Below are positions 1 through 64,000 of a stretch of 64,000 nt of DNA, piece after piece. The notes beneath the pieces were generated by a model. That model saw only the letters and a program-made list of their open reading frames with translations. It was not told the origin of the DNA and searched no databases. Within the stretch, counting starts at the first letter, position 1. Each line of letters begins with the position of its first letter. Origin of the DNA: Candidatus Sumerlaeia bacterium (GTDB lineage: Bacteria > Sumerlaeota > Sumerlaeia > MVZB01). The DNA lies in contig JBDKRG010000059.1 in assembly GCA_039683515.1 (NCBI GenBank), positions 38,615 through 102,614 on the forward strand, in the 5' to 3' direction. The position numbers and the translations under genes were made by a program.

Positions 1-24
1 CAGACGCTTTCGACCGTCCGCGAC

Positions 25-1281
25 ATGATCGACCGGTTCAAGGGGCCCGAGGCCGTCATGGAATTCAACCGGCTGTTTTCCACGCTCGACATGAAACTCG
101 GACTGAACACGGAACTGCTCATCAAGTCGCTCGGCGACCGGGTGGCGTTCGTCGCCGACCAGGACCCGGCCCAGATGCTGAGGGTGCCCAACGGCGTCGA
201 GCTGAACGCGCCGCGCATCGCGCTCCTGCTCTCGGTCAAGGATGACAGCCTGTATCAGGCGATCGTCCAGAAAGCGAAGGCCAACGGCGTGGCCGGGGCC
301 GAACAGACGACGCAGGGCCTGGCCGTGACCGCGATCGACTGCCCGCCCAATCAAATCTGGCCGGTCTCGCCCGTCGTCGCCGGCGGCAAGAACATGGTCA
401 TCGTGGCGAGCCACGCCGGACTGCTGAATGAGATGATCCGGGCCTCGCAATCGGGCGGCCTCGCCCAGACGGCCGAATTCAAGCAGCTCAGCGCGGGGCT
501 GCCCACCGACGGCAACGGCATGATGTTCGTGAGCGCGCAGGTGTTCGAAACCATGCGCAAGGGCTTCAACCAGGTCAAGCCCAACATGCCGGGGCAGATG
601 GCCGCCACGTGGTCGCAGATGCTCGACGACTCCAACCTGCCGAGGCACGGAACCTACGCGATCCGCCGCCAGGAAATGGACGGCGTGATGATGATCAGCC
701 GCTCGGGCACGGGCGGCCAGCAGTTCATCGGCACGGCGGCGGTGGTGCCGATGGCGATCCTCGCGGCGATCGCGGTGCCGAACTTCCTCGAGGCGCAGAC
801 GCGGTCGAAGGTGTCGCGCGCGAACGCCGACATGCGCAGCATCTCCATCGCGATCGAGTCGTACGGGATCGACACCAATGCATACCCGGCCTCAAGCAGC
901 GATCCAAGCCAGAACTTTTATGGCAAGTTCATCGCGCAGTCGCCCGAGTTGGCCAAGGTGCCGACGTTCCGGCCGGGCGGGTTGCCGGGAATGATGTCGC
1001 TCACGACGCCGATCCAGTACATGAGCCGCATGGTCGGCGATCCCTATGCCCCCGCCGAAGGCGCCACGTACGCGTTCTATTCCACGCCGGGCGGCGACTT
1101 GCAGTCGTCGGGCTGGATCCTGTGGAGCCCGGGCCCGGACGCGCGCTACGACCTGAACGCCCTGAACATCCGCGAGGCCTATGATCCGCGCTCGCCCGCC
1201 TCCGAGATGCTGATCAATCTGACATACGACCCGACCAACGGCACCATGAGCCCAGGCGACATCTGGCGCTCGAAACAGTAA
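25..1281 (+). CDS. hypothetical protein with internal pilin/pseudopilin-like segment, possibly 5'-partial
   Basis: The ORF frame stays open back to nt 1 (no stop in nt 1-24), so the gene may start upstream of the window. Residues ~215-265 (QQFIGTAAVVPMAILAAIAVPNFLEAQTRSKVSRANADMRSISIAIESY) resemble the N-terminal hydrophobic helix of type II secretion / type IV pilin-like proteins. The rest has no family I recognise. Confidence 0.5.
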   Translation: MIDRFKGPEAVMEFNRLFSTLDMKLGLNTELLIKSLGDRVAFVADQDPAQMLRVPNGVELNAPRIALLLSVKDDSLYQAIVQKAKANGVAGAEQTTQGLAVTAIDCPPNQIWPVSPVVAGGKNMVIVASHAGLLNEMIRASQSGGLAQTAEFKQLSAGLPTDGNGMMFVSAQVFETMRKGFNQVKPNMPGQMAATWSQMLDDSNLPRHGTYAIRRQEMDGVMMISRSGTGGQQFIGTAAVVPMAILAAIAVPNFLEAQTRSKVSRANADMRSISIAIESYGIDTNAYPASSSDPSQNFYGKFIAQSPELAKVPTFRPGGLPGMMSLTTPIQYMSRMVGDPYAPAEGATYAFYSTPGGDLQSSGWILWSPGPDARYDLNALNIREAYDPRSPASEMLINLTYDPTNGTMSPGDIWRSKQ

Positions 1282-1301
1282 CACCCCAAAGGAACACGAA
1301 T

Positions 1302-2873
1302 ATGTTCGGCAGCCCAGCCAAAAAGCTGACGAAGCTCAACGCCCAGATCGACAAGGCGCTCGAAGCAAAGGATCAACGCGCCCTCGGCGAGCTGTTTAAA
1401 AAAGCGTTCGAGCTCGTGGACAACAACGACAAGGACACCAGCCTGGATTTCCTCGTCGCGCAACAGGGCCTTGCGTTGAAGCTGCTCGTCATCAACCACG
1501 TCGGCCAATCCGTCAACATGATGGGCCGGATCATCGCGCGCGCCGAACGGCTCGGCCACGAGCGCACCGCCTTCTACGCGATGGTCTGCCGCAGCTATGC
1601 CCACCTGCTGCGCGAGACCGCGCCCGGTTACGAATACGAAGGGCGCGAGGCGCTGGAAAAAGGGATCCGCCTTGCGCTCGAAGGGGACAAGAACCAGCTT
1701 CTGCGGCTGATCATGGTCATCGACAAATATACCGACGAGCTGACCAGCTACAAGCTCAAGTCATGGATTCCTCGAATCTACAAGCAAGCCGTGGCCGCGT
1801 TCGACGCCAAGGTCGGCGCCGACGCCGTCCCCACCGCCAATATGCTCGTCAACTTCGCGCCGATCCTGATGGATTCGGAATCGGCCGATGATCAGGCGCT
1901 GGCCCTCGAAGCCGTCGACCGCATCCTGGCGATCATGGCGAAATCCAAACTCGATCCCTCCGACCAGGCATGCATGCTCGTGCGCAAGGCCCAGATCCTC
2001 GACAAGATGGGGCGCACGGCCGAGGCCTATCAGCTCTTGCGCGGCACGGCCGGCACGGCCGCCGGGGAAAATGCGATTCTCGTCGCCGCGAGGCTTGCCG
2101 AAATCGAGCTGCGGATGGAGCGCGATCCGGAACAAGTCGAGTCGGCGCTCGACCAGGCGATGGCCTCGGTCAAGGGCCGGATCGATCCGCGGATGAAGAT
2201 GACTTTCCACGGCATCAAGGGCTATTGCGCGGCCCTGCGCGGCGCCGAGTCATCGACCCTCGAGTGCGCCGCCAGGCTCATGGCGTGCCGCTCCGAAAAA
2301 ACCGATGTCGGCGAATCCGACATCGCGGAAATTGTCGCCGACGGGCTCGTGCATATCGCAAGCGCGCTTTCTCACGCAGGCAATCCGGAGACGGCCCTTC
2401 AAGTGATCGACCGCGCCACGACGATCGCTGATTCCATCGACGACGAATTCCCCGACACGAAGCAGGACCTCCTGTCGAGCAAGGCGGAAATCCTGGCCGC
2501 CCTCGGCCGCAACGACGAAGCCGAAGCCATTCTCACCGACGACATTCTCGAGAAACTCGACGACGAAAATCTGCTCGACACCACCCGCCACGCCGACGCC
2601 CTCATCGACCTCGCCTCGGTGTGCATCAACAAGAAGGATTACGACCGCGCCCGGCTCGCGCTCAAAAACGCATGGGCGATGAGCGCCGAGCGCGGCGAGA
2701 AAAACAACGACCTCGCCGGCCATATTTATCTATGGATGGGAAAGCTGATGATGCTCACGGGCCAGGCGGACAGGGGCGCCGAAGCGCTCCGCCGCGCCCG
2801 CGAAACCTTCAAGGCCCGCGGCGGCGGCGTCCCGCTCAAAGCCCGCGCCATCCTGGCCGAATATGGGTGCTAG
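1302..2873 (+). CDS. hypothetical alpha-helical (TPR-like?) protein
   Basis: 523-aa ORF with ATG start and an AAGGA ribosome-binding site 8 nt upstream. Codon usage matches neighbours. Helical repeat-like composition. No family recognised. Confidence 0.5.
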   Translation: MFGSPAKKLTKLNAQIDKALEAKDQRALGELFKKAFELVDNNDKDTSLDFLVAQQGLALKLLVINHVGQSVNMMGRIIARAERLGHERTAFYAMVCRSYAHLLRETAPGYEYEGREALEKGIRLALEGDKNQLLRLIMVIDKYTDELTSYKLKSWIPRIYKQAVAAFDAKVGADAVPTANMLVNFAPILMDSESADDQALALEAVDRILAIMAKSKLDPSDQACMLVRKAQILDKMGRTAEAYQLLRGTAGTAAGENAILVAARLAEIELRMERDPEQVESALDQAMASVKGRIDPRMKMTFHGIKGYCAALRGAESSTLECAARLMACRSEKTDVGESDIAEIVADGLVHIASALSHAGNPETALQVIDRATTIADSIDDEFPDTKQDLLSSKAEILAALGRNDEAEAILTDDILEKLDDENLLDTTRHADALIDLASVCINKKDYDRARLALKNAWAMSAERGEKNNDLAGHIYLWMGKLMMLTGQADRGAEALRRARETFKARGGGVPLKARAILAEYGC

Positions 2874-2927
2874 GCGACGCGGGGGAAACCGATGCGATCG
2901 TGAACGCGCCATGAAACGGGCGGCCGC

Positions 2928-3767
2928 TCAGCCGTCGACCGACAGCTTGCGTTTATTGACCAGGGCGGCGTGGCAGGTCTTCAGGAATCTCTTGAATTGC
3001 GCGATCGACCGGTCGTCCTCGGGCGAATCCGTCAGCATGAACCGGAGGTTCTTCAGTTCTTCCGCGCCCTGCCCCCCTGTGAACATCCCGCCAAACATCA
3101 GCATCCTTGATACCGGGTCGAGGTCGACGGCGTTGAACTCCGTGAGGAGCCCGAGGAGGGTTTGATTGATCAGGTACGGCTGGCATCCGATCAGGTATTC
3201 AAGAATCATGCTGCTCGTGATGCGCTCGCCTTCAACGATTTTCTCTGCCGGACCCGGCGGAAGCAGGACCGGAATGTACCCACCGTCCTCGTGGACGTTC
3301 AATTCGGCGCGACCGTTGTCCAGCCGCTCACCCGTGATCCCGGCTTCGCGGATGTGATGCAGCAGGTAGCTCGGGCCGGGCTCGGGCGGGTTGAAATGGT
3401 CGATGATCCAATGCTCGCACGCCTGGCTGATCGGGTAGCTGATCGCCCCCCAGCAGCCCAGCGCCTCGCCCTTGACGTTCACCGGGCATTTTTCGCAAAT
3501 CGGCTTGCTCTTGCGCTCGATGCGCTGCCATGTTTCCACCAGCTCGGCAAACGTGAGCTCGGCGCTGGCGCCCATGAGCGTCTTGACCGGGAACGGAAGC
3601 GTCATCGTCTTGCTCAGCATGGCCTCGCGCTCGGGCCCCTGCTGCCGGCTCAGCGTGTAACCGATCTGCCCGGCATAGGCTCCGACCTTGGCGCGCTGCA
3701 CGAACTCCGTGTTGTCGCGCGGGGCCTGGATCGGGCACTGCGTCTTGGCGAAATAGTCGAAACCCAC
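2928..3767 (-). CDS. hypothetical Cys-rich protein
   Basis: 279-aa ORF with GTG start preceded by AAGGAG. Contains CEKCPVN...GCWG...ACEHW cysteine clusters. No family recognised. Confidence 0.45.
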   Translation of the reverse strand: MGFDYFAKTQCPIQAPRDNTEFVQRAKVGAYAGQIGYTLSRQQGPEREAMLSKTMTLPFPVKTLMGASAELTFAELVETWQRIERKSKPICEKCPVNVKGEALGCWGAISYPISQACEHWIIDHFNPPEPGPSYLLHHIREAGITGERLDNGRAELNVHEDGGYIPVLLPPGPAEKIVEGERITSSMILEYLIGCQPYLINQTLLGLLTEFNAVDLDPVSRMLMFGGMFTGGQGAEELKNLRFMLTDSPEDDRSIAQFKRFLKTCHAALVNKRKLSVDG

Positions 3768-3784
3768 GGGCAGGCTCCTTTTGG

Positions 3785-3849
3785 GCGATGAGCTTTGAGA
3801 GATGAGCGATGAGAGAGATTCTCATCGCTCATGTCTCAAAGCTCATCGC
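3785..3849. repeat. 65-bp near-perfect palindrome built from GATGAG/CTCATC units
   Basis: gcgatgagctttgagaGatgagcgatgagagaga|ttctcatcgctcatGtctcaaagctcatcgc has ~30-bp arms with one mismatch. It lies downstream of batE and upstream of the gene starting at 3767. Confidence 0.75.
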
Positions 3850-3853
3850 ATTT

Positions 3854-4609
3854 TTACAAACGCCGGATCTGGTCGCGGCTGATGAACCCGGCGCCCTTAC
3901 CGCCGAACGAGATCATCGGCCAGTCCGGGTGCGTGCGCTCGTCGGTGATGTCGACGACCGTCCCGGCCTTGAGCTTCCACGTCTCGGTCGAGTTCTCGCT
4001 CGGGCCGGATCTCACGCTCCCCTCGGGCGAAACAATCACGCCGCGCCGAACCATGCATTCCTGATGATAATGACCGAACGCGAACGGCCACGCAACCGCC
4101 GCGACGACCGCCGCCGCGATCGCCGTCTTGCGCAGCGACAGCCGCAGCCGCGTCCCGCGCGGCCGCCACAGCGCCCATGCGCCCAGAAACAGCCCCGCCA
4201 CGCTCGCCCACGCCGCGATCGCGGTCCATTCGTTGCCGCTCATGAGCCAGTAGACCATGTTGAGCGGCGGCAGCGGCGTCAGCGCGATCTGCGTCTCGTA
4301 TTCGGGATCGATGATCGAAAGGTTCTGGCGCAGCATCCGGTCGCGGGGCGCGAACTGGAGCGCCTGCAGGTAGCGCCACTGGGCGAGCCCGCGGTCGCCG
4401 AGATGGGCATAGGCCGTGCCCAGGTTGTAGAGAAGCCGCGGGTCGTGCGGCGCCTGCTCGATGAGCTGCTCGTAGATTTCGGCCGATTCCTTGTAGTTCT
4501 GGGCCGTGAACGCCTTGTTCGCGCGCTCGAGAAGCTGCTCCTCGCCGGTCGCGGCCCACGCGGCCGACGAAAGCATCAAGGCCATGATCATTGCAGCCAG
4601 CCGCCTCAT
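3854..4609 (-). CDS. BatE-like protein (TPR repeats, TM helix, C-terminal SH3-like domain)
   Basis: 251 aa. Has a signal/TM N-terminus, a TPR-like segment (YNLGTAYAHLGD...), a second TM segment and an SH3-like tail (WKLKAGTVVDITDE...). ATG at 4609 overlaps the batD stop by 4 nt (ATGA). The 874-aa ORF in the track is the same frame extended upstream into an Arg-rich artefact. Confidence 0.65.
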   Translation of the reverse strand: MRRLAAMIMALMLSSAAWAATGEEQLLERANKAFTAQNYKESAEIYEQLIEQAPHDPRLLYNLGTAYAHLGDRGLAQWRYLQALQFAPRDRMLRQNLSIIDPEYETQIALTPLPPLNMVYWLMSGNEWTAIAAWASVAGLFLGAWALWRPRGTRLRLSLRKTAIAAAVVAAVAWPFAFGHYHQECMVRRGVIVSPEGSVRSGPSENSTETWKLKAGTVVDITDERTHPDWPMISFGGKGAGFISRDQIRRL

Positions 4610-6468
4610 GCGCGCAAACCCTCCCGCAACACGGCCCGTGTCTCCTCGCTCCAGGCGCGGACGTCGATCGGCGAGTCGATCGGCGAGTAGCTGGCCCACG
4701 CGCAGGCGTCGAGCCGCTCCAAAAGCCGCGCGACCTGCTCGCGCGTCAGGTTGCTGCCGGCGAGGAGCCGCGCGATCTCGTCGCGCGTCATCCCCTCGGC
4801 CGAGGTGTTGTAATGATCGGCGATCAGGTTGCGCACGGCGTGCTCGAACGCGCCGGCGACCTCGGCGTTGCGGCCGTCGCCGCCCTTGGCCTTGATGCGG
4901 CGCAGGCGCTTCTCGAACGCGCGCCACGCGCCGTTGCGGCGCGCCGCCGCCGGGTCGAGCGTGGCCCGCCTCCAGTCGCGATACCACATGGCCAGGATCA
5001 GCATCGACCCGCCGACCAGGAACAGCCACATGAGCGGCGATTCCATGGCCGGCTCGACGCGGCCGTGCCGCACCGAGCCGATCGCCTGCACGAAATTGAG
5101 CTGCGGGCCGTTGCCCACCTTGCGCGTGACGCTCGCGCCGCCCGGCGCGGCCGGTTCGGCGGCGACCCCCTGCGGCAACGGCTGAACCGTCACCGGCACC
5201 GGCTCGGTCCTGAGCGCGCGGTACGCCTCGCGCTCGGAATCGAAAACGGGATACGAAATCGACGGGACCTGGATCCGGCCGAACTTGCGCGGCCGCAGGC
5301 TGTACTGGAAATGCTTCGTGCCGCCGACGTAATCCTTCGGCCTGGCCGTGTCCATCCGGGCCGTCTGGTCGACGACCTCGAAGGCGTCGTTGTCGGGGAA
5401 CCGGGGCGGGCTCGCCAGTTCGACGGCGCCGCGCCCCTCGAGCGTGACGTCGAGCGTCAGCAGCTCGTCCTGGCGCATCGTGGAGCGGTCGGCGGAGGCC
5501 TTGAGCGTAAAGCTGCCGACCGTGGCGCTGAAGTTCGCCGGCTGGCCGTCGGTCGGCAGGGGACGCACCTCCAGCTTGACCGGCGCCGCCGGCAGCTGAA
5601 CCTGCATCGTGTTGGCGCCGAACGGATCGCCGAAGAACGAATCGTCGAACGGGCCGCGGCCGGATTGCCGCTGAACCGGGAGCTGGACCGCGACGAAATA
5701 GGCGCCGATCTCGGCGTCGCCCGGCTGGGTCGGCGTCAGGGTGTATTGCAGGATCGGCGCGACCTGGTAGGCGCGGTCGCCGTGGGTCTCGGTGGCGGGC
5801 TGGATGTCGCCCTGGGCGCGGAACCGCTCGTCCAGAAGCCCGCCGCCGGCCTTGAGCTGTTCGTTCGGGTATTGCAGGCCCCGGATCGGGATGTTGTCCC
5901 AGTAAATCTTGTAGGTGACCAGCACCGGCTCGCTCACGTAGGGCCGCTTGTCGCTCACCTCGACGCGCAGGAACAGGCGGCCGTTGAGCTGCTTGTTCAC
6001 GGCGGCGTTGTTGCTTTGCGCCGGCAGGATCCCCTCGTGCTTGAGGTCGTCGGGAATCATCGGCGGCGCCTGCATCGTCACGGTGACCGCGATCGGCCGG
6101 CTGCGGTAGGTCTGGCCGCCGTATTCGAGCTGCGAAGAGCCGATCGTGAACGTCCCCTGCGTCGGCGCGCGCAGCTGCCAGCGCAGGATGGTCGAGACGT
6201 TGCTCGAGCCGTTGATGATCGTCATGCGGTTCTCGCGGAAGGGACCGTTGGTGTTGACGACCTGCAGCCCGCCGAAATCCGGCATCGTCGGGTTGGCGTT
6301 CATCTGGCTGATCGAGCTGATCTCGAGGCTGTAAACGATGACCGAGCCGACTTCGACGCGCGCCTGGTCGACCGACGCGTTCAACTGGATCCCCTGCGCC
6401 GGCGCGAGCGATGCCATCGCGCACAAAATCGCGCTCATGATCAGGATGCGCTGAACAGCCGGCTTCAA
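4606..6468 (-). CDS. batD: BatD-like aerotolerance-operon protein
   Basis: 620 aa with an N-terminal signal peptide, a large beta-rich periplasmic region, and a C-terminal TM helix plus cytoplasmic tail. This is the typical BatD architecture. TTG start (alternative ATG 30 nt downstream). Operonic with batC-like and batE-like genes. Confidence 0.65.
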   Translation of the reverse strand: MKPAVQRILIMSAILCAMASLAPAQGIQLNASVDQARVEVGSVIVYSLEISSISQMNANPTMPDFGGLQVVNTNGPFRENRMTIINGSSNVSTILRWQLRAPTQGTFTIGSSQLEYGGQTYRSRPIAVTVTMQAPPMIPDDLKHEGILPAQSNNAAVNKQLNGRLFLRVEVSDKRPYVSEPVLVTYKIYWDNIPIRGLQYPNEQLKAGGGLLDERFRAQGDIQPATETHGDRAYQVAPILQYTLTPTQPGDAEIGAYFVAVQLPVQRQSGRGPFDDSFFGDPFGANTMQVQLPAAPVKLEVRPLPTDGQPANFSATVGSFTLKASADRSTMRQDELLTLDVTLEGRGAVELASPPRFPDNDAFEVVDQTARMDTARPKDYVGGTKHFQYSLRPRKFGRIQVPSISYPVFDSEREAYRALRTEPVPVTVQPLPQGVAAEPAAPGGASVTRKVGNGPQLNFVQAIGSVRHGRVEPAMESPLMWLFLVGGSMLILAMWYRDWRRATLDPAAARRNGAWRAFEKRLRRIKAKGGDGRNAEVAGAFEHAVRNLIADHYNTSAEGMTRDEIARLLAGSNLTREQVARLLERLDACAWASYSPIDSPIDVRAWSEETRAVLREGLRA

Positions 6469-6471
6469 TGC

Positions 6472-7863
6472 TTACCAATCCTTCTGGAGTTTGCGTTCGC
6501 TGTCGCGGAACTGGAAGAGCCGCTTGTACTGGTTCGGCTTTTCCTTCTCGAGCAGGTTGAGCAGACGGATGGCATCCATCTGCTCGGGGGTATACTGCGG
6601 TTTCTTCTGTGAACCGTCCTCGCCGTCGATCTCGTCCTCGCCGTCGCTGGACGAGGCCTTGGCCATGGCGGAACCACCCTGCTGCGGCTGGTTCTGCCGC
6701 TTTTGGCCCTCGAGGCCGCCCCGATTCTGCTGGCCGGCCTGCCCCTGCCGGTCGCCGGCATCGTTCGGGTTCGTCGGCTGGGAGTCCGTTTGCTTCTGGT
6801 CCTGCTGATTCTGCTGCTGCTGACCTTGCGGGCCCTGCTGGTCTTGCTGGTTCTGCTGCTGCTGATCCTGCTGGCCCTGCTGGTCTTGCTGCTGCTGTTG
6901 ATCCTGGTTCTGTTGCGGGTCTTTTTGACCTTGCTGGCCTTGCCGGCCCTGCTGGTTCTGGTTTTGCTGGTTCTGCTGGTTTTGTTGCTGGCCCTGCTGG
7001 CCCTGCTGTTGTTGCTGGTTCTGCTGCTGCTGGTTCTGCTGGTTTTGTTGCTGGCCCTGCTGGCCCTGCTGTTGTTGCTGGTTCTGCTGTTGCTGGTTCT
7101 GCTGGTTTTGTTGCTGACCCTGCTGGCCTTGTTGGCCCTGCTGTTGTTGCTGGTTTTGTCCTTGTTGCTGCTGCTGCTGGCTCTGAGCCTGACCCTGGGA
7201 CTGACCTTGCTGGTCGTTTTTCTGCCCCTGCTCTTGCTGCTGCTGCTGCTGCTGCTGTTGTTGCTGGCGCGCCTGTTGCTGCCGAAGTTGATTCAGGTTC
7301 TTCTTAACGACTTCATAATTGTAGATCGCCTCGGTGTCGTCGGGGGCCTCGGCGATGGCCTGCCGGAAGGACTTGAGCGAATTTTCGAGCGACGCCATCT
7401 GGTTGTTGATCTGGTCGGGCGCGGCCTGGATGCGAGCGCCGCCGGTGCGGATCTTTTCGACGGCCGGCTTGCCCTGGGCGATGCCGAGGTTGAAGAAACT
7501 GTCGCGGCGCTGGGTGGCGGACTGGGTCTCGGTCGCCTCCGAAAGCGTCTGCTGGGCGTCCTTGTATTGACCGAGCCTGGCCTGCGCGGTGCCGAGGTTG
7601 TATTTGATCAGCGGCGAGGGATCGCGCTTCAAGGCCTCTTTGTAGGTGTCGACGGCGGCCTTGAGCTGCTGCTGGTCCTGCTTGGCGTTGCCGGCGGCGT
7701 AGTGACCGTTCCCCTTGCGCAGGAGCGCGTCGACCGACTCGGCGCGCGCCGCCGGCGGGACAAGGCTCAACCCCATCGCCAATAACGCCGTTGATGCTCG
7801 AATGATCCGCCCGCGCATGGTCACCCCACTCAGGCCTCGTTGGGTCCTGACCCGATTAAGCAT
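6472..7863 (-). CDS. BatC-like TPR protein with ~170-residue Q-rich low-complexity tract
   Basis: The signal peptide (MRGRIIRASTALLAMGLSL) follows an alternative ATG at 7818. TPR-like N-terminal half. C-terminal half is poly-Q/N/G. Located immediately upstream of batD (3-nt gap). Confidence 0.6.
   Translation of the reverse strand: MLNRVRTQRGLSGVTMRGRIIRASTALLAMGLSLVPPAARAESVDALLRKGNGHYAAGNAKQDQQQLKAAVDTYKEALKRDPSPLIKYNLGTAQARLGQYKDAQQTLSEATETQSATQRRDSFFNLGIAQGKPAVEKIRTGGARIQAAPDQINNQMASLENSLKSFRQAIAEAPDDTEAIYNYEVVKKNLNQLRQQQARQQQQQQQQQQQEQGQKNDQQGQSQGQAQSQQQQQQGQNQQQQQGQQGQQGQQQNQQNQQQQNQQQQQGQQGQQQNQQNQQQQNQQQQQGQQGQQQNQQNQQNQNQQGRQGQQGQKDPQQNQDQQQQQDQQGQQDQQQQNQQDQQGPQGQQQQNQQDQKQTDSQPTNPNDAGDRQGQAGQQNRGGLEGQKRQNQPQQGGSAMAKASSSDGEDEIDGEDGSQKKPQYTPEQMDAIRLLNLLEKEKPNQYKRLFQFRDSERKLQKDW
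6780..7290 (-). repeat. coding CTG/TTG (Gln-codon) microsatellite-like region with three ~63-bp tandem units
   Basis: The unit ctggttctgctggttttgttgctggccctgctggccctgctgttgttg recurs starting near 6966, 7029 and 7098. It encodes the GQQGQQQNQQNQQQQNQQQQQ period of the BatC-like protein. Confidence 0.8.
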
Positions 7864-8920
7864 TTTCCGGACCAGCGGAAAGCGGCGGCGCGGCGGTCGT
7901 TTCGGACGGTTTTTCGCCCCTCAGCGCCAGCCACCGCCGCAACGCCTGGCTGATATAATAATGCCTCATATCGTAAAAAAAGTCGCTCAAAGCGACGGCC
8001 ATCGCCTTTTCGGCGTCGTCGCGCCGGCCGAGGGCGTCGTACCCTAGCGCCAGATGATAATGACGTCCATAATCGTAAGGCCCCTCGACCGGCAGGCTGC
8101 GCCACAACGCCATCGCCGGCTCGAACCAACCCGCGCGCCAGTAAACCCGGCCCAGATGCGTCCGGGCGATCAACAACTGCTCGTCGAGCTCCAGCGCCCG
8201 GGCCAGGTGCGCCCGCGCGCGGGCGGGGTCGCCCATCTCGTCGGCGGCCATCCCGGCGACGGTGTTCAGCTCGGCGCTTTCGTCGCCGCGCGCGATGGAT
8301 TCCATCGCCACCGCCAGAGCCTCGCCCCCCTTGCCCTCGATCAGGAAATCCTCGACATGGCTGACGACGCGCTCGATCCGCTGCTTTTTGATTTTTTCCG
8401 GGAGCCATGCCTTGAGACGGGCGATGAGACCCGGTTTTTTTGTCGCAGGTTCGGGCGTCAAATTGTCGCAGGGATTTTCGGGCGGAATCGGGTCCGTGAA
8501 CGACTCGCGCGTGCCCAGAAACTCCGGCCACGCGATCTCGAGGCCCGGGTTCTGCGCCGGCCACGGCCGGGTCTGCGCCTCGAGCGTCAGCGCCACCTGG
8601 CCGAGCAAGTCGGTTGCATGCGGCAGGTTGATCCGGCGCCATATCCGGGCGGCGCCGAGCGCGTCGTCGGGCCGGCCGGTCCGCGCCAGCGCCAGCGCGA
8701 GCACTTGCGGCACCAGCGGGTTGGCCGGCCGGGCCTCGGCGAGCACCCGCAACAGATCGATCGCCTGATCCAGTTCCACGCCGGCTTCGGCGAAGCAACG
8801 CGCATAATAAAAATCTGGCAGGGCGCCGGTCGAATCGATCGCTCGCGCGGCTCGGGCCGGCTCAAGATCGCCCCGGCGGGCGGCGGCAAGCGCTGTGTGC
8901 CAATCGGCATGAATTTGCAT
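7856..8920 (-). CDS. TPR-like hypothetical protein (first gene of Bat-like operon)
   Basis: The track gives TTG at 8938. An ATG at 8920 has GGAGG 11 nt upstream. TPR-like helical repeats. The stop overlaps the batC-like start region. Confidence 0.5.
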   Translation of the reverse strand: MQIHADWHTALAAARRGDLEPARAARAIDSTGALPDFYYARCFAEAGVELDQAIDLLRVLAEARPANPLVPQVLALALARTGRPDDALGAARIWRRINLPHATDLLGQVALTLEAQTRPWPAQNPGLEIAWPEFLGTRESFTDPIPPENPCDNLTPEPATKKPGLIARLKAWLPEKIKKQRIERVVSHVEDFLIEGKGGEALAVAMESIARGDESAELNTVAGMAADEMGDPARARAHLARALELDEQLLIARTHLGRVYWRAGWFEPAMALWRSLPVEGPYDYGRHYHLALGYDALGRRDDAEKAMAVALSDFFYDMRHYYISQALRRWLALRGEKPSETTAAPPLSAGPENA

Positions 8921-9023
8921 CGGCCGGGCCGCCTCCAACGGCCACCCGCACTTTCTCAGATTCCTCCGCCAAAGGCAATTGTTTGAGTGATGAGGACTCC
9001 TCGATCATTCATCAAATTCGAAT

Positions 9024-9154
9024 ATTGAACCACGGAGACACGGAGGCACGGAGATGATTTCAAAATAATAGATGCCACATTGGCTCATCGCACCACGAGT
9101 CCGGTGCCGGAAAAAATCTGGTTTCTTCGGGCCTCCGTGTCTCCGTGGTTCAAT
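9024..9154. repeat. MITE-like element with 24-bp perfect terminal inverted repeats
   Basis: attgaaccacggagacacggaggc (9024-9047) and gcctccgtgtctccgtggttcaat (9131-9154) flank an 83-bp AT-rich core. The element sits in a 400-bp AT-rich intergenic region. Confidence 0.6.
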
Positions 9155-9338
9155 GAATGAAGAATCAAGGTGAGGACTGAGGACAAAAGTTATCCATTTT
9201 ATCCGATTTCTCTCCGATTCCATCCGATTGTTTCGATTTTTTGTCCGATTCGAATTTCTGAACGATTTGAATTTTATATTTGTTTCGGATTTCGATATTC
9301 GGATTTTGGATTTGTGCTCCTTCTGCTACCATCATGCT

Positions 9339-10652
9339 ATGACCACGCCCCCCCTCCACCTCCCATCCGGCATCAACTACGAATGCACCCGGTGCGGGCG
9401 GTCGTGCGGCGAGTTCTGGGAGATCAAGGTCGAGCCCGAGATCGCCGACTCGATCCGGAACCGCCCGGCCGAGGCGCTGCGCGAGGCGGGGGCCGCCGAC
9501 CCGAGCTCGCCCGTCGTCCCGAGCCCGTGGACGCCCGGCACGCTCATGATGCGGCCCGGCCCGGACGGCCACTGCTGCCTGCAGGGCGCCGACGGCCTGT
9601 GCACGCTCCACAAGATTTTCGGGTTCGCGTCCAAGCCCAACCGCTGCCGCACGTTCCCGTATCGGTTCATCGAGACGCCGCGCGGGACGTATTGCGGGCT
9701 GACGTTCGCCTGCTCGGCCGTCCTGAACAACCAGGGGCCGGCGGTCGCCGATCAGCGCGGCGAGATCGAGGACCTCTTCGGCTGGACGCTCAGCCGCCGC
9801 GCGGTCGAGGCGCCGAACGAGCTGGCCAGCGGCATCCCGCTTACGTGGGAACAGTACGAGGCGGTCGAGCAGGACCTCGCCGACCTGCTCGAGCCGGCGC
9901 TCGCCCCGATCGGCGAGCGGCTGCTGATGCAGTATCATTACCTGCACCTGCTGATCAAGCTCGTGCGCGCCGACCGCGAGAACACCTCGCGCCAGTTCGA
10001 CGGGCCCGAGGCCAACACGCAGGCCATCGAGGTCTTCCGCCACCGCGTCCGCGAGGGCGACTGGGCGCTGCTGCGCGGCATCGCCGGCCGCCGCCCCAAA
10101 TCCGGACTGCTGCGCCGCATGATCCTTGGGTTCGCCCACGCGCTGCGCAACACGTACGGCCGCCGCAGCGGCCGGCTGAGCGGCTACGCAATGGTGCTGA
10201 AGACCTACTTCACGCACGGGTTCGGCCACGGCTCGATCGACATGCCGGCGCTCGGCAAACCGGTCGCCTACCGGAAAATGAAGACGATCGGGTTCGACCC
10301 GGCGCGGCCGGAGTTCGACGAGCTGCTGACGCGCTATTTCCGCCACCGGATCCAGCGCAAGGACCTGCTGCTGGCCGATTCGGTCCAGTTCGGGCTGCAA
10401 TTGCAACTGCTCCACTGGGGGCTGATCCACTGGTACGCGGCCGCGCTGGCGGCCGACCGCGGCGCGCACGAGGTCGGCTGGGAACACCTCACCGAGGCCG
10501 TCCGGATCGTCGAGAAATATTTCGTCCTGCACTCGACATTCGACCAGCTCTTCAAGCGCATGCCGCTGCTGCGCCTGTTCCTCGACCGCCTCCTCGAGCA
10601 CCCGCTCTACGCCTTCACGATGGCCCGCGGCGAGTGGTGCGAGCGCCAGTAG
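9339..10652 (+). CDS. YkgJ/UPF0153-family Cys-cluster (putative Fe-S/Zn-binding) domain protein with long C-terminal extension
   Basis: The N-terminus (CTRCGRSC...HCCLQGADGLCTLHKIF...PNRCRTFPY) matches the CxxC...CC...C...RP..CR.FP pattern of the YkgJ-type zinc/iron-chelating domain. The first ATG in frame is at 9339. The track start at 9228 lies in the AT-rich upstream region. Confidence 0.5.
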   Translation: MTTPPLHLPSGINYECTRCGRSCGEFWEIKVEPEIADSIRNRPAEALREAGAADPSSPVVPSPWTPGTLMMRPGPDGHCCLQGADGLCTLHKIFGFASKPNRCRTFPYRFIETPRGTYCGLTFACSAVLNNQGPAVADQRGEIEDLFGWTLSRRAVEAPNELASGIPLTWEQYEAVEQDLADLLEPALAPIGERLLMQYHYLHLLIKLVRADRENTSRQFDGPEANTQAIEVFRHRVREGDWALLRGIAGRRPKSGLLRRMILGFAHALRNTYGRRSGRLSGYAMVLKTYFTHGFGHGSIDMPALGKPVAYRKMKTIGFDPARPEFDELLTRYFRHRIQRKDLLLADSVQFGLQLQLLHWGLIHWYAAALAADRGAHEVGWEHLTEAVRIVEKYFVLHSTFDQLFKRMPLLRLFLDRLLEHPLYAFTMARGEWCERQ

Positions 10653-10723
10653 CCCGCTTCGGCCCGAAGCGGCACGATTCGCTTTCGCTTGATCCGAAAA
10701 CTCATCCGACATATTGTCCCCTC

Positions 10724-11881
10724 ATGAACTTTTCCGCAAAGCTCGACGAGCAGTTCCGGCGCGAACTCGAGGCCGAGGCGCGCCGCCGCCGCTGGACGTG
10801 GCGCGTCCGCTACCTGAAAGGCCCGGTGCTCGCCATTGCGTTTCTGGCCGTGCTCGCGGCCGTTTCCGGATTGCGTGAAGACCCCAAGCTCCGCGCTGAT
10901 GGATTCGCCCACGTCCTCGCCATCGGCGTTTTGCTGGTTCCGCTCAGCATCCATGCGCTGCTTTTTCTTCCACGGCTCTTCCGGCTGTATCGGACGATGA
11001 TTTTCGGATTTGCGGTCGGTTGCCCTCCGCGGGCCATCGCGGCCGTGATTCTCGAAACCATCAATGCCGGCTCGCTCCGGTTCCTGTCACCGATAGCGCG
11101 GGCATTCCGTTATTTCTTCGGCGAATTGATCTCCGACCACGAAGGCATCGGAATTCATGCCTCGATGCTGGAGCTACGCACGCTGTTCCGGATCCCGTGG
11201 CGCAGCCGCGCGTTCGATGCATGGCTCGCCCGGCAGCCCCGGCCGGTCGACTTCGATTCGTTTCTCGCGCATTGCCAGTGCACGCTCGACACGATCTGCG
11301 GGCCGTTCAAGCCGGAGCTGCCGGCCCCACCCGACCTCAGCCGGCCGATCCCGATCCAAAGCGACACCTCGCCGATCCTGGCCCTCGTTCCGCTCGCGCA
11401 GATCGCGGGCATGAAGATCGATGACCTCGGCGAGCACCCGCGCTGGGCGCCGATGCTCGGCGCGGACGAACTCCACTTCGATCTCACGCGGCTCAACCGG
11501 CGGAACACGCTGGAGATGGTCGAGAAAATCAGCGATATCCACATGCGCATTCTGGGCGTTTCACGGCCGCCGTACACGCTCACCAAGGGCCGGCGGCGCC
11601 GCGTCGACGAAGCGCTCGCGGCCGCCGGCCTGCCCGGTGACGACTGGCCGACCCGCATCAGTTGCCGGATCCATCGCGGCGGTGAGTGGATCGACTACGC
11701 CCCGATCTCCGACGCCGGGCTGATGCAATTCGTCAACGCCTTCCTGTTTTTCTTTTACCGCGTGCCGTGGCGTTGGGAACCGTTCGAGAGCGACTACAAG
11801 CTCCAGACCGCCGACGGCCGCGTCGTGCCCGTCCGCATCACGTTCGAACCCAACACAGAACTCAAGATCGCGCGCAAGTAA
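10724..11881 (+). CDS. hypothetical membrane protein
   Basis: 385 aa starting MNFSAKLDEQF, with two or three hydrophobic helices. The 903-aa ORF in the track is the same frame with an Arg-rich upstream artefact. Confidence 0.45.
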   Translation: MNFSAKLDEQFRRELEAEARRRRWTWRVRYLKGPVLAIAFLAVLAAVSGLREDPKLRADGFAHVLAIGVLLVPLSIHALLFLPRLFRLYRTMIFGFAVGCPPRAIAAVILETINAGSLRFLSPIARAFRYFFGELISDHEGIGIHASMLELRTLFRIPWRSRAFDAWLARQPRPVDFDSFLAHCQCTLDTICGPFKPELPAPPDLSRPIPIQSDTSPILALVPLAQIAGMKIDDLGEHPRWAPMLGADELHFDLTRLNRRNTLEMVEKISDIHMRILGVSRPPYTLTKGRRRRVDEALAAAGLPGDDWPTRISCRIHRGGEWIDYAPISDAGLMQFVNAFLFFFYRVPWRWEPFESDYKLQTADGRVVPVRITFEPNTELKIARK

Positions 11882-11990
11882 TTACCGCCATGCTTCATCC
11901 GGCGGCGACAAAAATCTTTCATTATTCGGCCGGGGTTATATACTTCTCGCGTCGCCGTTCAGGTCAGTTCCTAACCGTCGAGGTGGTCTC

Positions 11991-12686
11991 ATGCGTTTTG
12001 CCCGAATCATTCCAGTCTGGTGCGTCGCGGCCGCCCTGCTGGCGGCCGGCGTCGGCTGCTCCGCGATGGACAAGTCGATGTTCAAGGGGACGTGGGTGTT
12101 CGTCGCCGTCGAGCGGGCGCCGTTCTCGCCTCCCCCGCCGCGGTTCGACATCATGGAATTCAAGGACGACCACAACCTGCGCCTCCACATGACCCCCGCG
12201 CGCGCCGACCTCGACGCCACCTACACGCTCGCGCAGGGCAGGCTCACGTTTTCGTTCCAGCCGCCCGACGCCGACGCGCCGGTCATCAATCGCGTCAAAT
12301 ACCGGTTCACGGGCGCCGGCAACAGCGTCCTGATGGAAGCCGAAGGGCTAGGCAGCGGCGTGGAGTATCTCTACCTCAGGGACACGAAGCTGCTGCCGAA
12401 CACGATCGCGGGGACCTATCGCTTCGCCGACAAGGACACCTCCTCGACGGCGACGCTGGCGCCGAACGGCACGCTCGACATCCAGCCGGAGAAGGTGGCC
12501 GGGTTTTACCGACTCTGGAAGTCGCCGGCCGGCGAGGCGCTCACGTGGGCGATCTTCATCCCGCAGGAAGGCTGGATGGCGTTCACCTACCGGATGAACA
12601 CGGACGGCAAGGACCTGCTCCTCGCCCCCGTCTACAACGGCAAGGCCCACAAAGAGGGGGAAATTCGCTGGATGCGGGTGGAGTAG
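11991..12686 (+). CDS. putative lipoprotein
   Basis: Signal peptide with lipobox (LLAAGVGC). GAGGTGG ribosome-binding site before the ATG. Confidence 0.55.
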   Translation: MRFARIIPVWCVAAALLAAGVGCSAMDKSMFKGTWVFVAVERAPFSPPPPRFDIMEFKDDHNLRLHMTPARADLDATYTLAQGRLTFSFQPPDADAPVINRVKYRFTGAGNSVLMEAEGLGSGVEYLYLRDTKLLPNTIAGTYRFADKDTSSTATLAPNGTLDIQPEKVAGFYRLWKSPAGEALTWAIFIPQEGWMAFTYRMNTDGKDLLLAPVYNGKAHKEGEIRWMRVE

Positions 12687-12715
12687 AGATTCGCGGGGAT
12701 CGAGATGCGATTCTC

Positions 12716-12800
12716 GATTACGATTACGATGCACGACGCTCGATTACGATTACGAGCACGAGCACGAGCACGATTACGACGCACGACGCACGATTACGAG
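12716..12800. repeat. array of CGATTACGA / CACGA motifs in promoter region
   Basis: cgattacgattacga occurs twice, then gcacgagcacgagcacgattacga and cgcacgacgcacgattacga. The same 21-mer cgattacgattacgagcacga recurs in reverse orientation at 26142-26162. Confidence 0.7.
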
Positions 12801-12891
12801 CAGGGTAACGACCAACGGGGGCTTGCATCCTGGCTGTTGGGCGCGATAAAATCCAGCGGCTGGTCACTTTACTGAGAATAAGGCTGAAATC

Positions 12892-14322
12892 ATGGGGCAT
12901 GCGCCCACCAATCCGATCAAAGGCTGCGTCATTATTTTTGACGACGAGCCGAATATGGGCCGCATCCTCGTCAAGACGCTCGGCCTTGAAGGCTTCCAGG
13001 CCCAGGCGTTCACCAACCCGATCGAGGGGCTCGAGGCGCTCGCCCGGCTCCAGCCCGACGTCCTGCTGACCGACATGCGCATGCCCGAAATGAGCGGCCA
13101 GCAGGTGCTGCACCGGATGCACGCGGACTGGCCCGACGTCCCGGTCCTGGTCCTGACCGGCTACGGCACGGTCGAGGGCGCGGTCGAGGCGATGCAGGCC
13201 GGCGCGTTCAACTACATCACCAAGCCGTTCGAGCCGGGCAACCTGCTGGCGCAGATCAGCCGCGCCATCGAGCACCGGCGCATGCTGCAGGAAAACGCCC
13301 GGCTGAGCGAGCACCTCGGCGAGGCGGTCGCCCCGCGCGAAATCGTCGGCGACTCGCCCGGCCTGAGCCGCGTCCGCGAGATGATCTCGCGGGCCGCGCC
13401 GACCGACTCCTCCGTGCTCATCACCGGCCGCAGCGGCGTCGGCAAGGAGCTGGTCGCGCGCGCCATCCACGACCAGAGCCGCCGCGCGCGCAACCGTTTC
13501 GTGGCGATCAACTGCCCGTCCATCCCGCCGAGCCTGATCGAGTCGGAGATGTTCGGCCACGAGCGCGGCGCGTTCACCGGCGCCGACCGCAGCAAGATGG
13601 GGCTGATCGAGCTCGCCCACGGCGGCACGCTGTTCCTGGACGAAGTCGCCGAGCTGCCGGCCGAGATGCAGGTCAAACTGCTGCGCGTCCTGCAGGAGCG
13701 CGAGATCCAGCGCGTCGGCGGCCTCAAGCAGATCCCGGTCGACATCCGGATCATCGCCGCGACCAACCGCGACCTGACCGCCGAGATGAAATCCGGCCAT
13801 TTCCGCGAAGACCTTTATTACCGCCTCAACGTGATCCGGATCGAGATCCCGCCGCTGGCCGACCGGGTCGAGGACATCGAGCCCCTGGCGCGGCATTTCA
13901 TGAACCGGATCGGCCGGCGGATGATGCGGCCGGATATCACGCTCACCCCCGCGGCGATGAACGCCCTCAAGGCCTACAACTGGCCGGGCAACATCCGCGA
14001 GTTGGAGAACGTGCTCGAGCGGGCGGTCGTGCTGTCGCGCGGGCCGCTGATCGACGTCGGCGACCTGACGCTCGACCTGCGCCCGGGCGCCGAGCCCGGC
14101 GCCGGGGCGGGCTCCGCCCACAAGGAGAGCGCCCATCGCTGGCCGATCGATTACCGCCAGGCGCGCGACCATTTCGACCGCGAATACCTCCTGAACCTGG
14201 TGGACCTGGCCGGCGGCAACATCACCCGCGCCGCCCAGCTGTCGGGCATCAGCCGGCGCAATCTCTACGAAAAACTCGAGAAGGTCGGCCTGGCGGACGA
14301 CCTGATCAAAAAACGCGAATGA
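12892..14322 (+). CDS. sigma-54-dependent response regulator (NtrC family: REC + AAA+ sigma-54 activator + Fis-type HTH)
   Basis: Receiver motifs ([14 protein letters not shown]), [10 protein letters not shown] (the GAFTGA sigma-54 contact motif), Walker A GRSGVGKE, and a C-terminal HTH. Confidence 0.9.
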
Positions 14323-14514
14323 TATTTCTTGGTTCGCCCCCGGCCGATCCCTTATCCTGTCCTTAATGCCGTTGGTTTGGCTGGGGTTGCGATTTGTTCC
14401 GTTTGAATATGGAAAAAAGGTTGCATCGGGATCGGTCTGTGACTTAAGAGGAATGAGGACCATCGCACGGTCTCGAACCATGCGGTTCAAAATCCGATCG
14501 GACGGATTGGAGTG

Positions 14515-14892
14515 ATGCCCAGGATCTTATTGATCGATGATGACGACATCGGCCGCGACGCGCTGGCGCGCCGATTGATGCGCAAAGGCTGGCAGGTCAA
14601 AACCTGCGCCGACGGCGACGAGGGCCTCACGCAGGCCCGTGACGCATCGCCCAATCTCGTGGTCATCGCAATGAACATTGTCATGCCCGATGGCTGGGAG
14701 GTCACGCGCCAGATCAAGGCGGATTCGGGAGCGCGCGGGGTGCCCGTCATCGCGATCCTGGACGAGGACACGCCCGACGAACGCTCCAAGGCCGAAGACG
14801 CCGGTTGCGACGACCTGGCGGTGCGGCCGATCCACATCGAAGCGATGATCGAAAAAATCCAGAAATACGTCGATCGTCAAACCGCGAGCTGA
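14515..14892 (+). CDS. single-domain response-regulator receiver, probably a pseudo-receiver (Asn at phospho-acceptor position)
   Basis: CheY-like fold motifs (LLIDDDD...MPDGWEV). The residue aligned to the phospho-Asp is N (AMNIVMPDG) and the conserved Lys is R (LAVRP). GGAG ribosome-binding site 5 nt before ATG 14515. Confidence 0.7.
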   Translation: MPRILLIDDDDIGRDALARRLMRKGWQVKTCADGDEGLTQARDASPNLVVIAMNIVMPDGWEVTRQIKADSGARGVPVIAILDEDTPDERSKAEDAGCDDLAVRPIHIEAMIEKIQKYVDRQTAS

Positions 14893-15000
14893 GGCGGCTT
14901 GTTTCCTGGCCGGGGGGCTTAAGTCGGGGACCCGGGATGTCGATGCATATCGATGAGGGCAATCATGTCCCCACTTCTCCAGGCCGAGGTCCGCTTGCCC

Positions 15001-17556
15001 ATGCGCATGAACACGAACTACCGCGGTTGGATGTCCGCGATCCTTCCCCTGATCCTGATGTGCGTCGCGGCGCCTTCATTTGCAATCCCGCCACTCCTCC
15101 AGATCGACCTGAACGGCCCGGCATCCGGAACCGACGTGACCGTGACGTTTACCGAGGACGCCGGCGAAGCCCTGCTGTGCCCGGCCGCCGTCATCGCCGA
15201 CGCCAGCACGACCATGACCGAACTCCTGCTGACGATGACCCCGCACCCGGAGAACCTTGCCGAAGCCCTCCATGCCGTGCCGCGCGACGGGCTGGCCGTC
15301 ACGTACAACTCGGGCAACGGCGAAATGCTGATCAACGGCACGGCGTCCGCGAGCAATTACCAGGAAGTCCTGCGCTCGCTGACCTACGGGAACGCGTCGA
15401 ACACCCCGACCGTGACGACGCGCGTCGTGACGGCCGTCGCCAAGACCGGCACGTATCAAAGCAACCAGTGCACGATCCAGATCAACATCGTCCCGACCAA
15501 CGACCCGCCGGTCATCGACCTGAACGGGACGTCCTCGGGCGTCAACCGGGCGTTCGCGTTCGACGAGGGCGCCGGCGCGCTCCCGATCGCACCGGCCGGC
15601 ACCGTCACCGATCCCGACAGCGGCCAGCTGACGTCGATGACGCTGGCGCTGTCTTCGCACCCGGACGGGGGCGCCGAGACCATCGCCGCCACCGGCGGCG
15701 GCGGGGTGACGGCCGCCTACGACCCGTCCACCGGCGTCATGCGGCTGAGCGGGACGGCGCAAATCAGCGCCTACCAGGCCGTCCTTCAGACGGCGACGTA
15801 CAACAACACGGCGACGCCCCCCGACCCGACCACGCGCACGCTGACGGTCACGGGGTGGGACACCGGCGGGCGCGGCGGCTCGGCGTTCGCCAGGATCTCG
15901 ATCCATCCCAGGAACTACGCGCCGACGGCGATCGCCCCGACCGGCCTGACTCTGGCCGAAGGGACCGCGATCGGCACCACCGTCGCCAGCCTGCAGGCCT
16001 CGGACCCCAACGTGGGCGACACGCACACCTACGCGTTCGTGGCGCCGTTCGGCAACGGCGCGGGGCGGTTCTCGCTCAGCGGCAACCAGCTCCGGGTCGC
16101 CAAGGCGCTCGACTACGAAACCTCGAGCTCGGCGATGCTTTCCATCAAGTCGACCGACAAGGGGGGCTTGAGCTGCGCGCAGAACATCGCCGTGGCCATC
16201 CTGAACGTCAACGAGACGCCGACGAACATCAACCTGGCGCCGGTGAGCCTTTACAAGGACGCCGTCGCGACGGAAACGATCGTCGGCACGCTCACCGCCT
16301 CCGACCCGGACGCCAACCAGAAATTCACCTACACGTTCTGCTCGCCGTATAGCGACAACGGCGGGCGGTTCAAGATGTACAGCAACCAGGTGCGCGTCGC
16401 GAAGGCCACGCTCCTGCGGTCCGAGTCCCAGAGCAGCTACCCGATCTCGGTGCGCGTGACCGACCAGGGCGGGCTGAATTTCTCGAAGAATTTCACGATC
16501 GAGCTCCCGCCCAACCCCAACGCGCCGGTCATCGACCTCAACGGCACGGACGCCGGCCTCGACCGGTCCGTCACGTTCACCGAGGGGGGCTCGGCCGTGA
16601 AGATCGCGCCGGCCGCGGCGATCACCGACATGAACGGCACGCAGCTGACGTCGATGACGCTGGCGCTTTCGACCCACCCCGGCGGGACGTCCGAAACGCT
16701 GACCGCCACCGCAAGCGGCGGCGTGACGGCTTCCTACAACACCTCGACCGGCGTCATGAAGCTGAGCGGCAAGGCCTCGCTGTCGAGCTACCAGACCGTC
16801 CTCCGCACCGTCGCCTACAACAACACGACCGCCCTGCCCGACCCGACCACGCGCACGCTGACCGTGACCGGCTGGGACACCGAGGGGCTCGGCGGCGTGG
16901 CGGCGGCCAGGATCGCGATCGTGCAGATCAACCGCAAGCCGACGCGCGTGACGCCGGACAAGATGACGGTCGCGGAAAACTCGCCGGTCGGGACCGTGGT
17001 CGGGACGTTCTCGACGGTCGACCCGAACCGGCTCGACACGCACACATACTCATTCGCCTCGCCGAACTACAATGCGGCCGGGAAATTCTCGCTCTCCGGC
17101 AATACGCTCAAGGTCGCCGGCGCGCTCAACCACGAGGCGCTGACGACCGCGACGCTCTCGATCAAGTCGACCGACAACCGCGGCCTGAGCTGCACGACGA
17201 CCGTGCGGGTGGGGCTCCTCGATGTCAACGAGCCGCCGGCCAACATCGACCTCGAGATGGTGGCGATCAACAAATCCATGATCGCCGCCGACACGCTCGT
17301 CGGCACGCTCATCGGCACCGACCCGGACGCTGGCGATACGCTCTCGTACACGCTGACCAGCGACGACGGCGGGCGGTTCAAGCTCGCCGGCAACACGCTG
17401 CGCATCGCGGACGCGACGCTCATCAAGGCCGACTCGCGGACGTCCTACACGATCACGGCCCGCGTCGCCGACGGCAGCGGCCTGTCGATCACGAGGGATT
17501 TCACGTTCACGATCCCCCGAACAACGGCCGCGCGCGGCTGGACGCTGCTGCGGTAA
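15001..17556 (+). CDS. large secreted cadherin-like repeat protein
   Basis: Signal peptide MRMNTNYRGWMSAILPLILMCVAAPSFA. Repeated ~100-aa modules with cadherin-like signatures (PVIDLNGT...DPD..., TLTVTGWDTGG..). The 515-aa and 655-aa ORFs overlapping it are alternate-frame artefacts. Confidence 0.65.
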   Translation: MRMNTNYRGWMSAILPLILMCVAAPSFAIPPLLQIDLNGPASGTDVTVTFTEDAGEALLCPAAVIADASTTMTELLLTMTPHPENLAEALHAVPRDGLAVTYNSGNGEMLINGTASASNYQEVLRSLTYGNASNTPTVTTRVVTAVAKTGTYQSNQCTIQINIVPTNDPPVIDLNGTSSGVNRAFAFDEGAGALPIAPAGTVTDPDSGQLTSMTLALSSHPDGGAETIAATGGGGVTAAYDPSTGVMRLSGTAQISAYQAVLQTATYNNTATPPDPTTRTLTVTGWDTGGRGGSAFARISIHPRNYAPTAIAPTGLTLAEGTAIGTTVASLQASDPNVGDTHTYAFVAPFGNGAGRFSLSGNQLRVAKALDYETSSSAMLSIKSTDKGGLSCAQNIAVAILNVNETPTNINLAPVSLYKDAVATETIVGTLTASDPDANQKFTYTFCSPYSDNGGRFKMYSNQVRVAKATLLRSESQSSYPISVRVTDQGGLNFSKNFTIELPPNPNAPVIDLNGTDAGLDRSVTFTEGGSAVKIAPAAAITDMNGTQLTSMTLALSTHPGGTSETLTATASGGVTASYNTSTGVMKLSGKASLSSYQTVLRTVAYNNTTALPDPTTRTLTVTGWDTEGLGGVAAARIAIVQINRKPTRVTPDKMTVAENSPVGTVVGTFSTVDPNRLDTHTYSFASPNYNAAGKFSLSGNTLKVAGALNHEALTTATLSIKSTDNRGLSCTTTVRVGLLDVNEPPANIDLEMVAINKSMIAADTLVGTLIGTDPDAGDTLSYTLTSDDGGRFKLAGNTLRIADATLIKADSRTSYTITARVADGSGLSITRDFTFTIPRTTAARGWTLLR

Positions 17557-17666
17557 ATACGAGAAATAAACGCGAGAAGATCGATGAGCGTGGGGCGAGT
17601 GCGAGCGCCAAATATTTTCCGGCAATAGGGATCGCCGACGAGGGCGCCGGCGCCACAGTGCGATGA

Positions 17667-17694
17667 GCTATTCGCTACCGAATAGCCGTTTTCG
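17667..17694 (+). terminator. rho-independent terminator-like hairpin
   Basis: gctattcgctaccgaatagc (8-bp stem) followed by cgttttcg. Located just after the cadherin-like gene. Confidence 0.5.
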
Positions 17695-17696
17695 AT

Positions 17697-17723
17697 GTGG
17701 GGCCGGCGCCCCCGCCGGCCATT
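17697..17723. repeat. REP-like 27-mer with GC hairpin (copy 1)
   Basis: gtggggccggcgcccccgccggccatt, with stem ggccggcg/cgccggcc and loop cccc. An identical 27-mer is at 42981-43007. Confidence 0.75.
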
Positions 17724-17774
17724 CACGCACGCCGGTTGGATCACCGGCGCCGGGATTTGATTTTTGAATTTGGA

Positions 17775-19061
17775 TCAGCGCCAGGCGATGACTTTTTCCT
17801 CGGAGAGGCACTGGGTCTCCCACTGGAAGTCGGGGCGCGTCGCGCACCGGAACTTGCCCATGAAATCGCCGCGCACACCGCCGGTGTCGTTGACGTGGAA
17901 GTGCAGGACCTCGTCCTCGCGCGTCGACCGGTCGTAGTTTTCCTTCCACAGCTCGACGGAGACGCTGTGGCGGCCGGCGTTCAGGAAATTGCCGGGCACG
18001 TTGACCCACGTCCTGTACAGCCCCTCGGGCTTGATCTTCGTGTGCCACTCGTCGTTGTTGCTGATCGAGCTGAAGACCAGCGTGCTGTCCTCGTTCCAGA
18101 CGTGGGCGGTCGCGCCGGCGCGGATCCCCGCGCGCGTGACCCAGTATTCGATCGCGATCCGGAACGGCTCCTCGATGCGGATGTCGCCGTCGATCCGGCC
18201 GTCCTTGTCGTAGACGCAGACGCGGTGCAGCCGGAGGGTGCGGTCGCCGGGGGCGCGCGCCGGGTCCTCCCAGACGCGCTCGGGGCGGTCGTCGTGCTGG
18301 TCGCCGCCGAGGTAGCGGCTGACGACGTCGTTGACCTCGCCGTCCACGGCGAGGCCGCCGCCCTCGAGCATCACGGCCCGCTGGCACAGGTTGCGCACGG
18401 CGACCATGTTGTGGCTGACGAAGATGACCGTGCGGCCGTCGCGCGCCACGCTGTTCATCTTGCCGAGGCACTTCTTCTGGAACGCGGCGTCGCCGACGGC
18501 GAGGACCTCGTCGATCAGGAGGATTTCGGGCTCGAGGTGCGCCGCGACGGCGAACGCCAGGCGCACGTACATGCCCGAGCTGTAGCGCTTGACCGGCGTG
18601 TCGAGGAAGCGCTCGACCTCGGCGAAGGCGACGATCTCGTCGAACTTGCTCTTGATCTCGCGGCGCGTCATGCCGAGGATCGCGCCGTTGAGCATGATGT
18701 TTTCCCGGCCGCTCAGCTCGGGGTGGAAGCCCGTGCCGACCTCGAGAAGGCTCGCCACGCGGCCGCGCAGCCGCACCTCGCCCTCGGTCGGCTCGGTGAT
18801 CTGGCTGAGGAGCTTGAGGAGCGTCGACTTGCCGGCGCCGTTGCGGCCGATGAGCGCGACCGCCGTCCCCTCTTCGACCTCGAACGAAACGTGGCGCAGC
18901 GCCCAGAAGTCGCGCTCGTCCTTTTTCTCGCCCGCGGTGCCGCGGCGCAGCAGGGCGTTCACGCCATCGGCGATCTTGTCGCGCAGCGTGTCGTGACGGA
19001 GCGTGCCGCCGAGCTTGTAAAGCTTGCCCAGGTCGTGAATGGAGATGGCGGGGCGACTCAT
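17775..19061 (-). CDS. wzt: polysaccharide ABC exporter ATP-binding protein (Wzt/TagH type with C-terminal carbohydrate-binding-like domain)
   Basis: Walker A GRNGAGKST, signature YSSGM, Walker B LLIDE, plus a ~180-aa C-terminal extension. Immediately downstream of the wzm permease. Confidence 0.85.
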   Translation of the reverse strand: MSRPAISIHDLGKLYKLGGTLRHDTLRDKIADGVNALLRRGTAGEKKDERDFWALRHVSFEVEEGTAVALIGRNGAGKSTLLKLLSQITEPTEGEVRLRGRVASLLEVGTGFHPELSGRENIMLNGAILGMTRREIKSKFDEIVAFAEVERFLDTPVKRYSSGMYVRLAFAVAAHLEPEILLIDEVLAVGDAAFQKKCLGKMNSVARDGRTVIFVSHNMVAVRNLCQRAVMLEGGGLAVDGEVNDVVSRYLGGDQHDDRPERVWEDPARAPGDRTLRLHRVCVYDKDGRIDGDIRIEEPFRIAIEYWVTRAGIRAGATAHVWNEDSTLVFSSISNNDEWHTKIKPEGLYRTWVNVPGNFLNAGRHSVSVELWKENYDRSTREDEVLHFHVNDTGGVRGDFMGKFRCATRPDFQWETQCLSEEKVIAWR

Positions 19062-19074
19062 GCGGGAACTCCGG

Positions 19075-19968
19075 TCAGATCACGTCGGCGAACGAGCGCT
19101 CGAATTGGCGGAAATAGTAGGCGCCGCTGACAAGCAGCGCGACGGTGACGAACAGGCTGGCCAGCATCCCCGGCCAGAAAATCGCGAATTGCGGGTCGAC
19201 CTGCGGCCCGAGGATCGCCCAGCGGAAGCCGTCGATCGGGCCGACGACAGGGTTGAGGCTGAACACCAGCCGCCACGTCAGCCACCCGGGCGCCCACGCG
19301 GCGACGGCGCGCGTGGCGTGGCCGGCCATCTGGCCGCTGGTCAGCATCACCGGGCAGACGAAGATCCCGATCCGGATGATGAACGGCACGATGTGCTTGA
19401 TGTCGCGATACTTGACGTTGAGCGCGGCCAGCCACAGGCTCGCGCCGAACGCCGACGCGAACGCCATCAGGAAGAACAGCGGCAGGGCCAGCATCCGCGC
19501 GCCGAACGCCACGTCGTAATGAACCATCAGCACCATCATCATGAGCATGGAGATCAGGAAGTCGACGAGGCCGCTGAGCGTGGCCGACGCCGGGATGATC
19601 AGACGCGGGAAATAGATCTTGCTGATCATCTGCGACGACATCACGACCGACTGGCTCCCGGCCTGCAGGGCGCTGGAGAAGAACGACCACGGCAGCAGCC
19701 CGGCGAACGCGATGATCGCATACGGCCCCTTGACGTCCACTTTCACGATTCGGCTGAAGATCCAGGTGAAGACGATGACGGTGAGGAGCGGCTGCACGAC
19801 GGCCCAGGCGATGCCGATGGCCGTCTGCTTGTAGCGGACCATGATGTCGCGCCAGGTGAGGAAACCGAACAGCTCGCGGTAGCGCCACAGCTCCGCGTAA
19901 TCGATGCCGATCAGCCCGCGCCGGGGCTTGATGATCCGTTCCTTGAACTGAGTGGCCGTCTCGGCCAT
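19075..19968 (-). CDS. wzm: ABC-2 type polysaccharide exporter permease
   Basis: 297 aa with six TM segments. ABC-2 family pattern. 13-nt gap to wzt. Confidence 0.85.
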   Translation of the reverse strand: MAETATQFKERIIKPRRGLIGIDYAELWRYRELFGFLTWRDIMVRYKQTAIGIAWAVVQPLLTVIVFTWIFSRIVKVDVKGPYAIIAFAGLLPWSFFSSALQAGSQSVVMSSQMISKIYFPRLIIPASATLSGLVDFLISMLMMMVLMVHYDVAFGARMLALPLFFLMAFASAFGASLWLAALNVKYRDIKHIVPFIIRIGIFVCPVMLTSGQMAGHATRAVAAWAPGWLTWRLVFSLNPVVGPIDGFRWAILGPQVDPQFAIFWPGMLASLFVTVALLVSGAYYFRQFERSFADVI

Positions 19969-20058
19969 ACAAATATTCCCTCCGTGGAGCGCGCGCTGTC
20001 TTCCGTGGCGCCGATAATACTACCCGAAGATCTTATCGGCCGCCAGCCCGGAGTCCTG

Positions 20059-20170
20059 AAATTTCGGATTGCGGATTGCGGATTTTAAAAACCGAACCGG
20101 GGCCAAGGCAGGGAACTCACCGAGCGGGTTTCGAATTGCAATCCGCAATCCGAAATCCGCAATCCGAAAT
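20059..20170. repeat. inverted arrays of GGATTGCG heptamer-like units forming a long stem-loop
   Basis: Left arm aaatttcggattgcggattgcggatttt; right arm gaattgcaatccgcaatccgaaatccgcaatccgaaat. About 17 bp are complementary, with a ~46-nt loop. Lies between the HU gene 3' end and the wzm start. Confidence 0.65.
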
Positions 20171-20239
20171 AACAAAAGATCCGGAACGACTCCGCTGGGG
20201 AGCCGTTCCGGATCAAATTGCTCGGCGTGAACCAGGAAC

Positions 20240-20539
20240 TTACTTGGCGGGCGCGACGGCCTCTTTGCAAGCCTTGGAGACGCGGAAACGGACGACGGTC
20301 TTGGCCGGGATCTTGATCGATTCGCCGGTGGCCGGGTTGCGGCCGATGCGCGCCTTGCGCTTGGCGACGACCAGCTTGCCGATGCCCGGGATCGTGAAGC
20401 CACGCTTGGCTTCCTTATAGGCGAGCTCGGTCAAAGCGACGAGGTAGGCGGCCGCTTCCTTCTTGCTGATCCCGACCGATTCGGCCAGGTGAGCGATCAG
20501 CTGTGACTTGCTCATCGCTTTCTTGTTCGCTGTCGGCAT
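20240..20539 (-). CDS. HU/IHF-family DNA-binding protein
   Basis: 99 aa with HU signature segments (GFGKF-like arm, ...RNPATGESIKIPAKTVVRFR...). Strong ribosome-binding site AAAGGGGA. Confidence 0.85.
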   Translation of the reverse strand: MPTANKKAMSKSQLIAHLAESVGISKKEAAAYLVALTELAYKEAKRGFTIPGIGKLVVAKRKARIGRNPATGESIKIPAKTVVRFRVSKACKEAVAPAK

Positions 20540-20894
20540 TCTTCATTCCCCTTTCGATATTTCATTCGAAAAATCACATGCATACAAGCGGCCATTATGT
20601 GATTGGCCTCGAAATAGTCAATAGGATAAACGCTCTTTTGGCTCTTTTTTTTGCAACGCCCCCCGGAAACGGCGCCTGCCGGGGTTCGCGCCCGCTTCCG
20701 GCGGAGCGCCGCGCCGGCTCCGGACGGCCGCGCGGCGTTCGAAAACGCGCAATCCATATCCGGTTTTTTGAATGCGCCCCCGGGGGCCGCCCGACGCGCT
20801 TTATTTGTTGCGCCGGTTTCACCGACGACTAGAATGAGGAAAGGCAGCACGTCCGAGGCCCGAGTCACGATCAAGCGAAACGGAGCTGATAAAC

Positions 20895-21950
20895 ATGGGT
20901 CCAATGAGGATCCTCATCATCGAGGACGATGTCGACATCATCGATCTGATGCGTTCGATGCTCGAGCCGCAGTTCGAGTGCTTCACCGCCGCCAACGGCA
21001 TGGAGGGCCTGCAGCAGGCGATCCGCGGCGAACCCGACATCGTCATCTGCGACATCATGATGCCCGTCATGGACGGCTGGGAATTCATCAAGCGCCTGCG
21101 CGCGATGAAGGGCTACGAGTGGATGCCGGTCATCATCCTGTCGGCCCTGAACTCGCGCGACCAGATCCAGCAGGGCTACCAGCTCGGGGCCGCGCTCTAC
21201 GTGACCAAGCCGATCGACCCGCCGCGCTTCAAGCGCCTGCTCGAGCTGTTCATCAAGGACCACAACATCGAGACGCGGCCCAAGCGGCTCAGCATCGAGC
21301 GCGTCCGCGCGCTCGGCCTGTTCCCGCACGTCGCCTCGCAAACGCCCGAACCGGCGCACGAGCACGAGAAACCGGCCGCGCCGCGCCAGGCGATCCCGAT
21401 GCCGCCGCCGCCGTCGTACGCCGCCGGTGCGGCCTCCCCGTCGCGCGCGCCGAGCGGCCCGCCGCGCGTCCTCGTCGTCGAGGACGACGCCGACTCGCGC
21501 CAGCTCATCTACACCGCGCTCAAGGACGACTGCGAGATCCTCGAGGCCGGCGACGGCGTCACCGCGATCGATTACGCCGTCCGCTACAAGCCCGACCTGT
21601 TCATCGTCGACGGCATGCTGCCGCGCCTGACCGGCTACCAGCTGACCGTCATGCTCAAGAAGAACCGCGAGTTCTACAAGGCCCCGATCGTGTTCATCTC
21701 GGGCAAGGCCACGCCGCGCGACCGGGAGTACGTCGACAAGCTCGGCGTCGTGCACTTCCTGGCCAAGCCGTTCAGCGGCATCCAGATCAAGCGCGTCGTC
21801 GAGGACGTCCTGAAGAGCCCCGACTTCGTGATCCGCACCGACCGGGTCAACTCCAACCAGATCGACCTCGAGCAATTCCACCGGCTCGAGACCCAGCGCG
21901 GCAAGGCCACGAATTTCCACGCGCAGGCGGAGCGCCCGGACAAGCTGTGA
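20895..21950 (+). CDS. tandem-receiver (REC-REC) response regulator without output domain
   Basis: Two CheY-like domains, each with acidic pocket, phospho-Asp (CDIMMPVMDG; VDGMLPRLTG) and Lys (VTKP; LAKP). A Pro/Ala-rich linker separates them. Confidence 0.75.
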   Translation: MGPMRILIIEDDVDIIDLMRSMLEPQFECFTAANGMEGLQQAIRGEPDIVICDIMMPVMDGWEFIKRLRAMKGYEWMPVIILSALNSRDQIQQGYQLGAALYVTKPIDPPRFKRLLELFIKDHNIETRPKRLSIERVRALGLFPHVASQTPEPAHEHEKPAAPRQAIPMPPPPSYAAGAASPSRAPSGPPRVLVVEDDADSRQLIYTALKDDCEILEAGDGVTAIDYAVRYKPDLFIVDGMLPRLTGYQLTVMLKKNREFYKAPIVFISGKATPRDREYVDKLGVVHFLAKPFSGIQIKRVVEDVLKSPDFVIRTDRVNSNQIDLEQFHRLETQRGKATNFHAQAERPDKL

Positions 21951-21955
21951 GCGCG

Positions 21956-22603
21956 ATGCCGAAGCCGATCATCAAGGTATGCGGGATCACGAGGGCCGAA
22001 GACGGCCTTGCCGCCGTGCGCGCCGGCGCCGACTGGCTCGGCCTGATCCGCTGGCCGAAATCGCCGCGCTTTCGCCCGGCCGAATCCGCGCGCGAGCTCA
22101 TCGGCCGGCTCCGCGCCGAGTCCGGACGGCCGTTCGAGGCCGTGGGCGTCTACGTCGATGCCTCGGCCGATGAAATCGAGCGCGACGCCGACGCGCTCGG
22201 CCTCGACCGCGTCCAGCTCCATGGCGACGAATCCCTGGAGACGGCGCGCGCGCTCAGCCGGCCGGCCATCAAGGTCATCAAGATTCGCGACGCCGCCTCG
22301 CTGCGCGCGGCCGACGAATTCCCCGGCCTCGACCTCCTCGCCGACACGTTCGACCCGGCGCTGCCGGGCGGCACGGGGCGCGGCTACGACTACGAATTGT
22401 TGCGCGACCTGATCAGGCGCCGGCGCGTGCTGATCGCCGGCGGGCTGACGCCGGAAACCGTCGGGGCGGTCGTCGCCGCGCTGGCCCCGTGGGGCGTCGA
22501 TGTTTCGAGCGGTGTCGAATCGGCACCGGGCATCAAAGACCATGCCCGGATCATTTCCTTTATCCATGCGGCTCGAGCCGGAGCCGCCGAGGTCAAACCA
22601 TGA
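21956..22603 (+). CDS. trpF: phosphoribosylanthranilate isomerase
   Basis: 215 aa: IKVCGIT...GADWLGLI...VQLHGDE...AGGLTPETV. This is the TrpF TIM-barrel pattern. Only the C-terminal part of a longer artefactual 650-aa ORF in the track is real. Confidence 0.8.
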   Translation: MPKPIIKVCGITRAEDGLAAVRAGADWLGLIRWPKSPRFRPAESARELIGRLRAESGRPFEAVGVYVDASADEIERDADALGLDRVQLHGDESLETARALSRPAIKVIKIRDAASLRAADEFPGLDLLADTFDPALPGGTGRGYDYELLRDLIRRRRVLIAGGLTPETVGAVVAALAPWGVDVSSGVESAPGIKDHARIISFIHAARAGAAEVKP

Positions 22604-23568
22604 ACCGGATCCTGACGAGCCTGACGTTGTTGCTGCTGATCGGCGCATCGGCCGATGCTGCCTCGACCAAATCCACCGTGCCGGAACTGAAGCTGCCCCC
22701 CCGGCAGATCACGACGCCCGTGCCGTCCATGACGAAAAAGCCGGCGCAGGCCCTGCCCGCCCGGGCGACGCCCGTCGCAACGCGGCAGCCGACGGCACGG
22801 CCGACCCCGGCCCCGACCCCCACGCCCGAAATCGCGCCGCCGCATGTGGCGATCATGCTCGAGCGCGTGACCGCCGTGCGCGGCCGCCGGTTCGGCGCCA
22901 ACGCCCCGGCCCAATCCGGCCTGTGGGACCCGCGCATGATCTACCAGTTCCGCATCGGGATCCCGCAGGGGTGGAGGCTCATGAGCGTCGACGACGGCAC
23001 GATCAAGAAGATCCTGGACAAGCGCGGCCAGATCGTCCGCCCCCGGCCGGCCGTCGGCGCGCAGGGGGCCATCGGCTCCGCGGGCCAGGCGATCGCGCTC
23101 GACCTCAAGCCCGAATACGCGATCCTCGAATTCACGAGCGACCTGCCGCCGCGCCAGGACGACAAGCTCGGCCTCATCAACGCCACGTTCTCGCTGACGG
23201 TCGGGCTGCCGCAGTCACTGCGCTTCGACAACATCCGCTCCAAGGGCGGCAACCTGCTGCCGAAGGATCGCTTCCCGGACGTCGTGCTGGCCATCGACGA
23301 GGTCGGCGACGACTCGATCTCGATCGCGGCCTTCGGCGACTACGCCAAGTTCGGCGCGTTCACGTTCATCGGGCCCGACGGCAAGGCGCTCGAGCCGTTC
23401 ACGACCGAGCACACCACGAGCAACCCCGAACCGGGGCACCCGGCGGGCAGCCTGTGGCGCTATACGTTCACGACCCTGCCGAAGCCGGTCTCGATGGAGG
23501 CGCAGTATTACCCGCTGCGGCGGCGCGCGCTGTACACTTTCGAAGAGGCGAACGTCCCGCTCCCCTAG
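22600..23568 (+). CDS. hypothetical secreted protein
   Basis: Signal peptide MNRILTSLTLLLLIGASADA followed by a Pro/Thr/Ala-rich linker. ATGA overlap with the trpF stop. Confidence 0.5.
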   Translation: MNRILTSLTLLLLIGASADAASTKSTVPELKLPPRQITTPVPSMTKKPAQALPARATPVATRQPTARPTPAPTPTPEIAPPHVAIMLERVTAVRGRRFGANAPAQSGLWDPRMIYQFRIGIPQGWRLMSVDDGTIKKILDKRGQIVRPRPAVGAQGAIGSAGQAIALDLKPEYAILEFTSDLPPRQDDKLGLINATFSLTVGLPQSLRFDNIRSKGGNLLPKDRFPDVVLAIDEVGDDSISIAAFGDYAKFGAFTFIGPDGKALEPFTTEHTTSNPEPGHPAGSLWRYTFTTLPKPVSMEAQYYPLRRRALYTFEEANVPLP

Positions 23569-23588
23569 CCCGGGCGTGATCGGCTGAC

Positions 23589-24425
23589 ATGAATTTATTC
23601 GAATCCACGTTCGTCATCTGGCTCGGCGCGATCGCCGCGGGGTTCGTGGGATCGCTGACGGGGCTGGGCGGCGGGTTCATCGTCGTGCCCATGCTCACGC
23701 TCCTTTTCGGCGTCGATATCCGCTACGCCATCGGCGCCTCGCTGGTATCGGTCATCGCGACCTCGAGCGGCGCGGCGGCGGCGTTCGTGCGCGAGGGTTT
23801 CTCCAACATCCGCATCGGCATGCTCCTGGAAGTCGCCACGACGATCGGCGCGCTGATCGGCGCGGGGCTCGCCCTCCACATCCCGACCTCCGCCATCGCC
23901 GTCGTGTTCGGGGTGGTCCTGCTTCAGTCGGCCTACCTCTCGTCGCGCAAACAGGCGGACCACCCCTTCACCGGCCCGCCCGACGTCTGGGCGGCGCGGC
24001 TGCGACTGAACGGCGACTACCCCACCGCCGAGGGGATGAAATCCTACCGGGTCAAGAACATCGCCGGCGGGTTCGGCCTCATGGGCGTCGCCGGCGTGCT
24101 CTCCGGGCTGCTCGGGATCGGCTCGGGCGCGGTCAAGGTCCTCGCCATGGACCAGATCATGCGCGTGCCGTTCAAGGTCTCGACCGCGACGAGCAACTTC
24201 ATGATCGGCGTGACGGCCGCCGCCAGCGCCGGGATCTACCTCAGCCGCGGCTACATCGAGCCGGCACTGGCGATGCCCGTCATGCTCGGCGTGCTGACCG
24301 GCTCGCTCGTCGGCGCGAAGATCCTGTTCAAAATCCGCACGCGGCTCCTGCGGAAAGTTTTCGCGATCATTATCCTGCTGCTCGGATTGCAGCTGATTTA
24401 CAAGGGCCTGACGGGAGGGATGTGA
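23589..24425 (+). CDS. TauE/SafE (DUF81) family membrane transporter
   Basis: Multi-pass membrane protein with the TauE pattern (GLTGLGGGFIVVPML...). Confidence 0.75.
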   Translation: MNLFESTFVIWLGAIAAGFVGSLTGLGGGFIVVPMLTLLFGVDIRYAIGASLVSVIATSSGAAAAFVREGFSNIRIGMLLEVATTIGALIGAGLALHIPTSAIAVVFGVVLLQSAYLSSRKQADHPFTGPPDVWAARLRLNGDYPTAEGMKSYRVKNIAGGFGLMGVAGVLSGLLGIGSGAVKVLAMDQIMRVPFKVSTATSNFMIGVTAAASAGIYLSRGYIEPALAMPVMLGVLTGSLVGAKILFKIRTRLLRKVFAIIILLLGLQLIYKGLTGGM

Positions 24426-24811
24426 TGATGGACATGGGCGGCCAGTGGACCGATCGGCGCGTCGAGCGGATCGTGGGCGGCCTGCTCAGGGCCGGCGTCA
24501 TGCTGTCGGCCTCGGTCGTGCTCGTCGGCGCGATCATGTTCCTGTTCGAGCACGGCGGCGACAAATTCGACTTCCACGAATTCCGCGGCGTGAACGCCAA
24601 AACCTGCACGATCGGCGGGATCCTCACCGAAGCCGCCGCGCTGCACAGCCGCGGGATCATTCAATTGGGCCTGCTGCTCCTGATCGCCACGCCCGTCGCC
24701 CGGGTGCTGTTTTCCGTCTTCGCCTTCGCGCTCGAAAACGACCGCGTCTACGCCGCCATCACGCTTATCGTCCTGATCATCCTGCTCTTCAGCATCACGC
24801 GAATAGGATAG
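24425..24811 (+). CDS. DUF1634-family small membrane protein (TauE partner)
   Basis: ~128 aa with two TM segments. GGGAGGG ribosome-binding site. TGATG overlap with the TauE stop. Confidence 0.65.
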   Translation: MMDMGGQWTDRRVERIVGGLLRAGVMLSASVVLVGAIMFLFEHGGDKFDFHEFRGVNAKTCTIGGILTEAAALHSRGIIQLGLLLLIATPVARVLFSVFAFALENDRVYAAITLIVLIILLFSITRIG

Positions 24812-25030
24812 AAACAAAAAAGCAAAACACGAAACTCACGAAAAGAAACCACGAAAGCACACGAAAACAAATCATGATCTCTGATTATTTTCGTGCTTTT
24901 TCGTGATCTTTATTGCGTGCGTTTCGTGTTTGAATTTCTCTGCTTCTCTGCTTATCTCCGCATCTCGGCGACAAAATCTTTTTCGTGTATTTTCGTGATC
25001 TTTATTTCGTGCGTTTCGTGTTTGAATTTT
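24812..25030 (-). repeat. dispersed CACGAAA-array repeat element, copy 1 (reverse orientation, with internal ~91-bp tandem duplication)
   Basis: Runs of cacgaaa/ttcgtg heptamers, plus the reverse complement of ttgtcgccgagatgcggagataagcagagaagcagagaa. The unit tttcgtgatctttat(t)tgcgtgcgtttcgtgtttgaattt occurs twice (24891-24935 and 24982-25026). The second unit supplies the last codons and stop of the thiE-like gene. Confidence 0.7.
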
Positions 25031-26039
25031 TCATCAGCTTTTTAATCGCCCCGGCCGGGTCGGGCGACTTGCAGATGTGCGCGATCATCGCGTAGCACTC
25101 GAACCCGTTCGCAACCAGCTCGCCCACGTTGTCGCCGGCGATCCCGCCGACGGCCACCGCCGGAATCCCCCGCGCGGCCTTGCGCATCCGCCCCGCTTTT
25201 TCGACCCCGAGCACCGGCGCGTGGTCGGCCTTGGATCCGGTCGCGAACACCGGGCCAATCCCGATGTAGTCGGGCTTTTCGCGCAGCGCGGCCGCAAGCT
25301 GGCTCCGGTTGTGCGTCGACTTGCCGACCAGCACGCGCCCGCCGACGATCTCGCGCGCGTCGGCGACCGGCAGGTCGCTCTGGCCGAGGTGAACGCCGTC
25401 GGCCCCGGCCAATTTCGCGATGTCGGGGCGGTCGTTGACGATGAACAACGTCTGCGAGCCGCCCGTGATCTCGCGGATGCGCCGCGCCAGTTCCAGGAGC
25501 GGCCCGCCGTCCATGTTCTTGGCCCGGAGCTGGACCGCGCCAACCTTGAGCCGCACCGCGATCCCGGCGAGCTTCTCGTAGCCGATCGCGGGGTCGGTCA
25601 GGATCAGATACAAGCCCTTGAGGCGCGCGGCATTTCCGGTCCGGACGAACAGCGGCACGACCAGCGCCTCGAGCTGATACGCCTCGTAACGCATCGCCTT
25701 GGCGCGCGCGACGGCTTCGGGATATCCAAGCTTCGCCATCTCTTCAAGGACGCGCAGCGATTCCTGCACGCGCCCGAACGACGCCCCCAGGATCGCGGCC
25801 TGATCGGTGCGGCGCAGCGGCTCCTTCACGCGGACGCGGCCGATGTCGCCGTCGCTGTCGCGCGCGTCGAGCACCTCGCGCGGGAACAGTTTCCGCAAAT
25901 CGTTCACGCCGTGGCGCAGCCCCTTGAGCCGCGTCGAAAGCGCCGTGTCGTTCAGCCCGAACCGGCAGAAATCCTCGATCACCCGCAGCCCCTCGCCGAG
26001 CCGGTCCAGATTGGCGTCAATGATCCGATATTCCATCAT
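25002..26039 (-). CDS. thiamine-phosphate synthase-like protein with ~140-aa N-terminal extension
   Basis: The C-terminal 200 aa match the ThiE fold motifs (LYLILTDP..., VQLRAK..., IGIGPVFATGSK, VAVGGI). The N-terminal domain is unassigned. Confidence 0.65.
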   Translation of the reverse strand: MMEYRIIDANLDRLGEGLRVIEDFCRFGLNDTALSTRLKGLRHGVNDLRKLFPREVLDARDSDGDIGRVRVKEPLRRTDQAAILGASFGRVQESLRVLEEMAKLGYPEAVARAKAMRYEAYQLEALVVPLFVRTGNAARLKGLYLILTDPAIGYEKLAGIAVRLKVGAVQLRAKNMDGGPLLELARRIREITGGSQTLFIVNDRPDIAKLAGADGVHLGQSDLPVADAREIVGGRVLVGKSTHNRSQLAAALREKPDYIGIGPVFATGSKADHAPVLGVEKAGRMRKAARGIPAVAVGGIAGDNVGELVANGFECYAMIAHICKSPDPAGAIKKLMKNSNTKRTK

Positions 26040-26147
26040 GCGTGCAAATCCCTCCGAACTGGCATTTTATCGAGTCACCTGTTTGACCGCCAGCCTTTCG
26101 TGCTCGTGCCGATGCAGTAGCCCGAGCGTGAGCGAGGGCTTTCGTGC

Positions 26148-26162
26148 TCGTAATCGTAATCG
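26148..26162. repeat. CGATTACGATTACGA motif (reverse orientation) in divergent thi promoter region
   Basis: tcgtaatcgtaatcg preceded by ctttcgtgctcg. Same 21-mer as 12742-12762. Confidence 0.7.
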
Positions 26163-26231
26163 AAACTCGAAGAAATCATCATCTCTCCCCCCGCTCCAAT
26201 TCATTGACGTTTCCAAATCCGGACTTTAATA

Positions 26232-26366
26232 TATGGGGACTGGGGAGCTCCACGTAGGGGCTGAGAGGGCGGTAGGCCGCCGACCCATAAAACCTGATCC
26301 GGGTAATGCCGGCGTAGGGACGCACACCGATCGTTCAGCGAGCCTCCCACGCCGGGAGGTTTTTCG
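26232..26366 (+). promoter_or_regulatory. TPP (THI-box) riboswitch with intrinsic terminator expression platform
   Basis: Aptamer: ggggactggggagc...ggggctgagagggc...gacccataaaacctgatccgggtaatgccggcgtaggga (THI-element consensus CUGAGA...ACCUGAUC.GG.UAAU.CC.GCGUAGGGA). It is followed by the hairpin agcctcccacgccgggaggt plus tttttcg. Located directly upstream of the thiS-thiF fusion gene. Confidence 0.85.
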
Positions 26367-26367
26367 T

Positions 26368-27192
26368 TTGGCCTCAGCCAACGCCACCATCCAGATTTAC
26401 ATCAACGAGCAGCCGCGGCGGATCTTGAGCGGCCTCTCGCTCATGGAACTGCGCGACGCGTTCAAGCCGGCGGCCGACATCATGATCCACAACGGCCACC
26501 CCATGCAGTCCGACGTCGAGCTCGCCGAGGGCGACCGCGTCGTGCTGATCAGGCGCGGCGAAATCCCCCCCGCCGACGAACTCGAGGCGCTCCTGGTCTC
26601 GCGCCACGGCCCCGGGATCCACGAAAAAATCAAGAACGCCACCATCGGCATCGCCGGCTGCGGCGGGCTCGGCAGCGCGGTGGCCGTCACGCTCGCGCGG
26701 CTCGGCGTCGGCGCGCTGCGGCTCGTCGATCACGACGTCGTCGAGCCGAGCAACCTCAATCGCCAGCAGTTTTTCATCGACCAGATCGGCCGGATGAAGA
26801 CCGACGCGCTGGCCGAAAATCTGAAGCGGATCAATCCGTACGTCAAAACCGAGGCGATCCTGGCGCGCCTGACGCGCGACAACATCGCCGCGACGTTCGC
26901 CGGCTGCGCCGTGGTGGCCGAGTGCTTCGACGACCCCGCCGCCAAGCGCGACATGACGATCGCGATGCGCCGCGACCTGCCGGCCGTCCCGCTCGTCACC
27001 GTTTCGGGGATCGCCGGAGCCGGACCGTCCGAGGCGATTCGCATCCGCAAGGTCATGGACAACGTCTGGCTCGTGGGCGACGGCGAGACCGCCGCCGAGC
27101 CCGGCCGCGGCCTTCTCGCCCCGCGCGTGGCGGTCGCCGCCGGCCACCAGGCCAGCGTGATTTTGCGGATCTTATTGGGCGAGGAATCCTGA
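26368..27192 (+). CDS. thiF: ThiS-like ubiquitin-fold domain fused to ThiF/MoeB-type adenylyltransferase
   Basis: N-terminus ATIQIYINEQ...GDRVVLIRRGEI is a beta-grasp ThiS-like domain. It is followed by the Rossmann motif GIAGCGGLGS and the E1-like core. Probable TTG start at 26368 after GGAGG (the track frame extends back to 26233 through the riboswitch). Start uncertain. Confidence 0.7.
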   Translation: MASANATIQIYINEQPRRILSGLSLMELRDAFKPAADIMIHNGHPMQSDVELAEGDRVVLIRRGEIPPADELEALLVSRHGPGIHEKIKNATIGIAGCGGLGSAVAVTLARLGVGALRLVDHDVVEPSNLNRQQFFIDQIGRMKTDALAENLKRINPYVKTEAILARLTRDNIAATFAGCAVVAECFDDPAAKRDMTIAMRRDLPAVPLVTVSGIAGAGPSEAIRIRKVMDNVWLVGDGETAAEPGRGLLAPRVAVAAGHQASVILRILLGEES

Positions 27193-27392
27193 TGGAAATT
27201 AAAGTCAACGGCGAGCCGCGCCGGATCGAGCCGGGGATGACGATCGTGCAACTGCTCGGCGAGCTCGGCCTCGAGCCGCTCCACCTCGCGATCGAACACA
27301 ACGGCGACATCGTCGATGAAACCTCCATCGCCGGCATCGACCTCAAAGCTGGCGACACGCTGGAGATCATCAGGTTCGTCGGTGGCGGGTGA
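27192..27392 (+). CDS. thiS: sulfur-carrier protein ThiS
   Basis: 66 aa ending ...RFVGGG (C-terminal Gly-Gly). TGATG overlap with the thiF stop. Confidence 0.8.
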   Translation: MEIKVNGEPRRIEPGMTIVQLLGELGLEPLHLAIEHNGDIVDETSIAGIDLKAGDTLEIIRFVGGG

Positions 27393-27397
27393 ACGAA

Positions 27398-28045
27398 ATG
27401 AAGAATATCGGTTTAATCTCATTGCTTGTCATCATCGCCGCAGGATGCAAATCCAACGGACCGTACTGGCGGAGCCGCGGCCATGACCTCACGGACATCG
27501 TTACGCTGACAGTCGGGGTAGGCGCCGGCGCAAAGGTCATGGTTGGCCCTTTTCATGTTGGTTTACTGGGCTGCGGTGATGTTTATGGAATACGAGATGG
27601 GGTCATCATACCCCACAACATGGAGGACTCCTCCGACATCGATGATTTCATCTTCCCGCTCGGCCCCATTGCCCCTGCAATCCTTCGCAACCCGCCTATT
27701 TTCGGATTCAGCGCGTTGCCCTGCAGAACATGCGATCAGGGTATGATGACGCATTGTTTTCCTTTGTTTTCTCTCCCCGAACCGAATTTCCACGAAGGCA
27801 AACCCGCATGGTGCGGAGGTGAGGGACCATTTTATAAACCCGTTCTGATCCATAACAATGAACATGCCCTGCAGTACTTGACCCAGATCGAAGTGGTTGG
27901 GGGACTTGTTGGCACAGTGCGCGTAGGTGTTAATCCCGGCGAACTCGTTGATTTCATTGTCGGGATCGCAGACCGGGATATTTATGGCGATGATAATGTG
28001 AAGAAGGATAGCGATAATGAGACAGCAGAAAAAACTGGTCATTGA
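27398..28045 (+). CDS. lipoprotein of unknown function embedded in thi operon
   Basis: [17 protein letters not shown] lipobox. Noticeably lower GC than its neighbours. The 3' end overlaps the thiG start by 29 nt. Confidence 0.5.
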
Positions 28046-28802
28046 CTCGATCGAGTTCACGTCGCGGCTGTTTATCGGCACGGGCAAGTTCGCCTCGGCG
28101 CAGGCGATGGCCGATGCCGTGCTGGCTTCCGGGAGCGAGCTCGTCACCGTCGCGCTGCGCCGCGTCGACCTCAAGAATCCGCACGACCCGATGCTCGAGG
28201 CGCTCGACTTCAGCAAGTACCGGCTGCTGCCGAACACCTCCGGCGCGCGCGACGCCGAGGAGGCCGTGCGGCTTGCGAAACTGGCGCGGGCGGCGACGAA
28301 AACGAACTGGGTCAAGCTCGAGGTGACGCCCGATCCGTATTATCTGCTCCCCGATCCGGTCGAGACGCTGCGCGCGGCCGAGGAACTCGTCAAGCTCGGC
28401 TTCGTCGTCCTGCCTTACATCAACGCCGACCCGGTCCTGGCCAAGCGCCTCGAGGACGCCGGCTGCGCGACCGTCATGCCGCTGGCCGCGCCGATCGGCT
28501 CCAACCGCGGCCTCAAGACGCGCGACCAGGTCGCCATCATCATCGAAAACGCGGGCGTGCCGGTCGTCGTCGACGCCGGCCTCGGCATGCCGAGCCACGC
28601 CGCGGAGGCGATCGAGCTCGGCGCCGACGCCGTGCTCGTCAACACCGCCATCGCCATCGCCGAGGACCCGGTCGCCATGGCCGAGGCGTTCAAGCTCGCC
28701 GTCATCGCCGCCGAGAAAGCGCGCGAGGCCGGCCCCGGCGGCGAAAGCCGCCTCGCAAGGGCGTCGAGCCCGCTGACGGGGTTTCTGAGGGAGAATGAAT
28801 AG
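28017..28802 (+). CDS. thiG: thiazole synthase
   Basis: Collinear with ThiG throughout ([12 protein letters not shown]..., LPNTSGA..., [14 protein letters not shown]..., [14 protein letters not shown]..., AVLVNTAIA). Confidence 0.9.
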
Positions 28803-28839
28803 TTCAACCACGGAAGGCCTGGCGCGGCGAGCCGCAACC

Positions 28840-29145
28840 AAACAACAAGACAGAAATGCGGGTCACGAAATACACGAAAGGAAACACGAAAAACCACGAA
28901 AACCTATTCTTGTCGCCGAGGGGCAGAGTCAGGCAGAGATGCAGAGAAATACTCGAAGACAGGAATGAACAGAAGGCAACGGAGGAAACGGAGGATTTCC
29001 TGGCGGATCATCTCTCGGTTGCCTTCGTTGCCTCCTGTTCAAAATCTTGCCAGAAAAACAAGATTCGGACGGATAGTAGTACGGAATACACGGAATCGAT
29101 TTTTTGTCGCAGAGATGCGGTATTGTGCAGAGGACGCAGAGAAGA
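28840..29145 (+). repeat. dispersed CACGAAA-array repeat element, copy 2 (with a second partial unit)
   Basis: cacgaaatacacgaaaggaaacacgaaaaaccacgaaaa, then ttgtcgccgaggggcagagtcaggcagagatgcagagaa...gaagacaggaatg...ggaggaaacgg...ctcggttgccttcgttgcctcc (internal inverted repeat), then a second ttgtcgcagagatgcgg...gcagagaagaatg. Located between thiG and thiH. Confidence 0.7.
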
Positions 29146-30267
29146 ATGAATTTTTACGAGCAGATTCAGAGCCTGAACTTGAATGAAATCCGGGAGAGGA
29201 TCGAGCGCGCTTCTTCGATGGACGTCGAGCGCGCGCTCGCCCGCGAGCACCTCGAAATCCACGATCTCGCCGCGCTCTTTTCGCCCGCGGCCGCCCCTTT
29301 CATCGAGGAGCTCGCCCAGCGCAGCGCCGCGCTCACCGAGCGCCGCTTCGGCCGCGTCATCCAGCTCTACGCACCGCTTTACGTCTCCAACGAGTGCGTC
29401 AACAAGTGCGTCTACTGCGGATTTTCGCACGACGTCGGGATCCCGCGCCTCACGCTCACGGTCGAGCAGGCGGTCGCCGAGGCCGACGCGATCGCGCGCG
29501 AAGGTTTCCGGCACATCCTGCTCGTCGCAGGCGAGGACCGCCGCCATGTCAGCGTCCCCTACCTCGCCGAGATCGTGCGCCGACTCAACGACAGGTTCGC
29601 CGCGATCGCGATCGAGATCCAGCCGCTCAATGAAGACGAATACCGCGAGCTAGTCGCGGCCGGCGTCGACGGCCTCGCGATCTACCAGGAGACCTACGAC
29701 GAGGCACTCTACAAGACGCTCCACCCAGCCGGCCCCAAGCGCAATTACAAGGGGCGGCTCGAGGCGATCGAGGCGGGCGGCCGCGCCGGCATGCGCGCCC
29801 TCGGCATCGGCGCGCTCCTGGGCCTCGGCGACTGGCGCTTCGAGGCGGTGATGGTCGCCATGCACGGCCGCCACCTGGCGCGCCGGTTCTGGCGCAGCCG
29901 CGTGGCGATCAGCTTCCCGCGCATCCGCGGCAACGCGCACATGTTCCGACCCGAGCGCCTGCCGACCGACGCCGACCTCGTCCAGATGATCTGCGCGATG
30001 CGGCTGGTGCTGCCCGACGCCGAGCTGGTCATGTCGACGCGCGAAAACGCGAAGCTGCGCGACCGGCTCATCGGCCTCGGCATCACGCGCACGAGCGCCG
30101 GCAGCAAGACCAACCCCGGCGGCTACCAGATGGACGAAGCGATGGACAGCGGCGAGCAGTTCGCCGTCAGCGACCCGCGCCCGGCCGCCGAAGTCGCCGC
30201 GGCCATCGCCGCGCGCGGATTCGAACCGGTCTGGAAAGACTTCGACCGCAGCCTGGCCAAGTGCTGA
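29146..30267 (+). CDS. thiH: 2-iminoacetate synthase (tyrosine lyase), radical SAM
   Basis: Radical-SAM cluster motif NECVNKCVYCGF. Collinear with ThiH through to the C-terminus (…QFAVSDPRPAAEVAAAIAARGFEPVWKDFD). Confidence 0.9.
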   Translation: MNFYEQIQSLNLNEIRERIERASSMDVERALAREHLEIHDLAALFSPAAAPFIEELAQRSAALTERRFGRVIQLYAPLYVSNECVNKCVYCGFSHDVGIPRLTLTVEQAVAEADAIAREGFRHILLVAGEDRRHVSVPYLAEIVRRLNDRFAAIAIEIQPLNEDEYRELVAAGVDGLAIYQETYDEALYKTLHPAGPKRNYKGRLEAIEAGGRAGMRALGIGALLGLGDWRFEAVMVAMHGRHLARRFWRSRVAISFPRIRGNAHMFRPERLPTDADLVQMICAMRLVLPDAELVMSTRENAKLRDRLIGLGITRTSAGSKTNPGGYQMDEAMDSGEQFAVSDPRPAAEVAAAIAARGFEPVWKDFDRSLAKC

Positions 30268-30291
30268 TCATCAAGACCGCGCCTTGGCGGT

Positions 30292-30912
30292 TTAAAAATG
30301 ATCCATGCCAATCCGCTCGAGGATGCGCGCGACGGCCGCCGCGGGATCGGGCCGGCCGAAGACGCTTCGGATCGCGGCGATGCCGTACGCCCCGGCCCGC
30401 ATCACTTCCCCGATCCGCTCGGGCCCGATCCCGCCGAGCGCGATCACGGGCGATTGCGTTTTCCCGGTCAACTCGCGCAGCGGCTCCAGCCCGAGCGGAC
30501 GGCCCTTGCCCGGCGTCTCATAAATCGGGCTGAGCGTCACGTAATCGGCGCCGTCCGCGAACGCGTCGAGCGCCTCCCGGACCGAATGCGCCGACCAGCC
30601 GATGACGGCGCCCTCGCCCAGGGCCGCGCGCGCCTCGGCGATCGCCGGGCCGTTCGCGCCGAGGTGGATCCCATCGGCGCCGAGCATCCGCGCCAGCCCG
30701 ATCCGGCGATTGACGATCAGCTGCGCGCCGCAAGCCGTCGTCAGCGGCCGCAGCCAGCGGCATGATTCGAACAAATCGGCGTCGCTCACGGCCGATTTCT
30801 CGCGCAGCATGATCGCCGCCCGCCCGCCCCCGAGCGCCTGCATTACGATCGACTGGCAATCGTGTCGCGAAAAGAAACCCGGCGGCGTGATGGCGATCAG
30901 GCGAGCGATCAT
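30292..30912 (-). CDS. thiE: thiamine-phosphate synthase
   Basis: 206 aa with canonical ThiE motifs (AITPPG..., IMLREK, DGIHLG, YVTLSPIYETPGK, VIALGGI). Confidence 0.85.
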   Translation of the reverse strand: MIARLIAITPPGFFSRHDCQSIVMQALGGGRAAIMLREKSAVSDADLFESCRWLRPLTTACGAQLIVNRRIGLARMLGADGIHLGANGPAIAEARAALGEGAVIGWSAHSVREALDAFADGADYVTLSPIYETPGKGRPLGLEPLRELTGKTQSPVIALGGIGPERIGEVMRAGAYGIAAIRSVFGRPDPAAAVARILERIGMDHF

Positions 30913-30956
30913 CGTGGGTTGGGAATATCACGCAAAGCGTCAAGGCGCAAAGATTT

Positions 30957-31865
30957 TCACGCGGATGCGTCTTTGGAAAAGAAACGCTCGAACGCCGTCT
31001 CGATGTCCGGGTCGCGGAATTCGAACCCGCCCGCCAACAGGCTCCTGGGGAAGACCCGGGCGCTGGCCAGGATCGTCTCCTCGGCCATCTGCCCGAACAT
31101 CAGGCGCAGCGCGGTCGCCGGCGTCGGGACGAGCGCCGGCCGCCCGAGCGCCTTGCCCAGCTCGGACGCGAATTCGGCCTGCCGGACCGGGTTGGGCGCG
31201 ACGGCGTTGATCGCCCCCCGGACGCTCTCGTTCGCCAGGACGTGGTCCATCATCCAGACCACGTCGTCGAGCGTGATCCAGCTGATGTATTGTTTCCCGC
31301 TCCCTATCCGACCGCCAATGCCCGATTTAAAATACGGCAGCATCTTCGCGAGCGCGCCGCCGTGCGGGTCGAGCACCACCCCGAACCGCGCGCGCACGAC
31401 GCGGACCCCGGCGCGCTCGGCCGGCTCGGTCGCCGCTTCCCAGTCCCGGCAGACGTCGGCGAGGTAGCCGCTCCCGGGCGCGCTCGACTCGTCGAGCGGC
31501 TCGTCGCCGCGGTTTCCGTAAATCCCGACCGCCGACGCATTGACGAGAACCCGCGGCCGCCGCCCGACCGCGGCGATCGCCTCGGCCAGGAGCTGGGTGC
31601 TCACGACGCGGCTGTCGCGCATCGAGCGCTTGCGCTCCTCGGTCCAGCGGCCGGCGGCGATGTTTTCGCCCGCCAGGTTGATGACCGCGTCGGCCTCCTC
31701 CAGCACCGAACGGTCGAACCGCCCCGAGGCCGGCTGCCAGAAGACCGCCTCATCGCCGGGCGGCTGCGAGCGCACCATGCGCACGACCTCGTGCCCCCCG
31801 GCGCGCAGGTGCGCCACCAGGCGATTGCCGATGAAACCACCCGAACCGCTGATGAAAATTTTCAT
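30957..31865 (-). CDS. TIGR01777/YfcH-type NAD-dependent epimerase family protein (SDR with C-terminal DUF1731)
   Basis: MKIFISGSGGFIG Rossmann motif. Pattern typical of the YfcH family. Confidence 0.75.
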   Translation of the reverse strand: MKIFISGSGGFIGNRLVAHLRAGGHEVVRMVRSQPPGDEAVFWQPASGRFDRSVLEEADAVINLAGENIAAGRWTEERKRSMRDSRVVSTQLLAEAIAAVGRRPRVLVNASAVGIYGNRGDEPLDESSAPGSGYLADVCRDWEAATEPAERAGVRVVRARFGVVLDPHGGALAKMLPYFKSGIGGRIGSGKQYISWITLDDVVWMMDHVLANESVRGAINAVAPNPVRQAEFASELGKALGRPALVPTPATALRLMFGQMAEETILASARVFPRSLLAGGFEFRDPDIETAFERFFSKDASA

Positions 31866-31889
31866 CGCGCCACCCCGGGCGCGCCGGGC

Positions 31890-32783
31890 CTACGCGCCGA
31901 CCGGCGTCGGCGCGACGGAACCGCCGCGCAGCGTTCTTGCGAATCCGACCAGATGACCCAGAGTATCACAAAACGCCGCGTAGCGCATTTGCTGGCGAAT
32001 CTCGCGGGTCAGCTCGTGGCCGGCCACGACCAGCGCGACCCCGGTCTCCTCGGCCGTGGCGGCCAGCGTGTCGTACTGCTTGACGAAGGACGGGGGGGCC
32101 GAGACCTGCCCGACCGCGAGCCAGAAGAGCCTCGGGCGCAGGTCGCGCAGCAGCTCGCTGAGCGAACCCAGCGGCGCCTCGCACCCCAGCGACTCCGTCC
32201 GCCACCCGATCTCGCGCAGCGAGACGTCCATCATCGCCGTGGTCACGCCGAGCAACCGCTCGCCATGCATGCCGCAGCCGATCGCCAGCGAGGCCGTCTC
32301 GGCCGGGCGCTGCAGGCTCAGCCGCAACTCCCCGATCCAGCGCTCGATCATCTGCACCATGCGCATCTGCTGGTAGGGCTTGATCCGCCCCTGCGCGAAG
32401 GACTGCTCGAGATCGAGCAGGATCGGCGAGAGGGCCTTGTCGAAAATATCGCGCGCCTTCATGCCGGCCATGAACAGGTTCAGGCCGACCCGGCGGAAAC
32501 TCTCCTCGTCGCCCTCGAGCAGGGCCCGCAGCATCAGCTTGCGGCAGCGCTCGATGGCCAGGTTGCTGGTGGCCGTGGCCGGCGGCATGCCGAGCAGGTC
32601 CGGCCTCAGCAGCGGGTGGCCGCTTTTGAGCAGATACTGGATGACGCCGCTGACCGGCAGCCGGCGGTGGCCGCCCACGGTCCGGATCGTCGGGATCAAT
32701 CCCTTGTCGCACCACCGTTTGAGCGATGCGTCGCTGACGCCAAGCGCCATGGCCACTTGCCGTGTCGTAAGATGTTTAATCAT
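31890..32783 (-). CDS. MerR-family transcriptional regulator with C-terminal B12-binding-like domain (CarH/LitR type)
   Basis: N-terminal HTH LTTRQVAMALGVSDASLKRWCDKGLI. C-terminal Rossmann-like B12-binding-type domain. ATG at 32783 preferred over the track start 32813 (no ribosome-binding site there). Confidence 0.6.
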   Translation of the reverse strand: MIKHLTTRQVAMALGVSDASLKRWCDKGLIPTIRTVGGHRRLPVSGVIQYLLKSGHPLLRPDLLGMPPATATSNLAIERCRKLMLRALLEGDEESFRRVGLNLFMAGMKARDIFDKALSPILLDLEQSFAQGRIKPYQQMRMVQMIERWIGELRLSLQRPAETASLAIGCGMHGERLLGVTTAMMDVSLREIGWRTESLGCEAPLGSLSELLRDLRPRLFWLAVGQVSAPPSFVKQYDTLAATAEETGVALVVAGHELTREIRQQMRYAAFCDTLGHLVGFARTLRGGSVAPTPVGA

Positions 32784-33167
32784 AGGGGTGATCTCTTTTC
32801 TACGGTCGATCATATTGAATTGATCGATTTATACCACCTTCCGCCGTGTCTGTAAATACCCTATTTGATCTTTGTGTCGTAATTTGATGCTGGAGCGGTG
32901 TTGCTCGGATCTTATTTATTCTCAGTGCCATACAACACAATAAAGCCTTCTTTCGAAGCCCGGGAATCAATCGGATTTCATGACATAAATAATACTAAAT
33001 GAATATGGCACATTGAACGATTTGCACGAATTGCGAGCCGCGCCGTGGAGGGGACTTGAACCACCTGGCGTGCCGAACGGCCCCGCCTTTCCCTTTTTCC
33101 GATGCAAAAACCGACCGCTATGATAAATTTTCAGCGGTATTGAACCCAACAAGGGCCGATTCGCCTG

Positions 33168-34946
33168 ATGAAGCCGATCGTCATCGCCGAACAAATCCGC
33201 AAAAAGTATTCCCTGCATGCCGACGCCAACCGGCATTACGGCGTGGCCGACCTGTTCCGCGAGCTGACCGGCCGGCGCTCGTCCAACGCGCTGCGCCCGG
33301 ACGAGTTCTGGGCGGTCGACGGCATCTCGTTCTACCTCAACCCCGGCGACTCGATCGCGCTGGTCGGCCGCAACGGCTCGGGCAAGAGCACCATGCTCAA
33401 GCTCCTGGCCGGCCTCATCAAGCCCGACGACGGCGTGATCCAGATCAACGGCCGCGTCCAGGGGCTCATCAACCTGGGCGCCGGGTTCAGCCCGCGCCTT
33501 TCCGGGCGCGAGAACATCATGAACGGGGCGGCGCTCATGGGCCTCAGCCGCAAGCGCACCCTCGCGATCATGGACGAGATCGTCGACTTCGCCGAGTTGG
33601 GCGAGTTCATCGACAGCCCGGTCTCGACCTACAGCTCCGGCATGTATGCGCGCCTCGGCTTCTCGGTCGCCGTCCACCTCGACCCGCAGATCCTCCTCAT
33701 CGACGAGATCCTGTCGGTCGGCGACTTCGCGTTCCAGAACAAGTGCTTCGTCAAGATGCACGAGATCAAGAAGCGCGGCGCCACGATCGTCCTCGTCTCG
33801 CACAGCTTCACGCACGTCAACCAGATCTGCGACCAGGCGCTGTGGCTCGACCGCGGCCGGCTCGTCCAGGCCGGCGCCGCCGGCGACGTCACCAAGGCCT
33901 ACATGGAGCACCTCGAGGCCCGGCAGGTCGACGAGCTCAAGCGCCTGAACGAGGCCCAGGCCGGCCCCTCGACCAGCCGCACGCTCCAGGGCCTGTACGG
34001 CCCCATTTACGACGAGTTCGACAAGATCTCCGACCTGGAGTTCTCGTTCAGCTCCGGCGGCGGCGAGACCGACGTCGTCCGCACCCACGACGAGCTCCAG
34101 ATCGAATACCGCTTCACGCTCAACCAGCCCGTCACCGACCTGAACGTCTCGCTCGTCTTCATCCGCAAGGACGGCCTGTGGATGACGGCGATCTCGACGC
34201 TCAACGGCGACCTGGTCAGGGAAATCCACGACGGCCAGGTCCACTGCCGCGTGCGCATCGCCGACTGCCACCTGAACCCCGGCAACTACGTCCTCGTCAT
34301 GCCCGTGCACGAGGGCAAGAGCTACCTGTGGCGCAACATCGTCAAGGAGTTCGTCGTGGTGAGCCGCGAGCGGTTCACGTGGCACCTGACCGATTTCGAT
34401 TACTCCTACGAGGTCCTCAACGGCTCGACCGAGGGCCCGCTCCTGACCGAGCACAGTGAAGCCGCGCCGAAGCACGCGGCGGATGCGTCGACCAGCCCCA
34501 ACGACTCGGTCCGGCCGCTACATTTCCCGTACGAATACTCGATGGGCACGCTGCGGATGCGGCCGGCGGGCTCGACCGTCTGGGAATGGGAAGACCTCGG
34601 CGAGGCGATCGGCCGGGTGTTCGCCCCGAGGGACAAAGAACTGCTCCTGGTCGTCGGCGCGGACGCGGCCGGCCGGCTCTTCGGCCTGAGCCGACTGGCC
34701 CCGGACGACCTGTTCGGGCTGCACCTGGCGCGCACGCCCGTCCGCGACCAGGACCTGGCGCACCTGGCCCGCTTCACCGGCCTGCGCACGCTCGAGCTGC
34801 GCCACACCGAGATTACCGACCGCGCCCTCGAATCGCTCGCGCCGCTGAGGAGCTTGAAAACGCTGGCGCTTCCGGCCACCATCAGCGAGAAGGCCATGAA
34901 CCGGTTGCGTGAAACGCTCCCAGGCTGCACATTGATTCAGAACTGA
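33168..34946 (+). CDS. orphan Wzt-like polysaccharide ABC exporter ATPase with C-terminal jelly-roll-like domain and LRR-like tail module
   Basis: Walker A GRNGSGKST, YSSGM, Walker B LLIDE. Residues ~250-440 form a Wzt-C-like domain. The C-terminal ~140 aa (…WEWEDLGEAIG…LRTLELRHTEITD…LKTLALPATISEKAMNRLRETLPGC) is repeated twice in the glycosyltransferase at 38484. No adjacent wzm permease. Confidence 0.8.
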   Translation: MKPIVIAEQIRKKYSLHADANRHYGVADLFRELTGRRSSNALRPDEFWAVDGISFYLNPGDSIALVGRNGSGKSTMLKLLAGLIKPDDGVIQINGRVQGLINLGAGFSPRLSGRENIMNGAALMGLSRKRTLAIMDEIVDFAELGEFIDSPVSTYSSGMYARLGFSVAVHLDPQILLIDEILSVGDFAFQNKCFVKMHEIKKRGATIVLVSHSFTHVNQICDQALWLDRGRLVQAGAAGDVTKAYMEHLEARQVDELKRLNEAQAGPSTSRTLQGLYGPIYDEFDKISDLEFSFSSGGGETDVVRTHDELQIEYRFTLNQPVTDLNVSLVFIRKDGLWMTAISTLNGDLVREIHDGQVHCRVRIADCHLNPGNYVLVMPVHEGKSYLWRNIVKEFVVVSRERFTWHLTDFDYSYEVLNGSTEGPLLTEHSEAAPKHAADASTSPNDSVRPLHFPYEYSMGTLRMRPAGSTVWEWEDLGEAIGRVFAPRDKELLLVVGADAAGRLFGLSRLAPDDLFGLHLARTPVRDQDLAHLARFTGLRTLELRHTEITDRALESLAPLRSLKTLALPATISEKAMNRLRETLPGCTLIQN

Positions 34947-34963
34947 ACGGGAACCGGCACGAG

Positions 34964-37900
34964 ATGAGCCAACTCACCAGCTCAATGCGAAAGATTGCCG
35001 GCCGCGCCCTGTCCCTCCACCCGGCGCTGGCGCGCCTCGCCGCGCGCATCGCCATCGACGACCGCCTCATCCCGTACCTGTTCGGCGACCCGCGCCTGCC
35101 GCTGCGGCTGAGCCTCGACGCTTCGCTGATGCGCGAGTTCCTCGCGCTGGCCGGCGACGACCGGCTGCTGGGCGCGATCCTCGACGAGCCGCTCCTGGGC
35201 GAGCGCATTTACCTGAGCGAGCCCGCGCTGCGCCAGCTCCGGTCCAACCCGCGCGTCCAGCATTTCCTCCTGCTCGACGACCAGGTCCTGCGATACGTCT
35301 GCAAGTCCAAGGAAGCCGCCGCGAAGCTCGCGGTCCATGCCGGCCTGCGCGAGCTGCTTCTGGCCGAGCAGCCGTTCCGGGAATGGGCGGCCCGAAACGA
35401 ACACGTTCTCCAGCTGATCCTCGGCCGCGAGGACATCGTCGAGAAATTCATCGCCGCGGACGGCCTCCTCGCGCGCATCGTCCGCCACCCGGCGCTGTTC
35501 GAGGGCGTCATCGCGGATAAGGATGTCCTCGCGCGCATCGTCCGTGACGAGCGCGTGGTCCGGCGCGGCCTCGCCGAGCCGTCGTGGCCCGCGATGGCGA
35601 CGGCCGAGTTGCTCAAGCGGTTCTCCGCCGACCCATCGATCCTCGATTCGATCATCAACGATGAATCCGTTGCCGACCGCTCGTACGCGAGCGAGCCGAT
35701 CCGCCGCCGCATTCACGCCGATATCCCCCTGTTTCTCGAAATCGCGAACTCCGGTTCAGGTCTTGCCGCGATCTCGGCCGACCGGCCACTCCTCCTCCGC
35801 ATCTTGAATGAGGCCGGCATCGAGGCGATCTTGGCGCATCCGGTGTTGCTCGATCGCGTCCTCGCCGACCCGCGCGCCTTCGACCGGATCCTGGGTCACG
35901 CCGGCCTCATCGCCCAACTGCTCCGGAACGAAACGGTCATCGATCAGCTTTTGGCGGACGATGAGCTGCTCCACAAGTTGCTTTCGAACGACGCGGCGTG
36001 GACGGCTCTGTTTGGCGATGATCTCTTCATCGATCGCATGATCGGCAACGGGCGCGTCTTCGAAAAAATCATCGCCGACGATCGGCTGCTTGCACGGCTT
36101 GTCGCGCACGACCGCGCCTTCGACAAGATCCTCGCCGACGACCGACTCCTGGCCCAACTCGTCGCGCATGATCGCGCATTCGCTCGCATCATCGCGAACG
36201 ACCGGCTCCTCGCCCGGCTCGTGGCCCATGACCGGGCGTTCGAGAAGATCGTCGCGAACGAACAACTCCTGTCGCGCCTGATCGCCGACGAACGCGCATT
36301 CGATATCATGATCGCCAACGACCGGCTCCTCGCCCGGCTCGTGGCCCACAATCGGGCGTTCGAGAAGATCGTCGCGAACGAACAGCTCCTGGCGCGCCTG
36401 ATCGCCGACGACCGCGCGTTCGGCCTCATCATCGCAAACGACCGACTGCTCGCCAAAGTCATCGATCACGACCGCGCATTCGGCGTCATCGTTGCCCATG
36501 ACGCGTTGCTGGTCAAAATCGTCGGCAACGAACGCGCATTCGAAAAGATTGCCGCGAACGAACGGCTCCTGGCGCGCCTGATCGCCGACGACCGCGCATT
36601 CGATATCATGATCGCAAACGACCGGCTTCTCGCCCGCCTGATCGCCCATGACCGCGCGTTCGGTTTCATCGTTGCTCATGACGCGTTGCTGGTTCAAATC
36701 GTCGGCAACGAACGCGCGTTCGAAAAGATTGCCGCGAACGAACAGCTCCTGGCGCGCCTGATCGCCGACGACCGCGCATTCGAAAAAATCACCGCCAACG
36801 AGCGGCTCCTGGCGCGGCTCGTCTCCGATCGCCGCGCCTTCGGCAAGATCCTCGACGACGAACAACTGCTCGCAAAGGTCGTCGCAAACGACCGGGCATT
36901 CGGCAAAATTCTCGCCGACGATCAGCTCCTCGCAAAACTCCTCTCGAACGAGCGCGCCTTCGGCCTTGTCATCGCCGACGGCCAACTCGTCTCGAGGCTT
37001 GTCTCGCATGAGGGCGCTTTCGATAAAATCATCGACGACGAACGACTCCTGGCCCGCATCATCCTCAGCGACCGCGCGTTCAATGCCATCGTCGCCGACG
37101 GCAATCTGCTTTCGCGCATCGTTTCCGACGAGCGCGCATTCGGCTTCATCCTCGCCGACGATCAGCTCATTGCGCGCGTCGTCTTGCATGATCGAGCCTT
37201 CGGCTTCATCGTCTCGAACGAACCGCTGCTCGACCGGCTCCTCGCGCACGCCCGCGCCTTCGAAGGAATCCTGTCGGATGACCGGCTCCTGGCCCGCGTC
37301 GTCACGAACGAGCGCGCGTTCGATCAAATCGTCGCCGATGAAAATCTCTTCAAGCGCCTTGTCGCGAACGAGCGGGCGCTCAAGGTGATTTTCGCCAACG
37401 AGTCGCTCTCCAAACGCATGTTCACCCACCCGAAGACCTCGGACTGGGTCAGGCAGACCCCGTCCATCTTCAGCCGGGTGGTCCTCAACGAGCAGGGCGC
37501 GCGCAAGATCATGACCAACCCGATCCTGGCGGCCAACCGGCCGATCGGCGGGCTCATGGAGGCGCACGCCGAATTCGACCGGATCTGGCTCGAAATCCAG
37601 CCGCACGTCGATTCGTCGCGGCCCGGGTTCGACGACCGCCTCCAGGAGGCGCTGAAAAAGCTCACGAAAATCGAGGACGTCCAGAGGACGCTGCTCGACA
37701 TCATTTGCGACGGCAACCGCGCGTATCTGAACGGCGCGACGATCGCGTTTACCGACCGGTTCTCGTTCTGGACCGAGCTCAACGAGATCATGCTCGACGA
37801 GGATTATTACTTCGAGACCGACGCCGCCAAGCCGCGCATCCTCGACTGCGGCACGAACTTCGGCCTCGCGATCTATTACTTCAAGCGTCTCTACCCGTCG

Positions 37901-38440
37901 GCCCGCGTGACAGGGTTCGAGCCCGTCCCGTCGCTCTGCCGGATGGCCCGCGCCAACGTGCGCGACAATGGCTTTAAAAACGTCAGGATCCACAAATACG
38001 CCGTCGCCGCGCAGCCCGGCCGCAAAAGATTCTACGAATCGAAATCATTCCCGATGGCGGGCTCGCTCACCGCGCGCCGGGTCGAGTTCGGCGACGATGT
38101 CGCCGAGATCAAGGTCGAATGCAGGCCGCTGAGCGAGTTCCTGGAGGAGCCGGTCCATTTCCTCAAGCTCGACATCGAGGGCTCGGAGGACTCGGTCCTG
38201 GCCGAGGCCGCCGCGCGGCTGCCGATGGTCCACAACATGTTCATCGAATACCACCACGGCGCGGGCGCTCCGGACGGCCGCCTCACCACCATCCTGCAAC
38301 TGCTCGACCGCTCCGGTTTCGACTGGCAGATCGGCAAGTCGTTCCACTTCGGCCGCCAGTCGCGCCGCCGCGCGCTCAGTTTCGCCGGCCGGCCCTTCAG
38401 CCTCAACATCTGGGCAAAGAACCGAGCACTCAACGACTGA
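34964..38440 (+). CDS. giant 20-residue tandem-repeat protein fused to C-terminal FkbM-family methyltransferase
   Basis: 1158 aa. At least ~25 clear units of consensus DRAFxKIxANxxLLARLIAD (60-nt DNA period) plus degenerate units. The C-terminal ~250 aa carry FkbM-type methyltransferase motifs (ILDCGTNFG…, FLKLDIEGSE). Confidence 0.75.
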   Translation: MSQLTSSMRKIAGRALSLHPALARLAARIAIDDRLIPYLFGDPRLPLRLSLDASLMREFLALAGDDRLLGAILDEPLLGERIYLSEPALRQLRSNPRVQHFLLLDDQVLRYVCKSKEAAAKLAVHAGLRELLLAEQPFREWAARNEHVLQLILGREDIVEKFIAADGLLARIVRHPALFEGVIADKDVLARIVRDERVVRRGLAEPSWPAMATAELLKRFSADPSILDSIINDESVADRSYASEPIRRRIHADIPLFLEIANSGSGLAAISADRPLLLRILNEAGIEAILAHPVLLDRVLADPRAFDRILGHAGLIAQLLRNETVIDQLLADDELLHKLLSNDAAWTALFGDDLFIDRMIGNGRVFEKIIADDRLLARLVAHDRAFDKILADDRLLAQLVAHDRAFARIIANDRLLARLVAHDRAFEKIVANEQLLSRLIADERAFDIMIANDRLLARLVAHNRAFEKIVANEQLLARLIADDRAFGLIIANDRLLAKVIDHDRAFGVIVAHDALLVKIVGNERAFEKIAANERLLARLIADDRAFDIMIANDRLLARLIAHDRAFGFIVAHDALLVQIVGNERAFEKIAANEQLLARLIADDRAFEKITANERLLARLVSDRRAFGKILDDEQLLAKVVANDRAFGKILADDQLLAKLLSNERAFGLVIADGQLVSRLVSHEGAFDKIIDDERLLARIILSDRAFNAIVADGNLLSRIVSDERAFGFILADDQLIARVVLHDRAFGFIVSNEPLLDRLLAHARAFEGILSDDRLLARVVTNERAFDQIVADENLFKRLVANERALKVIFANESLSKRMFTHPKTSDWVRQTPSIFSRVVLNEQGARKIMTNPILAANRPIGGLMEAHAEFDRIWLEIQPHVDSSRPGFDDRLQEALKKLTKIEDVQRTLLDIICDGNRAYLNGATIAFTDRFSFWTELNEIMLDEDYYFETDAAKPRILDCGTNFGLAIYYFKRLYPSARVTGFEPVPSLCRMARANVRDNGFKNVRIHKYAVAAQPGRKRFYESKSFPMAGSLTARRVEFGDDVAEIKVECRPLSEFLEEPVHFLKLDIEGSEDSVLAEAAARLPMVHNMFIEYHHGAGAPDGRLTTILQLLDRSGFDWQIGKSFHFGRQSRRRALSFAGRPFSLNIWAKNRALND
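35790..37440 (+). repeat. coding 60-bp tandem repeat array (120-bp near-identical super-units in places)
   Basis: For example, 36290-36410 nearly duplicates 36170-36290. The repeats also keep the antisense frame open (track ORF 35756..37993 minus), which I treat as an artefact. Confidence 0.85.
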
Positions 38441-38483
38441 CGGATTTTATTCATCACTCCTCATTCATCTTTAGGAATTTAAA

Positions 38484-41432
38484 ATGCCGATTGTCTGGAC
38501 CAAGAACTTCCCCGCGAGCGAACGCCCCCTCGGATACCTGCGCCTCCTGCTGGCCCGCTACCGCTACCATAACCGGCTCGTCCCGACGCTGCGCGGCGGC
38601 CTGCCCGCCGTGCGCGAAGTCCCCGGCTACAAGGCCGTCCTCAAAAGCTGGCGCAACAAGCACCGCGGCCGGCGAGCGTTCGTCATCGGCAACGGCCCGA
38701 GCCTCAACCGCATGGACCTCTCGCCGCTCCGGGACGAAATCACGATCGGCTGCAACGCGATCTACAAAAACTTCGCCCAGTGGGGGTGGCATACCGACTA
38801 CCTCCTCTTCGAGGACATCGAGCAGACCGAGCTGCGCCGCAAGGACATCCCCGGCGTCAAGGGCCCGATGAAGCTCCTCGGCCTGCACAACGCCTACGCG
38901 ATCAAGGCCGACGCCGACACGTTCTTCATGAACGTCCGCAACCTCGACGCGGCCTTTATGGACGAACAGTTTCCGCAGTTTTCCAAGGATTTCGGCCACA
39001 TCGTCCACCTTGCGAGCACGGTCACCCACATCGGCCTTCAGCTGGCCTGGCACCTCGGGTGCGACCCCGTCTACCTGATCGGCGTCGACCACAACTACGG
39101 CGAGCTGCCGCGCCTCTACCCGCCGTGCAAGATCACGATCACCGAGGACAACTACGACCTCGTCCGCGGCATCCACGTCCAGGACGACTACTACAAGATC
39201 GGCGACGTGATCGGCGTCCCGCCGGTCGACTACATGGAGGCCGGCTACCGCAAGGCGCGCGAGGCGTTCGAGGAGGACGGCCGCCGGGTCATCAACGCCG
39301 GCCTCGACAGCAAGCTCGAGGTCTTCGAGAAGGCCGAATTCGCCGCGCTGTTCACAAAGCCCGAGCCAAGCCCGAAGGATGCGGACGGAAAACCGAAGGT
39401 CCTGTTCATCACCCACGACGTCGGCCGGCTCGGCGCGCAGATGTCGCTGCTGGGGCTGATCCGGCGGCTGCGCGCCACGCACGGCTTCGATTGCCGCGTC
39501 CTCGTCCGCGAGCCCAACGGCACGCTCATGGGCGAATTCAAAAAACTCGGCGAGACGGACGTCTTCTGGCCCGCCGACGCCCCGCGCACGATCGGCGGTC
39601 ACCAGAAGGCGATCCTCGACAAGACGCGCGCATGGGCGCCCGACCTCATTTACTCCAACACCGCCGTCAACGGCGACGTCACCGAATACCTCGGCTCGAT
39701 CGCCCCGGTCGTCGTTCACGTGCACGAGCTCGAGTGGTACCTGAAGACGCTCGACGAGCCGCGCCACCGCGCGCTTGTCAGCCAGCCGGCGCTTTACATC
39801 GCGTGCTCGGACGCGGTCAGGCGAAACCTCGTCGCGAACCACTCGATCCCCGTTGGCAAGATCGAAGTCATGTACGAGTCGATCGACTTCGACGACGTGC
39901 GCGGCAAAACGAACGCCGTCCCGCGCGAGGAAATCCGCCGCAAGCTCGGTATTCCGGCCGACGCCGTCGTCGTCGGCAATTGCGGCCGCATCGACGAGCG
40001 CAAGGGCTGGGACCTGTTCGTCGACATCGCCGAGCGCGTGATCAAGGCCAACGACAATGTTTATTTCCTCTGGGTCGGCCACGGCCCCAACCACGCCGAC
40101 CTCATCAAGGCCGCCGAGGCGCGCGGCATCGCCGACCGCGTCAAGGCGCCCGGCCCGCAGGAGAACCCGTTCCCGTACTTCAACTCGATGGACATCGCTC
40201 TCGTGACTTCGCGCGACGACCCGTTCCCGCTGGTCGTCATGGAAGCGGCGTTCCACGGCTGCCCGGTCTGCGCGTTCGCGTCCTCCGGCGGGGCGTGCGA
40301 GTTCATCGGTTCCGATCGCGGATTGACCGTGCCCGAGGTCGACGCCGCCGCGATGGCCGCGCAGATCGACCGGCTCGTGCGCGACGCGGAACTGCGCAAA
40401 AAGCTCGGCGAAAACGCGCGCCGCGCCGCGATGGGCTACGACACCGAGCCGATCGCCAGGCGCCTCATGCAAATCCTCGGCGATCGCTTCGGATTCGGCT
40501 CGCTCAGTCCATCTCGTCCGCAATCCGATGCTTCACGCATCCTTTCGTTCCCGTCGCGCGCGGTCGGCAAGCTGCAAATCCGCGACGCCGGCTCGCGCGT
40601 CTGGTCGTGGCGCGACCTCGCACCGGCCGCCGGCCACGTCGAGGTCCCGCCGGGCCAGGAAGTCCTCTTCCTGCTCGACCGCGACGCCGCGTCCGACGTC
40701 TCGTTCTTCAGCGCCCTGGAGCCCGACGCGATCCAGTCGATGTTCCTCGGCCGCACGCAATTGAACGACCGCCAGATCGAAAACGTCGCGCGCATGAGCG
40801 GCCTCTTGACGCTCGACCTGCGCGAGACGCCGATCACCGACACAAGCGCCGGCCACCTCGCCAGGCTGACCGCGCTCAAGTCGCTCGTCCTCCCGTCGCA
40901 GATCACCGAGGCCGCCGTCGCGCGCCTCAAGACCGCCCTGCCCAATTGCAACGTCACGCGCGCCGACGGCCCGCCGACGCTCGCGCAGGCGCAGCCCGGC
41001 GGCCGGCGCACCGTCACGTTCCCGGAGAAATCCGTCGGCTTGCTCATGACCCGGCCGTGGGGCCTGACGGTGTGGAACTGGAACGAGCTCGGCTCGGCGA
41101 AGGGAGAGGTGGCCGTCCCGCCGCGCAGCGAGCTGATGCTGGTCGTCAGCCGCGGCTGCGCGAATGATTTAGGTTTTTTGGACCAATTAAATCCCGATGA
41201 CATCCAGTCGATCCACATGCGCCAGGCGGCGATCGGCGACGATCAATTGAAGCGCCTCGCGCGCCTGACCGGCCTGCGCACGCTCGACCTGCGCGACAGC
41301 AAGATCACCGACGCCGGCACGCAACAACTGAAGTCGCTACTCAATTTGAAACTGTTGAACCTGCCAGATCAAATCACGGCCAATGTAAGAGCGGACCTCA
41401 AGAAATCCCTGCGTGATTGCAGAATCAACTAA
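38484..41432 (+). CDS. multidomain glycosyltransferase: DUF115 (Maf/CstII-like, GNGPS motif) + GT4 glycosyltransferase + two LRR-like tail modules
   Basis: N-terminus …RAFVIGNGPSLN… (DUF115 / motility-associated-factor / sialyltransferase-like). Middle: GT-B family-4 motifs (…GNCGRIDERKGWDLF…, EAAFHGCPV…). C-terminal 290 aa hold two copies of the module shared with the Wzt-like ATPase. Confidence 0.7.
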   Translation: MPIVWTKNFPASERPLGYLRLLLARYRYHNRLVPTLRGGLPAVREVPGYKAVLKSWRNKHRGRRAFVIGNGPSLNRMDLSPLRDEITIGCNAIYKNFAQWGWHTDYLLFEDIEQTELRRKDIPGVKGPMKLLGLHNAYAIKADADTFFMNVRNLDAAFMDEQFPQFSKDFGHIVHLASTVTHIGLQLAWHLGCDPVYLIGVDHNYGELPRLYPPCKITITEDNYDLVRGIHVQDDYYKIGDVIGVPPVDYMEAGYRKAREAFEEDGRRVINAGLDSKLEVFEKAEFAALFTKPEPSPKDADGKPKVLFITHDVGRLGAQMSLLGLIRRLRATHGFDCRVLVREPNGTLMGEFKKLGETDVFWPADAPRTIGGHQKAILDKTRAWAPDLIYSNTAVNGDVTEYLGSIAPVVVHVHELEWYLKTLDEPRHRALVSQPALYIACSDAVRRNLVANHSIPVGKIEVMYESIDFDDVRGKTNAVPREEIRRKLGIPADAVVVGNCGRIDERKGWDLFVDIAERVIKANDNVYFLWVGHGPNHADLIKAAEARGIADRVKAPGPQENPFPYFNSMDIALVTSRDDPFPLVVMEAAFHGCPVCAFASSGGACEFIGSDRGLTVPEVDAAAMAAQIDRLVRDAELRKKLGENARRAAMGYDTEPIARRLMQILGDRFGFGSLSPSRPQSDASRILSFPSRAVGKLQIRDAGSRVWSWRDLAPAAGHVEVPPGQEVLFLLDRDAASDVSFFSALEPDAIQSMFLGRTQLNDRQIENVARMSGLLTLDLRETPITDTSAGHLARLTALKSLVLPSQITEAAVARLKTALPNCNVTRADGPPTLAQAQPGGRRTVTFPEKSVGLLMTRPWGLTVWNWNELGSAKGEVAVPPRSELMLVVSRGCANDLGFLDQLNPDDIQSIHMRQAAIGDDQLKRLARLTGLRTLDLRDSKITDAGTQQLKSLLNLKLLNLPDQITANVRADLKKSLRDCRIN

Positions 41433-41434
41433 GC

Positions 41435-41466
41435 GATGAGAGATGAAATAATTCTCATCTCTCATC
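41435..41466. terminator. bidirectional terminator-like hairpin (GATGAGAGATGA stem)
   Basis: gatgagagatgaaataattctcatctctcatc (12-bp stem) lies between convergent genes. More ctcatc units follow. Confidence 0.55.
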
Positions 41467-41489
41467 TCTCATAGCTCATCTCTATCTCT

Positions 41490-42869
41490 CTATCCCTTCC
41501 GCATCCGCACGATCGTCTCGATGTGGTACGTGTGCGGGAAGAGGTCGACGGGCTGCACGGCTTCGATCTTGTAGCCGTGGTCCTCGAACTCGAGCAGGTC
41601 GCGCGCGAGCGTCGCCGGATTGCACGAGACGTAAACGAAGACCGGCGCGCCCAACTCGATCAGGCCGCGCCGCGAGCGCTTGTCCATGCCGCCGCGCGGC
41701 GGGTCGATGATAATCCTCGAAAACTCGCCGCCGGCCGCTTGTTTAGCAAGCGGCAGACCCTCGTCCATTGGCGCGGCCAGGAACGTGACCCCCTCGATCC
41801 CGTTGCGCCGGGCGTTCTCGCGGGCGTCCCAGATCGCCTCGCGGATCAGCTCGACGCCGACCACGTTGGCGCCCTGTCTGGCGCAGTGCAGCGCGATCGA
41901 GCCCGCGCCGCAGAACGCGTCGAGGACGCGCGTCCCCGGCTCGATCTGCGCCATCTCGACGACCTTCGCGTAGAGCAGCTCGGCCGCGACGGTGTTCGTC
42001 TGGAAGAACGACTGCGGCGAAATCCGGAACGTCAGGCCGTTGACCGTCTCGATCAGCTCCGGCTCGCCCCAGCGCCACGCCTCCTTCTCGATTCGCGCGA
42101 CGTCGCTCATCCCCGTATACAAGCCCCACATCATTCCCTTGAACCCCGGGACCTTCGCCGCGAGCCGCTCGGCAAGGGCTTCCTTGTCGGGCAGCGTTCC
42201 GCGTTGCGTGATCAGCACGAGGATGCATTCGCCGGTCGTGCGGGAGTGCCTCATCATGGCGTGGCGCAAAAATTTCGTGTGCGTCTTGGGGTCGTAGGCC
42301 TCGAGCCCGTGCTCGCGCACGTAGGCCTGGACCTCGGCGAGCATGACGTCGAGCGACTCCGGCTGAAGCAGGCACGCCGGCACCTCGAAGACGCGGTCGT
42401 AGCGGCCCGGGACGTGGAACCCGAGCACGCTTTTCGCCTCGCCGTCGACTCCGAACGTGAATTCCATCTTGTTGCGGTAGCGCCACTGCACGGGCGAGCC
42501 GATGATCGGCATCACCTCGAAATCGCGCTGGCGGCCGATGTGCGCGATCGTGTCGAGGACCTGCTTCTGTTTCCAGACGAGCTGCTGGTCATACGTGAAA
42601 TTCTGCCACGTGCACCCGCCGCAGTACCCGAACAGGGGGCACGGCGGATCGGCGATCCGATGCGGCGAGGGGCGCTCGATCTTCTCGATCACCGCCTGCG
42701 CATGATTCGCCTTTTTCTTGATGATCCGCGCCGAGACGAGCTCGCCCGGGAGCGCCCCCTCGACGAAAACCACGAATCCGTCGAGCTTGCCGACCCCAAG
42801 CCCGCCATAAGCCAAATCCTCGATTTCGACGCTGACGACGTCGTTTTTGCAGACCGGTTTTTGATTCAT
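41490..42869 (-). CDS. rlmD: 23S rRNA (uracil-5-)-methyltransferase RlmD/RumA family (TRAM + Fe-S + SAM MTase)
   Basis: TRAM domain at the N-terminus. Cys cluster CPLFGYCGGC. SAM-binding motif VLDAFCGAGS. PPRGG and a catalytic Cys near the C-terminus. ATG at 42869 preferred to the track TTG at 42890. Confidence 0.8.
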   Translation of the reverse strand: MNQKPVCKNDVVSVEIEDLAYGGLGVGKLDGFVVFVEGALPGELVSARIIKKKANHAQAVIEKIERPSPHRIADPPCPLFGYCGGCTWQNFTYDQQLVWKQKQVLDTIAHIGRQRDFEVMPIIGSPVQWRYRNKMEFTFGVDGEAKSVLGFHVPGRYDRVFEVPACLLQPESLDVMLAEVQAYVREHGLEAYDPKTHTKFLRHAMMRHSRTTGECILVLITQRGTLPDKEALAERLAAKVPGFKGMMWGLYTGMSDVARIEKEAWRWGEPELIETVNGLTFRISPQSFFQTNTVAAELLYAKVVEMAQIEPGTRVLDAFCGAGSIALHCARQGANVVGVELIREAIWDARENARRNGIEGVTFLAAPMDEGLPLAKQAAGGEFSRIIIDPPRGGMDKRSRRGLIELGAPVFVYVSCNPATLARDLLEFEDHGYKIEAVQPVDLFPHTYHIETIVRMRKG

Positions 42870-42980
42870 CGGGTGAGAAATCCTTGTCAACTTCGGCCTT
42901 CATGCACGCGGCCATCGATATCCTAACACGAACCCCAGACGCATGAAAGCGCGCAGTCGCCCGAGCGCAGGCGGGGAAGC

Positions 42981-43007
42981 GTGGGGCCGGCGCCCCCGCC
43001 GGCCATT
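42981..43007. repeat. REP-like 27-mer with GC hairpin (copy 2)
   Basis: Identical to 17697-17723. Sits in the divergent rlmD/queE promoter region next to a tcgtaatcg motif (43026-43034). Confidence 0.75.
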
Positions 43008-43092
43008 TCGTATTCATGCTCATCATCGTAATCGCGTGTCGACTCTTCTTTTCCCCCTGTTATCTTCAATTCCACCGTGCTAAAGTGTGGCC

Positions 43093-43788
43093 ATGGAATC
43101 GCTTCGGATGACCACCGCCGAGTCCAACGCCCCCAGGCGCGCCGCGACGCTGCCGATCAACGAGCTGTATGCCTCGATCCAGGGCGAGTCGACCTACGCC
43201 GGGCGGCCCTGCTCGTTCGTGCGGCTGACCGGCTGCCCGCTGCGCTGCGCCTGGTGCGACAGCGAGTTCTCATTCGCCGGCGGCAGGGGCATGACGATCG
43301 ACGCGATCGTGGACGAGGTCGCCCGGCTCGGCCTGCCGCTCGTCGAGGTCACCGGCGGCGAGCCTCTGGCCCACCCCGGCTGCGCCGAGCTCCTGACGCG
43401 GCTGTGCGACGCGAATTTCACGGTTCTGCTCGAGACCAGCGGCGCGTTCGACGTCTCGCCGGTCGACCCGCGCGTCATCAAGATCCTCGACATCAAGTGC
43501 CCCGGCAGCGGCATGGCCGACCGCAACACCTGGGAAAACCTCGGCCGCCTCTCGCCCGCCGACGAGATCAAGTTCGTCCTGGCCGACCGCGCCGACTACG
43601 AGTGGGCCCGCCACATCATCGAGCGCAACCCGGTGCTGCGCGACGGCCGCCCCGTCCTTTTCTCGCCCGTGCACGGCCAGCTCGAGCCGGGCGAGCTCGG
43701 CGACTGGATCGTCGCCGACCGCCTGCCGGTCCGGCTTCAAATCCAGCTTCACAAATACGTCTGGCCCAACCGCAACCGGCTCGTGTAG
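43093..43788 (+). CDS. queE: 7-carboxy-7-deazaguanine synthase
   Basis: Radical-SAM QueE pattern: ELYASIQGEST…GRPCSFVRLTGCPLRCAWCDSEF…VEVTGGEPL. Track start GTG 43087; ATG 43093 chosen. Confidence 0.8.
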   Translation: MESLRMTTAESNAPRRAATLPINELYASIQGESTYAGRPCSFVRLTGCPLRCAWCDSEFSFAGGRGMTIDAIVDEVARLGLPLVEVTGGEPLAHPGCAELLTRLCDANFTVLLETSGAFDVSPVDPRVIKILDIKCPGSGMADRNTWENLGRLSPADEIKFVLADRADYEWARHIIERNPVLRDGRPVLFSPVHGQLEPGELGDWIVADRLPVRLQIQLHKYVWPNRNRLV

Positions 43789-43802
43789 ACCGCCGCCCTG
43801 CT

Positions 43803-44735
43803 TCAGCCAGACACCACCTGATTGACCAGCACCCCGATCCCCTCGACGCCGCATGCCACAATATCCCCGGCCTTCAAGAACCGTTGCGGCGTCCTGAACG
43901 CGCCCACGCCCGCGGGCGTCCCGGTCGCGATCAGGTCGCCCGGCCGGAGCGTCATCCCGCGCGACAAATAGGAAATGATGCAGGGCAGCGAGAAGAACAT
44001 GTCGTCGGTGTCGCTCTCCTGCATGCGCTCGCCATTGACGTCGGTCCAGAGCTTGAGCGGCCATTTGCCCCCGAGTTCGTCGGCCGTCACGATCCACGGC
44101 CCGCACGGCGCGAACGTGTCGAAGCTCTTGGCGCGGGTGAACTGGCGGTCGCTGAACTGGCAGTCGCGCGCCGAGACGTCGTTCATGACAGTGTAGCCGG
44201 CGACGTATTTCAGCGCGTCGGCCTCGCTGACGTTGCGCGTTATTTTGCCGATCACGGCGACGACCTCGCACTCGTAATCGACCTGCGTCGTCACGCCGGG
44301 CGGCGGCAGCACGATCGGGTCGCGCGGCCCGGCGAGCGCGCTGGCATACTTGGCAAAGATCACCGGCGCGCGCGGCGCCTCGATCGGCTTCTTGAAAAAC
44401 GCCTTCTGTTCCGCGACGTGGCTCTTGTAATTGAACCCGAGCGCGATGATTTTCTCGGGATCCGGAACCGGCGGCCCAAGCTCGACGTCGTCGAATCGCA
44501 TCCACCACCGCGGCCGGCGCTCGCCGGCAGCAATGGATCTCTCCACCATCGGCAGCTGCGCGATCACGTGCTGCGCCGATGCCATCCCATCGTCGCCCAT
44601 TACCAGCAATTCGCGGACCGAACTCGGCAGCCGTACGCCATACGCCTTTCCCGACCGCTCCGCATCAACCACCCAGTCGCCCCAAACCAAACCGGCGCGA
44701 ACCGACTCTCCAACACGATATGAAATAATTTTCAT
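43803..44735 (-). CDS. fumarylacetoacetate hydrolase (FAH) family protein
   Basis: FAH-fold motifs (…IIALGFNYKSH…, DYECEVVAVIG…, GTPAGVG…). Confidence 0.8.
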   Translation of the reverse strand: MKIISYRVGESVRAGLVWGDWVVDAERSGKAYGVRLPSSVRELLVMGDDGMASAQHVIAQLPMVERSIAAGERRPRWWMRFDDVELGPPVPDPEKIIALGFNYKSHVAEQKAFFKKPIEAPRAPVIFAKYASALAGPRDPIVLPPPGVTTQVDYECEVVAVIGKITRNVSEADALKYVAGYTVMNDVSARDCQFSDRQFTRAKSFDTFAPCGPWIVTADELGGKWPLKLWTDVNGERMQESDTDDMFFSLPCIISYLSRGMTLRPGDLIATGTPAGVGAFRTPQRFLKAGDIVACGVEGIGVLVNQVVSG

Positions 44736-44908
44736 TTATCTTCCCCTGCGATTTCGTTACCGCAAATGCATTTTCACCGCCCGCGGTTCGCGCTTCAAGC
44801 TGGATTATGATGATTCGGAATTTTATGCTCAATGTTATGATGTTTCGTAACACGCCCACGCCGGTACAACCGATCGGACGTGCATTTTAGCAAGGACGCA
44901 TCGACCTT

Positions 44909-46222
44909 ATGCCCACTCAATCCAAACGCAGCCGCAAGCATAGCAACACACCCACCGTCGGCGTCATCGGACTTGGCTACGTCGGCCTGCCGCTCGTCGT
45001 CGAAATGGCCCGCAGCGGCGGCTTCAACGTCATCGGCTTCGACGTCAGCGTCGACAAAGTCGAATCGATCAACATGGGGAAATCCTACATCGAGGACATC
45101 CCGACCTCCGAGCTCGGGCCGCTCGTGCGCGAGGGCCGGATCCGCGCGACCTACGACTTCAGCCACCTCGAACAGGTCGAGGCGGTCTCGATCTGCGTGC
45201 CCACCCCGCTGCGCAAGACCAAGGACCCCGACATCTCCTACATCCTGGCCGCCGTCGACGAAATCCAGCAGCACCTCCAGCGCGGCCAGACGATCATCCT
45301 CGAATCGACGACCTACCCCGGGACGACCGACGAGGCCGTCCTGCCGGTCCTCGAGTCGACCGGCCTCAACGTCGGCGAGGATTTCTACCTGGCGTTCTCG
45401 CCCGAGCGCGTCGACCCCGGCAACCCGCAGTGGAAAACCCGCAACACGCCGAAGATCGTCGGCGGCATCACCGAGAAATGCACGAAGCAGGCGATCAAAT
45501 ATTACGGCCGCGTCTTCGAGAACATCATCCCGGTCAGCTCGACGCGCTGCGCCGAGATGGTCAAGCTCCTCGAGAACACGTTCCGCAGCGTCAACATCGG
45601 CATGGTCAACGAGATGGCGCTGATGTGCGACAAGCTCGGCCTGGACGTCTGGGAAGTCATCGAGGCCGCCGCGACCAAGCCGTTCGGCTTCATGCCGTTC
45701 TTCCCCGGCCCAGGCCTCGGCGGCCACTGCATCCCGATCGACCCGCATTACCTGTCGTGGAAGCTCAAGACGCTGAACTACCAGGCCCGCTTCATCGAGA
45801 TGGCGGCCGAGATCAACGGCTCGATGCCGCGCTACGTCGTCCAGAAGGTCGCCGACGCGCTGAACGACGCGGCCAAGCCGGTCAACGGCTCCAAGATCCT
45901 CGTCCTCGGCGTGGCCTACAAGCGCGACGTCAGCGACGTCCGCGAGAGCCCGGCCCTGGACATCATCGAGATGCTCGCCGACCGCGGCGCCGACGTCACC
46001 TACCACGACCCGCACGTCCCCGTGCTCGACGAGAACTCGATCGAGATGAAGTCGGTCGAGCTGACCGCCGGCCGACTGCGCCGCGCCGACTGCGTCGTGA
46101 TCGTCACCGACCACAAGGCGGTCAACCTGCCGATGGTCGCGCGCGAGGCGCGCCTCATCGTCGACACCCGCAACGCCACCAAGCGCCTCAAGAATCCGAA
46201 GGCAAGAATCGTGAAGCTGTAA
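44909..46222 (+). CDS. nucleotide-sugar dehydrogenase (UDP-GlcNAc/ManNAc dehydrogenase-like, Ugd/WecC/WbpA family)
   Basis: GVIGLGYVGLP Rossmann motif. Catalytic GGHCIP. Family-typical C-terminal domain. Confidence 0.85.
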   Translation: MPTQSKRSRKHSNTPTVGVIGLGYVGLPLVVEMARSGGFNVIGFDVSVDKVESINMGKSYIEDIPTSELGPLVREGRIRATYDFSHLEQVEAVSICVPTPLRKTKDPDISYILAAVDEIQQHLQRGQTIILESTTYPGTTDEAVLPVLESTGLNVGEDFYLAFSPERVDPGNPQWKTRNTPKIVGGITEKCTKQAIKYYGRVFENIIPVSSTRCAEMVKLLENTFRSVNIGMVNEMALMCDKLGLDVWEVIEAAATKPFGFMPFFPGPGLGGHCIPIDPHYLSWKLKTLNYQARFIEMAAEINGSMPRYVVQKVADALNDAAKPVNGSKILVLGVAYKRDVSDVRESPALDIIEMLADRGADVTYHDPHVPVLDENSIEMKSVELTAGRLRRADCVVIVTDHKAVNLPMVAREARLIVDTRNATKRLKNPKARIVKL

Positions 46223-46242
46223 CCGCACAAACGACGCAAAAA

Positions 46243-46283
46243 CGCCGGAGCCGCGAATCAGCGCGCTCCGGCGGTTTTTTTGT
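46243..46283 (+). terminator. rho-independent terminator
   Basis: cgccggagccgcgaatcagcgcgctccggcg hairpin followed by gttttttt. Confidence 0.7.
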
Positions 46284-46314
46284 TCGCTCTTTCGGAAAGC
46301 TATTGGAATTTACT

Positions 46315-46343
46315 CCGCAATCCGAAATCCGCAATCCGCAATC
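46315..46343. repeat. CCGCAATCC heptamer-like array (relative of 20133-20170)
   Basis: ccgcaatccgaaatccgcaatccgcaatc, bracketed by cggaaag…ctttccg. Immediately 3' of the argC stop. Confidence 0.6.
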
Positions 46344-46346
46344 AAT

Positions 46347-47378
46347 TTACTTTCCGATCAGCCCCAGCGTCTCGGGCAGGCCGAACATGATGTTCATGTT
46401 CTGGACGGCCTGGCCGCTGGCGCCCTTGGTCAGGTTGTCGATCGTCGAGACCACGATCAGCGTCTCGCTGTGCTTGTCGGCAACGACGCCGATATCGACG
46501 AAGTTCGTCATGTAGGTCGCGGCCGTCGCCGGGACCGCGCCCGGCGCCATCAGCCGGATGAACGGCTCGCTGCCGTACTTGTCCTCGAACCACGCGTGCG
46601 CCTCGGCCGTCTCGATCGGCCGGCGCATCGGGATCGTGCACGTGGCCAGGATGCCGCGGTTCATCGGCACGAGGTGCGGCGTGAACGTCAGCGTGACCGG
46701 CCAGCCGGCCACTTTCGAAAGCTTCTCCTCGATCTCGGGCCGGTGCCGGTGCTTGCCGACGCCGTAGGCCGAGACCGCCTCATTGCACTCGGGGAAATGC
46801 GTGTTGTCGGACGGCTTGCGGCCGGCCCCGGTCACGCCCGACATCGCGTTGATGACGATGCGGTCGAGCTCCAGGTCGTCGGGCTGGTGCATGAGCGGCG
46901 CCAGCGCCAGGATGCTGGCCGTCGTGTAGCAGCCCGGGTTGGCGATCGCCTGCGGGCCGGCCAGTTCCGGCCGGAACAGCTCGGGCAGGCCGTACGGGAT
47001 CTTCGCGTTGAGCTCGGGGGCCTGGTGCGTCACGCCGTAAGTGGCCTCGAACAGCCCGATCGAATCGAACCGGAAGTCGGCGGACAGATCGATCACGCGC
47101 AGCCCCGACGCGAGCAACTCGCCCATGTAGGACTGTGCGGCGGTGTGCGGCAGCGCCAGGAACACCACGTCGCAGCGCTCGGCCAGGGCCTTGGTGTCCA
47201 TCGGCTCGATCTTGCAGCCGACCTGCCCGCGCAGGAACGGGAAGTAGTGCTCGACCGGCTCGGGGGCGTCGACGCGCGCCATCAGGCACTCGACCCGCGC
47301 CTCCGGATGAAACGCGAGCAGCCGCATCAGCTCGCCCGCCGTGTAACCCTTCGCCCCAAGAATGCCAACCCGGATCAT
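46347..47378 (-). CDS. argC: N-acetyl-gamma-glutamyl-phosphate reductase
   Basis: MIRVGILGAKGYTAGEL…, catalytic Cys region …NPGCYTTASILAL…. Collinear with ArgC. ATG 47378 preferred to the track GTG 47396. Confidence 0.9.
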   Translation of the reverse strand: MIRVGILGAKGYTAGELMRLLAFHPEARVECLMARVDAPEPVEHYFPFLRGQVGCKIEPMDTKALAERCDVVFLALPHTAAQSYMGELLASGLRVIDLSADFRFDSIGLFEATYGVTHQAPELNAKIPYGLPELFRPELAGPQAIANPGCYTTASILALAPLMHQPDDLELDRIVINAMSGVTGAGRKPSDNTHFPECNEAVSAYGVGKHRHRPEIEEKLSKVAGWPVTLTFTPHLVPMNRGILATCTIPMRRPIETAEAHAWFEDKYGSEPFIRLMAPGAVPATAATYMTNFVDIGVVADKHSETLIVVSTIDNLTKGASGQAVQNMNIMFGLPETLGLIGK

Positions 47379-47508
47379 GTTTACATCGACCTCCACCGCA
47401 GAATGTTCCCCATGATATCGCCCCCGCCCCCGATTTGAAATAGCATTTTGAGTGGTTTTTAGTCACGATGGATCGGTTCGTTTTCTGAGACCGATGCCGA
47501 TTTTCGAT

Positions 47509-47520
47509 CACGATTACGAG
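47509..47520. repeat. CACGATTACGAG motif in divergent argC/ABM promoter region
   Basis: cacgattacgagcgcga. Fourth occurrence of the CGATTACGA core in a divergent promoter. Confidence 0.55.
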
Positions 47521-47544
47521 CGCGATCAATAGGAGGGCAATACC

Positions 47545-47862
47545 ATGTTCGTCGTCAGCGTCAGCGTCCACGTCAAGCCCGAGAACGTCCAGGATTTCAT
47601 CGACTCCATCCTCGAGAACGCCCGCGGCACCCGCCAGGAACCGGGCAACCTGCGCTTCGACGTCCTGCAGGACAAGGAAGACGCGAGCCACTTCATGCTC
47701 TACGAGGTCTACCGCAGCGAGGACGACCTGCGCGCGCACCAGACGACTCCCCACTACCTCGGCTGGCGCGAAAAGGCCAACCCGTGGATGGCCCAGGCAC
47801 GCAAGGGCACCCGCTACACCCCGCTCTTCCCCGAGGGCGAATCGAAATGGGAATCGAAGTAA
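47545..47862 (+). CDS. antibiotic-biosynthesis-monooxygenase (ABM) family protein
   Basis: 105 aa with the ferredoxin-like ABM pattern (FVVSVSVHVKPENV…, FMLYEVYRSEDDLRAHQTTPHY). AGGAGGG ribosome-binding site. Confidence 0.7.
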   Translation: MFVVSVSVHVKPENVQDFIDSILENARGTRQEPGNLRFDVLQDKEDASHFMLYEVYRSEDDLRAHQTTPHYLGWREKANPWMAQARKGTRYTPLFPEGESKWESK

Positions 47863-47864
47863 GA

Positions 47865-48060
47865 AAATGCAGGCCACTAAAAGCACGCAAGACACGAAAA
47901 GAAACCATTTGTCGCAGAGACGCAGAGTTAGGCAGAGATGCGGAGAATTCTTGAAGACAGGAATGGGCAAAAGATAACCGGAGGAAACGCAGATGTTTTT
48001 ACAGATTAAGTCTCCGTTGCCTTAGTTTCCTCATGGTATCTGCTTTGAAGGTTTTTTGAT
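47865..48060 (+). repeat. dispersed CACGAAA-array repeat element, copy 3
   Basis: …cacgaaaagaaaccatttgtcgcagagacgcagagttaggcagagatgcggagaattcttgaagacaggaatgggcaaaagataaccggaggaaacgcag…tctccgttgccttagtttcctc. Collinear with copy 2. Confidence 0.7.
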
Positions 48061-48105
48061 TTTGGATTTGTTTAGGATTTCGATATTAGAAATTAGGATT
48101 TGCAA

Positions 48106-49335
48106 ATGCTTCACTTCAACTTGACCCTCCCCCGCCAGGTCGTCTTCGGGCCTGGGCGCCTGAATGAACTCGGCAAGCTCGCCGCCGCGATCGGCAAGCG
48201 CGCCGTTCTCGTCACCGGCCGCGAGTGGATCGAAAAAAGCGGCCGCCTCGCCAGGATCCAGGAGCAGTTCGCATTCCAGTCGGTCGAGTGCCGCCGCGTC
48301 GTCGCCTCGCCCGAGCCGACCGTCGAGCAGGTCACGCAGATCCGCGCCGGGCTCGAGGATTTCCCGGCCGACCTCGTCGTCGCGATCGGCGGCGGCAGCG
48401 TGATCGACGTCGGCAAGGTCCTGGCCGCGCTCATCGCCAACGGCGGCGAGCCGATGGACTACATCGAGGGGGTCGGTTACGGCAAGTCGCTCACGAAACC
48501 GGCGCTGCCGGTCATCGCCGTCCCGACGACCGCCGGCACCGGCGCCGAGGCGACCAAGAACTCGGTCCTCGGCGACGACGCCCACACGTTCAAGAAAAGC
48601 ATCCGCCACGACTCGATGATGCCCGCCGTCGCGCTGCTCGATCCCGAGCTCCTGGCGGACTGCCCGCCCGCCGTCGCCGCCGCGTGCGGGATGGATACCG
48701 TCGCGCAGCTCATCGAATCCTACGTCTCGCTCGGATCGAGCCCGCTGACCGACGTTCTCGCCCACGAAGGCCTCGCCTCGGCCGGCGCGCTCGTCACGTT
48801 CCTGCGCGACCGCTCCGACCCGCAGGCCTCCGGGGCGATGGCGATGGCCAGCATGCTGAGCGGCGTCTGCCTCGCCAACGCCGGCCTGGGTTCGGTCCAT
48901 GCCCTGGCGTCCGCGATCGGCGGGTTCTTCCCCGCGCCGCACGGCGCCGTCTGCGCGGCGCTCCTGCCGCCTGCCATCGAGCTCAACGCCCACTACGCCA
49001 ACGAGATGGGCAACACGGAGTTGCTCGAGAAATATTCGCTCGCGTGGCAGCTCCTGACCGGATGGGGGCCGTCGATGCAGGTCAGCGGCGACCCCCTCGG
49101 CAACGAAACCGTCTTCACCGGCATGATCGACAACACGTTCGACGCGTCGAAACGCCTCGTCATGTTCCTGGCCTCGCTCCGCGACGGACTGCGCATCCCG
49201 AAGCTCTCGCACTGGGGCGTGACGGCCGACGACTTCGACCGCATCATCGACAACGCCGGCCCCGGCAACCTCAAGAAGAACCCGATCGAGCTCGACCGCG
49301 ACAGCCTCGCATGGATCCTGGAGGCCGCGCTTTGA
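48106..49335 (+). CDS. iron-containing alcohol dehydrogenase family protein
   Basis: Fe-ADH motifs (…AIGGGSVIDVGK…, …PTTAGTGAEAT…, metal-binding His region). The track starts at TTG 48100; ATG 48106 chosen. Confidence 0.8.
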   Translation: MLHFNLTLPRQVVFGPGRLNELGKLAAAIGKRAVLVTGREWIEKSGRLARIQEQFAFQSVECRRVVASPEPTVEQVTQIRAGLEDFPADLVVAIGGGSVIDVGKVLAALIANGGEPMDYIEGVGYGKSLTKPALPVIAVPTTAGTGAEATKNSVLGDDAHTFKKSIRHDSMMPAVALLDPELLADCPPAVAAACGMDTVAQLIESYVSLGSSPLTDVLAHEGLASAGALVTFLRDRSDPQASGAMAMASMLSGVCLANAGLGSVHALASAIGGFFPAPHGAVCAALLPPAIELNAHYANEMGNTELLEKYSLAWQLLTGWGPSMQVSGDPLGNETVFTGMIDNTFDASKRLVMFLASLRDGLRIPKLSHWGVTADDFDRIIDNAGPGNLKKNPIELDRDSLAWILEAAL

Positions 49336-50921
49336 TCCGGCCGGTCCACTGGCTCTTGCTGGCGGTCATCGTTTTCGGCGCCGGCGCGATGCGCTTCGCC
49401 GACCTCGGCGGCCGGCCCGCCGGACTGTTCCGCGACGAGGCGGAAAAAGGCTACAACGGCTGGGCCCTGGCCACGACCGGCGGCGCCATCGAGTTCGACC
49501 CGAGCCTCAAAACCCAGATCCGCTGGCACCCCCTGCCGTGGATGATCGATGTCGTCGGCGTGCAAACGTCGGCCACGTACCAATACGCGTCGATCCCGTT
49601 CATGTGGGCCGGCGGGCTGACGGTCGCCACGGCGCGCATGGCCGCCGCGGCCGCGGGCACGCTCGCCGTCCTCGTCATCGGCCTCCTCTTGATGCACGCG
49701 TGGGGCCCGGGCGCGGGGCTGGCCGCGGCGCTGTGGACCGCCCTCTGCCCATGGCACCTTGTCTTCAGCCGGTGGGCGCTGCAGGGCGCGTTCACCCCGT
49801 TGTTCATGGCGCTTGTTCTGGCGGGGCTCTACGGCGTCGAACAAAGACGCCGCTGGGGCTGGCCGCTGGCGTGGGCGGCGATGGGCTGGCTGTTTTACAC
49901 CTATTCCGGCGCGCAGCCGCTCGTGCTGGCGTGGGGATTCTTCCTGCTCATCATCTATCGCCGCGAGCTCCTTCGCGGCGGCTGGCCGCTGGCCGTCGGC
50001 ATCGCGTTGTTCCTCATCCCCGTCATCCCGACGATCGTCGTCACGCTCCGGCCCGGCGGCTCGGCGCGCTGGTCGAACGTCTCGATCTTCAACCAGCCCG
50101 GCGCGACGTTCCTATCCGCCTCGCTTGTTTTCATTAAGAATTACCTCGCGCACTTCAACCCCGTCGCGCTCTTTTTCCACGGCGATCCGAACCCGCGCCA
50201 CTGCATCCCCGGCGCCGGCCAGCTCGCCCCGATCGATCTCGTTCTGCTTCCCATCGGCCTCGTCTGGACGATCCGCGCGAAAAAGCCGCTTGCGTGGGCG
50301 CTTCTGGCGGCGTGGCTGTGCGGGCCGCTCCCCGCCGCCCCGACTCTGGGCGGCATGCCGCACGCGCTGCGCGCGCTCGGGATGGCGCTGCCGTCGGCCG
50401 TGTGGGGCGGCGCGGGCCTGTGGCTCGCCACCCGGTACGTTCGCGAGCGCAACGCCAGGATGCATCTGGACAAGCTCCTGTGGGCCGCGGCGATCGCGGT
50501 CGGCCTGAGCCTGTTCGCGCTTTACTGGAAGACCTACGCGAACGACCCGCGCGCGCAGGTGGCGTTCGAAAAGGGCGAGCGCGACGCGTGGGTCCGGATC
50601 GCCCGCGATTACAAGCCCGGCCAGCGCGTCCTGGTCAGCATCCAAATCCCTTACGCGCAGTATTTCCAGCTGTTCTTTTTCAGGATGGACCCGCGCAAGG
50701 CCGCCGACCGCGGCCTCGGCGCCGACTTCTACTACTTCGACATCGCGCTCGACAAAAAAAATCAATTCATGAACCAGATGCGCCCCGGCGACTGGATGGT
50801 CACCCCCGTCGTCCCGTGGCGCGCCCTGAGCCCCTCGGGCGAACCGCTCCTTCCCAGGGAAGAATCCGAGATCATCTCCGAAAATTGGGTGATGGCCTGG
50901 CAGAAACCGTATACGCCATGA
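49311..50921 (+). CDS. GT39/GT83-like (ArnT/PMT-type) membrane glycosyltransferase
   Basis: Multi-pass membrane protein with FRDEAEKGYNGW… in the first periplasmic loop. Starts at ATG 49311 (overlapping the adh 3' end) or TTG 49332. The 898-aa track ORF contains an upstream Arg-rich artefact. Confidence 0.6.
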   Translation: MDPGGRALIRPVHWLLLAVIVFGAGAMRFADLGGRPAGLFRDEAEKGYNGWALATTGGAIEFDPSLKTQIRWHPLPWMIDVVGVQTSATYQYASIPFMWAGGLTVATARMAAAAAGTLAVLVIGLLLMHAWGPGAGLAAALWTALCPWHLVFSRWALQGAFTPLFMALVLAGLYGVEQRRRWGWPLAWAAMGWLFYTYSGAQPLVLAWGFFLLIIYRRELLRGGWPLAVGIALFLIPVIPTIVVTLRPGGSARWSNVSIFNQPGATFLSASLVFIKNYLAHFNPVALFFHGDPNPRHCIPGAGQLAPIDLVLLPIGLVWTIRAKKPLAWALLAAWLCGPLPAAPTLGGMPHALRALGMALPSAVWGGAGLWLATRYVRERNARMHLDKLLWAAAIAVGLSLFALYWKTYANDPRAQVAFEKGERDAWVRIARDYKPGQRVLVSIQIPYAQYFQLFFFRMDPRKAADRGLGADFYYFDIALDKKNQFMNQMRPGDWMVTPVVPWRALSPSGEPLLPREESEIISENWVMAWQKPYTP

Positions 50922-51406
50922 CGATTTCGATCCGCCCCGCCGACGCATCCGATCGAGAGCCGCTGGCCGAAATCATTCGCGCTTCGTTCGCCGACGTCGC
51001 CGAGATCTTCGGCATCACGCCCGAGAACTGCCCGTCCAATCCGGCGTTCGCGACCGCCGAGAGCATCGACCGCATGACGGCCAGGGGCTCGCTGTTTTAC
51101 ATCCTGGAAGAAGACGGAAAAGCGTGCGGCTGCGTCGCGCTGGAGCGCCCGAGCCCGGGCGTCGCCTGGCTCGAGCGCCTCGCCGTGCTCCCCGCCTGCC
51201 GCCGCCGCGGCCACGGCCGGATGCTCATCGAGCACGGCGTCGCGGAAGCCCGCCGCGCCGGCGCCGCCCGCGTCGAGCTGGCCCTCATCGCCCGCCACGA
51301 GCACCTGCGCCGCTGGTACGAACGCCTCGGCTTCACCGCGACCGAAACCAAATCCTTCCCCCACCTGCCGTTCGACGTCCTGTTCATGGCAAAAACCCTC
51401 GAATGA
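50918..51406 (+). CDS. GNAT-family N-acetyltransferase
   Basis: Acetyl-CoA binding motif …RRRGHGRMLIEHGVAEARRAGA…. ATGA overlap with the upstream gene. Confidence 0.75.
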   Translation: MTISIRPADASDREPLAEIIRASFADVAEIFGITPENCPSNPAFATAESIDRMTARGSLFYILEEDGKACGCVALERPSPGVAWLERLAVLPACRRRGHGRMLIEHGVAEARRAGAARVELALIARHEHLRRWYERLGFTATETKSFPHLPFDVLFMAKTLE

Positions 51407-51500
51407 GCTTGCATCCGCTTACGCCCGGCGGGAATATCCTGCTGCCGATCGAGTCGTCGCAAACGCATTTTATCTATTGGAATTCGGGGTAAGGCCTTCT

Positions 51501-52754
51501 ATGACCGATACTTCCACGTTATCCACATCCATGCCGGCGGGCGTATCCGCGCAGGCCGCGTCATCCTCCAAGCGCATCTGCTCGCTCGACATCATGCGCG
51601 GCTTCATGATCACGGCCATGGTGTTCGTCAACGACATGGCCGACCTCGTGCCGGTCCAGGGCGTCCCGCAGTTCCTGCGGCACATGCCCGGCGGCGTCGA
51701 CGGCTTCACGTTCGTCGACCTCATCATCCCGATCTTCATGTTCCTCCTGGGCGCGTCGATCCCGCTTGCGCTCGGCAAGCGCCTCGGGCGCGGCGACTCG
51801 ATCCCGGCCGTCATCGGCCACATCGCGCTGCGCGCCGCCGCGCTGATCGTCATGGGCCTCATGGACGTCAACCGCTGGGGTGGCATGGGCCGGGAGTTCG
51901 GCGTCATGTTCGACTGGCCGCTCGGCCTGTGGAAGTTCCTCGCGTGGAGCTTCATTTTCGTGATCTGGCTCGATTTCCCGAAGCAATCGCGCACGGCGAA
52001 AAACGTCCACACCGGGCTGCGCGTCGCGGCGATCGCCGGGCTCGTCTGGCTGGCCGTCGTGTTCCGGACCTCCAAGGGCGCCACGTTCACGACGTCGTGG
52101 TGGGGGACGCTCGGCCAGCTCGGCTGGTCGTACCTGATCGCCTCGCTGGCGTGGCTGGCGTTCAAGAAAAACAAGATCGGCATCCTCGTCGTTTTCGCGC
52201 TGATGCACGCGGCCTACCTGGCGATGTCGGCGGGGTGGTACACGGCGCCGGCGTGGATGAAGTGGGTCGGCCGCTCGACGATCACCACAAATTCGGCCAA
52301 CACCGTCGCGGGGCTCTGCGTCGGGATGCTGCTGGCCGACGCCTCGGCGTGGAAGGACAAGATCCGCTGGGCGCTGATCTTCGCGCTGGCCGCGGCGATC
52401 GGCGCCGTCATCGCGCATCCGGTCGGCGACATCGGCTACCACATGCCGTCTTCGTCGTGGTCGCTGAGCGCCACGGCGATCGCGCTCGTCGCCTGGGCCG
52501 GGCTTTACTGGCTGACCGACATCAAGGGGTTCCGGACGGGGCTCGATCCGCTGCGCACGGTCGGCCAGAACTCGCTCCTGCTGTTCCAGCTTTCGCGCTA
52601 CGGGATTTTATGTTACTGGCTGACGGGCCTGACGTTCTACGACGCGCTGGCCCGGCCGACGGCCGTCGGGATGGCGCGCTCGTTCGGCTACGCGATCCTG
52701 CTCGCGGCGATCACGTACATCGCAACGAAAAAGCGCGTGTTCCTGAAGGTCTGA
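51501..52754 (+). CDS. DUF5009/DUF1624 (HGSNAT-like acyltransferase) membrane protein
   Basis: …RICSLDIMRGFMITAMVFVN… (LDxxRG motif). About 10 TM segments. ATG 51501 preferred to the track TTG 51477. Confidence 0.6.
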   Translation: MTDTSTLSTSMPAGVSAQAASSSKRICSLDIMRGFMITAMVFVNDMADLVPVQGVPQFLRHMPGGVDGFTFVDLIIPIFMFLLGASIPLALGKRLGRGDSIPAVIGHIALRAAALIVMGLMDVNRWGGMGREFGVMFDWPLGLWKFLAWSFIFVIWLDFPKQSRTAKNVHTGLRVAAIAGLVWLAVVFRTSKGATFTTSWWGTLGQLGWSYLIASLAWLAFKKNKIGILVVFALMHAAYLAMSAGWYTAPAWMKWVGRSTITTNSANTVAGLCVGMLLADASAWKDKIRWALIFALAAAIGAVIAHPVGDIGYHMPSSSWSLSATAIALVAWAGLYWLTDIKGFRTGLDPLRTVGQNSLLLFQLSRYGILCYWLTGLTFYDALARPTAVGMARSFGYAILLAAITYIATKKRVFLKV

Positions 52755-52765
52755 GCCTTCGATTG

Positions 52766-53086
52766 TTACACGTAGACGAACCGCAGAATCTTGTCCAGCC
52801 GGGCCAGGTGCAGAATCGAGGCCACCTTTGAATGCTGGCCCAGGATCAGGCGCAGATTCCCGCTTTTGCTGAGCAGCACGGCGTTCATGGTGACCATCAT
52901 GCCGATGACAAAGCTGCTGACCGTCGGCATTTGCGTCAGATTGAGATCCCAGTAAACGACGCCTCGATTGGCCCGCTCGAGCACGATGCCCATCAGTTCT
53001 TCCTGGTCCTCCGGCGTAAAGCCGGTGGACAGCGTAATCTCCATGGTCTTGGTGTCTTCGACATGCCGATACGTGAAATTTCCCAT
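52766..53086 (-). CDS. STAS-domain (anti-sigma-factor antagonist-like) protein
   Basis: 106 aa with the SpoIIAA-like fold pattern (…LNLTQMPTVSSFVIGMMVTMN…). Confidence 0.7.
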   Translation of the reverse strand: MGNFTYRHVEDTKTMEITLSTGFTPEDQEELMGIVLERANRGVVYWDLNLTQMPTVSSFVIGMMVTMNAVLLSKSGNLRLILGQHSKVASILHLARLDKILRFVYV

Positions 53087-53132
53087 GCCTTCATGAACCC
53101 TTTTGAATCCTGGCGATCGTTTGCGCCTTGGT

Positions 53133-53969
53133 TTAATTGATCCCGATCCGCTGGCTCATCTGGTCGCGGATCTGGTGGAAAACGGCGTTGTATTTTGCCT
53201 CGCTGAGCCGCAGTTCCTTCACGTACGGGCGATCCAGCAGCGAAGCGCCGTCGCCCGGGCGCGCGCCGGCGGCAACGGTCCGGCAGAAATGGTTTGCCAG
53301 CGTCACGATGCACAGCAGTTGGCCGTGGTTGACGCAGGGCGGCAGTTCCTCCTCGAGGTCGTGGTGGAAGCGGGCCGCCTCCGCGACGCTGTCGTGCAGC
53401 TTCCATTTGCGGATGACGAGTCCCCCGACCATCATGTGATTGAAAAAATTGAAATTCTCCTCCTCGAGCCGGTGCAACGGCGTTCCGTCGGCGATCGACT
53501 GCTGGATCATCGGCCCGTAGACGCCGGGGTATTGCCGCAGGATGATCATTTTGCCGACGTCGTGCAGCAGGCCGGCGATGAACACCTCGTTTTGCTGGCT
53601 GAACGACAATTCGTTGGCGAGATAGCTGGAAGCCATCGCCGTGGCGATCGAATGGTCCCACAAGTATTGCACGGTGGGATCGGAGTCGTTGAAGAATTCG
53701 CCGGTGGCCGCGATCACGATCACATGGCGCAGGTTGCGCATCCCGAGCCGGAAAATCGCGTTGGCGATGCTGGTAACCCCCGCCCGCCCGCAGTAAAACG
53801 GCGAATTGGCGGCCCGCAATACCCGCGCCGCAAGGGACGGATCCCTGCAGATCAGGTCCTCGAGCATGTGATTGTTGGCGTCCGGGTCCTGCAGCATGTC
53901 GAGGGCTTCGGAGGCGACTGCGGAAATAAGCGGCAAATCCTGGTCATCAATCCTAATGTCATATTTCAT
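53133..53969 (-). CDS. HDOD-domain signalling protein
   Basis: …GLLHDVGKMIIL… HD-like motif and HDOD pattern. ATG 53969 (GGAGA 11 nt upstream) preferred to the track start 54032. The plus-strand ORF 53103..54077 is antisense to this gene and rejected. Confidence 0.65.
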   Translation of the reverse strand: MKYDIRIDDQDLPLISAVASEALDMLQDPDANNHMLEDLICRDPSLAARVLRAANSPFYCGRAGVTSIANAIFRLGMRNLRHVIVIAATGEFFNDSDPTVQYLWDHSIATAMASSYLANELSFSQQNEVFIAGLLHDVGKMIILRQYPGVYGPMIQQSIADGTPLHRLEEENFNFFNHMMVGGLVIRKWKLHDSVAEAARFHHDLEEELPPCVNHGQLLCIVTLANHFCRTVAAGARPGDGASLLDRPYVKELRLSEAKYNAVFHQIRDQMSQRIGIN

Positions 53970-54241
53970 AACACGGGTTCTCCACAAAACAATAGCGAGG
54001 GCGCATGGTCCCCGCCAAACAACAACCATCATGGTCGCAGTTTACGCCGCAAGTTCGTACTATCAAGAAAAACATGAGACAATATTATAATCCACGGCTC
54101 GGCCGGGCCGGCGCCATTCGGCCCGAACGCAATATTCGATTATTCCGCGCCGGCTTATTGGAATTTAATGATGTAATATTATTGGCATTTCATTTGATTT
54201 ATTTCTATTTGATTCACATGTGGTTTATTTATCCGTCCGGA

Positions 54242-55573
54242 TCAGGTTCGCGGCCATGGCCCCGTCGCCTGCTCCTCGACGCCGATCCGCGTTCCCCGCG
54301 TCTCGGGAAGCACCCACACCCACAGCCCCGTGAAGATCGCGAACGCCGCGGCCAGCGAAATCCCGCCGCCCAGGCCGTAGCGGGCGGCCACCATGGTGAT
54401 GATCCACGGCGTGAAGAACTGGACGCCGCGCGCCAGGTTGAAGACCGTGCCCATCACCGTGTTGCGCATCTGCGTCGGGAACAGCTCCGCGAAGATCGGC
54501 CCGTAGCCGGAGAAATTCCCCGTCCCCACGCCCACCATGAACATGAACGCCAGCGTCAGCAGCGGCCAGACGGCAATCGTCGTCCAGAACCACGTGATCG
54601 CCAGCAGCCCCACGGCCCACACGGCCGAAAAGACGCTGTAAGCCGTCCGGCGCCCCTTCCAGTCGGCGACGAACCCGAACGACAGGTAGCCGAGGAACCC
54701 GCCCGCCTGCGTCGCCAGCAGCCACAACCCCGACTTCGTCATTGAAAACCCGAGCCGCTCGTAGAGGTACGCGGGCAGCCACGTGTAGGTGAACCAGTAG
54801 GCCGACATGTCGGTCAGCGACAGCACCATGCCGAGGTGGAAATAATGGCGCAGCTTCGGGATATGATACATGTCGATGAGCGGCCGCGGCGGCCTGGCGG
54901 GCGGGCCGAGCCGGCGCTGGCGCTCGCGCTCCTGCCAGACGTCCGACTCCGGCATGCTGCGGCGGATGACGCAGACCATCAGCGCCGGCAGCACGGAGAC
55001 GAAGAAACAGGAGCGCCACCCCCACTCCGGGCCGAAGTGGCGCGCCATGAACGGCTCGAAGAATCCGCCGACGATGGCGGCCAGCGCGACCCCCAGCGGC
55101 GCGCCGGTCTGCATGACCGCCGCGAACCGGGCGCGCATCCGCGCCGGGAAGGTTTCGCCGACGAGCGTCTGGCCGGTCGCCCACTCCCCGCCGACGCCCA
55201 GGCCGGTGACGATCCGGAAGACCAGCAGCCAGACGACGCCATGCGCGAACCCGCACAGGAGCGCGCCCACCGAATAGACGAGGATCGTCCACGAGAGGAC
55301 GGTCTTGCGCCCGAAGCGGTCCGAGAGCCAGCCGAAGGCGATCCCGCCGACGGCCGTCGCGGCGAGCGACGAGCCCAGCACCAGCGACAGCGCGTTGTTG
55401 CTCAGCCCGAGCGTCTGCTTGATCGGGATCAGCAGGAACGAAAACAGCATCAGGTCATAGAAGTCGAACATCCACCCCGCCCAGGACATCCCCAGGATCA
55501 CGTAATGGGCGCGGATGGGACGCTCGCACTCGTTCAGCAGATGCGCCGGACGCCGCTCCGCTTCGGGCTCCAT
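54242..55573 (-). CDS. MFS transporter
   Basis: 12 TM segments. MFS signature G…DRFGRK between TM2 and TM3. Confidence 0.85.
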   Translation of the reverse strand: MEPEAERRPAHLLNECERPIRAHYVILGMSWAGWMFDFYDLMLFSFLLIPIKQTLGLSNNALSLVLGSSLAATAVGGIAFGWLSDRFGRKTVLSWTILVYSVGALLCGFAHGVVWLLVFRIVTGLGVGGEWATGQTLVGETFPARMRARFAAVMQTGAPLGVALAAIVGGFFEPFMARHFGPEWGWRSCFFVSVLPALMVCVIRRSMPESDVWQERERQRRLGPPARPPRPLIDMYHIPKLRHYFHLGMVLSLTDMSAYWFTYTWLPAYLYERLGFSMTKSGLWLLATQAGGFLGYLSFGFVADWKGRRTAYSVFSAVWAVGLLAITWFWTTIAVWPLLTLAFMFMVGVGTGNFSGYGPIFAELFPTQMRNTVMGTVFNLARGVQFFTPWIITMVAARYGLGGGISLAAAFAIFTGLWVWVLPETRGTRIGVEEQATGPWPRT

Positions 55574-55831
55574 GGTTGGCCTCGTAAGATCGAAATTTCA
55601 CATCGTGCTTAAAATTATCGGCCATTCACCGCCGGTTGTAAATCAGTTTGCGCGGTGACGCGCCCGTGCATGCGGAGAGGCCGTCGGTGAGCGAGTTTGC
55701 TTTGACGCCACGGACCGGAAACGGTTCGGAAATGATACCGCAGGTGTTTTTAATTCGGTAATTCCTCGCTTACGCCGGGCTGCTGCATTAAAATCCGCAA
55801 CCCGGAGAAGTTCCGCTGAAGGTGGTTGAAT

Positions 55832-58800
55832 ATGAAAACAGTCTGCGGCGTCTTGTTCATCATGGCCTTGATTTTCCCGGTTCGCTCCCACGCGGCCGAT
55901 TCGCCGACGCGCGAGGAAATCATCCGGACGATCGTGACCGGCGGGGGATTGATCGCGGGCGACGACGGCCGGCCCACGCCAGAGGAAATCGAATTCCGCC
56001 GGCGGATGGAAAGGCGCAAGGACGACCTGCTGGCCAGCCGCCTCCCGGTCCGGCACCCGGCGCTCCTCGGCCAGGACGCCAAGGCGACCGCCCTGCGCAA
56101 TATCGAGCAGGCCGACTGGGCGCGCCGGATGGCCGATCGATGGAAACGGCTCGCCGACGAGCTGGTCGCGCAGCCCGCCGGGTGGATCGATTCGATGATC
56201 CCCGACGAGACGCCCTGGTATTCGTTCGGCATGACCTGCCCCAACTGCGTCGGAACAAAATCGCAGGAGGGCGCCGGCCTCAGGATGAAATGGGACTGGC
56301 ACAACCCCGATTCGTACACGTGCGGCTTCTGCGGCGAGCGGTTCCCGTCGGCGAAATACCCCGAGACCCAGGCGCTCGTCTGCCCGCGGATGGGGCAGAC
56401 GTTCACGTTCTACATGAACGACAAGGAGCGCGCCAACCCGGACGACCGCAGCGGCCGGCTCGCGTATCACTGGGTCGGCTCGCCGATGCACGCCAGCTTC
56501 ACCGGCGCGATCCGCGGCCGCAAGGTCACGTTCATGGTCGGCGCGCTCGACAGCCTGGCCTACACGTATTACCTCACCGGCGACCCGAAGTACGCCGTCA
56601 TGACGCGCGACGTCCTGCTGCGGCTCGCCCGCTCGTATCGCAACTGGCTGTATTACGACTGCCGCTGCTCGCTGGCCGACTGCGACCCGCTTTACGCGGC
56701 GTGGCATCCGAAGGAACTCAAGCTGGAGTGGAAACGCCAGCTCGCGGCCGACGATTTCAAGAACGACACGGCCGAAAAGGCCGCGTTGATGCAGGAGTAC
56801 TGGGGCTGCGGGCGCATCTATCCGGACTGCGACAACACGGAAGTCGTCTTTAACGTCGCGCAGGCCTACGACCTGACCTACGACGCCAGGGACGCGAATG
56901 GGAAGCCGGTGTGGAGCGCGGCCCAGAAACGGGCGGTCGAGCGCGACCTGCTGCTCGAGTGGATTTTCGGGTCGGAGTATTACCTCGGCGGGATCGGCCA
57001 GGCCAGGCTCCTCAACAACAAGGCCCCCCGCATTTACCACGCGATGGCCTCCGTGGCGCGCGTCATCGGCATCCCCACGATGGCCGATACCGCGCTGCGC
57101 GGCTACGAGGCGATTCGCGACCAGGCGTTCGGCTACGACGGCCTGAGCCATGAAAGCCCGAGCTACACGAACCAGTATCTGAATGAATTGGTGAAAATTC
57201 CCGAACGCTTGCACGATTTCGAGTGGCCGGAAGAATACGCGCAGCGCAGGAAGGCCGGCGATCTTTACCGGAACGACGAGCGGCTGCGCCTGCTCTATCG
57301 GTCTTCGTTCTGGGAATTGCAGGGCAACGCGACGGAGCCGCCGCTGTCCGACACCCACGTCGGCGGAACCGTCAGCCCGATCATCATCGAGCAGAGCGCG
57401 CGGCGATACCCGGAACTGATCGACGGCCGCATGGGGGCGCTCCTGCGTGGCGCCCGCGTCAGCTCGTATTCGCTCTTCAACGTCGGCGCCCGCGAGCCGC
57501 TGCGCAACGAGCCGCTCGAGCTGCCCGAGGTCTATTTCCCCGACTGGATGACGTCGATCTTCCGGCATGGGCGCGGCGACAACGAGGCCGTGCTGGCGAT
57601 GAGCTTCGGCCGCGAAGGCAGCCACCGCCACTACGACAACCTGGCGCTGTTTTACGCCGATGGCGGCAACACCATGCTTGCCGACCAGGGCTACGTGACC
57701 GACACGCCGATCAACAGGTGGCTGCAAAGCACAAAGAGCCACAACCTCGTGATCGTCGACGACCTCGAGCAAAGGTTCCGCTGGCCCGGGGATCCGCGCA
57801 ACAAGGCGCCGCGCAAGCCGCGGCTCGAAATGATTTTCACCGGGCCGCGGCTGTCGGCGGTCGAGGCGTCGTCGGATGTTTACAGCCAGTGCGGGGATTA
57901 CCGGCGGCTGGTCGCGATGATCAAGGGCCCCGGCATGCGCACGTTCGCCGTCGATATCTTCCGCGTGAGCGGCGGCAAAAGGCAGGCCTATCAGCTCGTG
58001 AGCGAGCTGGCCGCGAGCGACTCCAAGAACGGGCGGCTCGAGTTCGAGGGCGTGACGTTGCCCGCCGAAAAACCGCTCCCCAATTTCGGCGCGAGCATCG
58101 CCGACGACGCGATGTTCGGGCTGCGCGACGAGCGCAAGGTCAAGGCGCCCACGAAACCATGGCAGGCGGTCTGGCGCGACGACAGCGGCGCGTATCGCTT
58201 CTGGAACCTGGGGGACGCCGATTTCGTCGCGGCCTACAACGGCCCCGGCCAGGAAACGCCGACCCCCGGCCGGCGCGCGCGGTTCCTCAACGTGATCCGC
58301 GAGGGCAACAATGTCGAGAGCACGTTCATCGGGCTGCACGAACCGGGCGCCCAAAACGCCGATTGGGTCGTCCAAAAGGCGCAGCGCCTGAAGACACCGA
58401 AAGCCGCCGGCCCCGACGCCGTCGCGCTCCTCATCGACACGGCGTGGGGCCAATACCTCGTCCTCAACGAATTCGCGGCCGAGGCGAAGGTCAAGGGCGT
58501 GAGCTTCCAGGGCAAGCTCGGCGTCTGGTGCAAGGAGCCCGGCGGCACCGAATGGATCGTCGCCTGCGGCGCGTCGACGTGCCGGGCCGGCAAGCTCGGT
58601 TTCGCCGGCAAGACCGCGATGTGGAACGATGAGGCCGCGATCACTTCGGCAGAGGAACTCAAGCCCGCGCACGCGCGGCCGGCCGACTGGCAGGACCCGC
58701 CGGCGGGCTGGCGGAATTACGTCCTGCTCAACGACGGCAAGAGCGACACGGGATTCCCGGTCGCGCGGACCGGCGCCGAAAACATCCGTGTCGGCATGTT

Positions 58801-58861
58801 CCCGCTGCCGAAGGAAGCCGGCGGATTCAGCCTGCCGTCGCTGAGCGTGGACGGGAAATAG
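55832..58861 (+). CDS. secreted heparinase II/III-like polysaccharide lyase family protein
   Basis: Signal peptide MKTVCGVLFIMALIFPVRSHA. Alpha/alpha-toroid-like N-terminal region. C-terminal …HRHYDNLALFYADGGNTMLADQGY… resembles the heparinase II/III C-terminal beta-sandwich. GAAGGTGG ribosome-binding site. Confidence 0.55.
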   Translation: MKTVCGVLFIMALIFPVRSHAADSPTREEIIRTIVTGGGLIAGDDGRPTPEEIEFRRRMERRKDDLLASRLPVRHPALLGQDAKATALRNIEQADWARRMADRWKRLADELVAQPAGWIDSMIPDETPWYSFGMTCPNCVGTKSQEGAGLRMKWDWHNPDSYTCGFCGERFPSAKYPETQALVCPRMGQTFTFYMNDKERANPDDRSGRLAYHWVGSPMHASFTGAIRGRKVTFMVGALDSLAYTYYLTGDPKYAVMTRDVLLRLARSYRNWLYYDCRCSLADCDPLYAAWHPKELKLEWKRQLAADDFKNDTAEKAALMQEYWGCGRIYPDCDNTEVVFNVAQAYDLTYDARDANGKPVWSAAQKRAVERDLLLEWIFGSEYYLGGIGQARLLNNKAPRIYHAMASVARVIGIPTMADTALRGYEAIRDQAFGYDGLSHESPSYTNQYLNELVKIPERLHDFEWPEEYAQRRKAGDLYRNDERLRLLYRSSFWELQGNATEPPLSDTHVGGTVSPIIIEQSARRYPELIDGRMGALLRGARVSSYSLFNVGAREPLRNEPLELPEVYFPDWMTSIFRHGRGDNEAVLAMSFGREGSHRHYDNLALFYADGGNTMLADQGYVTDTPINRWLQSTKSHNLVIVDDLEQRFRWPGDPRNKAPRKPRLEMIFTGPRLSAVEASSDVYSQCGDYRRLVAMIKGPGMRTFAVDIFRVSGGKRQAYQLVSELAASDSKNGRLEFEGVTLPAEKPLPNFGASIADDAMFGLRDERKVKAPTKPWQAVWRDDSGAYRFWNLGDADFVAAYNGPGQETPTPGRRARFLNVIREGNNVESTFIGLHEPGAQNADWVVQKAQRLKTPKAAGPDAVALLIDTAWGQYLVLNEFAAEAKVKGVSFQGKLGVWCKEPGGTEWIVACGASTCRAGKLGFAGKTAMWNDEAAITSAEELKPAHARPADWQDPPAGWRNYVLLNDGKSDTGFPVARTGAENIRVGMFPLPKEAGGFSLPSLSVDGK

Positions 58862-58884
58862 GCAAGCTGAACACTGATCGGAAA

Positions 58885-58999
58885 CCGAAAACGCGAAACC
58901 CCCGCCGGTGGTGAACCGACGGGGTTTTCGTATCTCTTTGAAACTCAAGTGGTGCCGGGAAGAGGTCTTGAACCTCCACACCCTTTCGGGTACAAGATT
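58885..58999. repeat. left direct repeat of islet (tRNA-Leu 3' half plus downstream terminator)
   Basis: ~115 bp matching 60746-60860 with a few mismatches. Confidence 0.8.
58950..58998 (-). pseudogene. partial tRNA-Leu copy (3' half: CCA end, T-arm, variable arm, 3' anticodon-stem strand)
   Basis: tggtgccgggaagaggTcttgaacctccacaccctttcgggtacaagat equals tRNA positions 60811-60859 with one mismatch. It diverges inside the anticodon loop. Confidence 0.8.
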
Positions 59000-59199
59000 C
59001 TTATATAAAAGCAGGACATTTCGTTACCGCAAGGTTCTCAACAAAGCGCACAATTTCCGGCCCAAATCCTAGACCGGGCGCGCGCGCCCGAAATCCCCAC
59101 CAACCCTTGGATTGTAAGGCCGCACAACAACCACGCGTGATGGACCGGCCCGCGACCGACGAACACTTGGTCTAATAACTATATACACGGCAATAAGCC

Positions 59200-59228
59200 T
59201 TGTATACACAACAGCTTTGGTGTATAAA
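59200..59228 (+). promoter_or_regulatory. sigma70-like promoter of islet operon
   Basis: TTGTAT, a 17-nt spacer, then TATAAA. About 50 nt upstream of ATG 59279. Confidence 0.4.
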
Positions 59229-59278
59229 TTTCCTGTTTTATTCGTTTTTGTACCACTTGTATCGCAGGGCGGTCCATA

Positions 59279-59965
59279 ATGACTATATCAGATTCAACAG
59301 AATCGCTGAAAAGTCATCCTGGTTTTGGAGGAGCGTTGCTCGCCGATAGCGCGACACAAACAGATACTGGGAAAGTTAATCTCCAAGGAATATTCACAAT
59401 GTTCTTGGCTTGGGGTTTTCCATGCTCAAGAACATGGTTTCTGACATTTACAGCATTTGATGTGCCCAACTACGACACATCGGTCAGTATTGGTGTGCGG
59501 AAAGCCGGATCGAGTTCAATTTCAAAACTGTCTAACGTGAAGGTTTCAGAGGGAAGTAAAGGTCCTTCCACTGTTAGTGTTCAGTTAAGGCATCGTTTCA
59601 ATTCGGCAGGAAGATATGAATTAGTGTGTACATTTCGTAAATCAGTAAAAAAATTGAGGATCCCGTTTGAAGTGCGGTGTAGAGAGTGGCCAGAGTTCTC
59701 AGAGGAAGAAATTGCTTTCTCACGTAAAGATTCTCATATCCCAATGAGAATTCGAGCCAATGTCCAATGCAAAAAATGCTCACATGCCTATATCTTTGAA
59801 GAGGCAGTCTTACAACAGAAATCGAAGGGGGGCATTCAGCGATTTCCCACTAACGGTCGATTTAAATGTGAGGAATGTGGTCATACAATGAATTTGCTAG
59901 ATATCCAAGGGCAAATGAGAGCCTCTCTAAAAGAACTTGTGCGCAATGCCATGAAAAAGGACTGA
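59279..59965 (+). CDS. hypothetical protein with C-terminal CxxC…CxxC zinc-ribbon (islet gene A)
   Basis: 228 aa. Beta-rich N-terminal ~160 aa, then CKKCSHAY…(29 aa)…CEECGHT. AT-rich codon usage unlike the flanking genes. Confidence 0.55.
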   Translation: MTISDSTESLKSHPGFGGALLADSATQTDTGKVNLQGIFTMFLAWGFPCSRTWFLTFTAFDVPNYDTSVSIGVRKAGSSSISKLSNVKVSEGSKGPSTVSVQLRHRFNSAGRYELVCTFRKSVKKLRIPFEVRCREWPEFSEEEIAFSRKDSHIPMRIRANVQCKKCSHAYIFEEAVLQQKSKGGIQRFPTNGRFKCEECGHTMNLLDIQGQMRASLKELVRNAMKKD

Positions 59966-59968
59966 GTC

Positions 59969-60670
59969 ATGTTCAGTCCATACCACAAACTCACGAATTG
60001 TCCACGGTTGGAAAGGCATATAGCAACGCTTAGGGCAGCGGGGAATGTTGCCGACGATGTGTTTCAAAATCACAATCGCTATCACTATGCACTGATACAT
60101 AAATTGAAATGTGCCCGAACCAGTTTTGACCGTCTCCAAAATGAGCTCACGGATACTTCGCCAGAGCAAATTGTGAGCGATTCAGGAGAGTTTCTATACT
60201 CGATCAATGCGTGCATCGATAGTTTCTTCTACACGAGCGGTAGCGCGATGGATATCTTAGCCAGGGAAGTCCTCACCTATTTTTCAATTGCGATGCCTAA
60301 TAAAGTCTACTATAGAACAGCTCGAGAAGAACTCACAACTCATCGACCTGGTGACGTTTTGATTTCAAAGCTTGCAGACCCTACATGGAAGAGCGAGTTT
60401 TCCAACTACAGAAACGCTTTAACACATGAGGTCCTTATTGCCGGTGTCTTTTCGATAAATTTTGTGATGGATGGAGCAACACAACGCAAGACAATCGTTT
60501 TCCCTCTCCCAGATGATCCTCGAACTGATCCTCAGGCGAGAACCTTCAGGCAGAATAAAGATGTTCAACTTTACTGTGATCGAACCTTACGCAGATTGTT
60601 GTCATTGATCAACACGATCTATGGTGATCTGTGTTCTCGAATTCAATCGAACCAATCCCTTCCTCTTTAA
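59969..60670 (+). CDS. hypothetical alpha-helical protein with R-x4-H motif (possible HEPN-like; islet gene B)
   Basis: 233 aa. Start is 3 nt after the gene A stop. YRNALTHEV matches the minimal HEPN Rx4-6H signature. No family recognised with confidence. Confidence 0.5.
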   Translation: MFSPYHKLTNCPRLERHIATLRAAGNVADDVFQNHNRYHYALIHKLKCARTSFDRLQNELTDTSPEQIVSDSGEFLYSINACIDSFFYTSGSAMDILAREVLTYFSIAMPNKVYYRTAREELTTHRPGDVLISKLADPTWKSEFSNYRNALTHEVLIAGVFSINFVMDGATQRKTIVFPLPDDPRTDPQARTFRQNKDVQLYCDRTLRRLLSLINTIYGDLCSRIQSNQSLPL

Positions 60671-60745
60671 AAAAAAAGATAGTTGCATCTTGCGGATAAT
60701 AAATCCGTATCTCTTGCCAACACCGCGGAATGTACCGGAAGCGGA

Positions 60746-60860
60746 CCGAAAACGCGAAAACCCCGCCGGTGGTGAACCGACGGGGGTTTCGTATCTTCAA
60801 GAAACTCAAGTGGTGCCGGGAAGAGGACTTGAACCTCCACACCCTTTCGGGTACAAGATC
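60746..60860. repeat. right direct repeat of islet (part of intact tRNA-Leu plus its terminator)
   Basis: Matches 58885-58999. Confidence 0.8.
60748..60788 (-). terminator. rho-independent terminator of tRNA-Leu
   Basis: In the minus-strand transcript: cccccgtcggttcaccaccggcgggg hairpin followed by ttttcgcgtttt. Duplicated at 58888-58928. Confidence 0.6.
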
Positions 60861-60897
60861 CTTAGTCTTGCGCGTCTGCCAGTTCCGCCATCCCGGC
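60811..60897 (-). tRNA. tRNA-Leu (type II, long variable arm); anticodon loop CUAAGGA reads as AAG by position
   Basis: GCCGGGATGGCGGAACTGGCAGACGCGCAAGACTAAGGATCTTGTACCCGAAAGGGTGTGGAGGTTCAAGTCCTCTTCCCGGCACCA. 7-bp acceptor stem, GG in the D-loop, GTTCAAGTC T-loop, encoded CCA. Near-collinear with bacterial tRNA-Leu. Confidence 0.8.
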
Positions 60898-61291
60898 ACC
60901 TTGGCGAGCCTTGCGGCACGCCCCAAAACTCCACCTAACCAAATTCCGCCGACGCTCTCAACCATTTTTTGAAGAGAATTTTTACTCCAGGCAACAAGGG
61001 GTTGAGAATAGCGCGTTTGGAGCGCGAAATAAATCGGCGGGGGCGGTTGACGCGGGCGTTGATGTCTTCGCGCCACGGCCCATCGATTTCCGGTTGCTCG
61101 AACAGATTTTAATCCCCTCGACCGATATCCGCCCTGGATCCGGCACAATCCACCGAGTCGGGAATGCCTTTTCTTCGCGTTCCGGGCGTCCAGGCGCCCC
61201 TGAATTCCATGTAAAAAACGATTGAATTTTTGTAATCTGCGTCATCGGACGCTCAGGGGCGATTTTCAGTCGATTTTGAAATTCCGGGGGA

Positions 61292-64000
61292 ATGCGGTCG
61301 ATGCGATCCAGCCACGCCACTTCCAGGGGCGCCTTGCGCCTGCCGATTTTGATTGTCCTCGCGCTGACGCTCGTTCAGCCGGCGCCCGCGCTCACGCCGC
61401 CGCCGGCCGGCGGCATCGAGGCCTATCGCCAGGACGGCACCTTCGAGAAGCGCCGCGCGTTCGCCGAGAAGCTCGGCAATCACCTGATCAACCCCGCGCT
61501 CCTCAAGAGCAAGCTCGCCGGGCTTTCGGGGGGGCCGGCGCTCCAGGCGCTCCCCTACAAGCCCGGCCTCGCCTCCAAGGGGACGCAGCGCGTGCTCGTC
61601 TTCGCGGTCGACTTCCCCGATTACCCCGCCAAGCTCGACACGCCGACGATGTCCAACCGCCTGTTCAGCACGACGATCACCGAGAACCAGCCCTACGAAA
61701 GCATGGCGAAATATTACCGGCGCTCCTCGTACAACCAGCTCACGATCACCGGCGAGGTCATGGCGCGCCACCGCGCCGCGCACAACCGCAGCTACTACAC
61801 CGACAACGCCGGCACGCTCATCGCCGAGCTCTTCAACGCCTACAACTACAGCAAGGACTTCTCCGTCTACGACAACGACGGCGACGGCAAGATCGATTAC
61901 TTCATCATCTTCTGGACCGGCAAGGACGAGGGCTGGGGCAGCTTCTGGTGGTCGTGGAACAACAGCATCAACGACCCCACGTGGAAGGTCGACGGCAAGA
62001 CGATCGGCAACTTCAGCTGGATCGCCGAGGACAACTGCCTGACCGATTACGGCTACGACATGGACCCGCGCACGGCGATCCACGAGACCGGCCACGCGCT
62101 CGGCCTGCCCGACTACTACGATTACGACGACAAGGTCGGCCCCAAGGGCGGGCTCGGCGGGACCGACATGATGGACAACGGCTGGCACGACCACAACGCG
62201 TTCAGCAAGTGGCTCCTGGAATGGATCGCGCCGACCGTCGTCGGCGGCACGGGGACGCTTTACAAATACCCGCAAATGCGCCCGTCGTCGCTCTACGCCG
62301 ACGCCGTCGCGATCATGCCGGGGATGACCGCGACCAACCCGTTCACCGAGTTCTACCTGGTGCAGAACCGCGTGCGCGGCTCGAAGACGACGAGCAACGA
62401 CTACACGCTCCCCGGCGACGGCGTCATCGTCTGGCACGTCGACGCGCGGCTCAACTCGACGGGCAACGGCTTCAAGTACGACAACAGCACCACCGACCAC
62501 AAGCTGCTCAAGCTGATGGAGGCCGACGGCGGCGACCACATCGAGAAAAACATGGGCTTCGCCACGGCCGATTTCTACACGCCCGGCTCGTACCTGTCGC
62601 CGGTTTCGACGCCGACGAGCGCCAACTACGCCGGGGCGCGCACGGGCGTGACCGTGTTCAACATCGCCCCCGTCACGTTCAGCTGGCCGCCGGTGGCGGC
62701 CGGGACGTGCGGCGTCCAGTTCATGAACGCCGGTTCGTCGACGAACTGGATCGGCATCGGCGAGGCGGTCGACAACAACAACCTGGTCTGGGCGACGGGC
62801 GCAAGCAGCAGCGCGCTGACGTGGTTCGGCCAGAAATCGATCTACAAAATCGGCGGCGACGCCGCGCAGTGCAGCTCGCCCGGCAATTCGCAGTACGTCA
62901 ACCTGGACGCCCGGCTGACCGGCCCCGGCCCGCTGACGTTCCAATGGAAGGTCTCGTCGGAATCCGGCAAGGACTGGCTCGAGTTCTGGCTCGACGGCGT
63001 GCGCCAGGACCGGATCAGCGGCTCGACGAACTTCGCGCAGAAAGCCTACAACCTGACGGCCGGGTCCCACACGATCCGGTGGAAATACGTCAAAGACGCC
63101 GCCGGGGCGGCCGGCTACGATTGCGGCTGGGTCGACGCCGTCGATTACTCGTACGTGCCGTTCGCAGTGGCCGTCGACAACAACTCGACAACGTGGACGC
63201 AGTCCGGCAGCATGCAGTGGTTCGGCGAGGACAAGGAATACACCTTCGGCGGCAGCGCGGCGCGCTCGGGCCCGGTCGCCGACGGCCAGGACTCGACGTT
63301 CAAGACCACCGTGGCCGGCCCCGGCTGGGTCGATTTCGCGTGGAAGGTCTCGTCGCAAAGCGGCGACATCCTGCGCCTGCGCAAAAACGGCGTCAACATC
63401 GCCAACATCAGCGGCGAGGTCGACTGGACGACGAAAACCCTCTACCTGGATTCGGGCTACAACATCATCGAATGGGCGTATATCAAGAACAGCTCGGGCG
63501 CGGCCGGCCAGGACTGCGGCTGGGTCGATCACATCCGGTTCAGTTCGCCGGCCATCAATCGGCACACGCTCGCGCAAGGGGTCGACAACAGCGTGCTGGC
63601 CTGGACGAGCATCCCGTATAATGCGTGGCGATACGTAAGCTCGCCCAACCACGACGGCGCCGACGCCGCCGCGTGCAGCATGTCGGTCAAGGGCCAGACC
63701 GCCACGCTGCGCACGGTCGTGACCGGCCCCGGCACGCTCACCTACTGGTACAAGGACGATCCGACGAATTCCTCCGGATGGCTCGATGTTTTCATCGACG
63801 GCAAGTATGCCGGCAGCGGCACCGACACGTCATGGAATCAAAAATCCCTCACGATCGCCGAGGGCCTCCATGTTGTCGATTGGGTCTATACGATCGAAGG
63901 AAACAATGTCGATACGTTCGCCATCGACCAGGTCGAATACACGCCGGCCAACCTCGATTTGGTCGAGGCGCTCGACAACCCGCAGATCAAGTGGGAAACG
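61292..64000 (+). CDS. secreted M6-family (InhA-like) zinc metalloprotease with repeated C-terminal beta-sandwich modules, 3'-partial
   Basis: Not in the ORF track because it has no stop within the window. Signal peptide ALRLPILIVLALTLVQPAPA. HExxH motif AIHETGHALGLPDYYDYDD. At least four ~120-aa repeats (…FQWKVSSESG.DWLEFWLDG…GYDCGWVDAV.YS). The two 799-aa track ORFs here are wrong frames. Confidence 0.7.
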   Translation, partial: MRSMRSSHATSRGALRLPILIVLALTLVQPAPALTPPPAGGIEAYRQDGTFEKRRAFAEKLGNHLINPALLKSKLAGLSGGPALQALPYKPGLASKGTQRVLVFAVDFPDYPAKLDTPTMSNRLFSTTITENQPYESMAKYYRRSSYNQLTITGEVMARHRAAHNRSYYTDNAGTLIAELFNAYNYSKDFSVYDNDGDGKIDYFIIFWTGKDEGWGSFWWSWNNSINDPTWKVDGKTIGNFSWIAEDNCLTDYGYDMDPRTAIHETGHALGLPDYYDYDDKVGPKGGLGGTDMMDNGWHDHNAFSKWLLEWIAPTVVGGTGTLYKYPQMRPSSLYADAVAIMPGMTATNPFTEFYLVQNRVRGSKTTSNDYTLPGDGVIVWHVDARLNSTGNGFKYDNSTTDHKLLKLMEADGGDHIEKNMGFATADFYTPGSYLSPVSTPTSANYAGARTGVTVFNIAPVTFSWPPVAAGTCGVQFMNAGSSTNWIGIGEAVDNNNLVWATGASSSALTWFGQKSIYKIGGDAAQCSSPGNSQYVNLDARLTGPGPLTFQWKVSSESGKDWLEFWLDGVRQDRISGSTNFAQKAYNLTAGSHTIRWKYVKDAAGAAGYDCGWVDAVDYSYVPFAVAVDNNSTTWTQSGSMQWFGEDKEYTFGGSAARSGPVADGQDSTFKTTVAGPGWVDFAWKVSSQSGDILRLRKNGVNIANISGEVDWTTKTLYLDSGYNIIEWAYIKNSSGAAGQDCGWVDHIRFSSPAINRHTLAQGVDNSVLAWTSIPYNAWRYVSSPNHDGADAAACSMSVKGQTATLRTVVTGPGTLTYWYKDDPTNSSGWLDVFIDGKYAGSGTDTSWNQKSLTIAEGLHVVDWVYTIEGNNVDTFAIDQVEYTPANLDLVEALDNPQIKWET

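Follow-up and report, generated by a model that had tools for sequence, protein, structure and literature searches.

A family of modular non-coding repeats at gene ends in an uncultured member of Sumerlaeia and its relatives

Three similar stretches in the 64-kb window (the whole stretch of DNA analysed, 64,000 nucleotides from a Candidatus Sumerlaeia bacterium) raise the question whether they are copies of one element and, if so, of which kind. They had been predicted to constitute a three-copy repeat, either REP/BIME-like, a MITE or a family of small RNAs. To search the window, the core of the GCAGAG box (GTCGCNGAG-N12-GCAGAGANGCNGAG, 35 nt) was used as a pattern. It matched exactly three times, while 0.01 matches were expected by chance:

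24938-24972, minus strand: GCAGAG box core of copy 1 (pattern search)
28912-28946, plus strand: GCAGAG box core of copy 2 (pattern search)
47911-47945, plus strand: GCAGAG box core of copy 3 (pattern search)

The word CACGAAA was found 26 times in the window versus nine expected occurrences, and 16 of the 26 words are clustered at the three repeat sites, where they follow each other at 9-13 bp, near one helical turn. Both results bear out the existence of the repeat. As had also been recognized, all sites are intergenic and directly 3' of genes, their first base lying 0-18 nt past a stop codon, and each copy has the same sense as the upstream gene. We conclude that the three stretches are genuine members, whole or fragmentary, of a family of modular non-coding repeats which has spread over gene-end spacers. 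The sites are unequal, though, as only copy 2 is a complete composite, the single one in the window, while copies 1 and 3 are partial. A foldable core of ~120 bp had been ascribed to all of them. This hairpin core, made of GGAGGAAAC words, is common to copies 2 and 3 only (67% identity over 166 nt); copy 1 has only its heptamer array and the box of ~40 nt in common with them. Besides the family, the window holds many unrelated heptamer arrays, word hairpins in other convergent spacers (e.g., 41433-41489) and canonical terminators consisting of a hairpin and a U-tract (46223-46346).

Scanning of 185,579 species genomes with the GCAGAG box pattern disclosed 37 loci, 27 of which belong to one MAG, bin.378 (GCA_021372575.1). 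In this relative of the window organism (ThiE 74% and Fe-ADH 72% identical, loci syntenic) about 27 element loci share the whole ~255-nt architecture. Absence of further copies, which the original prediction had named as speaking against a repeat family, was not observed, because many further copies exist in this relative. Complete copies are 245-262 bp long, and the 19 bin.378 copies covering most of the model show pairwise identities of 58-98% (median 85%). While the GC box and the tail are constant, the numbers of CACGAAA words (2-4) and of GGAGGAAAC words (1-3 per arm) are variable. Modules have recombined among copies, e.g., in the loci L004, L009, L012 and L017, and diverged module versions were also detected in more distant Sumerlaeia-like MAGs. 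Copy 2 of the window has kept 74-78% identity to the copies of bin.378, while orthologous proteins reach only ~73%; this may also point to selection on the sequence at the level of the host.

Copy 2 is located between thiG and thiH. The spacer is organized as follows:

28810-28818, plus strand: left flanking 9-mer ACGGAAGGC, candidate target-site duplication (bin.378 empty site)
28819-29080, plus strand: copy 2, complete 262-bp composite (nhmmer, module alignment, fold, absence in the syntenic bin.378 spacer)
28819-28840, within copy 2: GC box, followed by a linker
28863-28902, within copy 2: CACGAAA array
28907-28950, within copy 2: GCAGAG box
28967-29040, within copy 2: hairpin 1, built of GGAGGAAAC words
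29044-29064, within copy 2: hairpin 2
29065-29080, within copy 2: tail TCGGACGGATAGTAGT
29081-29089, plus strand: right flanking 9-mer ACGGAATAC, candidate target-site duplication (bin.378 empty site, flank comparison)
29090-29145, plus strand: ancestral thiG-thiH spacer outside the insert (~90% identity to the 70-bp bin.378 spacer)

An nhmmer profile made from the bin.378 copies matched copy 2 at model positions 2-256 (E=8e-66), and every module could be aligned to the bin.378 copies. Hairpin 1 has a predicted folding energy of -42.4 kcal/mol, and the fold of the whole element gave a z-score of -3.7. The 70-bp spacer of bin.378 aligns with both flanks of the 262-bp insert, which is absent there; a single ACGGAAGAC stands against ACGGAAGGC and ACGGAATAC on the two sides of the insert in the window. 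Within the ancestral spacer, a CACGGAAT word is accompanied by another GCAGAG box (29103-29142), which adjoins the thiH ATG at 29146. That copy 2 lies within a riboswitch-controlled thi operon proved right, since a TPP riboswitch (26231-26337) is situated upstream of thiSF...thiG, copy 2 and thiH. Its extent, originally set to 28840-29145, has to be corrected: the element reaches further than described, with a 5' GC box starting at 28819 as well as a second hairpin and a GGATAGTAGT tail, the latter finishing at 29080; the ancestral spacer is not part of the insert.

Copy 1, at the end of thiE, comprises:

24978-25030, minus strand: array A, four CACGAAA words (word count, array alignment, ThiE reading frame)
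24933-24977, minus strand: GCAGAG box, core 24938-24972 (pattern and nhmmer)
24818-24937, minus strand: hairpin of array B (24885-24937), loop and inverted array C (24818-24871)

Here, the nhmmer match covered model positions 28-123 (E=3e-16). The hairpin formed by inverted CACGAAA arrays (-68.8 kcal/mol, z-score -5.3) differs from the GGAGGAAAC hairpin. The thiE-DUF1634 spacer of bin.378 exhibits the same hairpin, devoid of array A and the box. On sequence comparison, the copy 1 hairpin is the orthologue of this plain CACGAAA-array hairpin, to which copy 1 adds an extra array, into which ThiE reads, and the box. The ThiE C-terminus ...IKKLMK is followed by NSNTKRTK, the eight codons of which lie together with the stop codon (25002-25028) inside the CACGAAA array, while in bin.378 ThiE ends with ...IRKFMRKQK and the homologous AATTCAGGTCACGAAA is found 3' of the stop codon. 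The ThiE tail and stop do lie in the repeat, with eight instead of nine codons. Likewise, of the reported ~91-bp tandem duplication, the direct repeat 91 nt apart was confirmed, but its unit is a ~52-nt array module present in two direct copies, with the box in between, and in a third, inverted copy.

Copy 3, in the spacer between the ABM gene and FeADH, consists of two parts:

47866-47907, plus strand: part a, degenerate CACGAAA-type array (the orthologous bin.378 spacer is array only)
47908-48036, plus strand: part b, GCAGAG box (core 47911-47945), linker and decayed GGAGGAAAC hairpin (about 47978-48035)

Part a begins 3 nt after the ABM stop codon, and copy 3 contains only one exact CACGAAA. 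The nhmmer match (model positions 30-212, E=8.5e-23) extends over 47869-48036 and includes part a. The fold assigned to this core has been lost, as the hairpin is decayed and the z-score amounts to -0.66 versus -3.7 in copy 2. In bin.378 the corresponding spacer (L056 3423-3493) comprises 71 bp with a CACGAAA array only, and the modules of part b are absent from the orthologous spacers of bin.378 and L058. Judged by these alignments, the CACGAAA array is the older part of copy 3, to which the box and a now decayed hairpin were added. Simple insertion of a full unit cannot account for copies 1 and 3.

The complete copies have sharp constant ends (TTGGCGC... / ...GATAGTAGT) at at least nine unrelated sites. 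No terminal inverted repeats were found at the ends of the element (CTGGCGCGG... / ...GGATAGTAGT), nor did the ends of ten complete copies (TTGGCGC.GCGG... / ...GACGGATAGTAGT) reveal any complementarity. Array words make up the flanks of complete copies almost without exception. In nine independent full copies, a copy's own flanks matched at 6.3 of 9 positions versus 5.0 of 9 when flanks were paired with those of other copies (p=0.0007 in an exact permutation test); the targets being tandem word arrays, similar flanks are therefore possible without duplication. The putative 9-bp duplication is not clean, and the comparison of empty and filled sites rests on one orthologous spacer without a complete copy. 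Neither a transposase-like multi-copy ORF in the 8-kb loci around 27 copies nor a conserved ORF was detected, no frame being open in all copies. The GC box CTTGGCGC.GCGGAGCCGCAACC carries no GTAG/CGTC tag and has a stem of at most 4-5 bp, and the tail GATAGTAGT does not adjoin any GC-rich stem. Hence, the element is not a MITE in the strict sense, because terminal inverted repeats are missing, and not a strict REP, because there is no GTAG-tagged GC-rich palindrome. In the wider sense, the suggested REP/BIME- or MITE-like nature fits the many dispersed copies in bin.378, the syntenic spacers there without the copy 2 insert and the copy 3 additions, the copy-specific flank repeats, the module shuffling and the location at gene 3' ends.

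We lean towards the view that the three sites are mosaic interspersed repeats of a Sumerlaeia lineage, whose composite unit is non-autonomous and mobile. The building blocks are CACGAAA arrays, the GCAGAG box, GGAGGAAAC-word hairpins and the GC-rich box; in the composite unit of about 250-262 bp, the GC box is followed by a CACGAAA array, the GCAGAG box, hairpin 1, hairpin 2 and the GGATAGTAGT tail. This unit would insert inside existing heptamer-word arrays by gene 3' ends, flanked by direct repeats of ~9 bp. Copy 2 may represent such an insertion of the full unit after the split of the window lineage and bin.378, while copies 1 and 3 may be partial acquisitions (box with or without array or hairpin) beside ancestral CACGAAA arrays, probably by recombination or slippage via array homology. 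Mobilization would depend on a trans-acting enzyme, and the element is presumably selfish in the main and tolerated where promoters are not hit. Its effect on the host could lie in a strong imperfect hairpin (about -42 kcal/mol) placed in transcripts, which between thiG and thiH might attenuate thiH or make the mRNA upstream of it more stable. The rearrangement at thiE would have replaced the native stop and created the new 8-residue tail.

It is highly unlikely, in our estimation, that the 262-bp unit, lacking terminal inverted repeats, is a new kind of non-autonomous mobile element that recognizes heptamer arrays as landing pads and generates a ~9-bp duplication. Since the unit carries the words it targets, donor and target might be matched by sequence complementarity, possibly by target-primed copying or by a recombinase (IS110/bridge-RNA type) that is guided by RNA or DNA. 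If so, the pervasive and fast-changing heptamer arrays of Sumerlaeia spacers would be a by-product or substrate of this machinery.

The repeats could also have arisen without transposition, if slippage makes the arrays and gene conversion or illegitimate recombination among arrays spreads neighbouring modules between spacers. Copies 1 and 3, with partial modules on ancestral CACGAAA arrays, the array words flanking nearly all complete copies and the many unrelated heptamer arrays in the window are consistent with this idea, and so is the turnover of words. In the Sumerlaeia lineage CACGAAA, CACGGAG, GATGAGA, ATTGCGG, TCCGATT, ACGATT and others are used, and orthologous spacers hold different words in different genomes. 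However, the recurrence of sharp constant ends at unrelated sites and identities of up to 98% between dispersed copies make such an origin clearly unlikely. Moreover, the flanks of L007 and L035 are composed of words unrelated to CACGAAA (ACAGAT, GATGAA), yet they match each other, which is unexpected under homology-driven conversion.

The placement of the elements was analyzed in spacers with both flanking genes called. Seven of them are convergent, 11-14 co-directional and 0-1 divergent; the scarcity of the element in divergent spacers amounts to no more than a trend (Fisher p=0.13), and the convergent enrichment gave p=0.07. A like enrichment between convergent genes is known from BOX, RUP and SPRITE repeats, where it was read as a sign of parasitic elements (PMC3049150). 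In co-directional spacers the element is sense in six and antisense in seven cases, CACGAAA arrays are sense in four and antisense in nine cases, and another nine arrays reside between convergent genes. Thus, neither showed a strand bias relative to genes. The element had no Rfam match, and none of the three window copies contains a promoter or terminator consensus. Compensatory changes, proposed as a check in the original prediction, were seen in 0 of 41 predicted pairs; word numbers of the hairpin arms vary between copies, drifting out of balance, and hairpin energies are alike on both strands.

The repeat family is not a new RNA gene. We also give very little credence to the suggested small RNA, or to a UTR module, with a heptamer array that would titrate an RNA-binding protein. 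Purine-rich, T-poor arrays would give unstructured RNA, all window copies are sense to the upstream gene, and sequestration of an RNA-binding protein has been suggested in the case of the Beggiatoaceae TAACTGA heptamers, intergenic heptamer repeats elsewhere having been put forward as S1, Csp or CsrA sites (PMC4679880). Nevertheless, 7 of 13 elements and 9 of 13 arrays in co-directional spacers are antisense, and the missing signals, Rfam match and covariation, the similar energies on both strands, the lost fold of copy 3 and the different words at orthologous spacers speak against it. The lack of an orientation preference would suit an array of phased heptamers bound, independently of the direction of transcription, by a DNA-binding protein, e.g., of the nucleoid-associated or iteron type, as would the word spacing near one helical turn and the wide distribution of arrays in spacers. 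The use of many words, often at one orthologous site, would however demand many proteins or none, and a candidate protein was not identified, so that this is extremely unlikely.

We regard it as unlikely, though deserving some weight, that selection maintains word-array hairpins as cis elements at the ends of genes, similar to REP/BIME, and that the composite is one frequently reused cassette. Such hairpins could be protectors of transcript 3'-ends, terminators without U-tract or intra-operon attenuators. This possibility draws on the convergent thiE-DUF1634 spacer, whose hairpin is built of CACGAAA in the window and bin.378 and of GACGCAGAG in L053, so that structure seems to be kept while the sequence turns over; in L054, which is more distant, this spacer contains arrays and a box in inverted orientation, without a clear hairpin. 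Also in its favour are the word hairpins in other convergent window spacers, the distance of the copies from stop codons (0-70 nt) and the GCAGAG box upstream of thiH, which is ~90% conserved while the proteins are ~73% identical. On the other hand, the genome also uses canonical terminators, all three copies fail to match the terminator consensus, the hairpin of copy 3 has decayed, arm words are unbalanced without compensatory covariation, and relatives function with spacers of 2 bp, 70 bp and 71 bp in which the element is absent.

The family is akin to small mosaic repeats of a "junk-like" kind in other bacteria. Among those, REPINs are mobilized by RAYT transposases, and in Rickettsia palindromic elements (RPE) the repeat serves as coding sequence of host proteins through in-frame internal insertion. 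Cyanobacterial STRR sequences were reportedly described by Mazel et al. in 1990 as intergenic tandem repeats of heptamers. Our best reading is that the composite is a non-autonomous mosaic repeat, comparable to BOX, BIME or MITE, and lands in heptamer-word arrays. Like BOX of Streptococcus pneumoniae (boxA-boxB(n)-boxC), it is a non-coding modular composite with one tandemly variable module, dispersed in around a hundred or fewer intergenic copies, strongly folding, lineage-restricted and over-represented by gene 3' ends and, here as a trend, between convergent genes, sometimes altering the ends of coding sequences (PMC3049150). However, the BOX ends, boxA and boxC, complement each other and look like the terminal repeats of an IS element, whereas terminal inverted repeats are missing from the Sumerlaeia element, whose modules consist of 7-9-nt words in arrays. 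Given the taxa and the base composition, homology to boxA, boxB and boxC is unlikely. With REP/BIME of Enterobacteria and Pseudomonas it shares motif and hairpin mosaics in extragenic gene-end spacers, operons included, and modules that are combined and oriented in more than one way; BIMEs are also targeted by other mobile elements (PMC1525189, PMC3333891). The 20-40-nt GC-rich palindrome with the GTAG/CGTC tag is missing, the only GC-rich module being the ~22-nt box with a stem of <=5 bp. MITEs (Correia/NEMIS, RUP, Nezha) are likewise shorter than 300 bp, AT-richer than the genome, non-coding and multi-copy, with insertion polymorphism between relatives and short flanking direct repeats, but the terminal inverted repeats that give MITEs their name are lacking in the Sumerlaeia element, and no cognate IS was found in the 8-kb loci around 27 copies. 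The likeness to STRR/TAACTGA repeats (Beggiatoaceae, Cyanobacteria, Bacteroidetes; PMC4679880), intergenic arrays of 2-6 heptamers occurring many times per genome, covers the array module only, not the whole composite; in the Sumerlaeia lineage many words are used, and the arrays, which often pair to form hairpins, act as landing sites and as components of a larger composite. The BOGUAY pattern, on the sense strand just upstream of start codons, is not shown by the CACGAAA arrays (four sense, nine antisense). As in RPE and the coding-end insertions of BOX/RUP, a repeat becomes C-terminal coding sequence, here the last eight ThiE codons, but unlike in RPE, the repeat would have replaced the stop codon at the end of thiE.

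Small mosaic repeats influence the expression of operons, interrupt assemblies and are markers of genome dynamics. They were previously described almost only from cultured Proteobacteria, Firmicutes and Cyanobacteria, while the present family stems from the uncultured candidate phylum Sumerlaeota (BRC1). Its unusual traits are the build from short-word arrays, the insertion into such arrays and the missing terminal inverted repeats; if its route of movement could be identified, another mode of repeat targeting might come to light. The family explains the altered ThiE C-terminus, the 262-bp structured insert in a riboswitch-controlled thiamine operon and contig breaks in MAGs. Because it is multi-copy, the repeat breaks assemblies, as in a short-read contig of the same organism that stops 40 nt past the thiG stop codon, within the element.

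The box pattern GTCGCNGAG-N12-GCAGAGANGCNGAG occurs in the window at 24938-24972 (-), 28912-28946 (+) and 47911-47945 (+), where 0.01 matches were expected by chance. A scan of the window permitting up to three mismatches did not yield any additional match. The heptamer CACGAAA was counted 26 times against nine expected, and 16 of these words lie at the same three sites. The G+C content of the window is 64%, its spacers being AT-richer. Gene calls and a riboswitch match bore out the gene context originally described for the three sites, termed copies 1 to 3:

24422-24811 (+), DUF1634 gene, adjoining copy 1
25002-26039 (-), ThiD2/ThiE fusion gene, on the other side of copy 1
26231-26337, TPP riboswitch, followed by thiSF, thiS, an unknown ORF, thiG, copy 2 and thiH
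28017-28802, thiG, before copy 2
29146-30267, thiH, after copy 2
47545-47862, ABM monooxygenase gene, before copy 3
48106-49335, Fe-alcohol dehydrogenase (FeADH) gene, after copy 3

In the original prediction the heptamers and the conserved core were ascribed to all three copies. This holds for the CACGAAA array and the box, the only parts that copy 1 has in common with the others, while the rest of the core was restricted to copies 2 and 3. The latter share array, box, linker and a hairpin of GGAGGAAAC words, with 67% identity over 166 nt. Copy 1 contains the array of approximately 52 nt in triplicate. Two of the arrays, A and B, lie in direct orientation at a distance of 91 nt and enclose the box, and array C is inverted with respect to B (B/C hairpin -68.8 kcal/mol, z-score -5.3). 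Thus, the presumed 91-bp tandem duplication turned out to be a reuse of modules, no duplicated 91-bp unit being present. That the repeat encodes the end of ThiE (...IKKLMK/NSNTKRTK*) was confirmed, with the difference that the final eight codons and the stop, rather than nine codons, lie within array A. The hairpin of copy 2 is strong and comprises 74 nt (-42.4 kcal/mol; z-score of the entire element -3.7). In copy 3 one arm word is gone, and its fold was no better than that of shuffled sequence (z-score -0.66).

Scanning 185,579 species genomes for the box pattern gave 37 loci, 27 of which belong to a single MAG, 'bacterium bin.378' (JAJFUE01 = GCA_021372575.1), whose ThiE and Fe-ADH orthologues are 74% and 72% identical to those of the window. 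In bin.378 the box sits within a long, well-conserved unit that runs from a GC box (CTTGGCGC.GCGGAGCCGCAACC) through the CACGAAA array and the GCAGAG box to hairpin 1, which consists of GGAGGAAAC words, then to hairpin 2 (ATCTTGTCAGGAAAACAAGAT) and finally to a tail (CTGACGGATAGTAGT). Every one of these modules is present in copy 2. A profile built from the bin.378 copies matched copy 2 at 28820-29081 over model positions 2-256 (E=8e-66), copy 3 over positions 30-212 and copy 1 over positions 28-123 only. Pairwise identities among the bin.378 copies ranged from 58 to 98% (median 85%), and copy 2 was 74-78% identical to them. Modules were also combined in other ways: the box occurs alone (L020, L028), flanked by inverted arrays (L017) or together with another word set (L009), and L012 consists of two inverted units with hairpins in common. 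In L006 GC boxes are followed by other modules. The GC box CTTAGCGCGGTCGAGCCGCAACC likewise stands ahead of other repeated modules (AAAGCGAGGCCGCCAAAATACATCACGC...) at (-) 360-480 and 7850-7970 of L006, and it was encountered in a third MAG (GCA_032942435.1) near the start of L053, at a contig end beside thiS. Several element types may have this box as an end in common.

Five of the 37 loci came from a MAG labelled Myxococcales (SKNI01), in which the same box lies between different words; these loci (L003, L010, L015, L024, L031) show the GTCGCAGAG..GCAGAGAC box five times with GAAGGGCAAG words on the flanks. Loci of other MAGs were discarded as family members, L034 and L037 being unrelated GCAGAG tandem arrays and L011, L014 and L030 looking like chance matches in unrelated sequence. 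The box scan of JGI metagenomes gave eight loci, seven of them matching by chance in unrelated sequence that is mostly GC-rich, the other one (L050) again being an unrelated GCAGAG tandem array. Two scans of viral-contig collections returned nothing. The long (GTCGCAGAG)n(ACGCAGAG)n tandem arrays of L034, L037 and L050 reside on Saprospiraceae and gammaproteobacterial contigs. Together with the SKNI01 boxes they indicate that GCAGAG-type word arrays are not limited to Sumerlaeia.

The gene order of bin.378 is the same as in the window at the thi and ABM-FeADH loci. Its thiG-thiH spacer measures 70 bp and aligns with the window on both sides of the insert, left of position 28818 and right of 29081. 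The empty site of bin.378 reads CAACCACGGAAGACACGGAATT, the filled site of the window CAACCACGGAAGGC-[262 bp]-ACGGAATACACGGAATC. Thus, a single 9-mer, ACGGAAGAC, corresponds to two diverged copies flanking the insert. The remaining spacer is ancestral, approximately 90% identical between window and bin.378, and includes a second GCAGAG box abutting the thiH start codon. This stand-alone box (window 29103-29142; L051, 4366-4410) shows about 90% identity from one genome to the other, compared to about 73% for their proteins, which suggests that the box itself is under constraint. In a more distant relative the thiG-thiH gap is 2 bp. The ABM-FeADH spacer of bin.378 (71 bp) contains a CACGAAA array and nothing else, so that the array of copy 3 is old, and its box, hairpin and GGATTT words are later additions. 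Another relative carries four CGGACTGAT words in this spacer. Between thiE and the DUF1634 gene, bin.378 possesses a plain hairpin, its arms being inverted CACGAAA arrays, and the ThiE stop lies ahead of the array. In the window, array A and the box are additions, and the former stop codon is gone. The same spacer harbors a hairpin of GACGCAGAG words in one other relative; in another it contains arrays of CTCGTG and of TAATCG together with a GCAGAG box in inverted orientation. A tblastx comparison of the window with the bin.378 loci disclosed no further empty sites, and L039 and L042, relatives found via ArgC, had no synteny with the window.

The unknown ORF that follows thiS and precedes thiG in the thi operon (27389-28045 (+), 218 codons) has no Pfam match and a GC3 of 0.55 compared to approximately 0.9 in the adjoining genes. 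Its bin.378 counterpart at the same position is shorter (171 aa), also without Pfam match. In a more distant relative, L054, the ORF is missing.

Ten complete copies start with (T/C)TGGCGC and end with GATAGTAGT; they represent nine independent sites, since L006 and L018 have identical flanks. Comparison of their ends revealed no terminal inverted repeats. When 9 nt on each side were compared, with positions taken from the profile coordinates, own flanks matched at 6.3/9 positions and flanks of other copies at 5.0/9 (exact permutation p=0.0007). This likeness looks like a target duplication of approximately 9 bp, with the reservation that the targets consist of tandemly repeated words, so that neighbours resemble each other in any case. 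Two copies have flank words unrelated to CACGAAA, ACAGATGAC/ACAGATTAA and GATGAA/GATGAA.

Small RNAs had also been proposed as an explanation. Rfam searches, with gathering scores as the cutoff and, on copy 2, with E<=10, gave no family and only chance miRNA-like hairpin matches, and scans for sigma-70 promoters and intrinsic terminators revealed no site at copy 1, 2 or 3. Comparison by eye of the GC box with a sigma-54 -24/-12 promoter led to its rejection because the spacing is wrong. The energies of hairpin 1 were alike on both strands and G-U pairs were not enriched on either. Covariation across the copies, which had been suggested as a check, was not detected: none of 41 predicted pairs was compensatory (RNAalifold, 14 copies). 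In several copies the number of words is unequal between the two hairpin arms. Neither did we find a conserved ORF, as no frame is open throughout the copies and those of bin.378 share a TGA in frame when read along the element strand. An ORF of 97 codons runs through copy 2 (28856-29149 (+)), its TGA overlapping the thiH ATG (ATGA). Due to the in-frame stop of the bin.378 copies it has probably arisen by chance in T-poor sequence, but it could nevertheless couple translation into thiH.

With long ORFs of GC3 0.6-0.9 taken as genes, element-bearing spacers were convergent in 7, co-directional in 11-14 and divergent in 0-1 cases (background 30, 97 and 35), convergent enrichment (Fisher, p=0.07) and divergent depletion (p=0.13) being a trend only. 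In co-directional spacers the element is oriented sense six times and antisense seven times, CACGAAA arrays of at least three words four and nine times, respectively.

The observations agree with a family of non-autonomous mosaic repeats, the complete unit of which would spread into word arrays at gene ends, while modules would additionally move or recombine piecemeal. An all-vs-all comparison of ORFs in the bin.378 loci for an autonomous partner gave no multi-copy gene save spurious ORFs through the element; real novelty, if any, would lie in the enzyme mobilising the unit. Of the analogues described so far, the pneumococcal BOX elements are among the closest; they have a modular build with an internal tandem module that varies, are over-represented between convergent genes and were judged parasitic (PMC3049150). 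As for the array module, similar heptamer repeats have been described from intergenic DNA of Cyanobacteria and Beggiatoaceae (PMC4679880). REP/BIME mosaics and MITEs, two of the options named in the original prediction, likewise rank among the closest analogues of the element, but it has neither the terminal inverted repeats of a MITE nor the tagged GC-rich palindrome of a REP and was therefore placed in neither family. For the host, the likely effects are that the thi operon transcript has received a strong imperfect hairpin in its thiG-thiH spacer and that ThiE has acquired a new 8-residue tail.

Heptamer-type word arrays, often paired as hairpins, were found in many spacers of the window:

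3787-3849, GATGAG array
9024-9154, CACGGAG array
9190-9313, TCCGATT and TTTCGGA arrays
12715-12802, ACGATT and ACGAGC arrays
20061-20170, ATTGCGG array
41433-41489, GATGAGA array
46314-46343, TCCGCAA array

The repeat family is the most conspicuous case of this lineage-wide property. Further array spacers lie at 26100-26162 and 48055-48102. The words measure 6-10 nt, GGATTT among them, and their arrays often form hairpins by inverted pairing; orthologous spacers of relatives contain different words. A canonical intrinsic terminator between convergent genes (46223-46346, GCCGGAGC...GCTCCGGC followed by T7) indicates that the organism uses ordinary terminators beside word hairpins.

A direct repeat of 120 nt (58884-59003 and 60745-60864, 93% identical) brackets a low-GC islet (58884-60897; 0.39-0.47) and overlaps tRNA-Leu(aag) at 60811-60897. 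The islet codes for a DUF6941 protein (59279-59965) and contains an ORF without family (59969-60670); it has the look of a small element that integrated at the tRNA gene. A 1158-aa protein (34964-38440 (+)) contains approximately 22 tandem 60-nt (20-aa) repeats at 35922-37481 and a C-terminal FkbM-type methyltransferase domain. In the gene of a TPR-domain protein (6472-7863 (-)) a long CAG/CTG-rich tract with 9-nt periodicity (repeats 6600-7270) gives rise to a glutamine-rich low-complexity region.

What the first reader, a model, noticed from the sequence alone, without database searches (positions are those of the whole stretch)
33168..41432. Shared ~140-aa LRR-like tail module on an orphan Wzt-like ATPase (1 copy) and a DUF115-GT4 glycosyltransferase (2 copies)
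The module G.L.MRP.G..VW.W.DLG.A.G.V.PR..ELLLVV…L..L.PDD…L..LRTL.LR.T.ITD…L..L..LK.L.LP..I…….L….LP.C ends the ABC ATPase (33168..34946). It occurs twice in tandem at the end of the glycosyltransferase (38484..41432). The ATPase has no partner permease nearby, while a complete wzm/wzt pair lies at 17775-19968. A transporter ATPase and a polymerising glycosyltransferase sharing a docking-type module suggests a physically coupled synthesis-export (or synthesis-termination) complex organised around the giant repeat protein between them. I do not recognise this architecture.
Basis: partly seen in the sequence, partly recalled or inferred. Interest (0 to 1): 0.6.

Follow-up and report, generated by a model that had tools for sequence, protein, structure and literature searches.

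The report
LRR docking tails on glycan-assembly enzymes
In an uncultured Sumerlaeia bacterium, a three-gene surface-polysaccharide cassette carries the same small leucine-rich-repeat protein-binding domain on both its export ATPase and its sugar-polymerising enzyme, which may be how the parts are held together, although no binding has been tested.

Summary

The cassette matches the known polymerase-terminator-exporter scheme of ABC-transporter-dependent glycan assembly. A tail-less Sumerlaeota relative has wzm-wzt followed by a homologue of the middle protein. The middle protein is an alpha-solenoid of 20-aa repeats, not a coiled coil, and ends in an FkbM methyltransferase. Its repeat number differs between relatives (814, 897, 1158 and 1345 aa).

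No permease lies in the cassette. The wzm/wzt pair at 17775-19968 belongs to another lineage.

Physical coupling through the tails is plausible but untested. I rate it a new variant of a known kind, of moderate interest.

The parts
33168..34946 (+). Wzt-type ABC ATPase. NBD aa 1-250, Wzt_C carbohydrate-binding module aa 289-401 (nt 34032-34370), low-complexity linker aa 402-447, LRR tail aa 448-592.
   Evidence: Pfam ABC_tran 69.5 bits and Wzt_C 42.3 bits against a cut-off of 30.4. Best solved relative is Aquifex Wzt with CBM (8dku/7k2t), E 5e-59, aligned over aa 45-384. It is 55-63% identical to canonical 420-445-aa Wzt proteins over 70% of its length.
34509..34943 (+). LRR tail copy on the ATPase (145 aa).
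   Evidence: BLASTP E 1e-30 to 1e-36 against the two glycosyltransferase copies. AF2 pLDDT 94, LRR fold. 72% identical to the orthologous tails, dN/dS 0.27-0.30.
34964..38440 (+). Repeat protein. A conserved N-terminal ~100 aa, an alpha-solenoid of 9-residue helices (aa ~100-830) and a C-terminal FkbM methyltransferase (aa 959-1119, nt 37838-38320).
   Evidence: Pfam Methyltransf_21 58 bits and NCBIfam TIGR01444 88 bits. AF2 predicts ~73 short helices with a 10-aa period, pLDDT 75-91 in the regular array. Orthologues are 814 and 897 aa long; a distant homologue of 1345 aa lies directly after wzm-wzt in L019.
36044..37423 (+). Regular array of 23 gapless 20-aa units (aa 361-820), consensus A-x-D-R-A-F-x-K-I-V-A-N-D-R-L-L-A-R-L-V.
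   Evidence: Unit table and HMM counts: 23 units here, about 9 in L016 and about 4 in L002. TRF finds periods of 60/120/180 nt at 67-87% matches.
34964..35263 (+). N-terminal 100 aa of the repeat protein, a candidate docking or anchoring region (inferred).
   Evidence: 70-74% of columns are invariant among the three orthologues, more than in the FkbM domain at 52-66%. dN/dS is 0.20-0.30. AF2 confidence is low, pLDDT 30-45.
38484..41432 (+). Two-module glycosyltransferase. MptE-like/DUF115 aa 55-205 (nt 38646-39098), GT4 aa 317-647 (nt 39432-40424), then two LRR tails.
   Evidence: Pfam MptE-like 38.1 bits (cut-off 34.6), Glycos_transf_1 97 bits, Glyco_transf_4 43 bits. Residues 322-826 (GT4 + tail 1) are 41% identical to the 527-aa GT4-plus-tail protein P0192, E 5e-133.
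40533..40964 (+). LRR tail copy 1 on the glycosyltransferase.
   Evidence: dN/dS 0.25-0.38.
41004..41429 (+). LRR tail copy 2 on the glycosyltransferase, separated from copy 1 by a 13-residue Pro/Gly/Ala/Gln-rich linker (aa 828-840).
   Evidence: dN/dS 0.20-0.29.
17775..19968 (-). Separate wzt (17775-19061) and wzm (19075-19968) pair. It is the only ABC-2 permease in the window, so a possible but unproven partner.
   Evidence: Pfam ABC_tran and ABC2_membrane. The two Wzt NBDs are 44% identical. This Wzm is 23% identical to the L019 Wzm, and this Wzt is 37.5% identical to the L019 Wzt, against 55% for the tailed Wzt.

Best explanation
**What is shown**
- Genes 33168-41432 are three tightly spaced, co-oriented genes (gaps of 17 and 43 nt) in a Candidatus Sumerlaeia genome.
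- They encode (i) a Wzt-type ABC ATPase with a Wzt_C carbohydrate-binding module, (ii) a long alpha-solenoid protein ending in an FkbM methyltransferase, and (iii) a DUF115+GT4 glycosyltransferase.
- The ATPase carries one copy, and the glycosyltransferase two copies, of a compact 143-aa LRR domain on flexible linkers.

**What is inferred from the characterised ABC-transporter-dependent pathway**
- The glycosyltransferase polymerises a lipid-linked glycan in the cytoplasm.
- The methyltransferase caps its non-reducing end.
- The Wzt module recognises the cap and, with a Wzm encoded elsewhere, exports only finished chains.
- The solenoid, whose repeat number differs between relatives, serves as the spacer or ruler that a coiled coil provides in WbdD and WbbB.

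**What is inferred and untested**
- The LRR tails are cytoplasmic protein-protein docking domains that hold polymerase and exporter ATPase in one complex.
- The most plausible contact is the strongly conserved N-terminal ~100 aa, or the repeats, of the solenoid protein.
- The same kind of tail recruits tailoring enzymes (sulfotransferase, methyltransferase, GT4, WcbI) in glycan loci of other lineages.
For: **The module**
- The copies are joined to the enzymes and to each other by low-complexity linkers, which can be read directly in the sequences.
- The tails are kept in all three syntenic genomes at 65-74% identity with dN/dS 0.20-0.38, similar to GT4 and FkbM.

**Recurrence on glycan enzymes**
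- Among the best 150 of 829 N-cap hits, nine proteins combine a compact C-terminal tail with a non-LRR body. Seven of them have a glycan-enzyme domain: Wzt, DUF115-GT4, GT4, two sulfotransferases, a SAM methyltransferase and WcbI.
- Twelve such tails align over 146 columns with only terminal and single-residue gaps.
- In the related loci L004, L018 and L006, the same slot between a TPR-GT gene and a GT4 gene holds a sulfotransferase-tail or a methyltransferase-tail.

**The pathway**
- The Wzt is closest to solved O-antigen Wzt with CBM.
- The tail-less Sumerlaeota cluster L019/L020 reads GT4 - wzm - wzt (55% identical) - 1345-aa solenoid+FkbM homologue (E 1.6e-129) - GTs.
- The published model covers the polymerase, the terminator on an elongated ruler, recruitment of the polymerase, and CBM gating (PMC11231755).

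**The spacer**
- The solenoid is predicted with pLDDT 75-91.
- The length differences (1158, 897 and 814 aa) fall inside the repeat array, where orthologues are gapped, and the clean 20-aa units number 23, about 9 and about 4.
Against: - No interaction was computed or measured.
- No wzm lies in the cassette, and the only Wzm in the window is of another lineage, so export by this ATPase is assumed.
- The wider N-cap/LRR family is general-purpose: BlaR1 M56 in 14 of 42 proteins scanned, redoxins, TPR and Geobacter J-domain proteins.
- The glycan-enzyme tails are not a supported clade over their first 112 residues (bootstrap 1/100). The association therefore rests on architecture in a sample of 150 of the 829 hits.
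- The tail-less homologous cluster shows that the pathway does not need the tails.
- The FkbM part of the AF2 model is poor. Its substrate, and whether it terminates chains, are unknown.
- DUF115 is best known from Maf flagellin glycosyltransferases, so a protein acceptor is possible.
Confidence: 0.45

Rival explanations
1. The tails do bind a common partner, but it is not the solenoid protein. It could be an acceptor protein to be glycosylated, or a membrane or TPR scaffold. The tails would then act as targeting or substrate-recognition domains, as the TPR domain of FlmG does for flagellin.
For: - DUF115/MptE-like is the Maf flagellin glycosyltransferase domain.
- FlmG is a 596-aa TPR + GT-B enzyme whose repeat domain binds flagellin (PMC7591256).
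- L006 encodes a 589-aa TPR + GT protein immediately upstream of the methyltransferase-tail gene.
- L016 has a TPR/PMT_2 membrane protein directly upstream of the tailed wzt.
- In L004, L006 and L018 no 20-aa-repeat protein is visible beside the tailed enzyme.
Against: - A Wzt with a glycan-binding module, and a homologous wzm-wzt-solenoid cluster, point to polymer export rather than direct protein glycosylation.
- The TPR/PMT_2 gene is absent from the window and from L002.
- The contigs of the other loci are short, so partners may lie off-contig.
Confidence: 0.25
2. The tails have no joint role. An LRR-rich lineage has added a common, mobile LRR domain to several proteins independently, and each copy serves some unrelated or minor purpose such as stability, localisation or regulation.
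For: - The N-cap/LRR family is large (829 clusters at E<=1e-3) and sits on many unrelated proteins.
- There is no bootstrap support for a glycan-specific clade.
- The tail-less homologous cluster works with the same core genes.
Against: - Both non-solenoid proteins of the one cassette carry it, in all three genomes, under purifying selection.
- The same fixed 143-aa C-terminal form recurs on seven glycan enzymes, and not on any of the 25 most frequent families among 42 other long family members scanned.
- GT4+tail is an old unit: window GT aa 322-826 matches P0192 at 41% identity, E 5e-133.
Confidence: 0.18
3. The tailed Wzt-like ATPase no longer works in a transporter. Having lost its Wzm, it acts as a soluble, glycan-end-binding ATPase that is tethered by its LRR tail to the synthesis complex, for example as a checkpoint or release factor.
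For: - There is no wzm in the cassette in three genomes.
- The closest tail-less homologue has wzm immediately upstream.
- The window's only Wzm is of another lineage.
Against: - The NBD and Wzt_C are the best-conserved parts of the protein, with dN/dS 0.05-0.15 and 86-92% identity.
- The protein aligns along its length with transporter-forming Wzt.
- Only 64 kb of the genome was seen, so a cognate wzm may lie elsewhere.
- Scattered wzm/wzt genes are not unusual (my own knowledge).
Confidence: 0.1

Closest known systems
E. coli O9a / K. pneumoniae O3 system: WbdA polymerase, WbdD terminator and Wzm-Wzt (PMC11231755, PMC3482155)
   Same: - A multi-module GT polymerase.
- A methyltransferase-bearing terminator on an elongated spacer.
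- The polymerase recruited by protein-protein contact.
- A Wzt with a C-terminal carbohydrate-binding module that admits only capped chains.
   Different: - The spacer here is an alpha-solenoid of 20-aa repeats, not a coiled coil.
- The methyltransferase is FkbM-type and C-terminal, with no kinase domain found.
- LRR tails sit on Wzt and on the polymerase.
- There is no wzm in the operon.
- No function has been tested.
K. pneumoniae O12 WbbB and the O4/O7 systems (PMC11231755)
   Same: They show that catalytic modules are distributed variably between single and multi-module proteins that assemble into complexes, always with a ruler-bearing terminator.
   Different: All described rulers are coiled coils. 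None of the described components has an LRR domain: the literature searches found none.
Tail-less Sumerlaeota cluster in GCA_029553925.1 (L019/L020)
   Same: - A Wzt with Wzt_C, 55% identical.
- It is followed directly by a solenoid+FkbM homologue (29% identity over ~1200 aa, E 1.6e-129), and GT genes follow.
   Different: - It has wzm upstream of wzt.
- It has no LRR module anywhere in the locus.
- The GT functions are on separate proteins, and the solenoid protein is longer (1345 aa).
F-box LRR proteins (FBXL2, Skp2) and mitochondrial coupling factor B (fold only)
   Different: - There is no F-box.
- The N-terminal half is a beta-rich cap with the motif FPxxxSxGxL...W.W...G.A.G.V.VP, specific to a bacterial family.
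- Sequence identity is 17-29%.
Bacterial 'FPxDRSxG' N-cap / TDAGL-type LRR family (Planctomycetota, Geobacter and others)
   Same: The tail is a member. The N-half profile finds 829 clusters, nearly all followed by the same LRR type and LPxC cap.
   Different: Most members carry longer arrays and sit on BlaR1-M56 peptidases, redoxins, TPR or J-domain proteins. The compact tail has a fixed ~143-aa length and sits at the extreme C-terminus of cytoplasmic glycan enzymes.
Caulobacter FlmG (TPR + GT-B) (PMC7591256)
   Same: A repeat-type protein-binding domain is fused to a glycosyltransferase and confers partner specificity.
   Different: - The repeat is TPR, not LRR.
- The partner is the acceptor flagellin.
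- No transporter ATPase shares the domain.

Membership tests
Wzt (NBD of O-antigen-type ABC-2 exporter with CBM) | ABC nucleotide-binding domain of the Wzt/TagH type | tested here: met
   Pfam ABC_tran 69.5 bits. PDB 8dku/7k2t E 5e-59, TarH and TagH E 1e-57 to 1e-48. GRNGSGKST, YSSGM and LLIDE can be read in the sequence.
Wzt (NBD of O-antigen-type ABC-2 exporter with CBM) | C-terminal Wzt_C carbohydrate-binding module | tested here: met
   Pfam PF14524, 42.3 bits against a cut-off of 30.4, aa 289-401. The alignment to Aquifex Wzt extends to aa 384.
Wzt (NBD of O-antigen-type ABC-2 exporter with CBM) | Cognate Wzm permease (normally adjacent) | tested here: not met
   No ABC2_membrane gene lies in or beside the cassette in the window, L002 or L016. 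tblastn with the L019 Wzm finds nothing in them. The rest of the genome was not available.
WbdD/WbbB-type chain terminator with molecular ruler | Terminating catalytic module (here a methyltransferase) | tested here: inconclusive
   The FkbM domain is present (Pfam 58 bits, TIGR01444 88 bits). Its substrate and any terminating activity were not testable.
WbdD/WbbB-type chain terminator with molecular ruler | Extended coiled-coil spacer | tested here: not met
   AF2 predicts about 73 nine-residue helices with a 10-aa period, an alpha-solenoid rather than long coiled-coil helices. The best fold matches are solenoids.
WbdD/WbbB-type chain terminator with molecular ruler | Spacer length sets glycan chain length | not testable with these tools
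   Only the variation in repeat number among relatives is seen: 814, 897, 1158 and 1345 aa.
Leucine-rich repeat domain | Curved solenoid of beta-strand/helix repeats with an LxxLxLxx core | tested here: met
Bacterial N-cap ('FPxDRSxG') LRR family | N-terminal ~75-aa beta-rich cap followed by TDAGL-type repeats and an LPxC cap | tested here: met
   The N-half profile finds 829 clusters. In the best 150 the cap is followed by LRRs.
Maf / DUF115 (MptE-like) glycosyltransferases | MptE-like/DUF115 domain | tested here: met
   Pfam PF01973, 38.1 bits against a cut-off of 34.6, aa 55-205.
Maf / DUF115 (MptE-like) glycosyltransferases | Flagellin acceptor and nonulosonic-acid donor | not tested
   No flagellin or nonulosonate-synthesis genes turned up among the window genes scanned. 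Absence in 64 kb is not decisive.
GT4 glycosyltransferases | GT-B fold with Glyco_transf_4 and Glycos_transf_1 halves | tested here: met
   Pfam 43.2 and 97.1 bits. PDB GT4 hits have E down to 8.5e-15.

The most novel reading that the evidence does not exclude
The compact LRR tail is a portable docking domain, comparable to a dockerin, for cytoplasmic glycan assembly lines. Polymerases, tailoring or terminating enzymes and even the exporter ATPase would plug through it into a repeat-protein scaffold. In this cassette the number of 20-aa solenoid repeats would set the glycan chain length, which would make it a second, non-coiled-coil kind of molecular ruler.
Probability: 0.2. Interest if true: 0.8.

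Novelty: new variant of a known kind. Interest (0 to 1): 0.55.

Why it matters
Work on ABC-transporter-dependent O-antigen assembly holds that polymerase, terminator and exporter act as a complex whose geometry sets chain length. The known contacts, however, are lineage-specific and the known rulers are all coiled coils (PMC11231755).

If the tails are docking domains, this cassette is a case where the contacts are marked by a recognisable, transferable domain on both the polymerase and the transporter ATPase. That would make the architecture of the complex predictable from sequence and testable by simple tail swaps.

The solenoid spacer, with a repeat number that varies naturally, would give a second and easily tuned ruler design. 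This could be useful for glyco-engineering.

If the tails turn out to be incidental, the finding reduces to an unusual domain fusion in an uncultured phylum.

Tried and rejected
- **Fourth copy in the window.** tblastn with the three modules found none.
- **Word-indexed homologue search with the whole module**. It returned only short generic LRR proteins (<=253 aa) and one fragment, and did not even return the window's own proteins. It cannot be used for domain neighbours.
- **Pattern scans of species genomes and metagenomes.**
  - The scans with the window's tails found nothing.
  - The alignment of 12 tails was too diverse to scan with.
  - The sulfotransferase/methyltransferase-tail alignment found only Geobacter J-domain LRR proteins in genomes and nothing in metagenomes.
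  - The window's own genome is evidently not in those collections.
- **Are the glycan-enzyme tails a clade?** A neighbour-joining tree on 146 aa groups all 12. That grouping depends on the C-terminal architecture: on the first 112 aa, bootstrap support is 1/100, with mean identity 0.40 within tails and 0.36 to generic members. I therefore do not claim monophyly.
- **P0232 as a GT2 fragment.** This was my reading of its sequence, and Pfam gives no support. I count it as unassigned.
- **Window wzm/wzt pair as cognate partner by descent.** Rejected on identity. A functional pairing remains possible.
- **Coiled-coil ruler.** Rejected by the AF2 secondary structure.
- **Technical failures.** Aligning 68 long proteins failed. 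The afdb50 fold library was unavailable. One bootstrap script timed out.
- **Promoter/terminator scan.** It gave nothing above shuffled expectation.
Full report
**The sequence.** The region holds three co-oriented ORFs with the codon bias of real genes, GC3 0.94, 0.85 and 0.90. They are 33168-34946 (592 aa), 34964-38440 (1158 aa) and 38484-41432 (982 aa), with gaps of 17 and 43 nt. The downstream gene is convergent.

Pfam assigns the following:
- ABC_tran and Wzt_C to the first ORF.
- An FkbM methyltransferase domain to the last 200 aa of the second. NCBIfam TIGR01444 confirms this at 88 bits.
- MptE-like (=DUF115), Glyco_transf_4 and Glycos_transf_1 to the third.

The organism is a Candidatus Sumerlaeia MAG, according to the source's name for the identical protein P0047. 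The flanks are thiamine-synthesis genes, an epimerase and a MerR-like gene on one side, and a TrmA-like methyltransferase and QueE on the other. The cassette is therefore an island among housekeeping genes.

**The shared module is real.**
- ATPase aa 448-592 and glycosyltransferase aa 684-827 and 841-982 are 41-43% identical over 141-145 aa. BLASTP E-values are 1.75e-36, 3.4e-30 and 1.0e-34. There is no fourth copy in the window.
- The three copies align almost without gaps, with 43 invariant columns.
- Each copy is joined to its enzyme, and the two glycosyltransferase copies to each other, by short Pro/Ser/Ala/Gly-rich stretches. These can be read directly in the sequences.

**What the module is.**
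- AlphaFold2 on an alignment of 12 such tails gives pLDDT 94 and pTM 0.88. The model has five N-terminal strands, then three to four strand-helix repeats and a final strand.
- The C-terminal half is the common 'TDAGL'-type bacterial LRR with an LPxC cap.
- A profile of the N-terminal 80 aa, searched against 1.84 billion representative proteins, finds 829 clusters at E<=1e-3 and 100 at E<=1e-10.
- In the best 150 this N-cap is nearly always followed by LRRs, usually in longer arrays and often several times per protein. The family consensus is FPxDRSxGxL...W..LG.A.G.V..PAGKEV.L.V.
- The wider family is general-purpose. Of 42 long members scanned, 14 carry BlaR1 M56 peptidase domains and 8 carry AhpC/redoxin domains; others have TPR, CarboxypepD_reg or Big_1. 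In Geobacter-group genomes it ends J-domain proteins, a reading I take from their HPD-type motif.

**The compact tail form.** Among the same 150 hits, nine proteins have a non-LRR body followed by the compact form: N-cap, two or three repeats and a cap, ~143 aa, at the extreme C-terminus. They are:
- the orthologues of the two window proteins;
- two sulfotransferases (P0176, P0183);
- a GT4 (P0192);
- a SAM methyltransferase (P0202);
- a WcbI capsule enzyme (P0267);
- two unassigned proteins (P0232, P0308).

Twelve such tails align over 146 columns with only terminal and single-residue gaps. None of the 25 most frequent families among the 42 other long members is a glycan enzyme.

Genomic context, where available, is always a multi-glycosyltransferase locus:
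- L005 has GT4-tail followed by another GT4.
- L004, L018 and L006 are versions of one locus: TPR+GT, then the tailed enzyme, then a 383-aa GT4, then a TPR-radical-SAM protein. The tailed slot holds a sulfotransferase in two of them and a methyltransferase in the third. The tails, plus about 40 aa before them, are conserved at 41-46% identity.
- Window glycosyltransferase residues 322-826 (GT4 + tail 1) are 41% identical to P0192 over 521 aa, E 5e-133, so GT4+tail is an old unit.

A caution applies. On the first 112 residues the glycan-enzyme tails are not a supported clade: bootstrap 1/100, with identity 0.40 within tails against 0.36 to generic members. The grouping in the full-length tree reflects shared architecture. 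The association is therefore one of architecture and context, seen in 150 of the 829 hits, and not a demonstrated subfamily.

**The cassette.**
- The ATPase is an ordinary O-antigen-type Wzt in sequence. It is 55-63% identical to canonical 420-445-aa Wzt proteins over its first 70%. Its best solved relative is the Aquifex Wzt with its carbohydrate-binding module, E 5e-59, aligned over aa 45-384.
- Only three close relatives (79-81% identical) also carry the tail. Other long Wzt proteins carry different C-terminal additions.
- Two syntenic genomes have the same three genes between the same flanks: GCA_032942435.1 (L002) and GCA_021372575.1 (L016). L016 has an extra TPR/PMT_2 membrane protein upstream.
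- Between these genomes the Wzt is ~80% identical and the glycosyltransferase ~75%, each with its tails. The middle protein is only 43-51% identical and is 814 or 897 aa long instead of 1158.
- dN/dS values:

| Region | dN/dS |
|---|---|
| Wzt_C | 0.05-0.13 |
| DUF115 | 0.07 |
| NBD | 0.14-0.15 |
| Tails | 0.20-0.38 |
| Solenoid N-terminal 100 aa | 0.20-0.30 |
| GT4 | 0.23-0.26 |
| FkbM | 0.27-0.28 |
| Solenoid (aa 101-350) | 0.38-0.47 |

**The middle protein.**
- Residues 361-820 are 23 units of exactly 20 aa with no indels. The DNA periods are 60/120/180 nt. L016 has about 9 clean units and L002 about 4, and the length differences fall in this array.
- AlphaFold2 predicts aa ~100-830 as about 73 nine-residue helices with a 10-aa period, at pLDDT 75-91 in the regular part. 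This is an alpha-solenoid, not a coiled coil.
- The best fold matches are the phage CDHS-1 receptor-binding protein and HEAT/ARM solenoids, with low TM-scores.
- The N-terminal 100 aa are the best-conserved part, with 70-74% invariant columns against 52-66% in the FkbM domain. They are modelled with low confidence.

**The decisive comparison.** Another Sumerlaeota genome, GCA_029553925.1, has a tail-less cluster (L019/L020). It reads GT4, wzm (275 aa), wzt (444 aa, NBD + Wzt_C, 55% identical to the window's), then a 1345-aa protein, then a 415-aa protein and two further GTs.
- The 1345-aa protein is homologous to the window's middle protein along ~1200 aa (29% identity, E 1.6e-129) and ends in an FkbM domain (Pfam 53 bits).
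- No LRR module occurs in that locus.
- A Wzt with CBM followed by a solenoid-FkbM protein is thus a conserved pair inside a standard ABC-transporter-dependent cluster. The window's cassette is a condensed derivative that lacks wzm and has gained tails on the ATPase and the glycosyltransferase.
- The window's own wzm/wzt pair (17775-19968) belongs to another lineage. Its Wzm is 23% identical to the L019 Wzm. Its Wzt is 37.5% identical to the L019 Wzt and 44% identical to the tailed Wzt in the NBD.

**Mechanism.** The published scheme for this pathway has four elements (PMC11231755; WbdD structure PMC3482155):
- multi-module GT polymerases;
- a terminator enzyme on an elongated coiled-coil ruler;
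- recruitment of the polymerase to the terminator protein;
- a Wzt carbohydrate-binding module that admits only capped chains.

By analogy I propose that the glycosyltransferase polymerises and the FkbM domain caps by methylation. The Wzt module would read the cap, and the solenoid would replace the coiled coil as spacer. The LRR tails would then be the recruitment devices. This rests on the fold's usual role, the flexible linkers, conservation, and recurrence on glycan enzymes. The conserved, low-confidence N-terminus of the solenoid protein is the most attractive contact.

**Rivals.**
- A different shared partner, for example an acceptor protein as with FlmG's TPR domain (PMC7591256), or a TPR or membrane scaffold.
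- Incidental LRR acquisition with no joint role.
- A Wzt that no longer transports.

**Novelty.** Full-text searches found no paper linking LRR domains with Wzt or with ABC-transporter-dependent assembly. No Pfam or NCBIfam model covers the tail or the 20-aa repeat. The pathway logic is known. The tails and the solenoid spacer are new variations on it.

Noticed in passing
L004 215-1768, L018 183-1715, L006 2969-5101: In three related metagenomic loci the same slot, between a TPR+GT gene and a 383-aa GT4 gene, is filled by a sulfotransferase-tail (L004, L018) or a methyltransferase-tail (L006). The enzyme body has been swapped while the LRR tail and about 40 aa before it are kept.
   Followed up: partly
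L019 11411-15448 (GCA_029553925.1): A 1345-aa solenoid+FkbM protein sits directly after wzm-wzt in a tail-less Sumerlaeota cluster. The solenoid-FkbM family seems to be a lineage-specific counterpart of coiled-coil terminators. Its precomputed annotation listed no Pfam hit, although a fresh scan finds FkbM.
   Followed up: partly
L016 6314-8044 (GCA_021372575.1): One of the three syntenic relatives has an extra 576-aa membrane protein (PMT_2-like N-terminus + TPR) inserted directly upstream of the tailed wzt. It has no counterpart in the window by tblastn.
   Followed up: partly
window 14953-17556 (+) next to 17775-19968 (-): The separate wzt/wzm pair has no glycosyltransferase neighbours. It lies tail to tail with an 867-aa protein containing cadherin domains, which may be a surface protein. 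The pair's Wzt has a ~170-aa C-terminal extension that does not match Wzt_C.
   Followed up: no
window 34964-38440; PDB 7qlr: The 20-aa repeat array matches the receptor-binding protein of C. difficile phage CDHS-1, weakly by sequence (E 1e-4) and best by fold (Foldseek E 7e-7). The TM-score is low, so the meaning is unclear.
   Followed up: no
window 59279-60670 and 60811-60897: Two low-GC ORFs (228 and 233 aa) in a stretch where the GC fraction falls to about 0.55, against about 0.65 elsewhere. They lie next to a tRNA-Leu(aag) gene and look like a small inserted island.
   Followed up: no
L008-L015 (Geobacter and Desulfuromonadales MAGs): A conserved ~440-aa protein family combines an N-terminal, apparently coiled-coil region, a J-domain-like segment (HPDL motif) and a C-terminal N-cap LRR domain of the same family as the tail.
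   Followed up: partly
window 35756-37993 (-) and other long antisense ORFs: Long ORFs on the opposite strand of the repeat gene (for example 745 aa) are by-products of high GC content and the repeats. They have the wrong codon-position GC pattern.
   Followed up: yes
P0070, P0084, P0111, P0116, P0127, P0162: Other unusually long Wzt proteins carry different additions: a second Wzt_C-like domain, an inserted domain between the NBD and Wzt_C, or other C-terminal domains. The Wzt C-terminus is evidently a frequent site of domain accretion.
   Followed up: no

Follow-up and report, generated by a model that had tools for sequence, protein, structure and literature searches.

An open reading frame at 34964-38440 (+ strand) in a 64,000-nucleotide stretch of DNA from a Candidatus Sumerlaeia MAG, hereafter the window, encodes a 1158-aa protein in which a long array of short helical repeats leads into an FkbM methyltransferase domain. 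We judge the chances to be about even that this protein is a chain-terminating methyltransferase mounted on a solenoid spacer in an ABC-transporter-dependent glycan pathway. It probably caps sugar chains and, by analogy with studied terminators, its rod may set their length; it is analogous to WbdD or WbbB, not a member of the WbdD family.

Genomic context

The gene is flanked, in a tight operon, by a Wzt-type ABC ATPase of 592 aa upstream (33168-34946, +; 18 nt from its stop codon) and a 982-aa glycosyltransferase, a putative polymerase, downstream (38484-41432, +; 44 nt away), as a preliminary description of this DNA had proposed; in this three-gene module the FkbM domain is the sole modifying enzyme. 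Orthologs open with a homologous MSxLTS, which supports the start codon of the 1158-aa frame. [quoted passage not shown] The glycosyltransferase, 100% identical to the NCBI entry 'MAG: glycosyltransferase [Candidatus Sumerlaeia bacterium]', contains MptE-like (aa 55-205) and GT4 (aa 317-647) domains by Pfam, and two tandem beta+LRR modules (aa 681-825 and 842-982). A module of ~145 aa of this type also forms the C-terminus of the ATPase (aa ~445-590, nt 34500-34937), with 42-43% identity to the C-terminus of the glycosyltransferase.

The ABC-transporter-dependent glycan setting proposed earlier agrees with the CBM of the Wzt protein, but wzm is not adjacent here. The only ABC-2 permease within the window is a Wzm (19075-20019, -; Pfam ABC2_membrane, NCBIfam Wzm/RfbD-like below cut-off) located 13 kb from the operon, and it is possibly the partner of the Wzt at 33168. 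A second Wzt-like ATPase, with no CBM detected, is encoded at 17775-19079 (-; Pfam ABC_tran). Upstream of the operon and divergent from it, a gene for a MerR-type regulator with a B12-binding domain (31890-32813, -; Pfam HTH_17, MerR and B12-binding_2) possibly controls its expression; the related loci L001 and L002 have a gene at the same position, with MerR/HTH Pfam matches on record for L001 only. No initiating transferase or ligase was found among the other window ORFs scanned, several of which lacked any Pfam match; this, like the distance of wzm, counts against the proposed pathway.

Alternatively, the locus could be a protein (flagellin or S-layer) glycosylation island, with a Maf-like role for the MptE-like domain, whose family PF01973 covers the Maf flagellin glycosyltransferases, and with the methyltransferase acting on a protein-linked nonulosonic-acid glycan. 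Three alphaproteobacterial loci (L011, L012 and L020) have MptE-like neighbours and no Wzt(CBM), a variant locus carries CMP-sugar genes, and FkbM genes are reported from flagellin glycosylation islands (PMC4875605, PMC5109656). However, no flagellar genes were seen among the window ORFs scanned, and the Wzt with CBM, plus wzm in relatives, indicate an ABC-exported lipid-linked polymer, making a glycosylation island very unlikely. An S-layer glycan made via an ABC-exported lipid-linked polymer would still suit the capping explanation.

Sequence of the repeat array

The regular 60-nt repeat of the preliminary description is present in the 1158-aa frame: Tandem Repeats Finder gave periods of 60, 120 and 180 nt over 36059-36964 (scores 424-669), and protein self-identity was 0.355 at lags of 20, 40 and 60 residues, 0.19 at lag 10 and ~0.05 off-period. 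Each 20-aa unit consists of two ten-residue half-units with the consensus [N/D/H][D/E]R[A/L][F/L]x[K/R][I/L][V/I]A, in agreement with the DRAFxKIxANxxLLARLIAD reported earlier. A unit HMM detected 23 full-length units (46 helices), each with E between 1e-10 and 6e-14, in a crisp array at aa 362-821 (36047-37426, +), which is the zone of variable unit number; weak partial matches reach back to about aa 65, and degenerate units to about aa 100. Preceding the crisp array are an N-terminal head (aa 1-100; 34964-35263, +), comprising a basic segment and then the first degenerate helices, and a stretch of degenerate ten-residue helical repeats (aa ~100-361; 35264-36046, +), assigned from AlphaFold2 and of ortholog-conserved length. 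The last degenerate helices (aa 822-861) and a helical pre-domain of ~100 aa (aa 862-958), recognized by subfamily conservation, follow at 37427-37837 (+). The earlier figure of ~25-35 repeats was roughly right, with 23 crisp units, or ~38 when counting the ~76 ten-residue helices modelled by AlphaFold2 between aa 100 and 861.

The near-identical super-units described before were also recovered, with 92% nucleotide identity between units 422 and 462 (120-nt offset) and 97% between units 522 and 582 (180-nt offset). Most units are 55-77% identical, recent copies being only about 10 central units, and mean pairwise unit identity was 0.66, 0.80 and 0.48 at codon positions 1, 2 and 3, respectively.

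A contig of the Logan assembly SRR15035646 matches window positions 36754-42480 with 0 mismatches; it begins within the array, so that independent confirmation covers the distal array only. The break of this k=31 contig at 36754, and the exact 1158-aa product not being on record, would fit an assembly artefact, in which unit number was collapsed or expanded in the MAG and the extreme length is not real. We consider this highly improbable, because the longest exact direct repeat in the array DNA is 45 nt, resolvable by standard metagenome k-mers, the reading frame is open over 1380 nt with individually distinct units, and the same architecture is found in orthologs from other assemblies.

Changes in unit number among orthologs

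Two syntenic orthologs were found in related MAGs, the exact clade comprising only three orthologs in the databases searched; N-terminal peptide patterns retrieved no close relatives from JGI metagenome contigs. The N- and C-terminal regions keep their length, and the degenerate region (aa ~100-361) shows a single 1-aa indel among the three proteins. Relative to the 23 units of the window, the two ortholog arrays lack exactly 13 and 17, leaving about 10 and about 6, in line with the earlier idea of a variable copy number. Recent unit duplications are specific to each lineage, and the closest relative of a unit usually lies within the same protein (20/23 for window units).

Unit number shifts over evolutionary time through in-frame duplication or deletion of two- or three-unit blocks, with no rapid slippage. 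A phase-variable locus, with lengths altered by slippage as first suggested, was rejected: most units are old and diverged, third-position identity is well below that at second positions (0.48 vs 0.80), and exact repeats do not exceed 45 nt.

Predicted fold of the array

AlphaFold2 modelled the crisp array with pLDDT of 80-93 and the degenerate repeats at aa ~100-361 with 55-78, the latter as short helices and with a low-confidence stretch at aa 217-252; pLDDT was below 50 in the N-terminal head, and pTM was 0.57, or 0.38 for the full-length model. The helices break every ten residues, and each 10-mer has N/D at phase 0 and D/E at phase 1, as would fit short, separate helices that each carry an N-cap. 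In fold comparisons, the array matched the three-helix-per-turn solenoid of PDB 7QLR, the receptor-binding protein Gp22 of C. difficile phage CDHS-1, with a fit clearly above that to generic alpha-solenoids.

As modelled, the array forms a Gp22-type alpha-solenoid, with ~3 ten-residue helices per turn in a right-handed superhelix, and its ~760 residues are predicted to be extended and rigid-to-springy, not globular. The preliminary description had anticipated an extended spacer, as is now predicted, and had left open a solenoid or a coiled coil; the coiled coil was rejected because of the helix breaks and the match to 7QLR. With an assumed rise of ~1 nm per turn, we estimate ~0.6-0.65 nm per 20-aa unit and a rod of about 24-25 nm, with the two orthologs falling short of this by about 8 and 11 nm. 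Alpha-solenoids are more flexible than coiled coils, and this counts against the rod being a ruler.

Methyltransferase domain and conserved ends

The FkbM SAM methyltransferase domain proposed earlier occupies, at aa 959-1119 and with a C-terminal tail, the end of the gene (37838-38440, +), scoring above cut-off with both PF05050 (aa 961-1119; 58.2 bits vs 22.7) and TIGR01444 (87.9 bits vs 37.7). SAM motif I (D-x-G-x-x-x-G) is intact as ILDCGTNFG, with D961, G963 and G967 invariant in an alignment of 33 family members, which also contains conserved positions in the pre-domain region. The other Pfam domains matched in the 1158-aa protein were weak generic methyltransferase matches only; no kinase domain was detected, and the RfbT model gave no match at E <= 0.01. 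The FkbM domain had pLDDT below 50 in the full-length AlphaFold2 model, owing to an input alignment of 3 rows.

Conservation of the N-terminal head equals that of the catalytic core: across the three orthologs, 70-72% of the first 80 columns of the alignment are invariant. Its first 35 residues have a net charge of +4, a moderate hydrophobic moment (0.48) and no transmembrane segment. In jackhmmer searches the N-terminal segment gave co-linear alignments with the N-terminal ends of many family members; the head profile drifted into the repeats, and these are to be read as co-linear N-terminal matches only, not as a clean domain family. From its sequence, the head is a candidate docking end.

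Internal sugars and compounds other than sugars are also methylated by FkbM enzymes, which counts against capping. The protein could instead decorate the chain without terminating it, the array only localising or stabilising the enzyme and chain length being determined by something else, such as the ratio of transporter to polymerase in K. pneumoniae O2a. Such decoration agrees with the functional breadth of the FkbM family, with the plain FkbM genes of 250-300 aa that are common beside Wzm/Wzt pairs without CBM and with the O2a and O1 precedents (PMC11231755). Nevertheless, the adjoining Wzt has a CBM, which accompanies a terminal cap in studied systems (PMC11231755), and it is the array-bearing subfamily that is found together with Wzt proteins having a CBM, so that we consider non-terminating decoration quite unlikely.

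Array-bearing methyltransferases in other bacteria

Relatives were gathered by exhaustive HMMER search and a C-terminal query, a word-index search being swamped by repeat words (3 matches). Among the 150 best representatives, the majority begin to match at about query aa 850-920. The FkbM subfamily occurs in several phyla with helical arrays of 10/20-, 24-, 40- or 46-residue units, and its N-terminal extensions range from 0 to 880 aa; some members have short arrays or none, part of which may be truncated gene calls. One match, P0107 (3285 aa), was discarded as a low-complexity false match. The family conserves the property of a spacer rather than its sequence.

Array-bearing genes usually adjoin Wzt(CBM) and MptE-like glycosyltransferases. 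Some array-bearing relatives lie outside glycan loci (e.g. L007 and L008), which, like the members with short arrays or none, counts against the capping reading. The module recurs beside Wzt(CBM) in Nitrospirales, Nitrospinaceae and Oceanicoccus, and beside both Wzt(CBM) and an adjoining wzm in Marinicaulis, Maricaulis, a farmland metagenome and a Logan assembly; wzm adjoins in L005, L009, L084 and L086, and not in the window, L001 or L002. Orthologs of the glycosyltransferase adjoin the array-FkbM gene in L001-L003, L084 and L086, and in a second Sumerlaeia MAG this gene is directly followed by an O-antigen-ligase-like gene. Domains were also found in other combinations: P0025 joins GT4, an array of 24-aa units and FkbM, in that order, in a single chain, P0140 joins the array type of the window to a different methyltransferase family, L006 joins it to a glycosyltransferase, and P0099 matches both the FkbM and RfbT Pfam models.

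Alpha-solenoids are typically binding platforms, as with HEAT, ARM and TPR, and the array might be a scaffold, not a ruler, that assembles polymerase, Wzt ATPase and methyltransferase, possibly via the shared beta+LRR modules, its length affecting stoichiometry or nothing. The presence of the same LRR-type module once in Wzt and twice in the glycosyltransferase would suit a scaffold, as would the K. pneumoniae O4 terminator, with a TPR-like bundle of unknown role, and the dependence of O9a chain length also on complex stoichiometry (PMC11231755). Yet both unit sequence and unit length (10/20, 24, 40 and 46 aa) vary across the family, which disfavours a specific binding surface, and the LRR module is missing from the Wzt proteins, and from some glycosyltransferases, at other array-bearing loci; we therefore regard a scaffold as rather unlikely. 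A tie between LRR modules and the N-terminal head is speculation, and the two do not always occur together; the head is present in L004, whose glycosyltransferase gave no match to LRR-module queries.

Comparison with known chain terminators

Wzt proteins with a CBM export terminated chains only, the terminator being placed distally on an extended helical ruler, and in current work an extended coiled coil is the characteristic marker of terminator/ruler proteins (PMC11231755). WbdD of E. coli O9a and K. pneumoniae O3 and O5 is a methyltransferase-containing terminator at one end of a long helical spacer, as the window protein would be; for the anchoring or recruitment region at the other end of the spacer, the conserved N-terminal head is a candidate counterpart (PMC11231755). 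In both systems a separate multi-domain GT4 enzyme, WbdA or the putative polymerase of the window, and a Wzt with CBM are present (PMC11231755). Unlike the coiled coil of WbdD, the window spacer is predicted to be an alpha-solenoid of ten-residue helices that can fold as a monomer; its catalytic domain is C-terminal, of the FkbM family and without a kinase, the amphipathic membrane helix of WbdD has no demonstrated counterpart and, as noted, wzm is distant.

In WbbB (K. pneumoniae O12 and Raoultella terrigena) and ORF6 of K. pneumoniae O7, an extended helical ruler lies between the terminator and polymerase glycosyltransferases within one polypeptide (PMC11231755), the layout also of P0025. 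In contrast, the window glycosyltransferase is a separate gene, its candidate ruler is a tandem-repeat solenoid, and its terminator would be a methyltransferase, not a beta-Kdo transferase or a methyltransferase-kinase pair.

The Vibrio cholerae O1 O antigen is made by an ABC-transporter pathway. Its methyltransferase RfbT/WbeT acts, as would the window protein, on a terminal residue, the O-antigen perosamine (PMC9929944, PMC4232259). RfbT differs in being a small stand-alone enzyme without spacer, whose methylation switches serotype and has no known role in determining chain length. In the literature searched, no paper tied FkbM enzymes or solenoid repeats to chain-length control.

A putative repeat-number ruler

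By analogy with WbdD and Wzt, the MptE-like and GT4 protein would polymerise, on the cytoplasmic side of the membrane, a glycan linked to a lipid, the FkbM domain would O-methylate its non-reducing end, and the CBM of Wzt would recognise the capped end and license export. The helical array would hold the putative N-terminal docking head apart from the C-terminal catalytic domain, so that the methyltransferase would reach only sufficiently long chains.

The chain-terminating ruler envisaged in the preliminary description is consistent with the genetic setting, the extended array, the variable unit number, the unrelated unit lengths in other phyla and the GT-array-FkbM chain of one relative; the array is predicted not to be a coiled coil, slippage is not supported and wzm is not adjacent. 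Tentatively, and with somewhat less than even confidence, we suggest that these proteins may constitute a second class of molecular ruler for glycans, unrelated in structure to the first, in which an alpha-solenoid lies between a docking head and a capping methyltransferase. Repeat number would quantise chain length, at ~0.3 nm per helix, and in-frame block duplications would retune it during evolution; the class would be widespread in Sumerlaeota, Nitrospirota, Nitrospinota, Proteobacteria and others, with interchangeable 10/20-, 24-, 40- and 46-aa repeats.

The array itself is a long natural example of a rare fold, so far solved only in the phage protein Gp22. If solenoid arrays do the job of a ruler, genome surveys based on coiled coils overlook a large number of systems in phyla that have received little study. 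A repeat-number ruler, if true, would make chain length adjustable in fixed steps by the addition or removal of units, rendering the hypothesis directly testable, and could serve the glycoengineering of polysaccharides of defined length.

Organization of the operon

The gene for the 1158-aa repeat protein (34964-38440, + strand) is the middle member of a tight three-gene operon. Upstream, across an 18-nt gap, lies the gene for a 592-aa Wzt-type ATPase (33168-34946), composed of an ABC_tran domain and a Wzt_C carbohydrate-binding module (CBM), and 44 nt past the stop codon of the repeat gene begins that for a 982-aa glycosyltransferase (GT; 38484-41432). The GT combines MptE-like and GT4 domains with an LRR-like C-terminus, and its sequence matches, at 100% identity, an NCBI protein from a Candidatus Sumerlaeia MAG. 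The window has a G+C content of ~65%, and third-position GC cleanly told real genes apart from spurious ORFs. Tandem Repeats Finder, a unit HMM and Pfam-type domains confirmed the preliminary description of a protein with a 60-nt repeat period and an FkbM methyltransferase domain, encoded between a Wzt ATPase and a large GT.

The operon is bordered by unrelated genes: thiamine genes, an epimerase gene and a divergent regulator on one side, and genes for an RNA methyltransferase, a radical-SAM protein, an FAA hydrolase and a UDP-glucose dehydrogenase on the other. The regulator (31890-32813, - strand) is of the MerR type with a B12-binding domain, similar to CarH/LitR, which hints that light or cobalamin may control the glycan genes; both syntenic MAG loci described below (L001 and L002) have a gene at this position, with MerR/HTH matches recorded for L001 only. 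The sole ABC-2 permease within the window (19075-20019, - strand), 13 kb from the operon, is part of a second transporter, a Wzm permease paired with a 434-aa Wzt-like ATPase (17775-20019, - strand) in which Pfam found no CBM. In many other phyla, close homologs of this pair adjoin plain FkbM genes of 250-300 aa.

Elsewhere in the window, a BatD/TPR (Bat-like) gene set (4606-9004, - strand) and a gene for an 877-aa protein with cadherin domains (14923-17556, + strand) have no apparent relation to the repeat protein. Between 58000 and 62000 the G+C content drops from ~0.65 to 0.55 over small ORFs, including one for a DUF6941 protein (59279-59965), and this segment may be foreign DNA.

A module of ~145 aa, formed by a beta-rich part and then leucine-rich repeats (34500-34937 and 40524-41429), ends Wzt as a single copy and the GT as a tandem pair, with 42-43% identity (E 3e-34). 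The ~1000-aa GT orthologs of L001, L002 and the Nitrospirales locus L003 carry it as well, and it was undetected on the shorter Wzt proteins of loci L003, L084 and L086. This may be a docking module that keeps the complex together. Its presence on both neighbors also lends something to a less likely alternative in which the array is a binding scaffold, because the shared module could link all three operon proteins.

Repeat units of the array

The repeat gene showed periods of 60, 120 and 180 nt with Tandem Repeats Finder, and the self-identity of its product was 0.355 at lags of 20, 40 and 60 residues, 0.19 at a lag of 10 and ~0.05 elsewhere. The unit HMM delimited 23 complete units of 20 aa (aa 362-821), each made of two 10-residue half-units with the consensus [N/D/H][D/E]R[A/L][F/L]x[K/R][I/L][V/I]A; the N/D and then D/E opening each 10-mer is the pattern typical of helix N-caps.

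Some ten central units (aa 402-601) arose by recent copying: their DNA shares 87-97% identity with that of units two or three positions away. Distal units are 55-77% identical. This distal divergence, together with mean pairwise unit identities of 0.66, 0.80 and 0.48 at the first, second and third codon positions, indicates that most units are old and retained by selection at the protein level. The phase-variable slippage of repeats that had been proposed was therefore not supported, and a slippage-prone simple repeat was ruled out, since the units are mostly old and diverged and the longest exact direct repeat in the array DNA is 45 nt.

An assembly artefact is an improbable alternative explanation of the array length. 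Assembly with short k-mers will systematically break up genes of this array type; a Logan contig (L083; k=31 assembly of run SRR15035646), identical to 36754-42480, starts mid-array at 36754.

Changes in unit number among orthologs

Two proteins from unclassified MAGs, P0001 (897 aa) and P0002 (814 aa), are clearly orthologous to the window protein, with 57% and 55% overall identity to it. Their loci are syntenic, with thiG, thiH, thiE, epimerase, regulator, Wzt(CBM), array-FkbM, GT, RNA methyltransferase and radical-SAM genes. In the three-protein alignment, window residues 1-360 and 800-1158 kept their length, save for one 1-aa indel. The rest of the length difference falls entirely within the array, amounting to exactly 13 (P0001) and 17 (P0002) units of 20 aa. 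Near-identical blocks were lineage-specific (40 and 60 aa in the window protein, three of 40 aa in P0001 and four of 20 aa in P0002), and 20 of the 23 window units have their closest match in another unit of the same protein, indicating that each lineage has undergone its own recent changes in unit number.

Invariant positions make up 70-72% of the first 80 alignment columns, matching the catalytic core, and 25-50% of the remaining solenoid. The N-terminal segment of the window protein is basic and free of transmembrane stretches, and its model is of low confidence; this combination would suit a segment folding on a partner or a membrane.

Predicted fold of the array

The AlphaFold2 model of the full-length protein, which rests on a three-sequence alignment, consists, over roughly aa 100-860, of 9-residue helices interrupted by one-residue breaks. 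The pLDDT was 80-91 over the 23-unit array, with low confidence for the methyltransferase domain and for residues 1-98. A model of the array only (aa 342-861; mean pLDDT 83.7, pTM 0.57) contained 52 helices, almost every one 9 residues long. Independent comparisons converged on one solved structure. The sole PDB sequence match was chain 7qlr_A (E 1e-4 to 1e-5), from the receptor-binding protein Gp22 of Clostridioides difficile phage CDHS-1, partly ungapped over ~146 residues and in the same 10-residue register; 7qlr was also the top Foldseek match. In that structure, short helices joined by 1-3-residue loops form a right-handed superhelix with three helices per turn (bioRxiv 10.1101/2021.07.05.451159). 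We thus conclude from the models and matches that the array is predicted to be an alpha-solenoid of this rare type, with three helices per turn, and not the coiled coil considered initially, which the breaks between its short helices also contradict.

With three helices per turn, a 20-aa unit makes two-thirds of a turn and 60 aa make two turns, which fits the 180-nt duplication blocks. Assuming a rise of ~1 nm per turn, an ordinary helix packing distance that we infer for this fold, each unit would add an estimated ~0.6-0.65 nm, and the ~76 helices of the array would span ~24-25 nm.

The methyltransferase family and its arrays

An exhaustive HMMER search yielded 264 representatives at E < 1e-30, most of them sharing the FkbM domain and the ~100-aa helical pre-domain ahead of it. 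Among 127 fetched sequences with the pre-domain and a Met start, the N-terminal extension ranged from 0 to ~880 aa, placing the window protein (861 aa) near the top, and internal periodicity was found in 45 of the 64 with extensions of at least 200 aa. Some short members may be truncated gene calls.

The closest relatives in GTDB genomes all carry helical tandem arrays, with differing unit lengths: 10 aa in a second Sumerlaeia MAG (L004, 1048 aa), Nitrospinaceae (L006, 876 aa) and Oceanicoccus (L013, 545 aa), 20 aa in Nitrospirales (L003, ~707-784 aa), 24 aa in Hydrogenedentales (L007 and L008, 544-577 aa), 40 aa in Marinicaulis (L005, 509 aa) and 46 aa in Maricaulis (L009, 1080 aa). A Wzt with CBM adjoins the array-FkbM gene in L001, L002, L003, L005, L006, L009 and L013, as does an MptE-like glycosyltransferase at most of these seven loci (in L013 the match is weak and partial), and wzm adjoins the module in L005 and L009. 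Two more loci show the full order wzm, wzt(CBM), array-FkbM (657 or 786 aa) and GT. No recognisable glycan locus surrounds the relatives in L007 and L008. In L004, an O-antigen-ligase-like (Wzy_C) gene (11122-12609) lies directly 3' of the array-FkbM gene.

Arrays are found on other enzymes too. Protein P0140 joins a 10-aa array to a Methyltransf_23 domain, an MptE-like/GT4 protein of L006 (12797-16261) has its own N-terminal array, P0025 combines GT4, a basic segment, ~17 units of 24 aa, the pre-domain and FkbM in a single chain, and P0003 is a GT4-FkbM fusion without an array. The rod sequence itself is not conserved; the constant of the family is a long helical repeat rod with a head or glycosyltransferase on one side and a capping-type enzyme on the other.

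A variant locus (L087, 802-11039; L088, 582-8023) encodes a GT ortholog with 58% identity, preceded by SIS, GFO_IDH_MocA, 2-Hacid_dh, DUF386, CTP_transf_3 and Glucosamine_iso genes of a CMP-sugar pathway, and by a short FkbM (192 aa) and a sulfotransferase. From this gene content, the substrate of the MptE-like domain may be a CMP-activated ulosonic acid, and chains may be capped by groups other than methyl.

Proposed role of the repeat protein

In studied ABC-transporter-dependent systems, a CBM-bearing Wzt exports only terminally capped chains; the cap is added by an enzyme placed at the distal tip of an extended coiled-coil ruler, a feature described as the characteristic marker of this strategy (PMC11231755). 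A methyltransferase that acts on an O antigen's terminal sugar, RfbT/WbeT, is also known (PMC9929944, PMC4232259). The window operon has a CBM-bearing Wzt, a multi-domain polymerase candidate and a single modifying enzyme, borne by a long rod whose other end is conserved. The most economical reading of this set is that the enzyme is a methyltransferase capping chains from a solenoid spacer, working like WbdD/WbbB, a proposal that we consider about evenly balanced. The likeness would lie in a capping enzyme on a long spacer alongside a CBM-bearing Wzt; the protein falls outside the WbdD/WbbB family, having an FkbM catalytic domain, no kinase and a spacer of another fold. The terminator on a ruler suggested initially is partly supported: the reading as a terminator on a spacer finds support, and the coiled coil gives way to the solenoid.

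Less probably, the same gene set could be a protein-glycosylation island, or the FkbM domain a non-terminating decoration enzyme. For a capping methyltransferase, the FkbM domain would methylate the chain terminus, the CBM of Wzt would recognise the methyl cap, each rod end would have its docking place, and the length of the rod would fix that of the chain. We hold this last, specific claim, that rod length sets glycan chain length, to be somewhat doubtful. The gene architecture, the modelled fold, the variation in unit number and the conserved genetic association are established by our analyses, and the system merits experimental follow-up.
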